A stretch of 34,075 nucleotides of DNA from a virus (IMGVR_UViG_3300048929_000179:85882-119956), one strand, 5' to 3'. Counted from the first letter of the stretch, positions 1 through 34,075 are shown. A program made the numbers and translations. The notes: generated by a model not told the origin, from the letters alone.

Positions 1-345
1 AGGCTCGAGAGAATAATCAAATATGCAAGAGACGATAAACCAACGTTCAATTTAAAACAGAGAAGTCAGAATACAAGAATTTATGATAAATCGTATACAT
101 ATGATCTATATATTTACATTGACAAGGGAGAATACGTTGTTGAATTACCTGATTTAGTTGGATATAACATCCAGGAAGATGATTGCTATTTTGAAGTAAG
201 AGAAAAGTTAGTTTATTTTAATGCAAGTTCTTGTGAATCTACTCTTCCGGGCGACAATAATTGTACGAAATATGAATTTATAATTGATTATATGGACGAT
301 AGATACATAGTCAATCGCAAATATAAATTTAAAAAAATGTATTAA
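1..345 (+). CDS. Hypothetical protein, 5'-truncated by the window edge
   Basis: Frame 1 is open from base 1 (RLERIIKY...) to TAA at 343-345. Confidence 0.7.
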   Translation, partial: RLERIIKYARDDKPTFNLKQRSQNTRIYDKSYTYDLYIYIDKGEYVVELPDLVGYNIQEDDCYFEVREKLVYFNASSCESTLPGDNNCTKYEFIIDYMDDRYIVNRKYKFKKMY

Positions 346-356
346 TCGGATAATAA

Positions 357-386
357 AAGCAAGTAAAATCTGACTTTGACAGGGAG
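357..386. repeat. 11-8-11 junction site 1
   Basis: AAGCAAGTAAA-ATCTGACT-TTGACAGGGAG. Confidence 0.7.
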
Positions 387-393
387 CGAAAAA

Positions 394-756
394 ATGCAAG
401 GAGCATGTAGTAATCAGGTCGTAAAATGCGTTATTTATACAAACGACGCAGAAGCAGGAGTTAAAAAGTTACTGGAAATTGAAACCGAAAAGAATACAAA
501 TGGAATTAAAACTACAAGAAAAATAATTTGTGAAAATTATAGTGAGATTGATTTTGACGATGAAGAAGAATGGATCGTACTTAAGGCGAGCGACACAGCG
601 AGAGGATATCGCTGGAGGAAGGCATGGGTGGATATTGACACATCTATTAGAGTGCTAGAGCGAATAATCAAACCTTCAGGTATGCTATATCAATGGGAAG
701 AAGAAAAATATTTCGATGGGAGGGTTTTAAATGAGCAATACCAAAAATATTCATGA
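394..756 (+). CDS. Hypothetical phage protein
   Basis: ORF track 376..756; ATG 394 has an AGGGAG RBS, whereas TTG 376 lies inside the repeat site. Confidence 0.7.
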   Translation: MQGACSNQVVKCVIYTNDAEAGVKKLLEIETEKNTNGIKTTRKIICENYSEIDFDDEEEWIVLKASDTARGYRWRKAWVDIDTSIRVLERIIKPSGMLYQWEEEKYFDGRVLNEQYQKYS

Positions 757-916
757 TGCATTTATTAATTGTGGTTTCACTGAGCAAGAAGCAGAGAAGC
801 TCGTTGAGTTCTCAAAAATGAATACCAATGACATTGGGGACGTTACAGTTAAAGAAGCCGTTGAGTGCTTAGAAAGAGAAATGAAGAAATATGGAGGATT
901 TAATGATGTTCGATGA
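731..916 (+). CDS. Small hypothetical protein
   Basis: 61-aa ORF with a GGAGGG RBS, overlapping its neighbours. Confidence 0.6.
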   Translation: MSNTKNIHDAFINCGFTEQEAEKLVEFSKMNTNDIGDVTVKEAVECLEREMKKYGGFNDVR

Positions 917-1163
917 CTCAATAATTAAAGAAAAAAGACCGGATTTAATTATGCTGAATAGGAATAGTGATGGTACATATGAAGTTAGATATTCTGGAAT
1001 AGCATATGTAAATAGTGAAAACATTATAAAAAGCGGGGAACTAATTATCCCAAGATGTAAAATTAAGTGGGATGATAAATTATTTATCCCATGGGCTGGA
1101 ATGGAAGAAATACTTATCAGCGATGATGGTAAAAATGAACTATTAAGAATCATAGAGGCTTAA
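903..1163 (+). CDS. Hypothetical protein
   Basis: GGAGG RBS before ATG 903. Confidence 0.65.
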   Translation: MMFDDSIIKEKRPDLIMLNRNSDGTYEVRYSGIAYVNSENIIKSGELIIPRCKIKWDDKLFIPWAGMEEILISDDGKNELLRIIEA

Positions 1164-1186
1164 TCAAATTGGCATTTTACAGTGAA
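1157..1186. repeat. 11-8-11 junction site 2
   Basis: GGCTTAATCAA-ATTGGCAT-TTTACAGTGAA; upstream stop TAA is in the left arm. Confidence 0.7.
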
Positions 1187-1200
1187 AAGTGAGGTGAAAC

Positions 1201-1479
1201 ATGAGGGCAATATTATATATCTATCTTGTAGTTACATTTTTAAACTGGATTTTATTTTGGCTGAATATGAATGTGGCTATAAATAAATGTAAATCTATGT
1301 TAACAAAAGAACAGTTAGAAGACTATAAAAATCGTAAAAGAAACTTGGCTTCAGATATTCTTTTGGGAATAAAGTCTTTAGCGATTTCGGCGGTGCCGAT
1401 AGTTAATGTATTCTTGTTATTTTGCTATTTATTTAGAAATGACTTTTTTGAGTACAAAATTGATAGTGATGTAAAGTAG
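1201..1479 (+). CDS. Small membrane protein (two hydrophobic segments)
   Basis: GAGGTGA RBS; hydrophobic N-terminal and C-terminal stretches. Confidence 0.7.
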   Translation: MRAILYIYLVVTFLNWILFWLNMNVAINKCKSMLTKEQLEDYKNRKRNLASDILLGIKSLAISAVPIVNVFLLFCYLFRNDFFEYKIDSDVK

Positions 1480-1782
1480 GTGAAGAAGGTGGTTGAGGTA
1501 ACGAGACACGCCGAAGAACGTTTAATTGAACGCTGTGGACTAAACAAGAAATCAGTACAGAGAATGTCCGACAAGGCTTTCAACGACGGGATTCGGCATG
1601 GTCAAACAAAGGGGAATTTGAAGAAATGGGTGGACGGATTATATTTTACGAATAAAACCGCCAACAATATCCGGTTATATGGTGACAAGGCATTTATATT
1701 TATGAATGAGAGATTGGTCACAGTGATTCAGATTCCAAGTAACTTGCGTAACGATATGAAAGTATTATTAAAACAAAAATAA
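1480..1782 (+). CDS. Hypothetical protein, possible DUF4258/RelE-like (BECR) fold
   Basis: N-terminal VTRHAEERLIER motif and C-terminal LVTV strand are typical of such small RNase-fold proteins; fold is inference. Confidence 0.5.
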   Translation: MKKVVEVTRHAEERLIERCGLNKKSVQRMSDKAFNDGIRHGQTKGNLKKWVDGLYFTNKTANNIRLYGDKAFIFMNERLVTVIQIPSNLRNDMKVLLKQK

Positions 1783-1809
1783 ATCAAAAATGAAAAGGAG
1801 AAATTACAT

Positions 1810-2076
1810 ATGGTAGTAACAGTAAAAAGTCCCTATAAGACAATCGAGGTTGAATCAGCAGAAGGAACATTGAGAATTGACGAAGGAATGAAGATTGTAT
1901 TTGCCACAGAAGCAGGAGAAAAAGTTAGCGGAACTCTAAACAAAATCAGCGGTAAGGGCAAAAAGGTTAAACTGCAAATTTCACCGTACGGATCAGAAAA
2001 AGAAGAAATTTGGGAATTAGCTGTAATGACTGAAACGAGTTTACATATCGACCATGAAGATGAGGAACTGGAATAA
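1810..2076 (+). CDS. Hypothetical protein
   Basis: AAGGAG RBS; 88 aa with an acidic tail. Confidence 0.7.
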   Translation: MVVTVKSPYKTIEVESAEGTLRIDEGMKIVFATEAGEKVSGTLNKISGKGKKVKLQISPYGSEKEEIWELAVMTETSLHIDHEDEELE

Positions 2077-2078
2077 AG

Positions 2079-2108
2079 GAGCCTATAAAAGATTCCTTTG
2101 ACCGAGAG
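2079..2108. repeat. 11-8-11 junction site 3
   Basis: GAGCCTATAAA-AGATTCCT-TTGACCGAGAG. Confidence 0.7.
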
Positions 2109-2114
2109 GCAATA

Positions 2115-2426
2115 ATGATAATAAAGAAAATATGGGAGGCAATATTAGAAATGGATAAATCGATGGGTCTTGTTAATAAAGCATATTGTGAACATCTTCC
2201 AGACACTGGCTGCAATATACCAATGCCTGAGAATGTGGTTGTGCCAAGGTACACAGATAAAATCTGTGAGAATTGTATTAAAGAAGATGTGTGCGCCTAT
2301 AAAGAAGAATGTACTCAGGCAGTAAAAGATATTCTTGAAATTGAAGGACGTGAAAACGTATTTGTTATCACAGAAATAAAGTGCAGGAAGTGGGTTTGTA
2401 AACCAATGGCTTCAAATACGAGATAA
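2115..2426 (+). CDS. Cys-rich hypothetical protein
   Basis: GAGG RBS; CENC...C...C cluster. Confidence 0.65.
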   Translation: MIIKKIWEAILEMDKSMGLVNKAYCEHLPDTGCNIPMPENVVVPRYTDKICENCIKEDVCAYKEECTQAVKDILEIEGRENVFVITEIKCRKWVCKPMASNTR

Positions 2427-2438
2427 AGGAGTGACATT

Positions 2439-2996
2439 ATGGAATCAAACATATGGTTGACGATAAATTTAATAATAGTGGCTTTGTCGGGATTGTGTTG
2501 TTTTGCTGGGATTGTAGCTCTTCCATTTGCTATATTATTCTCCGACTCCACCGAAAATCCAGATGGAGAAATTGAGTGGGCTTTACGTTTTATTATATGG
2601 TCATTCGTAGTTTGCATGTTATCTCTAGGAATGAATATTTTTGGAGAATGGAAAGTGAGCAAATTGCAATGGAATGTACCAGAAACTCCAAGTGCAGTAG
2701 AACATATCGTGTCGTTGAATGATAATAATCTTGTAAATGGGCGTTTTTACATGAGAAGAGGATACATAGATGAAAATTTATATTATCAATATATGGTCAA
2801 AACTTCTGATAATGGTATGGTTCCAAATAAGATTTCAGCACAGAATGCAACTATATACTACGATGAAGTAGACCCAAGAATTGAATGGTATAAATCAGAA
2901 AAACAATGGTTGTATTTTAAGGAGACTGAAACTAGGTTTAAAATATTTGTTCCTAGTGGAAGTGTAACTGAAGGTTATGATGTGGATCTGAAATAG
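2439..2996 (+). CDS. Membrane-anchored hypothetical protein
   Basis: AGGAG RBS; two N-terminal TM-like segments followed by a soluble domain. Confidence 0.75.
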   Translation: MESNIWLTINLIIVALSGLCCFAGIVALPFAILFSDSTENPDGEIEWALRFIIWSFVVCMLSLGMNIFGEWKVSKLQWNVPETPSAVEHIVSLNDNNLVNGRFYMRRGYIDENLYYQYMVKTSDNGMVPNKISAQNATIYYDEVDPRIEWYKSEKQWLYFKETETRFKIFVPSGSVTEGYDVDLK

Positions 2997-3023
2997 CCCA
3001 CAAAACATTTATTTTACATGGAG
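2994..3023. repeat. 11-8-11 junction site 4
   Basis: TAGCCCACAAA-ACATTTAT-TTTACATGGAG; begins at the upstream stop TAG. Confidence 0.55.
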
Positions 3024-3028
3024 GTGTC

Positions 3029-3256
3029 ATGACAGGACAGATAATTTTTAGAAAAACAAATCAAAAATCAAAGAGTGGGAAAGACGTATATATGGTAATT
3101 GGAGTCATTGGGCTTGACGATTCTGATGAGTATGAAGATGGAATTAAATATGATATTCTTGATATTTGTGCCAATAATCCAGAAGATGTGAGTGCCATAT
3201 GCGGAGATTTATCACCGGAAGAGCTATTAGAAGAAAAAATTTGGAGGGTAAAATAA
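3029..3256 (+). CDS. Small acidic hypothetical protein
   Basis: GGAGGTG RBS. Confidence 0.65.
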   Translation: MTGQIIFRKTNQKSKSGKDVYMVIGVIGLDDSDEYEDGIKYDILDICANNPEDVSAICGDLSPEELLEEKIWRVK

Positions 3257-3423
3257 TGGATGGAAGAAATAATAAAATTACCGTTGGATCTAGTAGTATC
3301 GGATTTGGTTGCGCTTTAGCAATCTGTATCTCGTGGACATCGTGGCATAGCATATGGTGGGCAATATTACATGGTTGTCTGAGTTGGATTTATGTAATTT
3401 ACTATGCGATTAATTACATGTAA
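3256..3423 (+). CDS. Small Trp-rich membrane protein
   Basis: GGAGG RBS, TAATG overlap; LAICISWTSWHSIWWAILHGCLSWIYVIYY. Confidence 0.7.
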   Translation: MDGRNNKITVGSSSIGFGCALAICISWTSWHSIWWAILHGCLSWIYVIYYAINYM

Positions 3424-3443
3424 AATGCTCATTTGAAAGGAGA
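3414..3443. repeat. 11-8-11 junction site 5
   Basis: TTACATGTAAA-ATGCTCAT-TTGAAAGGAGA; more degenerate. Confidence 0.5.
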
Positions 3444-3449
3444 AACACA

Positions 3450-3608
3450 ATGACAAGAGAACAAAAAATTGCGTTCCTATTATCAGGAGAAAAGGAACTT
3501 GGCAAGACATACGGGATTAACTACACAGATATATTTGGAGATTTTTCAACTGTTCCAGACGAAAAGTTAAATGATATGGTGGAAGAATTAGATTGGTTGT
3601 GGAAATAA
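3450..3608 (+). CDS. Small hypothetical protein (52 aa, not in the ORF track)
   Basis: AAGGAG RBS; MTREQKIAFLL...ELDWLWK*. Confidence 0.65.
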   Translation: MTREQKIAFLLSGEKELGKTYGINYTDIFGDFSTVPDEKLNDMVEELDWLWK

Positions 3609-3623
3609 TCAGAGGAGGATTAA

Positions 3624-3848
3624 ATGCAGAAACAGATTTGTGATATTTGCAAAATAAGAGATGCTACCAAAAAATTTAAAGTAAAAAGATCAACAAGATT
3701 CCTGAATCAAATTGCTAAGAATTATTTTAAATTTAGTTCTTGGAGTGGCTGGGAAAATATTGATATTTGTGATGAATGTGGTGAAAAATTATTTTATGTT
3801 GCTAAAAATAAGGGGAGTCATGAATCGACTGAGAAGGGAATTAAATAA
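3624..3848 (+). CDS. Zn-ribbon hypothetical protein
   Basis: CDIC...CDEC; GAGGAGG RBS. Confidence 0.7.
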   Translation: MQKQICDICKIRDATKKFKVKRSTRFLNQIAKNYFKFSSWSGWENIDICDECGEKLFYVAKNKGSHESTEKGIK

Positions 3849-3972
3849 TAAAGGTAAAAAAGAAGCAATTGACTGGTATCTGAACATTAATCCAAAGAGT
3901 AGATGTAGGAGAAAAATAACAATTTATAGGGAAATCTTGAGGCGATGTAGTGAGGGAGAACATTATGATTGA
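3820..3972 (+). CDS. Small basic hypothetical protein
   Basis: AGGGGAG RBS before ATG 3820. Confidence 0.45.
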   Translation: MNRLRRELNNKGKKEAIDWYLNINPKSRCRRKITIYREILRRCSEGEHYD

Positions 3973-4315
3973 TTGTTTTAATGGAAAATATGCATTTTTA
4001 AGTAATTTTTATGATAGTCCAATTGTTTATAATGGGTTGAGATATTCAAACAATGAAACAGCTTTTCAGGCACAGAAAACATTAGATGAAAATATCAAGA
4101 AGGAATTTACATTATTGCCACCTAATTTAGCAAAGCGTAAGGGTAGAAAAATATCATTAAGGCCCGATTGGGAAGAGGTTAAAGATTCTATAATGTATGA
4201 AATTTGCTTAGAAAAATTTGTGTACTCAGAAAATGTAAATCTATTTAAATTATTGCAGGATACGGAAGACGAAGAAATTATCGAGGGTAATTATTGGCAC
4301 GATAATTATTGGTGA
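3965..4315 (+). pseudogene. NADAR (YbiA-like) family protein, C-terminally truncated
   Basis: FLSNFY, ETAFQAQK, AKRKGR, RPDWE and EGNYWHDNYW motifs; stops at TGA where the conserved WG glycine is expected, and the usual N-x-LG-x-x-LM helix is missing. Confidence 0.75.
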
Positions 4316-4451
4316 ATTTGTGCGCTGCGATAGTCAGAAAATAAACTTCACATAGAGTTGTTTTATGTACCAGTCGGAGACGGCTGTTGTTTATAGAGTC
4401 ACTTTATTATAGGAGCAACAAAAATATTAACATATGGAGGAAACAAATTAT

Positions 4452-5669
4452 ATGAATTTTGAAATGGTAGGAAGAATCTCATTATCCAAGGAAAGCGAAA
4501 AGTTCAAGCCATGGAGTGAAACAAAATACGAATCCGGTTGGGCTAAGAGAAGAATTATGTTCAACACTACATGCGGAGATAACAGACACTTATTAACTGT
4601 TGATGCAGGAGCTTTCGCAGATGGTCATGGTGATGTCTATACATTTACTAAAGGCTCGGTTGATGAGAGTGGTAAAAAGACAAAAGGCGAATCTTTAAAG
4701 ATCCCATTCAAAGATAGACTTACATCAAATAGGCTGGCAGAAGTAGCGGAATTTAAGAAGTTTGTATTCGACTTAGAGAAACCGAACAGAAGATACAAAC
4801 TTGAAAAGGCTGTAGAAAAAGTTAAAGAGGGGACTTCTCTCACTGATGAAGAATTGAAGGAACTCGGAATTCAGAGCGAAGCTGAGTTAAATGACGCTTT
4901 AGAAAAGAGTAAAAAGAGACGGCATGAATTTATTTCAGAATGGGACTTTGCTGAATTCATCAAGAAAGTAATTGATAGTGAAAAGTATAAGGATAAGAAG
5001 TTTTTCATCAAGGGTAATGGTAATTATACATATTCAGAAAACAAGGAAAAAGTTTATGAGAACTATTATCCGAACCGGATTTACTTAGCTACCGATGATG
5101 CAGAAGAATATTCAACTGCAACATTTAACATTCTGTACAATAAGGATAGTTTTGATGATCTGAGTGTTGAAGAAAAAGGCAAATATTATGTAAATGGATT
5201 CATGATGGAATATGAAAACAATCGTAAATTAAATATTCCTTGCCCAGTGACTATTTCAATTCCTGTTTCTCCAAGTGATGCTAATGAGAAAGACAAGAAG
5301 AGATCTGAGTCAATCAAGAGAAAATTCATTGTTGAAGACGACACATGGAAAGAGTATGGAGTAATTGTTTCTATGTTAAATGGCGCACAGAAAACAGAGA
5401 TTACAGAAGATATGCTTACCGATGAACAGAAAGATGACTTGGAGTGTGGACTTATTACTATTGAAGATATTCGTGCAGAACTTGGCGGGAATGTTTATGG
5501 AGACAGAATCCAGGAGTACCAGTTCATCAAGCCAGCGAAGGGATTTACTAAGGGAAGAAACGATTCCATTTATACAGACGATGATATGGTAATTAAACCA
5601 ATCGAAAAAGAATTGCCAGAAGGCACAGAAGATCTTTTTGAAGACGACGACGAAGGTGATGATCTGTAA
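4452..5669 (+). CDS. Putative phage ssDNA-binding protein (SPbeta YorF-like position)
   Basis: Acidic C-terminal tail (EDLFEDDDEGDDL); first gene of the replication block; GGAGG RBS before ATG 4452. Function is inference. Confidence 0.55.
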   Translation: MNFEMVGRISLSKESEKFKPWSETKYESGWAKRRIMFNTTCGDNRHLLTVDAGAFADGHGDVYTFTKGSVDESGKKTKGESLKIPFKDRLTSNRLAEVAEFKKFVFDLEKPNRRYKLEKAVEKVKEGTSLTDEELKELGIQSEAELNDALEKSKKRRHEFISEWDFAEFIKKVIDSEKYKDKKFFIKGNGNYTYSENKEKVYENYYPNRIYLATDDAEEYSTATFNILYNKDSFDDLSVEEKGKYYVNGFMMEYENNRKLNIPCPVTISIPVSPSDANEKDKKRSESIKRKFIVEDDTWKEYGVIVSMLNGAQKTEITEDMLTDEQKDDLECGLITIEDIRAELGGNVYGDRIQEYQFIKPAKGFTKGRNDSIYTDDDMVIKPIEKELPEGTEDLFEDDDEGDDL

Positions 5670-5732
5670 TATTTAAAACAATAATATAACCATGTCGTGC
5701 AATTAATTAAAGAATAAAAGGAGCAATATATA

Positions 5733-6887
5733 ATGAAAAAACCACAGGTAAATACAATCAATACAGATATTAAAAACTTGTCTATCTATTTACGTTCAAC
5801 TAAAAAATTTGGTAAAACAACACTTTTCAGAGATATGATTTTAGAGAAGTACGGAGATCCAACGAGAGGACTTTTGGTAGGTTGTGGCAATGAAATTGGG
5901 TATAAGATGTTGGATAACTTGAATGTTGTTCAGATCAGTACATATAAGGATATGGTTGAGTTAAAGGATTGGCTAATTAGTACAAAAGGGAAAGAGCATA
6001 ATATTGAGATTGTTGCTTTTGATACAGGAGATGAGTTAGCTCTTATCGCTGATAAGGAAACAATTAGACAGAGTAACTTGGAGAACCCGAATAAAAAATG
6101 TAAATCTGTTAAAGCAGCTATGGGTGGATATACAGCAGGAGAAAAATACTCTGCTAACGACATCATTAAGCCGTTTATGTCCGAGTTACAGTTAGCGGGG
6201 TTTGGAACATGGGTAATTGCACATACGAAATTTAAGCAAATCAAAGAAAAGGGTGGTTTAGAGGAAGACGGATATATGCAGCTTACATCTAACTTAGGTT
6301 CCGATTATGAGGCAGCATTTGGAGATATTTTTGATGTTACTTTAACCGGAGTTATTGACAGAGATTTTGAGGAGAAGAAGGTCGGAGATAAAGTTAAAAA
6401 GTATTCAACTGGCACTATTAGAAAACTTTACTTCCGTGGTACTCCAATCATTGATGCAGGTGGAAGATTTGCTGATGACGCAGTACCAGAATACATGGTA
6501 TTTGATAAACCCAATATGGCTCATGAATTCATTAAAATTGTCGAAGATGGAATGGAAAAATCTAAAACCCTATTAAATGGGAAGAAATCAAAAGTGTCAG
6601 AAAAAGTAAATAAAAAGAAAGAGGAGAAAGTTGAGGAAGAAACAGCTCCATTTGAGGAAGAAAATTTAGACATTGACGACGACATTGTGGAAAATGATAC
6701 CGATGCTAATACCGAAGAAACTGAATCAGATTATCCAGAAGATTTAATCGGAACCATTAGAACAATGTTTAAAGAATGTTCTGATCCATCTACCAAATCA
6801 AAAGTAAAAGAAGTGATTTCTGAACACGGAAAACTTAACGATGTTCCTGAGTCTGATTTAAAGAAAATTTATGATACATTGAAATAG
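5733..6887 (+). CDS. AAA_24/Sak4-like P-loop ATPase (YorG-like)
   Basis: Walker A variant STKKFGKTT, Walker B VAFDT, WVIAH motif; acidic linker. Confidence 0.75.
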   Translation: MKKPQVNTINTDIKNLSIYLRSTKKFGKTTLFRDMILEKYGDPTRGLLVGCGNEIGYKMLDNLNVVQISTYKDMVELKDWLISTKGKEHNIEIVAFDTGDELALIADKETIRQSNLENPNKKCKSVKAAMGGYTAGEKYSANDIIKPFMSELQLAGFGTWVIAHTKFKQIKEKGGLEEDGYMQLTSNLGSDYEAAFGDIFDVTLTGVIDRDFEEKKVGDKVKKYSTGTIRKLYFRGTPIIDAGGRFADDAVPEYMVFDKPNMAHEFIKIVEDGMEKSKTLLNGKKSKVSEKVNKKKEEKVEEETAPFEEENLDIDDDIVENDTDANTEETESDYPEDLIGTIRTMFKECSDPSTKSKVKEVISEHGKLNDVPESDLKKIYDTLK

Positions 6888-6937
6888 GTGAACGAGAGGG
6901 ACTTCCCTCTCCTCTCCTATAAAAGAGAGGTAATCGC

Positions 6938-7423
6938 ATGTTGGTTAAATGCCGTATTTGCGGAAATAAAATTGATAGAGATACCGCATACAAGGTTAGA
7001 AATAAAAATGTAAATGAGTATTACTGTAGTCAAGATGAGTATTTAGAGAAACTAGAGAAGATTAAAGTTAAATACAATACATATGAAAAGTTGTTTGATA
7101 TTTTTGGGAGAAAAATCACCAATACCGCTTTATTTAAAGAGATTACGGAACTAGAAAATGTGTATGGATATGAAAAAATATACCAGTATTTGTGTGAAAA
7201 TGAAAGATATCTTTCTAACGTTTTAAGCAAAGATTTCAAAAGTGAATATGCTCAAATCAGATATTTTTCAGCCATTCTTAAGAACAGTTTAGCAGATTTT
7301 AAAATTGAAAGTAAACAACCAGAAAAAAGGATTGAAATAGATATGCCAACAGTGAAATACACTCAAAGAAAAAAGCGCAAGTCATTACTTGAGATTGAAC
7401 AGGAAGTGGGTGAAGAATTATAG
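6938..7423 (+). CDS. Zn-finger replication-associated protein (YorH-like)
   Basis: CRIC...YYC at the N-terminus; directly upstream of the helicase. Confidence 0.6.
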   Translation: MLVKCRICGNKIDRDTAYKVRNKNVNEYYCSQDEYLEKLEKIKVKYNTYEKLFDIFGRKITNTALFKEITELENVYGYEKIYQYLCENERYLSNVLSKDFKSEYAQIRYFSAILKNSLADFKIESKQPEKRIEIDMPTVKYTQRKKRKSLLEIEQEVGEEL

Positions 7424-8973
7424 CTGAATATGTTACTGGAGTAAAAGATAAATATCCACCACAACTACTAAAAGGACGCATCGAGGCAGAGGGTAATGTG
7501 GTAAGCTGCTTCTTCAAAGACATGTTATTACTTGATGAAACCACGTTTGAGCAGAAAGATTTTATTTCAAGCGATGGATTGTTTTACTTTTCATTATTAA
7601 AGCAATTAAGAGCAAAAGGTTTTTATTCATTAGATGAAGTAACAATTCTCTCAAATATGTCGGAAGATGTGATTGAAAGGTATGATGCTATTGGTGGATG
7701 GGACGCCATACAACATCAAATTGATATTATTAACCTTCAGAATTTTGATACATATATAGATATTTTATATCGAGAAAACACTTTGATTAATATGTATGAT
7801 GATGGTTTTAATTTACTAAAAGAAATTGATGTAAATGGAAAGAGTATTATTCCGTTAAAATTGTTCCGTAAAATGTGCGCTGAAGAAGTCACAGATTGGT
7901 ACGAAGCCAGAATCACCTCATATGGAACAGGGTATTCAAGCAAAGTACTTGAAGAAGAGGAAATAGACTTTGATGATGAGTTTATAGAAAATTGTCAAGA
8001 TGGGCTTGAAAATGGAGTTCCATTTGATGTTGGAGGTTATGATATAAACGGGGAAGAAATTAATTGTTTTCCATTTCTTTCAAGACAGGTAAATGGGCTA
8101 TTACCTAAAACTTTAACTATGATTGGTGGATATTCCTCAACAGGAAAGTCTACGTGGCTTGTAACGATAATTATGGCACTTCTTAATTATGATAAAAAAG
8201 TGTTAATAATATCAAACGAAGAAAGTGTTAAAAAGTTTAAGATTAAATTTATGGTTTGGCTTCTTGCGAAAAGAAATCGTTATTTTAAATTAACAAAAAA
8301 GAAGATGATGAGTGGTGATCTGACGCAGGAAGATAGAAAGCAATTGTCGATAGTGCAAGAGTATTGGAGAAACAACTATAAAGGAAGAGTTAAATTCATT
8401 TCTATTGCAGATGCAAACATGTCTGTTGTTAAAAAGAAAATTAGAGAAAATGTTCTTAGATATGGATACGATACTGTTTTATATGACACTTTTAAATTAG
8501 ACTTTGATACTGTTGGTAATACAAGACAAGATCTATCTCTTATTCAAGATAGTAGAGATTTAGACTCAATTGGGAAAAAATATAATGTTATTATGTTGGC
8601 TTCTTTGCAACTTGCTATCCATACAATGGGTAAACTATTCCTTGATAGTTCAGTTCTTTCAAATAGCAAACAGATCAAAGAGGTACTTGAGGGGCTATAT
8701 CTTATGCGGAATGTGTATGATGAAGAATTAGATCCTGACAACAAAAAATATTACTGTCACCCATTTAGATTAAAAAAAGTTAATGACAAATGGATTGAAG
8801 AAGAATATCAGCCAGACAGAAACGCAGTATGGAGAATGCTGTTCTGTGATAAAGCTAGATCTGGAGCTAATTCGTCTGATAGCGGGGTTGCTTATTTGTT
8901 AAAGTTCGACGGTGATCACGCAATATTCAGAGAAACATGCATGGCACGCCCTAAACATGGTTCAATACTATAG
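7420..8973 (+). CDS. dnaB: DnaB-like replicative helicase, probable ATA start at 7420
   Basis: Walker A GYSSTGKST, ISNE, YDT and SLQL motifs. The frame stays open upstream of GTG 7498 through a DnaB-like N-terminal motif (IEAEGNVV) to ATA 7420, behind a GGGTGA SD. Confidence 0.85.
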   Translation: MAEYVTGVKDKYPPQLLKGRIEAEGNVVSCFFKDMLLLDETTFEQKDFISSDGLFYFSLLKQLRAKGFYSLDEVTILSNMSEDVIERYDAIGGWDAIQHQIDIINLQNFDTYIDILYRENTLINMYDDGFNLLKEIDVNGKSIIPLKLFRKMCAEEVTDWYEARITSYGTGYSSKVLEEEEIDFDDEFIENCQDGLENGVPFDVGGYDINGEEINCFPFLSRQVNGLLPKTLTMIGGYSSTGKSTWLVTIIMALLNYDKKVLIISNEESVKKFKIKFMVWLLAKRNRYFKLTKKKMMSGDLTQEDRKQLSIVQEYWRNNYKGRVKFISIADANMSVVKKKIRENVLRYGYDTVLYDTFKLDFDTVGNTRQDLSLIQDSRDLDSIGKKYNVIMLASLQLAIHTMGKLFLDSSVLSNSKQIKEVLEGLYLMRNVYDEELDPDNKKYYCHPFRLKKVNDKWIEEEYQPDRNAVWRMLFCDKARSGANSSDSGVAYLLKFDGDHAIFRETCMARPKHGSIL

Positions 8974-9011
8974 GAGGATATACAGTATGTAAACTTGTAG
9001 ATTTAACAGGA

Positions 9012-9740
9012 ATGAGGTTTGGCAGGCTTATTGTATTAAAAAGAACAGACATTAAAAAAGGCAAATATGTTTACTGGGATTGCATATGTGATTGTGGAAA
9101 TAAGACTACAGTAGCTGGGCGCAACTTAAAAATGGGGTCAACAAGTTCTTGTGGATGTCTTAGAATTGAAAATACAATTAAACACAATAAAAATATGGAT
9201 AAATCTATTCGTTGTAAAAAAGTAAAAGAAAACAAATATGATTTGTCAGATGATTATGGAAAATGTTATTCAGTTAATAATGACGAAATATTATTTGATT
9301 TAGAAGATTATGACTTAATATCTAATTATTATTGGAGGGTAGTTGTAAGAAATAATTGCAATTATAAAAGAGTGATGACAAAAATTAATGGAGTTGAAAT
9401 ACCAATGCACAAGGTGATTACAAGAAAATCATATTTAGATCATGAAAATCGAAATCCATTAGACAACAGGAAGAGCAATCTTAGAGAAGCAACGTTTTGT
9501 CAAAACTCATCAAATAGAACAAAACAGTCAAATAATACAAGTGGAGTAATAGGAGTAGTATATAGAACAGATTCGGATAAGTGGGAAGCACGCATTAATA
9601 TTAATAAAAAAGAAACTAAATTAGGCGTATACATAAATTTTGTAGATGCAGTTATAGTGAGACTGAACGCAGAAAGGGAATATTATGGTGAATTTGCTCC
9701 ACAAAAACACTTATACAAACAGTATGGAATAGAAGAATAA
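9012..9740 (+). CDS. HNH endonuclease with C-terminal AP2 domain (free-standing homing endonuclease)
   Basis: (DLTG)MRFGRL...WDCICDCG; DHENRNPLDNRKSNLR HNH motif; SGVIGV...KWEARI AP2 motif. Confidence 0.85.
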   Translation: MRFGRLIVLKRTDIKKGKYVYWDCICDCGNKTTVAGRNLKMGSTSSCGCLRIENTIKHNKNMDKSIRCKKVKENKYDLSDDYGKCYSVNNDEILFDLEDYDLISNYYWRVVVRNNCNYKRVMTKINGVEIPMHKVITRKSYLDHENRNPLDNRKSNLREATFCQNSSNRTKQSNNTSGVIGVVYRTDSDKWEARININKKETKLGVYINFVDAVIVRLNAEREYYGEFAPQKHLYKQYGIEE

Positions 9741-9762
9741 ATAACAGGAATTGGTGTGATAT

Positions 9763-10788
9763 ATGCTAAATGACATTAAGAAAGAATTGTTAAATCACCC
9801 AGATAAACTGAAGGAAGTTCTTGAGCATTTTGGTTATTGTAATGTAGTGGTAAGACCTAAGTATTTACAATTTGGTAGAGCAATTGATGCGTCAAAAAAG
9901 TCCATAGTAATTAAACTTGAAAACAATCAGTATTTATATGTCCGTGATTTTGCTAGGAACATAGAAAAAGATTTGTTCGGTTATATAAGTGAACAGAAAA
10001 GAATTGATTTCTCGGAAGTCCTATCTGTAATAAAAGATGTTTTACATATAACAGACTACTATGACTTTTTTGACAGCAAAGGAATTTTCGGAGGGTTTTA
10101 TGAAAGAGTAAGAAAACGTAATATAAACAAGGTTAGAACATATGAAAATTCAATATTAGATCACTACATAAAGTGTGGGAATTTACGATTTCTTAATGAC
10201 AATATTTCACTTGAAGCACAGCGATTCTTTAATATCATGTATGATGTGGAATCACAAGGAATTGTAATTCCTATATATAACCAACTCGGACAGATAATGG
10301 GTGCAAAAGTAAGATGTAACTATGAAGTTCCAGATGGAGAAATGAAATATTACTATTTGGTTCCATGTGCAATGTCTCAAACACTATACGGATACTCACA
10401 CAACTATAATTTTCTCGTTGGAAACGTTATATTAATTTTTGAAAGCGAGAAAAGCGTCATGCAATGTTTTTCATATGGAATTAGAAATTGTGTGGCTATC
10501 GGTAGTGGGTCAATTAGTCCAAAGCAAATACAAATACTCTATGAATTAAATCCAAAGGCACTAATATTCATGCATGATGTTGGCTTTGAACTTGAAAGTA
10601 TAGTGCGGAACATAAACATTTCAAAGTCATATTCAAGATTTTCGGAGATAAGTTTTGGATATTGGGACTATTTCAATAAGAATTATAAAAACAAGATTTC
10701 TCCATCTGATTCAGGTAAAGATGAACTTTTAAGAATATTACATAGCGAAATAAAAATGATTGGAAGTGATGAGGACGACGAATTATAA
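9763..10788 (+). CDS. DNA primase (TOPRIM; YorJ-like)
   Basis: IVIPI, KYYY, LYG, IFESEKS and FMHD TOPRIM-like motifs; lies between helicase and RecJ. Confidence 0.75.
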   Translation: MLNDIKKELLNHPDKLKEVLEHFGYCNVVVRPKYLQFGRAIDASKKSIVIKLENNQYLYVRDFARNIEKDLFGYISEQKRIDFSEVLSVIKDVLHITDYYDFFDSKGIFGGFYERVRKRNINKVRTYENSILDHYIKCGNLRFLNDNISLEAQRFFNIMYDVESQGIVIPIYNQLGQIMGAKVRCNYEVPDGEMKYYYLVPCAMSQTLYGYSHNYNFLVGNVILIFESEKSVMQCFSYGIRNCVAIGSGSISPKQIQILYELNPKALIFMHDVGFELESIVRNINISKSYSRFSEISFGYWDYFNKNYKNKISPSDSGKDELLRILHSEIKMIGSDEDDEL

Positions 10789-12379
10789 CATTTTGAACGA
10801 TTGTCGTGGAATGTATGAAGAAGAAATTTTTGAAACAGTATTGGGATCGAGAGGAATAACTGATGTGAATAGATTTTTGAACCCAGAAGAAGATGATTTA
10901 TTGCCATTAGACTCACTAAAAAATATAGATGAAGCTTTTAGTAAACTAGATACTGCGCTGAACGATTCTAGCACGATTGGAGTTTTCTTCGATACTGACT
11001 GTGACGGAATTACATCTGGAACCATTATGACTAGATATCTGTGGAATCTTACTAAAAAAGAAAATGTTAAAACATTTATTAATGAAGGCAAAAAGCATGG
11101 GTTGAAATCACAGGATTTAAATAATTTTGATGGACTTGATTTATTGATTGTGGTGGACAGTTTAGACAGCGACATTAAGCAATATAAAAGATTAACTGAA
11201 AAGGGGATTAGTGTTATCGTCTTAGACCACCATGCAATAAAAAGCGATGTCCCATATGAAAAATATGTAACGCTCGTATCCTCACAGATTGGTTATGACA
11301 ACAAAGCATTGTCTGGCGCGGGTGTTGTATGGAAGTTTTGTAAATATGTAGATGAACAATATTTAACCGATTATGCAGATTCTTTGATTGACTTGGCTGC
11401 GTGTGGAATTATCGCAGACATGATGGATATGACTGTCATGGAAAATAGGCATATAGTCTCAAAAGGACTCGAAGCCATACAGAATCCTGCAATTAAGAAA
11501 ATCGTTGGTAGTTTTGAATTTAACAGCACGGCAGTTTCATTCAGTATAGCTCCTTTAATAAATGCAGCAAATAGAATGGGGCAGAATGAATCAGCTATGA
11601 ACGCTTTTTTGGCTGACGATAACAAAGAAGTTTTAAAGTACGTTAAAGAACTAAAAAAATGTAAAGAACAACAGAATGAAGAAGTGAAGTTATTATTGCC
11701 CGATTTGCTAGAACAATGTGAAACACAGATTGACAAAAAGACGATTGTCGCATTAATTAATACTCCTCATGGAATCAGTGGATTAATCGCGAACAAATTA
11801 CTTGAAAAATATCAGCGCCCAATATTAGTAATTAAAGATTGTGATAGTGTGTTTGCTGGATCTATGAGAGCCATAGGGGTTGATGACTTTAGAAAGATAT
11901 GTAATGAAAGTGGTTTAGCAAAAGCAGATGGTCATGAATTGGCAAGCGGTATAGAAATTGAGAAAGTCAATTATAATAAATTTATTGATTACATAGAAAC
12001 AAATCTCCCAGAATTGAAAACTGACTTTTCACTAGATGTCGATATTAGAATAAATATTGATGACTTGACTAGGAAGTTGGTAGACAAAATTAAAACTATT
12101 GACAGAGTGTCAGGGGAGGGATTCAAACCAGTCAAAGTATTTATAGATGGCATTGACGAGTATGAGATTGGACAGATGAGCGACTATAAGCATTTAGTGA
12201 TTAAGCCAAACAATTACACAAATATTATTAAGTGGAATTTTACAGGTTCATTTGATGATATGGAAGAGTCGAGTATGATGAACGATGAATTGGAAATAGT
12301 TTGTAATCTCGATTCTGGTTTCTTTGGTCGAAACTTTGTACTGAAGGCGGTATGCGATGAGATAAAGGTGGTGAGTTAA
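10769..12379 (+). CDS. recJ: RecJ-like ssDNA exonuclease (DHH/DHHA1)
   Basis: DTDCDG, VVD, LDHH, SGAGV, ADMM, PLINAANR, GSMR and GHELASG motifs. Confidence 0.9.
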   Translation: MRTTNYNILNDCRGMYEEEIFETVLGSRGITDVNRFLNPEEDDLLPLDSLKNIDEAFSKLDTALNDSSTIGVFFDTDCDGITSGTIMTRYLWNLTKKENVKTFINEGKKHGLKSQDLNNFDGLDLLIVVDSLDSDIKQYKRLTEKGISVIVLDHHAIKSDVPYEKYVTLVSSQIGYDNKALSGAGVVWKFCKYVDEQYLTDYADSLIDLAACGIIADMMDMTVMENRHIVSKGLEAIQNPAIKKIVGSFEFNSTAVSFSIAPLINAANRMGQNESAMNAFLADDNKEVLKYVKELKKCKEQQNEEVKLLLPDLLEQCETQIDKKTIVALINTPHGISGLIANKLLEKYQRPILVIKDCDSVFAGSMRAIGVDDFRKICNESGLAKADGHELASGIEIEKVNYNKFIDYIETNLPELKTDFSLDVDIRINIDDLTRKLVDKIKTIDRVSGEGFKPVKVFIDGIDEYEIGQMSDYKHLVIKPNNYTNIIKWNFTGSFDDMEESSMMNDELEIVCNLDSGFFGRNFVLKAVCDEIKVVS

Positions 12380-15300
12380 ATATTTACACATTTACATGTT
12401 CATACACTGTATAGTTTATTAGACGCAAATATAAAAATAGACGAATTGTTTGATCGTATTCTTGAACTTGGGCAGAAATCAATTGCAATAACAGATCATG
12501 GAAATATGTATGGTGCTGTTGAGTTTTATAAAAAAGCTAAAGAAAAAGGTGTTAAACCTATAATTGGCTGCGAATGTTATATCTGCTCAGATGTTACCGT
12601 TATGAGCAGAGAGAACACTATGTATCATTTGATACTGCTAGCAAAAAATGAAATTGGACGGCAGAACCTACAGAGGTTGATTAAAGAATCTACCAAGTAT
12701 AAGTTCAATAAGCGACCACGAATTGATTTTAGCATGTTGGAAAAATTTCATGATGGGTTGATATGTCTGAGTGCTTGTATGGCAGGAGAAGTGTCGAGAG
12801 CACTTTCATCTGGGAAACTTGAAGTGGCAATGAATATTGCAAGAAAGTACAAAGATTTGTTTGGCGAAGATTATTATATAGAATACCAGGCACACGAAGA
12901 ATCTGAACAGCAAGAGCTTAATGTAAAATTGGTTAGGCTGGCTAATATGCTTGATATAAAATACGTTGTAACATGTGACTCTCACTATTTGACTGTAGAA
13001 GATCAGAAATATCACAGCATATTTGTAAAAATTGGGCAAACAAGAGAAGTTGGAGAAATGTACAATGATTGTTATATACAGTCAGAAGACGATGTTAAAG
13101 AAAAATGCCAGAGCACAATTGAATATAACTTAATTGCAATAGCAAACACACAGGAAATCACAGATAAGTGTAATGTAGATTATCCACTTTCTGCTCCAAT
13201 TATACCACATACAGACATTCCAAAGCCTTATAAATCTGAAAAACAATATTTACAAAACTTGTGCAACACTGGTTTTAAGAATAAAGGATTCTTTGATTGG
13301 AACCTAGAACAGTGGAAACAATATATGGCTCAGATTATATACGATGAAAACGGCAATGAAACGAAAAGAGAATTTATACATTTTAATACCGTTGAAGAGA
13401 TCGTTAAGATTTATAAAGATAGAGCCAGATATGAAATAAATGCTGTGTTAAAAATGGGGTTTGAGGGATATTACTTATTGGTTCACAGCTATATTTCGTC
13501 TGCGGAGAGAAGGGGGATAGCAAGGGGAAGTTCTGGTGGGTCATTATTGGCATATTTAAGCGGAATAGTAGATATTGATCCTATTAAATATGGGTTATAT
13601 TTTGAAAGATTTATTGACGTTGGCGCATTAGATTTACTTGAATCAAATCAAATTACAAAAAAAGAATTAAAAATACCTGATGTAGATGCGGACTTTTCCC
13701 CTAAAGATAGAGATAAGGTAATGAATCACATTATAGACACTTATGGGTGGGAGAACGTTGTATGCCTTGGTTTATTCCAGTATATTTGGGCGAAGGGAGC
13801 AATTAAAGATATTGGCAAGGTTCTTGGTATTCCGTTTGAAATAACTAACGAAATGACAAAGTTGCTTGATAATGAAACAATTGACGAAGCATTGGAAAAT
13901 GGAGTGCTTGATTCATATAAAGATGACTATCCAGAACTATTCGAATATGCCTCTAAATTGTCTGGACTGCCAAAGTCGTTTGGAATGCATCCTTGTGGAA
14001 AGGTAATTTGTATGAAAAATGCTGATTACTATAGTGCACTTGAGTATGTTCCAGATAAGGATGTTTGGGTTTTACAAGGTGATATGCACACAGCAGATGA
14101 CTTAGGACTTGTAAAAATAGATCTTCTTGGTTTGCGTACATTGGACGTAATATATGATGTGCTTGAAATGATTGGCAAAGATTATGAATTTATAGCTCCA
14201 CATAAAATAAATCTTTGTGACAAAGAAGTTTGGAATGAGTTTAGAAATGGAAATTCACTTTTGATTTTTCAGTTTGAGTCACAAGGAATGCGACGAATGC
14301 TTTCTGATATGAAGTGTAATAGTATTGATAACTTGTCGGCAGCTAACGCATTATATAGACCTGGAGCAAAGGCATACATACCAAACTATATAGCAAGAAA
14401 AAATGGTTTAGAGCCAATCGTATATTTGCACGACGACTTGATACCAATATTGGAAAATACATATGGAATTATAGTCTATCAGGAGCAGTTGATTGAAATT
14501 GGTAAACTTGCTGGATTGAGGAACCCAGATGAACTCAGGCAAGCTACTGCAAAGAAAAAGCCAAAGTTAATGGCAAAAATTGAGCCAGAGTTGAAGCGCG
14601 GATTAATGAATCGAGGTTGGACTAAAGAACAAGTGGATACTTTGTGGGACGATATATTAGAGTTTGCAAAATACTCGTTCAATAAATCTCACTCAGCCGC
14701 TTATGCACTGACGGCATACATAACAATGTATTTAAAAGTTCATTATCCTACAGAATTTATTACAGCATATGTAAACTCATATGAAGGGGATACAAATAAG
14801 ACTGCCGAAGTGTTAGACGAAGCAAAAAGAATCGGTGCTGTTTTTAAATTTGATAACTGGAAACTTATAAAAGGTAAAACAACGTGTGAAAATGGGATCG
14901 TTTATCTGGGGATTAATACACTAAAGGGGTTTGGCGAAAATGTGTCAAATGGATTACATGAGATTGGAACGCAATCATGTGGAACCTTTGTGGATCTTAT
15001 TAAATTATTTAACACGTGTTCAGATGTTGATAAATCACAGTTTGAAGCCATGATAAAACTTGATTTCTTTTCAGAGTATGGCAGAGCAGGTAAGTTGTTA
15101 AAAATTTATACATTGTATAATGATATCTATAATGCAAAAGTTTTTAATAAAGATAAACTTCCTATAGATGAAAATATAATTAAAAAGTATGCGAGAGAAA
15201 CTAAAAAACAATTTAGAGATATAGACAATGTTGGACTGTTTAATGAGTTGTGTGGTGTAATTGAAGACAAGGGATTATCGTTAAAGGCGCAAATTAAGAA

Positions 15301-15598
15301 TAAGTTTGAATATCAGGGTATCGTAGATTATGTTGATAGTAGACTCACTGATTTTGCATATGTACTAAAAACCAATACCAAATACTCACCTAAAGTAAAG
15401 TTGTATTATCTTGGAAGTGGCGAAACTGAGGTGTGTAAGATTTCGAAAAAGATTTTTACCAACAATCCAGTAGACATTGGGGATGTAATCCAAATGATAG
15501 ACATAAAGAAAAAGTTCAAGTACGAAAAAGTTGGTGAAGAATTTATTCAGAACACAAGTGCATATGACACTTGGATTGAACAATACATAATAAAGTAG
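12380..15598 (+). CDS. dnaE: DNA polymerase III alpha subunit (DnaE), ATA start
   Basis: PHP domain (I/M)FTHLHVHTLYSLLD begins at ATA 12380; AITDHG, RGS, PDVDAD, KIDLLGL, YQEQ and FNKSH motifs. Confidence 0.95.
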   Translation: MFTHLHVHTLYSLLDANIKIDELFDRILELGQKSIAITDHGNMYGAVEFYKKAKEKGVKPIIGCECYICSDVTVMSRENTMYHLILLAKNEIGRQNLQRLIKESTKYKFNKRPRIDFSMLEKFHDGLICLSACMAGEVSRALSSGKLEVAMNIARKYKDLFGEDYYIEYQAHEESEQQELNVKLVRLANMLDIKYVVTCDSHYLTVEDQKYHSIFVKIGQTREVGEMYNDCYIQSEDDVKEKCQSTIEYNLIAIANTQEITDKCNVDYPLSAPIIPHTDIPKPYKSEKQYLQNLCNTGFKNKGFFDWNLEQWKQYMAQIIYDENGNETKREFIHFNTVEEIVKIYKDRARYEINAVLKMGFEGYYLLVHSYISSAERRGIARGSSGGSLLAYLSGIVDIDPIKYGLYFERFIDVGALDLLESNQITKKELKIPDVDADFSPKDRDKVMNHIIDTYGWENVVCLGLFQYIWAKGAIKDIGKVLGIPFEITNEMTKLLDNETIDEALENGVLDSYKDDYPELFEYASKLSGLPKSFGMHPCGKVICMKNADYYSALEYVPDKDVWVLQGDMHTADDLGLVKIDLLGLRTLDVIYDVLEMIGKDYEFIAPHKINLCDKEVWNEFRNGNSLLIFQFESQGMRRMLSDMKCNSIDNLSAANALYRPGAKAYIPNYIARKNGLEPIVYLHDDLIPILENTYGIIVYQEQLIEIGKLAGLRNPDELRQATAKKKPKLMAKIEPELKRGLMNRGWTKEQVDTLWDDILEFAKYSFNKSHSAAYALTAYITMYLKVHYPTEFITAYVNSYEGDTNKTAEVLDEAKRIGAVFKFDNWKLIKGKTTCENGIVYLGINTLKGFGENVSNGLHEIGTQSCGTFVDLIKLFNTCSDVDKSQFEAMIKLDFFSEYGRAGKLLKIYTLYNDIYNAKVFNKDKLPIDENIIKKYARETKKQFRDIDNVGLFNELCGVIEDKGLSLKAQIKNKFEYQGIVDYVDSRLTDFAYVLKTNTKYSPKVKLYYLGSGETEVCKISKKIFTNNPVDIGDVIQMIDIKKKFKYEKVGEEFIQNTSAYDTWIEQYIIK

Positions 15599-15606
15599 GT
15601 GAAAAC

Positions 15607-16137
15607 ATTAAATATTATTATACAGAAAAACAATTAAAGGAACTTGTTTCACACCTCGTAATACTACATACATCAAACGAGCAAAAGAATCAACACATTC
15701 TGGATTACTTTGACAAGAAGAATATTAAACATAAATCAAGAGCACTAAAAACCGGAGACTATTCCTTCATGATTGAAGCATGTCCAGAGCTGGGATTTAC
15801 CAAGGACACATACTTCACAGATGAACTGTGCATCGAGAGAAAGAATTCTGTTGATGAACTGGCAGGAAATATCAAGGAGCATGATGAAAGATTCTTCAAA
15901 GAGCTAAACCGTATGATCAATATTAATAACTGTTACGTTCTGATTGAAGATAATCGTATAGACGATATCATTGAACACAACTATCGGTCAGAATATAATG
16001 AATCAGCGTTTATAAGAAGGCTGATCGGAGTACAAAAGGTATCTAACTTCTATCTCAACTTTGTCAAGAAAGAGAATATGGGATACATGATATATGAGAT
16101 CTGCTACAGCGCTCTAATGAATCAAATATTGAAATAA
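15607..16137 (+). CDS. ERCC4-domain structure-specific endonuclease, probable ATT start
   Basis: LKTGDYS motif (upstream of ATG 15769) and IERKNSVDEL; AGGTGA SD before ATT 15607. Confidence 0.8.
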   Translation: MKYYYTEKQLKELVSHLVILHTSNEQKNQHILDYFDKKNIKHKSRALKTGDYSFMIEACPELGFTKDTYFTDELCIERKNSVDELAGNIKEHDERFFKELNRMININNCYVLIEDNRIDDIIEHNYRSEYNESAFIRRLIGVQKVSNFYLNFVKKENMGYMIYEICYSALMNQILK

Positions 16138-16150
16138 TGGTAAAAATGTA

Positions 16151-16218
16151 TGTGCAATATGCACTAATATACGGTTGATATACACATATAAACAACGATA
16201 ATTTGTGTATATTGCACA
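16151..16218. promoter_or_regulatory. Pair of TGTGYA-N3-TGCACW palindromes (operator-like), also forming one large inverted repeat
   Basis: TGTGCAATATGCACT at 16151-16165 and TGTGTATATTGCACA at 16204-16218. Confidence 0.5.
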
Positions 16219-16223
16219 ACTAA

Positions 16224-16253
16224 ATCACCGAAAAACACTGGTTTTACAGAGAA
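16224..16253. repeat. 11-8-11 junction site 6
   Basis: ATCACCGAAAA-ACACTGGT-TTTACAGAGAA. Confidence 0.7.
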
Positions 16254-16271
16254 TAAAAATTGGAGGCAAGC

Positions 16272-16640
16272 ATGAAAGATATCTTTGAAGAAATTATTGA
16301 ATGGTTAAAGTACGAACAATATCAACATGAAATTTTTGCTAGACTAAATGATAAATATACACCAATACATGAGAGTCGAATAGGCGGACTAGGCGATGCA
16401 ATAGATATTATACGGAAAACTACTGATGAACTATGGGTATCTGCTGATGAGGAACCTGATACAAATGGAGAGTATATTATTCGTTGTAGAAGATGCCACG
16501 ATGATAAAGAAGTTGTTTCATCTGCAAAATATTGTTTTGGAGAGTGGAAGATAAGTAATGCCTTTGATTTAATATGTTGGACTACATATTCAAGGTTATT
16601 TAATCGTGATGAATGCGAATTAGAAGAAAGTGAGGATTAA
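16272..16640 (+). CDS. Hypothetical protein with DUF551-like C-terminus
   Basis: GGAGG RBS; WVSADEEPDTNGEYII...W pattern. Confidence 0.6.
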   Translation: MKDIFEEIIEWLKYEQYQHEIFARLNDKYTPIHESRIGGLGDAIDIIRKTTDELWVSADEEPDTNGEYIIRCRRCHDDKEVVSSAKYCFGEWKISNAFDLICWTTYSRLFNRDECELEESED

Positions 16641-16908
16641 ATATGGAACTAGACTTATACAAATTTTTCAGAGTAGTAATGTATCCTCCTATGAACCTAC
16701 AGAGTGGGATGGAGAAAAACATTATTTAGTATGGTTATATTTCTGGGGAATAGCTGATTTCGTAAAGTTAATGGAAGGATTTGGGGTAGATTTTTCAGAA
16801 GGTGGATACGATGTGAATCTTCAGAGGGATGGTGTTTGTGTAGATTTGAATGATTTGTATTTATACGATATTGATTTAGATAAAGTATTTGATATGGAGG
16901 AGGATTGA
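16630..16908 (+). CDS. Hypothetical protein
   Basis: 92-aa ORF overlapping its neighbours. Confidence 0.55.
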   Translation: MRIKYGTRLIQIFQSSNVSSYEPTEWDGEKHYLVWLYFWGIADFVKLMEGFGVDFSEGGYDVNLQRDGVCVDLNDLYLYDIDLDKVFDMEED

Positions 16909-17222
16909 TGAAAAATCAATTAATTTCAGAATGGCTTTTAAAAGCAAAGATAAAGGAATTAGAAGAAAATAATAAAACCACAGGGAGAGATGAGTTTTAT
17001 TATGTAATGTGCAAAAGAGAACTTGAAATCATCAAGAGATTAAATATTCAGATTGATATGTTTGGTGAAGATGATGAATTCTATAATAGACTATCTGACG
17101 AGACACTTGACGTGTATTTCACGCCTACACCAAAAAGATATGAAATAGAGAAGAGTCAAGAATTATATAGGTACTTAGAAGGGTTCGTGCATGAAATGGA
17201 CGCTATAAAGCGGTCAGAGTAG
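16908..17222 (+). CDS. Hypothetical protein
   Basis: GGAGGAGG RBS. Confidence 0.7.
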   Translation: MKNQLISEWLLKAKIKELEENNKTTGRDEFYYVMCKRELEIIKRLNIQIDMFGEDDEFYNRLSDETLDVYFTPTPKRYEIEKSQELYRYLEGFVHEMDAIKRSE

Positions 17223-17251
17223 AATAAATAGAACTTCAATTTGACAGGGAA
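17222..17251. repeat. 11-8-11 junction site 7
   Basis: GAATAAATAGA-ACTTCAAT-TTGACAGGGAA. Confidence 0.7.
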
Positions 17252-17267
17252 CTAGGAGGTGAACATC

Positions 17268-17414
17268 ATAAAGAATATTTTAGAAATGAATGTAGATGAA
17301 ATAAAGGAATTAGTAAACACTTATAATAAAACAGGAGAATGGACTGGAGAAGGTGGGATAGGAGATATGTTTGATAGGCTGGCTGAATTATGGAATGAAT
17401 TGGGAGAAGAATAA
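17268..17414 (+). CDS. Small hypothetical protein (48 aa), probable ATA start
   Basis: Perfect AGGAGGTGA SD 5 nt before ATA; open to TAA at 17412-17414. Confidence 0.55.
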   Translation: MKNILEMNVDEIKELVNTYNKTGEWTGEGGIGDMFDRLAELWNELGEE

Positions 17415-17582
17415 ATGCACTCAGTTGGAGATATAGTAGAATTTAGAAATAAGCCATACATAGTTATAAATGAAGATTTTGAATGTGGTGGTATATGTAT
17501 TAGGAATTGTAAGACTGAAGAAATACAAGCCAGTTATTCTGATAGTAAAATATGTTGGAGAAGAAGTAATTACGGATTATGA
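17415..17582 (+). CDS. Small hypothetical protein (55 aa)
   Basis: GGGAG RBS; MHSVGDIVEF... (SH3/KOW-like start). Confidence 0.5.
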   Translation: MHSVGDIVEFRNKPYIVINEDFECGGICIRNCKTEEIQASYSDSKICWRRSNYGL

Positions 17583-17630
17583 TCAAGAATCATTGAGTGA
17601 AATAAGAAGAGGAATGTAGGGAGAAACAAG

Positions 17631-17987
17631 ATGACATATCAAGAATATATCAATAAAAAGAATGAGTTAGAAAGTTGCATCAGAAAACTTGAGGGCGAAT
17701 GGAATCTTAATAAAAAAGATGACTATGCAAATAATGTTGGAAAATATTACAAATCTTCTAATGGACTGGAATTTGGGCGTATAACATCAATGGGAGGCAA
17801 TCGTCCGGAGTATCTGTGCAAAGAAATTTCTAAAGAAACCAGCGGAGGATTTTATTATTCCACAATGGAAGAGTATGACGTCACTTATTTTTTACGAAAT
17901 ATGTCGTGGATCACTGAGGGGGAATTTAATCACATTCTAAACATGACCATTGACAATGTTAAATGTGAATTTGTGGGAGGCTGCTAA
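17631..17987 (+). CDS. Hypothetical protein
   Basis: AGGGAG RBS. Confidence 0.7.
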   Translation: MTYQEYINKKNELESCIRKLEGEWNLNKKDDYANNVGKYYKSSNGLEFGRITSMGGNRPEYLCKEISKETSGGFYYSTMEEYDVTYFLRNMSWITEGEFNHILNMTIDNVKCEFVGGC

Positions 17988-18238
17988 TGGAACTACTTCA
18001 CAAAATTGAAAAATATGCTAGAGAATTGGGTTATGATTTTCTAATCAGGGTTGATGACGAAGAAGGGGATTGGTTTGTACATTTTTGCAAATACGAACCA
18101 ATTGAATACAAATACGAAGGACATACAAAAACTAAGACGCTTACCGACGATTTCGCATGTGTATATACTAATGTCTTAGAAGACACATTAAAATGGCTGA
18201 TTGACCGGATTGAAAACGAGTTAATTAAGGAGAGTTAA
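17987..18238 (+). CDS. Hypothetical protein
   Basis: GGAGG RBS, TAATG overlap. Confidence 0.7.
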   Translation: MELLHKIEKYARELGYDFLIRVDDEEGDWFVHFCKYEPIEYKYEGHTKTKTLTDDFACVYTNVLEDTLKWLIDRIENELIKES

Positions 18239-18242
18239 CGAT

Positions 18243-18434
18243 ATGAGAGGATTAGAAGTTGTAGCATGTCTATCATTAATGATGATAATCGGAGCCAGTG
18301 ATATGCTTTTATTTAAAACAAGAGTTTTGTCTACATGGATAAATTCTAAATCTGAAATGAAGAGATATTTATCAAAGAATGACTATTATATTTGGAGTTG
18401 TAGTAATAAGGAGGGTTCACATGGCAGTAAGTAG
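18243..18434 (+). CDS. Small hypothetical protein, hydrophobic N-terminus
   Basis: AAGGAG RBS; the 3' end may be frameshifted. Confidence 0.45.
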   Translation: MRGLEVVACLSLMMIIGASDMLLFKTRVLSTWINSKSEMKRYLSKNDYYIWSCSNKEGSHGSK

Positions 18435-18723
18435 AAACGCTTTATATAATATGGATCAGGCTTCGCAGGAATTAATGATTCAAGAAAATATTCTTAAATG
18501 TCTAATTGACATTCAGACAACTTTGCAGCTTTTAGTCGATAAAGAAGTCGTCACAAGAGAAGAAGTTGCCGAAATGCGAAGTAAGGTAACCAATCAATCG
18601 AGATATAAGGGAACCATCGAGAGTATTCAGCAAATGAAAGATGGGGTTGAGTATTATAAAAATAACCCAGAAGCACATCTTAGAGACGTGCTTAAAGCAA
18701 AAATGGAAGGGAAAGTAAAATAG
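18421..18723 (+). CDS. Hypothetical helical protein
   Basis: AAGGAGG RBS before ATG 18421. Confidence 0.7.
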   Translation: MAVSRNALYNMDQASQELMIQENILKCLIDIQTTLQLLVDKEVVTREEVAEMRSKVTNQSRYKGTIESIQQMKDGVEYYKNNPEAHLRDVLKAKMEGKVK

Positions 18724-18734
18724 AGAGGGCTTAA

Positions 18735-18923
18735 ATGGGAAATGTTGAGCGTCATATTGTTAAAAGTTTAGATGACTTATTAAACTGTAAATACCCAAAC
18801 TGCGAAGAATGTAGTGTATTAAGACAGGACGAGGGTGACGATGAGCCGTGGTGTGGATATGATTCAGTGATTAGATGCGCAATTACATATATAGAATCAG
18901 AAGAATCAAGTAAGTCAAAGTAG
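18735..18923 (+). CDS. Small Cys-rich hypothetical protein
   Basis: GAGG RBS; C-x4-C-x2-C...C. Confidence 0.6.
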   Translation: MGNVERHIVKSLDDLLNCKYPNCEECSVLRQDEGDDEPWCGYDSVIRCAITYIESEESSKSK

Positions 18924-18937
18924 AGTTTGATAGCGAT
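18908..18937. repeat. 11-8-11 junction site 8
   Basis: AAGTAAGTCAA-AGTAGAGT-TTGATAGCGAT; upstream stop TAG is in the spacer. Confidence 0.7.
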
Positions 18938-18951
18938 TGAGAGGGACTAAA

Positions 18952-19125
18952 ATGAAAGCAATTAAATTCATGAAATATATGATACATTATTTCTTTGGTA
19001 GGCATTCATGGGTGTTTATAGCTAAAACGTATCGTGGTAATGAAAAGACCGGGCATGTAGAGGATCAATACATATTTGAGTGCGACAAATGTCACAAGAA
19101 GAAAATTACAAAGGTAGTGAGGTGA
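18952..19125 (+). CDS. Small Zn-binding hypothetical protein
   Basis: H-x-W...CDKC pattern; GAGGG RBS. Confidence 0.6.
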   Translation: MKAIKFMKYMIHYFFGRHSWVFIAKTYRGNEKTGHVEDQYIFECDKCHKKKITKVVR

Positions 19126-19131
19126 CGCGCA

Positions 19132-19824
19132 TTGTCAAAAAGAAAAGAAACATTAGAACTTGAAAGCGCTCTCGCACTGGAAACCAAAACAAAAAGGATA
19201 TATGGATGTGAAGAAATTACAATTGGATTCTACAACAATGGACACGGAAATGAAATTGTAGACTTTATGACTATGGATTCCAAGGGAACGATAAAATGTT
19301 ACGAATTGAAAGTCACTCTTCAGGATCTTAAATCTGATGCAAAGAAATCTTGGTATGGTCATTATAATTATCTTGTAGTTAGCGAAGAATTATATGACGG
19401 TGTTGATACTTCAGATTGGAATTTATACATACCAGGGCACATTGGGATTATAGTGGGCTATCCAAGAAAAGATGAAACAAGATGGCTTGAAAGTAAAAGA
19501 AAAGCGAAGAAGTGTGAAGTGTCTGATGATACAGGAGTAATGCTGAAGGAAAGTATGATTCGCAGCGTGTTCTATAAAATGGAGAAATATAAAGACACTC
19601 AGAGTATTGAAAAGTACAAGAGATTGAATTCTGAAATTCGTAAGTTATCGCAGGAGAGAGATAAGTATTATGAAAAATCAGTAAAAGCAGAGAATCTAAT
19701 TTATAAATTTGAGAAATACAAGTCTCATAATGATGGAACCGATGTAAAACTACAAGAATTAGCTGATGCGGAGTATCAGAAATACAAAATGTTGAGAAAT
19801 AGTATTTTAACATACAACATATAG
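19132..19824 (+). CDS. MmcB-like PD-(D/E)xK nuclease with coiled-coil tail
   Basis: E...IVDFM...CYELKVTLQDLKSD matches the D...E-x-K-x-x-x-x-D pattern of the MmcB/DUF1052 family. Confidence 0.6.
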   Translation: MSKRKETLELESALALETKTKRIYGCEEITIGFYNNGHGNEIVDFMTMDSKGTIKCYELKVTLQDLKSDAKKSWYGHYNYLVVSEELYDGVDTSDWNLYIPGHIGIIVGYPRKDETRWLESKRKAKKCEVSDDTGVMLKESMIRSVFYKMEKYKDTQSIEKYKRLNSEIRKLSQERDKYYEKSVKAENLIYKFEKYKSHNDGTDVKLQELADAEYQKYKMLRNSILTYNI

Positions 19825-19858
19825 TTGTTGTATAAAACAAAACCACAAGATATAGAAT
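19812..19858. promoter_or_regulatory. Tandem NrdR boxes
   Basis: ATACAACATATAGTTG (19812) and CCACAAGATATAGAAT (19843) resemble acaCwAtATaTwGtgt; starts are 31 bp apart, the typical NrdR tandem spacing. Confidence 0.6.
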
Positions 19859-19862
19859 AAAA

Positions 19863-19892
19863 TTCACAGTGAAATCAGTCTTTGACTGGGAA
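19863..19892. repeat. 11-8-11 junction site 9 (most symmetric copy)
   Basis: TTCACAGTGAA-ATCAGTCT-TTGACTGGGAA; arms 9/11 complementary. Confidence 0.75.
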
Positions 19893-19899
19893 GGGAAAT

Positions 19900-20073
19900 T
19901 TGAATAATAATATGGTAAAAGTCCATGAGAAACAATGGGAAATAACTAATCCTAATAGCTTTCAAGAAAGGGATATTGAGTATTCTTGCTTTGAAAAATA
20001 CATAGAAGATTTAAAGAATCCAACATCTGTGATGGAATGTGCTTACTCTTCCAAGATGTACAACGATTTATAA
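19900..20073 (+). CDS. Small hypothetical protein
   Basis: Open frame between sites 9 and 10; start uncertain (TTG 19900 or ATG 19912). Confidence 0.4.
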   Translation: MNNNMVKVHEKQWEITNPNSFQERDIEYSCFEKYIEDLKNPTSVMECAYSSKMYNDL

Positions 20074-20103
20074 TGTAACACAAAGGGATAATTTTATCGC
20101 ATT
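20074..20103. repeat. 11-8-11 junction site 10 (degenerate)
   Basis: TGTAACACAAA-GGGATAAT-TTTATCGCATT; abuts the upstream stop. Confidence 0.35.
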
Positions 20104-20196
20104 CCAATTCACGCACCGACTGCTTAATGCCATAATAAGACACGCGGCCGAAGTGACGAAATAAAAATTACATAAATAAAGGAGTAACTATATAAC

Positions 20197-20388
20197 TTGA
20201 GACTAACTAACGAATTTAAAAGAACTATCAATAAACTACAGGACGACAAGCATCTATTTATCAGGGTTGACGGGACAGACTACATTATAGACACAATCGA
20301 AAAAGACATGGGCTCGTTAGAGCGATCATCTGACTGGTGCTACGTTGCAATACCACACAGAGCCGATGGAATGGGCATTAAAAAATAG
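20197..20388 (+). CDS. Small hypothetical protein
   Basis: AAGGAG RBS, TTG start. Confidence 0.6.
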   Translation: MRLTNEFKRTINKLQDDKHLFIRVDGTDYIIDTIEKDMGSLERSSDWCYVAIPHRADGMGIKK

Positions 20389-20412
20389 TTTTAATAGATT
20401 GAAATAAAATGG

Positions 20413-20441
20413 TTGACATTACGGAATGAGCGGTATATAAT
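20413..20441 (+). promoter_or_regulatory. Consensus sigma-A/sigma-70 promoter for the ligase operon
   Basis: TTGACA (20413-18), 17-bp spacer, TATAAT (20436-41), with an AT-rich upstream tract. Confidence 0.8.
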
Positions 20442-20478
20442 CTTAATAGATGGAAATAAAATTGAGCAAAGGAGAGCA

Positions 20479-22443
20479 ATGGATAAAGTAGATAGAATCA
20501 AAGAACTTGTTAATAAGCTGCAAAAAGCGACAGTTGCGTATTACAAATATGATAACCCTATTATGAGTGACAAGGAATACGATGACCTATATGACGAATT
20601 GGAACTGCTTGAAAAATACACCAGAATCATTATGAACAATTCACCAACTCAGAATGTGCAAGGATACATATTAGACGAACTACAAAAGGTAAAACATAGC
20701 AAACCAATGTTAAGTTCAGCGAAGACAAAGGATATTAATGAGATTAAGAAGTTTATTGGTAAACAGAGAGTTGTAATGAGTTGGAAAGAAGATGGTCTTA
20801 CAATTGTGCTGCGTTACAAAAACGGTGCATTCGATAAAGCTATTACCAGAGGAAGCCAGGGACTTATCGGAGAAGACGTTACACACACTATGAAAATGTG
20901 TAGTGATATACCAATGAAACTTCCATATTGCACAGACATTGAGGTAAGAGGGGAGTGTGTAATCTCGTGGGAAGATTTCAATAGAATCAATGAAATACTG
21001 GAAGAACCGTATAAACACCCAAGAAATTTGGCGGCAGGAACCGTTAGACAGCTAGATTCAAGTATAGCGAAGGAAAGAAATATTAAATTCAAAGCATTTG
21101 AGTTAGTTCAAGACGATTGGTTGCACAGTGACCTTGAATATAATCAAACATGCAATATAGACGAATCATTTAAATATCTCAAAGAATGCGGATTCGATGT
21201 TGTAGAGCATTCAATGGTTACAGCGGATAATGTAGATGAAGAAATTTCAAAATACAGCCCAGAAGAATACGAGTTTCCGGTAGACGGATTAATATTCAAA
21301 TATTGTGATTATTTGTATGGTAAATCACTCGGAGAAACTGCACATCATGAGCTAAATGGTATTGCCCTAAAATGGAACGATTCTCTATATGAGACTACAT
21401 TGAGAGATATTGAGTGGAACACATCTCGTACCGGATTAATAAATCCTGTAGCTATATTTGATGAAGTTGATTTAGACGGTGCGGATACCACCCGCGCAAC
21501 ATTACATAACATCTCTTATATAGAAGATTTGCAGTTAGGCGTTGAAGATAAGATTATGGTGTATCGTGCCAATATGGTAATTCCAAAAGTACACGGTAAT
21601 CTTACTCGATCTAATACATTTACGACTCCAGATAAGTGTCCTTGCTGCGGAGAGCCTACAGAAATACATAAATATAACGATAGTAAAACGCTACATTGTA
21701 CGAATCCATACTGTAAAGCAAAATTAATTGCCAGACTGACTCACTTCGTATCAAGAGACGCAATGAGTATCGATGGATTATCTGAAGCCACATTGGAGAA
21801 AATTATGTCCATTGTAGACATTAAGAATTTCTACGATATTTACACTTTGAAAGATCATTACGATGGAATAGTCACCTTAGAAGGACTTGGAGAGAAATCA
21901 GTCAAAAAACTATTAGCCGAGATCGAGCTTAGCAAAGACACTGAATTGAATAGGTTTTTATATGCTCTGTCAATTCCTGTGGTTGGGAAGACGGCGTGTA
22001 AGACGATTTCAAAGTATTTCAATGGTGATTTCGATAAAATGTATAGCGAGTGGATTGGCGATTTCGATTGGACACAATTAAATGATTTCGGAAATACAAT
22101 GCATGATAATATGACAAACTTCATCAGGCACAATTGCCTGTGGGTTAAAGAACTCGCAGACATAATGAACTTCAAAACTGAAACAAAGACAGGTGTTGGC
22201 GCACCATTATTAAACAAGACCTACGTAATCACAGGCAGTTTATATAAAATTTCCAGAAAAGAATTAACAGAAAAATTAGAATCTCTTGGTGCAAAAGTCA
22301 CCGGGAGCGTGAGTAAGGTTACTACAGTTCTCATCAATAATGATACGGAATCTAATAGTTCTAAGAACAAGAAAGCTAAAGAACTCGGCGTCCCAATTAT
22401 GAGTGAAGATGAGTTCTTAGATAGCATCGAAAAATATTTATAG
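20479..22443 (+). CDS. ligA: NAD+-dependent DNA ligase
   Basis: YY...SDKEYD, KEDG adenylation motif, TRG, EVRGE, PRNLAAG, ATLHN, CPCC...C...C zinc finger, C-terminal BRCT; AAGGAG RBS before ATG 20479. Confidence 0.95.
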   Translation: MDKVDRIKELVNKLQKATVAYYKYDNPIMSDKEYDDLYDELELLEKYTRIIMNNSPTQNVQGYILDELQKVKHSKPMLSSAKTKDINEIKKFIGKQRVVMSWKEDGLTIVLRYKNGAFDKAITRGSQGLIGEDVTHTMKMCSDIPMKLPYCTDIEVRGECVISWEDFNRINEILEEPYKHPRNLAAGTVRQLDSSIAKERNIKFKAFELVQDDWLHSDLEYNQTCNIDESFKYLKECGFDVVEHSMVTADNVDEEISKYSPEEYEFPVDGLIFKYCDYLYGKSLGETAHHELNGIALKWNDSLYETTLRDIEWNTSRTGLINPVAIFDEVDLDGADTTRATLHNISYIEDLQLGVEDKIMVYRANMVIPKVHGNLTRSNTFTTPDKCPCCGEPTEIHKYNDSKTLHCTNPYCKAKLIARLTHFVSRDAMSIDGLSEATLEKIMSIVDIKNFYDIYTLKDHYDGIVTLEGLGEKSVKKLLAEIELSKDTELNRFLYALSIPVVGKTACKTISKYFNGDFDKMYSEWIGDFDWTQLNDFGNTMHDNMTNFIRHNCLWVKELADIMNFKTETKTGVGAPLLNKTYVITGSLYKISRKELTEKLESLGAKVTGSVSKVTTVLINNDTESNSSKNKKAKELGVPIMSEDEFLDSIEKYL

Positions 22444-22454
22444 GAGGGAAAATA

Positions 22455-22697
22455 TTGAGAGATTATGTAGTTAAAATTTCAAATGTTCAAGATGTAAAAA
22501 GACTGGTTAGCGCCTTGGAATGTGACATTGATTCAGACATCGACATTGTAGTAGAACGACATATTTGTGACGCTAAAAGTCTATTGGGATTCCTTTCATA
22601 TGACTTGAATAAACCAATTGTATTAGAGATTCATTCAGATGATAAAGACGAAATTTCAAGATTTGTTAATATCATCAAAGATTATATTTTTAATTAA
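22455..22697 (+). CDS. HPr-like phosphocarrier homologue lacking His15
   Basis: DAKSLLG (Ser46 motif) in an 80-aa protein; no GLHARP motif. Confidence 0.75.
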   Translation: MRDYVVKISNVQDVKRLVSALECDIDSDIDIVVERHICDAKSLLGFLSYDLNKPIVLEIHSDDKDEISRFVNIIKDYIFN

Positions 22698-22708
22698 AGG
22701 AGGAGCTT

Positions 22709-23290
22709 TTGAAAATTTATAACACTAATGTGTATGGACTAGAAAATGCAATAAGGGTTAGCAAATATCCCATGGCAGTAAACGCAGAAAATTGTGCATC
22801 TGGAATTACAAATACAACCAAAAGTTTAGCATCGTGCAATATTGGTGGAGGGCATGATAACTTCTTAAAGGGGATTATTGTTCAGTTTGATATGAAGTTT
22901 TCAAACAAAATGTCAGTGGAATTAGAACGATATCACTTTATCGATTTCATTTCAAGTCAGTCAACGATGCATCGAATTACAAGCTTTGCTCTTAAAGACC
23001 AGTGTAATGAATACGTAAATGAGAGAATTATTGATATCGTACAGGAAATGATTGATGTCTATAAAGGATTAGAAGACAAGGGAACTAAATTTGCCAAAGA
23101 CTTATATTTAAGAATCTTATATAACGTGCCATCTGGATTTGAGCTGACTGCCGGATTCACTACAAACTATCAGCAATTAAAAACAATCCATGCCCAGAGG
23201 AAGAGTCATAGGCTCCCTGAGTGGCGGGAGTTTTGCGAGTGGGTCGAGGATTTGCCGAAATTTAGAGAACTGGTACTGAAGGGAGAATAA
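22709..23290 (+). CDS. ThyX/Thy1-like protein with degenerate motif
   Basis: GHDNFL, ELERYHFIDFISSQSTMHR (compare RHRxxSxxxxSxR), TNYQQL...QRKSHRLPEWR. Confidence 0.6.
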   Translation: MKIYNTNVYGLENAIRVSKYPMAVNAENCASGITNTTKSLASCNIGGGHDNFLKGIIVQFDMKFSNKMSVELERYHFIDFISSQSTMHRITSFALKDQCNEYVNERIIDIVQEMIDVYKGLEDKGTKFAKDLYLRILYNVPSGFELTAGFTTNYQQLKTIHAQRKSHRLPEWREFCEWVEDLPKFRELVLKGE

Positions 23291-23293
23291 AAG

Positions 23294-23713
23294 ATGAAGT
23301 GTGAAGATTGTAAAAGTTGTAAGTTAGGATACTTTAAATCTAATCCAGATAAGTATGTTTGTACTGGAGTAAAAGAACCGTTTGTGATCGAAAATATTGA
23401 TAAAGAATGCACAGAATATCCAGATAGACCTCAATATAACTTAGATTTAAAACTAAAAACTGAACAAGTGGATCACCCAAAACATTATGGTGGGAAGAAT
23501 AATCCATATGAAGCAATCAAAGTAATCAGAGCGTGGGATTTGGGATTTGACTTGGGAAACGTCGTTAAATACATAAGCAGAATGGGTAAAAAGGATTTAA
23601 AAGGAGATGTTATCGAATCTTCAATCGAGGATTTAAAAAAGGCTAGATTTTATTTAGATGATGAAATCAAATACATGGAAGCACAGTTGGAAGCAATTAA
23701 GTATCAAGAATAG
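23294..23713 (+). CDS. DUF3310 protein (T7 gp1.7-like nucleotide kinase family) with Cys-rich N-terminus
   Basis: VDHPKHY, EAIKVI, GNVVKYISR.GKK, EDLKKARFYL. Confidence 0.8.
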   Translation: MKCEDCKSCKLGYFKSNPDKYVCTGVKEPFVIENIDKECTEYPDRPQYNLDLKLKTEQVDHPKHYGGKNNPYEAIKVIRAWDLGFDLGNVVKYISRMGKKDLKGDVIESSIEDLKKARFYLDDEIKYMEAQLEAIKYQE

Positions 23714-23720
23714 GAGAATT

Positions 23721-23890
23721 ATGGTCTTTGATGAAAGAATGTTAGTCAAATACATCGGTAAATCAAATCCGATGGGGTTTATTCAGGATACCATCTCGCA
23801 GCACTCTACGATACAACGCATAACCATGAAGTAAATTTATTTATAATCCACGGGAGCATGAAGAGTGTGGCTCATAACTGGGATATTTAA
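23721..23890 (+). pseudogene. Probable frameshifted or internally deleted small gene
   Basis: AGGAG + ATG 23721 frame stops at 23834; a second open frame runs to TAA 23890, just before the next RBS. Confidence 0.3.
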
Positions 23891-23903
23891 AGGAGGAGTG
23901 TAG

Positions 23904-24359
23904 TTGAAAGATGTGTGGTTATGTGGAGCGTCAGAGTGCCTCAATTTCGAGGAAAGTAATGAGTGGCGCAGTAATTGCCAAGAATGGTTTAAAACTTGTT
24001 CTAAGCATTTTAGATCTATTAATCCAAACGATTATTATAATTACAGCGAGTGTCTTCATAAGTCTGATCTTGAAATCCTTATGTTCTGTTTACGGAAAGT
24101 TAGGAAATCAAAAGTAGTCCTTGTGAACTTAAACAATATTAGGTTATCAGTTGGCAGCATTGTTGAAATGGCGTGGGCTTATCTGTGGAGAAAACCAATT
24201 ATCGGATTCCTGGAGCAAAATGATGTGGGAGAAGATGAAGTGGATAAATTAAAGAAAATCATTCACCCATGGGTCTACTGCTTCTGTGACAGAATTGAAT
24301 TAGGTGAGGATTCAATGGAAGAAGCAATGCTATACATAGATAAATATTATGGAAGATAA
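23904..24359 (+). CDS. Nucleoside 2-deoxyribosyltransferase / Rcl-like N-glycosidase
   Basis: VWLCG, INP, SVGSIVEMAWAYLWRKPII motifs. Confidence 0.75.
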   Translation: MKDVWLCGASECLNFEESNEWRSNCQEWFKTCSKHFRSINPNDYYNYSECLHKSDLEILMFCLRKVRKSKVVLVNLNNIRLSVGSIVEMAWAYLWRKPIIGFLEQNDVGEDEVDKLKKIIHPWVYCFCDRIELGEDSMEEAMLYIDKYYGR

Positions 24360-24372
24360 AGGGGAATAAAAA

Positions 24373-24663
24373 ATGAAATTTAGAAAGAAACCAGGAGTAA
24401 TCGAAGCATTTCAGTATGATGGGGATTTTATTAATGGGCGAGGAAATTATTATATTCCAGAATGGGCTATAAATGCACACAAAAGGGGGATCTTGTCTTT
24501 TGCAGAAGATCATCAGTCGGGACTTCCGTATGAACTATTTGTAAAGACGCTCGAAGGAGTGATGAAAGCAAATGTAGGAGATTACGTAATTCAAGATGTA
24601 AATGGAGAATTATATCCATGTAAACCAGACGTTTTTGATAAAACATATGAATTAGCTGAATAA
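24373..24663 (+). CDS. Conserved phage protein of the RKKP...TLEG...GDY...YPCKPD family (PGDYG-like); candidate nucleotide-signal sponge
   Basis: MKFRKKPGVIEAFQ...KTLEGVMKANVGDYVI...GELYPCKPDVFDKTYE. Confidence 0.65.
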   Translation: MKFRKKPGVIEAFQYDGDFINGRGNYYIPEWAINAHKRGILSFAEDHQSGLPYELFVKTLEGVMKANVGDYVIQDVNGELYPCKPDVFDKTYELAE

Positions 24664-24664
24664 A

Positions 24665-24694
24665 TTCACGGTAAAACTGCACTTTGATAGAGAG
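24665..24694. repeat. 11-8-11 junction site 11
   Basis: TTCACGGTAAA-ACTGCACT-TTGATAGAGAG. Confidence 0.75.
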
Positions 24695-24714
24695 AGGAAG
24701 ATGAGATAAATTAT

Positions 24715-25197
24715 ATGACAGAAAAGCAAAGAATTATTTTGGAAAAATACTTGACAAAAGATAGAATTGATAAATTAAATCAAATGAGTTTTAAAACATC
24801 GTCTAGTTTAATTGATATGATTCTTCATTTTAAAAGTTACCATACGGTTTGCGGTGAAATGTGTAATATTCCTTTTTTAATTAGAACTCCAACTGAAGAA
24901 GAAGTATTCGTCATTGAGGAGATGGTAAATAAAAACAGGTCATTGTACGGATTGGCAACAGACGAATATGCCTCGTTATTTAAGGTGAAATATATCCCTA
25001 GATGCAAAGAGTTATTTGTTGTAAAACAGACATGGTTTAAGGGTATGAGTAATTCTCCAACATGTAATTATGCAAATCTACATAAGGACGGTAGTAAGGT
25101 CGAGGGGATTTATAACATGTTATTTGATGCAGAAATATACTCAATTGTTGGATTAACGAAATCATATGCAGATGAATTACAAAAGACCATAAAATAA
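24715..25197 (+). CDS. Hypothetical protein flanked by sites 11 and 12
   Basis: 160-aa ORF. Confidence 0.65.
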   Translation: MTEKQRIILEKYLTKDRIDKLNQMSFKTSSSLIDMILHFKSYHTVCGEMCNIPFLIRTPTEEEVFVIEEMVNKNRSLYGLATDEYASLFKVKYIPRCKELFVVKQTWFKGMSNSPTCNYANLHKDGSKVEGIYNMLFDAEIYSIVGLTKSYADELQKTIK

Positions 25198-25212
25198 TAC
25201 TTCTACCTACTT
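25183..25212. repeat. 11-8-11 junction site 12 (AAG-type arms on both sides)
   Basis: AAGACCATAAA-ATAATACT-TCTACCTACTT; upstream stop is in the spacer. Confidence 0.5.
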
Positions 25213-25229
25213 AAAGAAAGGAAAGAGTC

Positions 25230-25484
25230 ATGTCAATAGAAAATAAATATAGAGAATACGAATTAAAAAGAGATACTAATTTTCCTACAGCAATACATAC
25301 AAGAATTAATGACAGATATAGAATATCGAGCATTTACAAAAGAGCGTCTACAAATCAAATAATGTATTTCTGGGAGACGTTTATATGGGACGGAGAACAA
25401 GTATGGGAAAGTGAATCTCAGTATAATGCGGATAAAGTATTAGAGTATCATTACACCAAGTATTTTGAACTTGGAGGATTGTAA
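25230..25484 (+). CDS. Hypothetical protein
   Basis: AAGGA RBS; WETFIWD motif. Confidence 0.65.
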   Translation: MSIENKYREYELKRDTNFPTAIHTRINDRYRISSIYKRASTNQIMYFWETFIWDGEQVWESESQYNADKVLEYHYTKYFELGGL

Positions 25485-25514
25485 AAGCACATCAATCGAC
25501 GACTTGATGGAGAA
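25485..25514. repeat. 11-8-11 junction site 13
   Basis: AAGCACATCAA-TCGACGAC-TTGATGGAGAA. Confidence 0.7.
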
Positions 25515-25539
25515 GTATATAAAACAATAGGGGGTAAGC

Positions 25540-26172
25540 ATAATTAGAACAATAATTATTGGAGATATACACGGCTGCTACTTTACATTATTAAATCTAA
25601 TAGAAAAAATTAATTATGATAAACAAAATGATAAATTAATATTTCTTGGTGATTACATAGACCGTGGTAATAACAGTTATGAAGTTGTGGATTATTTAAT
25701 TAAACTGCAAAGAGACGTAGGCAAAGATAATTGTATATGCTTGTTGGGCAATCATGAATACATGGCTTACACAGATGAGCTGTTGTGGAAAAGTAATGGC
25801 GGCAATAAAACAATTAAAAGCTACTATAAAAACAATACTCATAAAAATGCGCATCATTACTGGTTTAAGCAATTGCCATTATTACATGAGACAGATGAAT
25901 TTATTTGTTGTCATGCAGGACTGCCCAATCCAATCACCAAAGACAATAATTTAGAGGATATATTATGGGATCGTTATTGGATAAAAACTAACACAGAACC
26001 AAACGAAAAAACTGTAATTTTCGGGCATACTCCTTCAACAAATTTAGCGTACAAAACTATTAATGGAAACATTTGTATTGATACCGCCTGTGTATTTGGA
26101 TATCAACTGTGCGCCATGGTGATAGGGGATCAGGTTGAATTCGTTTATGAAAACAAAAACGTCAAAGATTAG
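25540..26172 (+). CDS. PPP-family Ser/Thr metallophosphatase (lambda phosphatase-like), ATA start
   Basis: GDIHG and GDYIDRG lie upstream of the first canonical start (GTG 25687); GNHE, HAG, FGHTP, IDT follow; in-frame stop at 25528-30. Confidence 0.9.
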   Translation: MIRTIIIGDIHGCYFTLLNLIEKINYDKQNDKLIFLGDYIDRGNNSYEVVDYLIKLQRDVGKDNCICLLGNHEYMAYTDELLWKSNGGNKTIKSYYKNNTHKNAHHYWFKQLPLLHETDEFICCHAGLPNPITKDNNLEDILWDRYWIKTNTEPNEKTVIFGHTPSTNLAYKTINGNICIDTACVFGYQLCAMVIGDQVEFVYENKNVKD

Positions 26173-26199
26173 GTAATCAAATTATAGATTGACCGGGAA
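26170..26199. repeat. 11-8-11 junction site 14
   Basis: TAGGTAATCAA-ATTATAGA-TTGACCGGGAA; begins at the upstream stop TAG. Confidence 0.7.
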
Positions 26200-26216
26200 T
26201 TAGAAAGGAGAAATAT

Positions 26217-27416
26217 GTGAAAACTAATATATTTGTACCACAAAAAATAAACGTTGGGTACCAGAAAAGAAGTGACACATACACTGGAAATCTGGCGTAC
26301 ATAATCTATTACGATGAACAAGGCATATTAAGGAAAGAAACTTCGTGGGAGAATTGGAGAGATAAAAATATTCCCAACGAGGTATTTGATAATGTGCCAA
26401 TTGAAGGATTTGTATTGAATAAAAAAGTTGGAGATTATTCTGGATCATGGGGAGATCACAGGCAAGCGTATTGTAGGGTGTATGATCCTAGAAATTTTGA
26501 ATTTGAAATTACAATTAATAATCTGTTATATATTCTTGAAAACACAAGTGCAATCAAAGGTAAAGGATTAGAGGGGGAATTTGTATATGGTTGGGACGGA
26601 AAAGATTTGTTGCTCATGCCAGCTGGATCTCCAGATTATAAAACAATTAGTGAATTCAACAAAATCATACACGATGGTAATCAAATAAAAGCAAAGGATT
26701 TGATTGTCGGCGCCACCTATTTGACAAAAGATAATACCGAACTTATTTATGTTGGAAAGTTTGATTACTATTCTTCTGGATATAAGTGGTTGCAAAATGG
26801 AGAATATAAGACCAGTAAAAACAGCAAAGACATTCTAAGAAATTATGGTTCTTATAACTACTGTGATTACGAGTGCGTAAATAATTTTGGTTATGGTAAG
26901 TATTTCTGGTTCGCACGTAAATGTGAGGACGGCTGGAAATTTGAGAAGCTTAAAAGTATTCCTAAAACAAAATTCATAAGATGTGTTAACGAAAAATGTA
27001 CAGATGAGTATTCGGAAATACACAAGGCACTAGATAATAGCTGTGAATATTCTCCATATGAAGAAAACTTGGATAAAATGGTAGATGCTTCGCTAGAGTT
27101 GTTTATTTCAAGAGGAAAAGAAAAGCATTGGCGCGATGACTCATTCTATTATACGAGTATTAAGTTCGTAAGCAAAAGAGATGGTGATTATAAAACATAT
27201 GCTGCGTGTCCGAGAAGCAGTGACGAAAACCTATTTACAGTGAAGAAATACCATAAGCGAGATATGAATAGGGGATCATATGGTTTTTTGGTTGGATTTG
27301 AAGATGAGTTTGGTAACCTAGCTACACTAGAAGAAATATACGAGAAAATGAAACCAATGTATAGGCAATGTTATTTAAAAAATGGAAATGAATATAGAAA
27401 GGAATGGAGTTTATGA
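26217..27416 (+). CDS. Phage hypothetical protein
   Basis: AAGGAG RBS, 399 aa; RVYDPRNFEFEI motif. Confidence 0.8.
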   Translation: MKTNIFVPQKINVGYQKRSDTYTGNLAYIIYYDEQGILRKETSWENWRDKNIPNEVFDNVPIEGFVLNKKVGDYSGSWGDHRQAYCRVYDPRNFEFEITINNLLYILENTSAIKGKGLEGEFVYGWDGKDLLLMPAGSPDYKTISEFNKIIHDGNQIKAKDLIVGATYLTKDNTELIYVGKFDYYSSGYKWLQNGEYKTSKNSKDILRNYGSYNYCDYECVNNFGYGKYFWFARKCEDGWKFEKLKSIPKTKFIRCVNEKCTDEYSEIHKALDNSCEYSPYEENLDKMVDASLELFISRGKEKHWRDDSFYYTSIKFVSKRDGDYKTYAACPRSSDENLFTVKKYHKRDMNRGSYGFLVGFEDEFGNLATLEEIYEKMKPMYRQCYLKNGNEYRKEWSL

Positions 27417-27823
27417 GTAAAAATGATGATAGAATTTTAGAATTAAAGAAACAAATTGAAGATAAGAAAACTTATCTGACGAACCAGAGGAAAAAATTCT
27501 CTCCAGAAACAAACTGTATGTTGGAGCTAGATGAAATTAAATATAACATCAATGTTATACCTGAAGACATTTTAACCACACTTATTATTAAGTTAAATAT
27601 GTATGTTATATCAGCGGATAATCTGGGAATGCCACACCCAATAATTAATGGATATTCCGTAGACTTGTGGATCTTAGATATAAAAAACAAATTATTTACT
27701 CTTGGAATTAAGAAAGAAGAAAACGACTTAAAATCAATGGAGGCAAGTTTAACAAAGATGTTGTCCGAAGACAAGAAGATAGAACTTGAACTCGATAAAA
27801 TTGCTGCTACATTTATGAAATAA
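27413..27823 (+). CDS. Coiled-coil hypothetical protein, coupled to the upstream gene
   Basis: ATGA overlap. Confidence 0.75.
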   Translation: MSKNDDRILELKKQIEDKKTYLTNQRKKFSPETNCMLELDEIKYNINVIPEDILTTLIIKLNMYVISADNLGMPHPIINGYSVDLWILDIKNKLFTLGIKKEENDLKSMEASLTKMLSEDKKIELELDKIAATFMK

Positions 27824-27828
27824 GAAAG

Positions 27829-28023
27829 GTGAAAACAATGAAAAATAATCGCAAGTTTCGTACATATGATTATCTTTCACTAATGATGGTTACTTATGGT
27901 TTATTTGAACTGTCTAAAATTGGCGTAGAAGCATTGTTATGTGGTGGTTTTATCGTATTTGCATCACTTTCGCTCGGAACCATATTTAGTGTAGATAAAA
28001 ATAAAGAGGAGGGAATGGATTGA
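27829..28023 (+). CDS. Small membrane protein
   Basis: Two hydrophobic segments; start may be ATG 27838. Confidence 0.55.
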   Translation: MKTMKNNRKFRTYDYLSLMMVTYGLFELSKIGVEALLCGGFIVFASLSLGTIFSVDKNKEEGMD

Positions 28024-30212
28024 TAAAAGTAATTAAAAGAGATGGCACAGAAGTTGATTTTGACAAAACCAAAATTAAAAAAGCAATTTTAAAAGCATTT
28101 ATTGATGTAGATGGCGAAGAAAGTTCTTATGCAAATGAAAAGGCAAGAGACATTGCTAATTACACAAAATCTCTAAACAAGGAGATGTCGGTAGAGAAAA
28201 TACAGGATATTGTTGAAGATAAACTCATGTCGAGCAATCGCAAAGATGTAGCTAGGGCGTATATTCAGTATCGACTTAAAAGAAGTCTCATAAGAGAAAG
28301 CAATACAACAGATAAGAACATTTTAGAACTATTAGAAGGAAATAGTGAATACTGGAATACAGAGAATTCTAATAAAAATGCTAGATTAAATACGACAATC
28401 AGGGATTATACGGCTGGTGTGGTAAGCAAAGACTTAACAGAAAGAATTTTGCTTCCCAAGGATATTGTGGAAGCTCATAATGCTGGTATTATTCACTTCC
28501 ACGATGAAGACTACTTTATGCAACGGATGCATAATTGCTGTTTAGTAAATCTTGAGGATATGCTACAGAATGGAACCGTAATTTCAGAGACGTTGGTCGA
28601 GAAACCGCACAGTTTTTCAACAGCGTGTAATATTGCAACTCAAATCATCGCACAAGTAGCAAGCTCTCAATATGGAGGACAGAGCATTTCCCTAGCTCAT
28701 TTGGCACCCTTTGTGGATATTAGTAGAAGATCCATTAAGAATAAGGTGATTATGGAACGTACAGCTACTGGGGATGACTTGGACGAAGAAAAGATTAACT
28801 TGACGGTTAGAATGAGACTTGCTGATGAAATTAAAAAGGGCATTCAGACTATACAGTATCAAATTGTAACGCTTATGACGACGAATGGTCAAGCCCCATT
28901 TTTAACACTCTTTATGTATCTGGGCGAGTCAAAGAATGAACAAGAAAAATCTGACTTAGCTTTATTGATAGAAGAAACACTCGTACAAAGCTACCAAGGC
29001 GTAAAAAATGAGGAGGGATCATGGATCACACCTGCTTTTCCAAAGGTCATATATGTTCTGGAAGAAGATAATGTTCGTAAAGATAGTAAATATTGGTATC
29101 TTACAGAATTAGCAGCTAAGTGTTCTGTGAAACGACTTACTCCTGATTACATATCAGAAAAGAAAATGAAAGAGTTAAAAGATGGGAATTGCTATCCTGT
29201 AATGGGATGTAGATCCGCATTGACTGTCTGGAAAGATGAGAATGGAAATCCTAAGTTCTACGGTAGATTTAATCAGGGCGTAGTTACACTAAATCTTGTA
29301 GACATAGCATTATCATCAAGAGGTGATATGGTTAAATTCTGGGAACTGTTTGAGGAACGAACTGAATTGTGCCATAGGGCTTTACAGTGTAGACATGAAA
29401 GACTTGAGGGAACCCCATCTGACGTCGCTCCAATTTTGTGGCAACATGGAGCACTGGCTCGACTTAAAAAGGGAGAGGTAATTGATGAGCTGCTTCATGG
29501 CGGGTATTCAACAATTTCTCTTGGATATGCAGGGTTATATGAATGTGTAAAATATATGACTGGTAAATCTCATAGTGATGAAGGACTTGGAGAATCATTT
29601 GGTTTAACAGTAATGAAGGCCTTAAATGATAAGTGTACCGAATGGAAAGCCTCTGAAAACATTGATTATAGTCTATATGGGACACCACTGGAGTCAACAA
29701 CATATAAGTTTTCAAAGTGTTTACAGGATAGATTTGGAGTAATCAAAGGAATAACAGATAGGAATTATATTACAAATTCGTACCATATTCCAGTATTTGA
29801 AGAAATTGATGCATTTGAGAAATTAGAAAAGGAATCCAAGTTTCAGAGGTGGAGTCCTGGCGGAGCAATTTCTTATATAGAAGCTCCAAACCTTGACGAC
29901 AATATTCCGGCAGTAATAGAAGTAATTAAGTTCATCTATGAAAACAATATCTACGCAGAAATAAATACAAAAAGCGATCACTGTCAGGTGTGCGGATATG
30001 ATAAAGAAATTAAGCTGATTGATGAAGATGGCAAGCTGATTTGGGAGTGTTCTAATTGTGGGAATAGAGATGTGAGAACCATGGATATAACCAGAAGGAC
30101 TTGCGGTTACAAAGGTACTGCGAGGAATGGGTGGAATCAGGGCAGACTGGGGGATATTCACGACAGGGTAATGCATTTAGATGATATTGAAATAGAAGGA
30201 AGTGATTCTTGA
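28020..30212 (+). CDS. nrdD: Class III anaerobic ribonucleoside-triphosphate reductase with ATP-cone
   Basis: VIKRDG ATP-cone, HNCC, YGGQ, MGCR, YITNSYH, CQVC...CSNC, RRTCGY glycyl-radical loop. Confidence 0.95.
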   Translation: MIKVIKRDGTEVDFDKTKIKKAILKAFIDVDGEESSYANEKARDIANYTKSLNKEMSVEKIQDIVEDKLMSSNRKDVARAYIQYRLKRSLIRESNTTDKNILELLEGNSEYWNTENSNKNARLNTTIRDYTAGVVSKDLTERILLPKDIVEAHNAGIIHFHDEDYFMQRMHNCCLVNLEDMLQNGTVISETLVEKPHSFSTACNIATQIIAQVASSQYGGQSISLAHLAPFVDISRRSIKNKVIMERTATGDDLDEEKINLTVRMRLADEIKKGIQTIQYQIVTLMTTNGQAPFLTLFMYLGESKNEQEKSDLALLIEETLVQSYQGVKNEEGSWITPAFPKVIYVLEEDNVRKDSKYWYLTELAAKCSVKRLTPDYISEKKMKELKDGNCYPVMGCRSALTVWKDENGNPKFYGRFNQGVVTLNLVDIALSSRGDMVKFWELFEERTELCHRALQCRHERLEGTPSDVAPILWQHGALARLKKGEVIDELLHGGYSTISLGYAGLYECVKYMTGKSHSDEGLGESFGLTVMKALNDKCTEWKASENIDYSLYGTPLESTTYKFSKCLQDRFGVIKGITDRNYITNSYHIPVFEEIDAFEKLEKESKFQRWSPGGAISYIEAPNLDDNIPAVIEVIKFIYENNIYAEINTKSDHCQVCGYDKEIKLIDEDGKLIWECSNCGNRDVRTMDITRRTCGYKGTARNGWNQGRLGDIHDRVMHLDDIEIEGSDS

Positions 30213-30754
30213 TGCGATATGCGAGTATTCGCTCTATGGATATCAGTAATGGAGAGGGAATAGGAATTTCCTTATTTGTCCAAGGTTGTCGTTTCCATTG
30301 TAAAAACTGTTTTAATGAAACCACGTGGGATTTTAATGGTGGTAAAGAATGGACAAAAGAAAAAGAAGATGAGTTCATAAAGTTGGCAGATAAACCACAT
30401 ATAAAACGAATTAGCATTCTTGGCGGAGAAGCGTTGGCGGATGAAAACCTCTCTGGAGTACTTTCCATTGTAAATAAAATACGTCATTCATATGGAAACA
30501 CTAAAAGTATCTGGCTTTATACGGGCTACGAATGGGAATGGATAATCGACAATCAATTTGAAGATCTCGGTAATGGATACTCAAGATGGACTGATCGTGC
30601 ATCAATAATATCTAAATGTGATATTCTGGTCGATGGCAGATTCATTAATGAACAAAAGGATTTATCACTTAAATGGCGAGGAAGTTCAAATCAAAGAGTG
30701 ATTGACATTAGAAAATCATTTGAAACACGAAATGCTGTACTACATTGTAAGTAG
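30209..30754 (+). CDS. nrdG: Anaerobic RNR activating enzyme (radical SAM)
   Basis: NGEG, CRFHCKNC, LGGE, YTGY, VDGRF, RGSSNQR. Confidence 0.95.
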   Translation: MMRYASIRSMDISNGEGIGISLFVQGCRFHCKNCFNETTWDFNGGKEWTKEKEDEFIKLADKPHIKRISILGGEALADENLSGVLSIVNKIRHSYGNTKSIWLYTGYEWEWIIDNQFEDLGNGYSRWTDRASIISKCDILVDGRFINEQKDLSLKWRGSSNQRVIDIRKSFETRNAVLHCK

Positions 30755-30800
30755 TTGATTAATTAGGTTGTTATAAAAAATAAGTAAAGGAGATTAATAT

Positions 30801-31232
30801 TTGGAGAAAATTAGAATCAAATACAGCAATCAGATACTGGAAAGAATCAAGAAAATTAGTATAGGAAATTGGATCGACCTTCGTGCGTCTGAAACAGTTG
30901 AAATGAAAGCAGGCGAATTTAGACTAATTCCACTTGGAGTCGCAATGGAATTACCAAAAGGATACGAATCACATGTAGTTCCACGCAGTAGTACTTTCAA
31001 GAACTTCGGTATAATTCAAACTAATAATTTTGGTGTTATTGATGAATCGTATTGCGGAGACTCCGATTTTTGGTTTTTTCCTGCATATGCATTACGAGAT
31101 ACTAAGATTGAGGTAAACGACAGGATTTGTCAGTTTCGCATTACGGAACATCAGCCAGAAATTATGTTTGAAGAAGTGGAAATTTTAGGAAATATTGATC
31201 GAGGAGGTCATGGATCAACAGGAAAACAATAG
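30801..31232 (+). CDS. dut: Trimeric dUTPase
   Basis: [28 protein letters not shown]. Confidence 0.92.
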
Positions 31233-31241
31233 GAGAAATAT

Positions 31242-31580
31242 ATGATTAATTCAGAAATATTTAAAGATATTCCGTTGCCACAAACTACGATAACCAAAGC
31301 GATAGATTTTCTTGGAAAATACAAAGTTGGAGAATATTTATATCCTAATGTGTTAATACGAAATCTAAGAATATCAAAAGGTGACGAGTTTTGGATTACA
31401 AAAATTCTTACAGATAATAGATTGGTCGATGTGATGCATTATTATACTTGTCCAAGATGCGGAAGTACGACTAATTTCTTTTCAAAAGAATATTTGCATA
31501 CAGAATATCCAGTGTGTGAAAATTGTGATGAACAAATGGATATCAATGACTACAGAATTGTGTATAGAATTAAATATTAA
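31242..31580 (+). CDS. Zn-ribbon hypothetical protein
   Basis: CPRC...CENC; AGGAG RBS. Confidence 0.7.
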   Translation: MINSEIFKDIPLPQTTITKAIDFLGKYKVGEYLYPNVLIRNLRISKGDEFWITKILTDNRLVDVMHYYTCPRCGSTTNFFSKEYLHTEYPVCENCDEQMDINDYRIVYRIKY

Positions 31581-31694
31581 AGATATAAGACGGCAACAAA
31601 AGTAAACTCTGTGTCCGCGCAAACACAGTTGATATAGATACATAGATTTAAACCGGATATCGATATCCTCTAAAACAAAATTTGGAGGAAACTT

Positions 31695-32360
31695 ATGAGA
31701 AAATTATTAACAGCAGGTACATTATCACTGTGCCTCACCCTTACCATGCCCATGGCAACATGGGCGAATAATAAAGAGGAAACTGCTACGGCAGCACAGT
31801 TTGAAGAAGCATTACCACACGTAACTGACATCACAGTAAAATATACCTTTGACGGTGTAAATATTAGACGAGAACCAAATACAAACTCGGAAATATTGGG
31901 AAAGACGTTGCTCAATGACACGGTAGAAGTTGTGCTTGATATAAATGGTTGGAGTATGATTACTACGGCAGAGGGATATGCATATATCAAATCAGAGTAC
32001 CTTTCAGGCGTTGAGATTACATATTCGAAAGAAGATTTATACATCATAGCTCATCTACTTGCAGGAGAGGCACAATTTTGCTCAGATGAAGAACAGAGAT
32101 ATGTCGGATCTGTTGTGTTAAATCGGGTATCACACAATGAATTCCCAAATACGATTGCAGGAGTGGTGTTTGATAAAGGACAGTATTCTTGTGTATCTGA
32201 CGGAATGTATTATCGCGAACCAACCGAAAGCAATTGGAGTAACGCAAAATGGATTCTTGAAAATGGAAGCATATTACCTAGACATGTAATTTATCAGTCA
32301 AAAGGTAAACAAGGTAAGGGAACTTATTTAAAAACTAAATGGCATAATTATTGTTATTAA
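31695..32360 (+). CDS. Secreted SH3b + Hydrolase_2 (SleB-like) cell wall hydrolase
   Basis: Signal peptide; VNIRREP...GW...GYAYIKSEYL (SH3b); AGEA...VGSVVLNRV...FPNTIAGVV...GQYS. Confidence 0.85.
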   Translation: MRKLLTAGTLSLCLTLTMPMATWANNKEETATAAQFEEALPHVTDITVKYTFDGVNIRREPNTNSEILGKTLLNDTVEVVLDINGWSMITTAEGYAYIKSEYLSGVEITYSKEDLYIIAHLLAGEAQFCSDEEQRYVGSVVLNRVSHNEFPNTIAGVVFDKGQYSCVSDGMYYREPTESNWSNAKWILENGSILPRHVIYQSKGKQGKGTYLKTKWHNYCY

Positions 32361-32397
32361 ATCCGAAAATTGAAGGTAGGACAGTTATATAAAGGGA

Positions 32398-32610
32398 GTG
32401 GTTATTATAGGTATAAATGAGAATGACATAAATGACAAGGCATTATTGAATATAAGCGAGTTTTGTGCATATTTGGGTATTGGGGAGACTAAGGCAAGAG
32501 AGTTACTTAAGGCACCTAGAAATGGATTTTCGATGCAGATAGGATCTAAATGGTATGCTCATAAAGTTAGACTGGATCAATGGCTTTTAAAACAGTGTGA
32601 CAAGTATTAG
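32398..32610 (+). CDS. Excisionase / MerR-like HTH recombination directionality factor
   Basis: LLNISEFCAYLGIGETKARELL...IGSKW...LDQWL; directly upstream of the integrase. Confidence 0.8.
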   Translation: MVIIGINENDINDKALLNISEFCAYLGIGETKARELLKAPRNGFSMQIGSKWYAHKVRLDQWLLKQCDKY

Positions 32611-32613
32611 TCA

Positions 32614-32642
32614 TTGTAAAAGAGACCGTTTAGTAATATAAT
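32614..32642 (+). promoter_or_regulatory. Putative integrase promoter
   Basis: TTGTAA, 17-bp spacer, TATAAT. Confidence 0.55.
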
Positions 32643-32670
32643 ATTTCTTATATTGCTGAATTGGTCTTTT
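32620..32670 (+). terminator. Long stem-loop between xis and int (terminator or RNase III-type substrate)
   Basis: AAGAGACCG-TTTAGTAATATAA-tatttc-TTATATTGCTGAA-TTGGTCTTTT: about 21 bp stem with G-U pairs and a T-rich 3' end. Confidence 0.55.
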
Positions 32671-32695
32671 CTTAATTGAAAGGAGATCTGTAATA

Positions 32696-33970
32696 ATGGG
32701 AAAAGACCTAAAAGGAAAAGAAATTGGGAACGGATTAAGACAAAAGCCCGATGGTATGTATTCTGGAAGATACTATGATAGATTTGGCAAAAGACATGAA
32801 TTGTACAATCGCAATCTAACAGAATTAAAGAAACAGTTAAAAACTGCAAAGTTTGATGATGAACATGGCACCACCGTAGCGGATAGTAATATGACGCTTT
32901 CAAAATGGTTTAATCTATGGCTTGAAATTCACAAGTATAAAGTGATTCGCAACAATACTATATCACACTATAAAATGATATTTAAAAAACATATCGACCC
33001 GGCGATGGGGAATATGAAGATAAAAAATATCACACAACTTGACGTAAAGACTTTGTTGAAAGACCTTGATGAACTAGGCGCTAGATTTGAAACGAAAAAT
33101 AGAGTCAAGATTATGCTGTCAGATATGTTAGATAAAGCAATGATTGACAATTACGTTTTGAAAAATCCATGCAAAGGAATCCGTGTTATCAGAGATGAGA
33201 AAAAAGACGTTAGAGTTCTTACTAGAGAAGAACAGGTGGATTTTTTTGAATGTTGCAAAGGAACATTTTATGATAATTTATTTAATGTTGCAATATCAAC
33301 CGGGTTAAGACAGGGTGAAATATGCGCCTTAACATGGGACGACATTGACTTAAAGAAAAAAGAGATTAGCATAAATAAAACGTTGCTTTATCAAAAATTA
33401 GATGGGGATTTTGGAAAAACATTCCACATTAACCCTCCTAAAACAAAAACTAGTAATAGAATTATACCGATTAATGGACTTTGTGAGATTGCTCTAAAAA
33501 AGCAATTTATACAGAGAAGCAATGTTTTATCTAAATCATCATCTAAGCCCCACAAAGGATTCGAAGATTTGATTTTTACCACAAAATTTGGAACTCCTAT
33601 TTGTGATCAAATTTTAATTGATGCGATTAAAAAAATTATAGGTGAACTAAATTTGTGTAGAGATGAACTCGAACAATTTGAAATGTTTTCTCCTCACTGT
33701 TTTCGTCATACTTTTGCCACTCGTTGCTTTGAAGCCGGGGTTTCACCAAAAACAGTCCAACAGTATTTAGGTCATGCTTCATTGCAAATGACTATGGATT
33801 TATACACCCATGTACTAGACAGCCAAAAGAAAGAAGATATGCTGAAGCTGGAGAATATCTTAGTCGACGTATTTAATAACTCAGATAATATAACAGAAGA
33901 ACGGTATAACGATATGCGAGATAAAGAGAAATCGATTATAGCTTTGGGAGTAAAAAGGGAGTACGCGTAA
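32696..33970 (+). CDS. int: Tyrosine integrase (arm-binding, SAM-like and catalytic domains)
   Basis: TGLRQGE, PKT, HCFRHTFAT, LGHASLQMTMDLYTH. Confidence 0.95.
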   Translation: MGKDLKGKEIGNGLRQKPDGMYSGRYYDRFGKRHELYNRNLTELKKQLKTAKFDDEHGTTVADSNMTLSKWFNLWLEIHKYKVIRNNTISHYKMIFKKHIDPAMGNMKIKNITQLDVKTLLKDLDELGARFETKNRVKIMLSDMLDKAMIDNYVLKNPCKGIRVIRDEKKDVRVLTREEQVDFFECCKGTFYDNLFNVAISTGLRQGEICALTWDDIDLKKKEISINKTLLYQKLDGDFGKTFHINPPKTKTSNRIIPINGLCEIALKKQFIQRSNVLSKSSSKPHKGFEDLIFTTKFGTPICDQILIDAIKKIIGELNLCRDELEQFEMFSPHCFRHTFATRCFEAGVSPKTVQQYLGHASLQMTMDLYTHVLDSQKKEDMLKLENILVDVFNNSDNITEERYNDMRDKEKSIIALGVKREYA

Positions 33971-34075
33971 AGAAATCATATTCCATAACACGTATAACCC
34001 TTGTAAATACAGGGATTTGAGAGCATTAGAAGAGTATTATGTATTACTTATTATGTTTATCAGGTTACGCCGTTT
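33946..34075. other. Probable att region / prophage end
   Basis: GGGAGTA direct repeats 11 bp apart (33946, 33957) resemble arm-type sites; CCCTTGTA-AA-TACAGGG palindrome follows; position immediately 3' of int. Core not identifiable from one end. Confidence 0.45.

Follow-up and report, generated by a model that had tools for sequence, protein, structure and literature searches.

Junction sites and tyrosine recombinases

The window, that is, the whole 34,075-nt stretch of DNA analyzed, belongs to the 119,956-bp genome of an SPbeta-like phage (G0) and contains 13 of the about fifty short sites found at the gene junctions of this phage, together with genes for a tyrosine integrase and a Sak4-like protein (Table 1). 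An earlier note had listed 14 such sites, and all 14 sequences are present in the window at the positions listed. Twelve are strong matches to a PWM of the motif, whereas those at 20074 (PWM -11.4) and 25183 (PWM 5.9) are unsupported; the last site in Table 1 is strong but was absent from the list, and weak additional sites have PWM windows that start at 16867 and 18179. The right arm matches TTKAYNGNGA exactly in 10 of the 14 listed sites, the 8-nt "spacer" reads A-N6-T in 11, and the upstream stop codon falls inside the site or within about 2-3 nt of it in 11, as described before. No two of the listed spacers are identical, nor are any two alike across the junction sites of G0, and the window has no copies at 3.4-16.2, 19.9-24.7 and 26.2-31.8 kb, again in agreement with the earlier reading. 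Inverted arms around a spacer were also recovered, but the geometry is 10-6-10 (C.C.GTMAAA-N6-TTTKAC.G.G) and not 11-8-11: the terminal A and T of the 8-nt "spacer" are part of the arms, so that two 6-nt arm cores enclose a 6-nt spacer. Outer arm positions are weaker than the arm cores, and of the two arms the right is by far the stronger. The GNGA of the right arm, suspected of partly reflecting Shine-Dalgarno (SD) selection, mirrors the C.C of the left and so is not due to such selection alone.

Table 1. Junction sites (arm core-spacer-arm core) and protein-coding features; positions are those of the window unless marked genome.
Feature	Position	Strand	PWM	Remarks
GTAAAA-tctgac-TTTGAC	359..385	+	32.4	Spacer equals collinear G006 spacer; homology block begins at 361
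ATCAAA-ttggca-TTTTAC	1159..1185	+	23.1	Same spacer in G006, both arms different; upstream stop ends 1 nt into arm
ATAAAA-gattcc-TTTGAC	2081..2107	+	24.9	Same spacer in G006; homology block ends 2109; next interval (2076-2991) 0% homology
ACAAAA-cattta-TTTTAC	2996..3022	+	20.1	Same spacer in G006; intervals on either side unrelated
GTAAAA-tgctca-TTTGAA	3416..3442	+	17.3	Left border of 12.8-kb replication-module interval; G006 identity island spans site, SD and first codons
GAAAAA-cactgg-TTTTAC	16226..16252	+	27.4	Right border of replication-module interval; 13-nt identity island AACACTGGTTTTA amid otherwise unrelated G006 sequence
ATAGAA-cttcaa-TTTGAC	17224..17250	+	23.4	Spacer and arms same in G006; both flanking intervals 0% homology
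GTCAAA-gtagag-TTTGAT	18910..18936	+	22.0	Same spacer in G006, left arm different
GTGAAA-tcagtc-TTTGAC	19865..19891	+	30.3	Exact match in G006
GTAAAA-ctgcac-TTTGAT	24667..24693	+	29.6	Same spacer in G006, both arms different; upstream homology ends 24650; next interval 0%
ATCAAT-cgacga-CTTGAT	25487..25513	+	23.6	Sole strong window site with no same-spacer G006 partner
ATCAAA-ttatag-ATTGAC	26172..26198	+	21.1	G006 identity island is site and SD up to ATG; flanks unrelated
GTAAAA-tatacc-TTTGAC	31832..31858	+	20.4	Common to G006 within homologous block
Sak4-like AAA_24 protein	5733-6887
Tyrosine integrase, 424 aa	32696..33970	+		Pfam Phage_integrase (96.8 bits) and SAM-like N-terminal domains; probably the prophage integrase
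YomM-like Xer-type recombinase	genome 39680-40705 (outside window)	-		Phage_integrase match
Tyrosine recombinase, 311 aa	genome 71260-72195 (outside window)	+		Phage_integrase match

Enrichment of the motif was examined over the whole genome against Markov shuffles. TTGACNGNGA occurs 17 times on the plus strand (1.6 expected) and never on the minus strand, AA-N8-TTKAYNGNGA is found in 25 copies (1.9 expected), and a refined 40-column PWM gives 47 plus-strand matches (0.7 expected), 45 of them at genome 59-118 kb; the copies sit on the gene strand, in the early half of the phage. When the PWM is trained solely on the 32 sites outside the window, 9 window sites exceed the 95th percentile of shuffled-window maxima and no minus-strand window match does so. 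All sites share the direction of the genes, with the upstream stop codon at left-arm positions 2-4 in 19 of 45 sites and the start codon at a median of ~19 nt from the right arm. The G0 sites are the local version of a junction element common to SPbeta-like phages. In SPbeta itself the element reads TAAAA-N6-TTTTA and its spacing is fixed (34 copies, against 1 with N5 and 3 with N7). The arms are dyad-symmetric and the two halves shift in concert from one lineage to another, being GTMAAA/TTTKAC in G0 and in a related 126-kb provirus, G006, and ATAAAA/TTTTAW in SPbeta. A search of the literature found no description of such sites.

Additional tyrosine recombinases were also sought, and the G0 genome encodes three in all (Pfam Phage_integrase; Table 1). 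Read by eye, R, K, H-x-x-R, H and Y can be matched in the YomM-like protein; in the 311-aa protein, R, HxxR, H and Y are recognizable. The YomM-like recombinase is present in G0, G1, G2, G005, G006 and SPbeta and was not found in PMBT24, a phage devoid of the motif; the G0 and G006 proteins are just 30% identical although the junction sites of the two genomes have the same arms, which speaks against the recombinase reading preferred below. The block that holds the 311-aa recombinase is 78% identical between G0 and G006, whose sites have common arms. G1 and G2 have different arms; the recombinase reaches no more than 25% identity in G2, and no match to it was found in G1.

Conservation of spacers and replacement of genes in related phages

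Spacers are conserved and collinear between gene blocks that are themselves unrelated, and the arms are less conserved than the spacers. In the whole-genome comparison, 38 of the 50 G0 spacers are kept in G006 in strictly monotonic order (0.66 by chance), and 1-10 control hexamers at other offsets are common to the two genomes; within the window, 12 of the 13 sites have a same-spacer partner. At least 76% of the spacers are intact, whereas at the mean backbone identity of 82.5% about one in three neutral 6-mers would be expected to survive unchanged. Among the 38 common junctions, the arm hexamers are identical in 12 cases on the left and 19 on the right (counted from the comparison table), a contrast with the spacers that is inflated because the junction pairs were picked by their identical spacers. 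Between the sites, 21 of 37 intervals are without nucleotide homology (0%) and unequal in length, and the replication-module interval (3411-16221) has 1% homology to G006, yet is 83-89% identical to G1 and G2. SPbeta and Goe12 provide an independent replicate: 29 of 34 spacers are common and collinear (0.3 by chance), six inter-site intervals are at 0% homology, and unrelated genes are separated by identity islands of 16-24 nt.

The expectation that breakpoints between relatives would fall in the spacers was borne out in part. They are enriched near site centers, 8 of the 46 between G0 and G006 lying within 15 nt (1.15 expected), but are not confined to the spacers. At some sites the island also takes in the SD and start codon, and at 19865..19891 the G006 homology begins ~85 nt upstream, within the final codons of the preceding gene, which places this breakpoint away from the site; the crossovers were therefore not restricted to the spacer. 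Between SPbeta and Goe12, breakpoints occur at 14 of 29 site-bearing junctions and at 36 of 180 other junctions (Fisher p=0.002).

Since the sites and their spacers keep their places and the intervening genes are replaced, the shuffling of modules at the sites, as proposed earlier, is well supported, and the likeliest role of the sites is that of fixed points of crossover at which phages swap genes. The accompanying idea that modules are inserted and excised gained no support: neither recombinant joints nor excision products were seen in the contigs of one DNA run. Two inverted arms around a fixed N6 spacer are the geometry of tyrosine-recombinase core sites, in line with the earlier note, and, as at such sites, partner junctions carry identical spacers; a tolerance of non-identical coupling sequences of the Tn916 type is thus not needed.

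Alternative explanations for the junction element

The main rival is short-homology recombination at conserved linkers, which we consider unlikely. The palindrome would then serve primarily for something else, such as the binding of a phage regulator or nucleoid protein not yet known, and relaxed annealing of the Sak4/RecT type would make crossovers at the short conserved junction, with the site, its unique spacer and the SD as the sole homology between otherwise unrelated neighbors. The identity islands, which are 13 to about 45 nt long and in many cases take in the SD and first codons, fit this scheme, and those of 17-45 nt might suffice for phage single-strand-annealing recombinases; the breakpoint 85 nt off its site, the Sak4-like protein of the window and the annotation of SPbeta yorG as Sak4-like also speak for it. 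A precedent for regulatory repeats that drive modular shuffling is found in the PeSLs (promoter-early stem-loops) of T4-type phages, which consist of sigma-70 promoters and terminator stem-loops and of which any two copies recombine by homology to give mini-circles (Arbiol et al., 2010; PMC2839356). Like the junction sites, PeSLs are short repeats between small non-essential early genes that bound the insertions, deletions and replacements seen between related phages (PMC2839356), as the replacements between G0 and G006 and between SPbeta and Goe12 end at junction elements. Unlike PeSLs, the junction sites have a fixed 6-6-6 dyad with unique centers kept in order, and promoter and terminator scans found in them neither a sigma-70 early promoter nor a terminator stem-loop. 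Moreover, many shared junctions differ in both arms and retain ~8-13 nt of contiguous identity around the spacer, which is very short for any homologous recombination. Linker recombination also leaves unexplained why one dyad motif of fixed geometry lies at all junctions and why spacers are better kept than arms, and no primary function can be named for the site, which is not a sigma-A promoter, an SPBRE or a hairpin.

It is rather improbable that the element is purely an expression signal, whether as the promoter of a phage-modified RNA polymerase, as operator or roadblock, or as an mRNA signal before each RBS, with mosaic borders matching the sites merely because viable recombinants must break between genes. 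The strict co-orientation with the genes and the constant position just 5' of the SD would suit such a signal, as would the lineage-specific arms, and internal signals would be useful in a window in which sigma-70-like promoters are rarer than in shuffles (72 vs 96; 48 vs 64) and terminators are few. However, no -10 or -35 partner occurs at any fixed distance from the sites; beyond the 30-bp motif they carry no information, a -10 at 17 nt is lacking, and at several of them the right arm is followed immediately by the SD, leaving no room for a downstream start site. As promoter and terminator scans also showed no association with the junction sites, a sigma-A promoter was rejected. Neither a T7-type RNA polymerase nor a sigma-70 region 2 was found. 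A YonO promoter was likewise rejected, because YonO of SPbeta needs one late promoter only and the early genes are independent of it (PMC5467207). The site is not an RNA hairpin, since its arms do not covary: the mean number of paired arm positions per site is 4.47, compared with 4.61 after shuffling of the arms from site to site (P=0.97). The earlier note had also considered operators of the MrpR type. This recombinase-fold repressor of SPbeta binds SPBRE, a 15-bp motif at ten promoter regions, and its ChAP-seq in SPbeta yields just ten peaks, all at SPBRE (PMC10516654). Both SPBRE and the junction sites are repeated elements of SPbeta-like phages, and the binder of SPBRE has a tyrosine-recombinase fold. 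SPBRE, roughly CAAATACAAAAAATATGTATA as read from the SPbeta repeats adjoining aimR and yorE, nevertheless seems a different sequence from the ~34 SPbeta junction palindromes, and its ten sites compare with about 50 gene junctions, so that this candidate too was rejected. Finally, if the element were a regulator site, one would not expect each junction to conserve a spacer of its own between unrelated genes.

An integron-like system, in which individual cassettes leave as circles and insert at cassette-borne sites that fold as single-stranded DNA, is very improbable: it shares with the junction array the units of one or few genes, the single orientation and the sites that overlap stop codons, and the phage encodes additional tyrosine recombinases, the class of enzyme that acts on integron cassettes and is proposed to act here, but attC sites measure 57-141 bp and the junction sites 26-28 bp, these have no within-site complementarity beyond the consensus and hence no attC-like fold, and excision between neighboring sites with unique spacers would need non-identical overlaps. 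Besides, the spacer remains with the junction rather than the gene, and the junction site is missing where homologues of a 160-aa cassette protein occur in other contigs, which indicates that the site is a property of the junction and not, as the integron analogy had it, of the cassette.

The spacer as a putative address

Among known recombination sites, dif and pdif (the XerC/XerD sites, the latter bordering dif modules on Acinetobacter plasmids) have imperfect inverted arms of ~11 nt, one of them better conserved, around a 6-bp spacer; the pdif sites, a handful per plasmid, flank mobile gene modules in alternating orientation and are served by host Xer proteins. The junction sites resemble them in the inverted arms, the 6-bp spacer, the one stronger arm and the flanking of modules, and differ in their number (~50), their shared orientation, the recombinases carried by the phage itself and the conserved, junction-specific spacers. 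A pdif module was rejected for lack of alternating orientation, TTGACNGNGA being confined to the plus strand. A further parallel is offered by the heterospecific lox and FRT variants used for recombinase-mediated cassette exchange, which recombine just with sites of matching spacer. Like the junction sites they have common arms and differing spacers, and the need for matching spacers gives ordered cassette replacement, as it would here; they are a two-site laboratory design, whereas the junction sites would form a natural array of ~50 acting between genomes.

The reading that we prefer, and hold with about as much doubt as confidence, is that the sites are core sites of a phage tyrosine recombinase and that the spacer is an overlap "address" that restricts exchange to equivalent junctions. 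Recombinase binding, strand exchange within the spacer and the identity of the acting enzyme are what we infer from the sequences compared. Each inverted arm pair would bind a dimer of a phage-encoded recombinase, and strands would be exchanged in the 6-bp overlap; as every junction has its own spacer and overlaps must be identical, just equivalent junctions of related genomes would recombine when these meet, in a co-infection or upon infection of a lysogen by a related phage. The product would be a full-length chimera of unchanged gene order, in which accessory genes, and even the replication module, are reassorted in register, and deletions between different junctions of a single genome would thereby be avoided. 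The arm would move with the adjoining gene block and the spacer would remain. The 311-aa recombinase, whose similarity among relatives tracks arm type, is one candidate for the enzyme, and the YomM-like protein another.

Possibly, though here our confidence falls a little short of even, SPbeta-like phages practice a natural form of recombinase-mediated cassette exchange, in which a phage tyrosine recombinase acts on ~50 heterospecific sites with common arms and unique 6-bp overlaps. If so, related genomes could exchange any segment strictly in register, and these phages would possess a molecular machine dedicated to modular evolution as Botstein reportedly postulated it in 1980.

A dyad element between early genes

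An earlier note listed 14 recombinase-like sites in the window, all of which are present where it placed them, and its counts hold; the copies at 20074 and 25183 nevertheless fail as sites, while the rest stand and are joined by one further site at 31832. The 8-nt spacer described there is too long by two positions, its first A and last T being arm bases, and the element reads GTMAAA-N6-TTTKAC, with hexameric arms on either side of an N6 spacer. Enrichment over Markov shuffles is seen in the whole genome, where TTGACNGNGA occurs 17 times on the + strand (1.6 expected) and not at all on the − strand, and AA-N8-TTKAYNGNGA occurs 25 times (1.9 expected). With an iterated position weight matrix, the + strand gives 47 sites where 0.7 would be expected, and 45 of these fall in the early block. 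Moreover, when the matrix is trained on nothing but the 32 sites lying outside the window, nine window sites still score above the 95th percentile of the maxima from shuffled sequence, and the − strand yields none. Plain k-mer enrichment missed this degenerate motif, and de novo discovery with a Gibbs sampler returned a Shine–Dalgarno motif only.

The outer arm positions are weaker and mirrored, C.C. on the left and.G.G on the right. Because of this mirroring, GNGA belongs to the dyad and does not reflect Shine–Dalgarno selection alone. The Shine–Dalgarno sequence abuts the right arm in several sites, the start codon follows that arm at a median of about 19 nt, and positions 2–4 of the left arm are exactly the upstream stop codon (TAA, TAG or TGA) in 19 of 45 sites.

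The window forms the final 34 kb of a 119,956-bp IMG/VR virus record (G0), whose gene layout, YonO homologue and tyrosine recombinases agree with those of Bacillus phage SPbeta, which has yomM, yopP and yopR. Across the window (1–34075), sigma-70-like promoter matches fall below those in shuffles (72 vs 96.4; 48 vs 63.9) and there are few intrinsic terminators; transcription of the early genes seems to run in very long units. Neither an Rfam nor a tRNA scan of the window found anything, and no GenBank phage matches the polymerase gene or window positions 1–4400 at the nucleotide level.

Features of the window and genome (window coordinates unless marked; G006 and G1 are related proviruses)
Position	Strand	Feature	Observation
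1–54 kb (genome)	−	Genes including terminase, portal, lysin and YonO-type RNA polymerase	Fill the region
46680–49817 (genome)	−	YonO-type RNA polymerase	Outside window; read as two ORFs, 554 aa and 380 aa
54–120 kb (genome)	+	Small early genes, DnaE-type replication module, ligase, NrdDG, integrase	Fill the region
2076–2991		Inter-site interval	
2991–3411		Inter-site interval	
3416–16252		Replication module	Helicase, primase region, RecJ-like, DnaE, ERCC4 nuclease; both bordering sites shared by G006
3950–4315		Small gene	Upstream of replication module in G0, ~5 kb downstream of polymerase in G1 (71% identity); no clear flanking site around either copy
9012–9740		242-aa ORF, weak HNH_3 match	Between DnaB-like helicase gene and next replication gene; probably a free-standing homing endonuclease
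16140–16225		AT-rich inverted repeat	Between upstream stop and site
16221–17219		Inter-site interval	
17219–18905		Inter-site interval	
19825–19865		AT-rich inverted repeat	Between upstream stop and site 19865; reads ACATACAACATATAGTTGTTGTAT; conserved in G006
20074–20441		Non-coding stretch, ~340 nt	~88% conserved in G006; no Rfam match; could hold a small RNA or regulatory region
20413–20441		Perfect TTGACA-17-TATAAT promoter	Ends the non-coding stretch, directly before NAD-ligase gene
24662–26167		Inter-site interval	

Conserved centres and replaced flanks

Searching for exact copies of site 19865 led to G006, a 126-kb provirus whose arms are of the TTTGAC type, like those of G0, and which has 11 copies of TTTGACNGNGAA, all on the same strand. 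The two genomes have 38 of 50 G0 spacers in common, in strictly monotonic order (0.66 by chance; 1–10 for control hexamers at other offsets), and 12 of the 13 strong window sites have a spacer partner in G006, the exception being site 25487. Of the 38 junctions in common, 12 have the same left arm hexamer and 19 the same right one, as counted from the spacer table; no fewer than 76% of spacers are intact, against a backbone identity of 82.5%. Thus, the spacers are the best-kept part of the element, the arms tending to go with the flanks. Identity islands are visible at the sites in the alignments, and the five inter-site intervals of the table have 0% homology to G006 and differ from it in length. 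The 12.8 kb between sites 3416 and 16226 show 1% homology to G006 and are 83–89% identical to G1 and G2, two proviruses that have this replication module in common with G0; the whole module behaves as one swappable block. Spacers shared with G1 and G2 number 3 and 5 (about 0.4–1 expected), only modestly above control offsets and none in the window, and are suggestive.

The same pattern is found in SPbeta, which carries some 34 copies of TCT..ATAAAA-N6-TTTTAT..AGA at the junctions of its early genes; a spacing of N6 occurs 34 times, N5 once and N7 three times. SPbeta and Goe12 have 29 of 34 spacers in common, in the same order (0.3 by chance), six of their inter-site intervals have zero homology and unequal length, and shared sequence narrows to islands of 16–24 nt centred on the palindrome. 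Of 70 homology breakpoints, 12 are no more than 15 nt away from a site centre (0.57 expected). Breakpoints are more frequent at junctions with a site (14/29) than at those without (36/180; p = 0.002), a test that is not fully clean as site-bearing junctions are longer.

Weaker variants of the element occur in G1, G2 and a 140-kb phage. From lineage to lineage the left and right arms vary in concert, as would be expected if a dimeric protein bound them. Other searches yielded little: the exact sequence of site 354 has no match in viral or genome contigs, nor has that of site 16221 in viral contigs, a metagenome match to site 24662 lies on a contig of 55% GC and was rejected as due to chance, and a tRNA nucleotidyltransferase query for relatives found nothing. 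Among 36 loci reached through the 185-aa and 230-aa cassette proteins, one only (L061) has a weak version of the motif. In the SPbeta literature searched, we came across no description of the element.

Possible readers of the sites

We give roughly even chances to the proposal that the sites are tyrosine-recombinase core sites, whose overlap sequence would allow exchange only between matching junctions of two related genomes. This reading accounts jointly for the common dyad, the fixed spacing, the unique and conserved centres, the single orientation and the orphan recombinases. The search for additional tyrosine recombinases advised in the earlier note was rewarded, three being encoded in the genome, and we infer two candidate enzymes. 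A YomM-like protein with recognisable catalytic residues occurs in every motif-bearing relative tested and not in the Enterocloster phage PMBT24, which has no N6 palindromes. A 311-aa recombinase tracks arm type: it belongs to a block with 78% identity in G006, does not exceed 25% identity in G2 and gave no match in G1. Co-occurrence of the motif with the YomM-like recombinase was tested by counting TAAAA-N6-TTTTA against a reversed-pattern control: the excess is clear in Tsamsa (23 vs 3) and Geobacillus E3 (30 vs 7), moderate in Staphylococcus phage 6ec (14 vs 6) and slight or nil in Lactococcus phage 949 (7 vs 3) and Enterococcus phage VFW (7 vs 4). These uneven counts imply that the association is imperfect, or that the arms differ in some of these phages. 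PMBT24 (L009 and L010) has 10 copies of TAAAA-N5-TTTTA, against 1–4 in other genomes, possibly a form of the element whose centre is 5 bp long.

The main rival to the core-site reading is annealing-type recombination within conserved linkers, which we regard as rather unlikely, even though some identity islands extend to the Shine–Dalgarno sequence and first codons and a breakpoint in the window is 85 nt away from its site. A purely regulatory role fits the data less well than core sites do and is improbable. The integron-like system of excision and insertion first proposed is also a poorer fit, and very improbable. No recombinant joints were seen in one DNA run, possibly of the source sample and kept as contigs.

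More specific identities were rejected. A sigma-A promoter was dismissed because there is no information beyond the 30-bp motif, with no −10 after the right-arm TTGACA and no −35 upstream. The operator alternative, modelled on the SPbeta repressor MrpR, falls since SPBRE, the repeated element at which the ten MrpR ChAP-seq peaks in SPbeta lie (PMC10516654), appears to be a different sequence there, adjoining some palindromes. YonO in SPbeta drives one late operon only, just 37 late genes depending on it (PMC5467207), and the stretch upstream of yonK in which the YonO start lies bears none of the sites on its strand, so that a YonO promoter was discarded. A promoter for a T7-like polymerase or a phage sigma factor was likewise set aside, neither PF00940 nor PF04542 (T7-like polymerase and sigma-70 region 2) being found in the genome; the PF00940 blank is weak, its control being silent in 14 of 14 control genomes as well. 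Finally, arms shuffled among sites pair at 4.61 positions against 4.47 for the real ones (P = 0.97), with no covariation, which excludes an RNA hairpin or an attC-like single-stranded fold.

Linkers and phage mosaicism

Phage genomes are mosaics, and whether clean swaps of unrelated genes at gene borders arise from illegitimate recombination followed by selection or from special linkers is debated. Here such linkers are visible, as a common dyad motif with a junction-specific centre that survives the replacement of all its surroundings. The idea is directly testable, since SPbeta and Bacillus subtilis are genetically tractable. If a recombinase reads the sites, they would form a ready-made set of orthogonal recombination sites, the orphan SPbeta tyrosine recombinases YomM and YopP would gain a function, and the reshuffling of accessory genes (for example, anti-defence and metabolic) in large temperate phages of Firmicutes, with gene order kept, would be explained.
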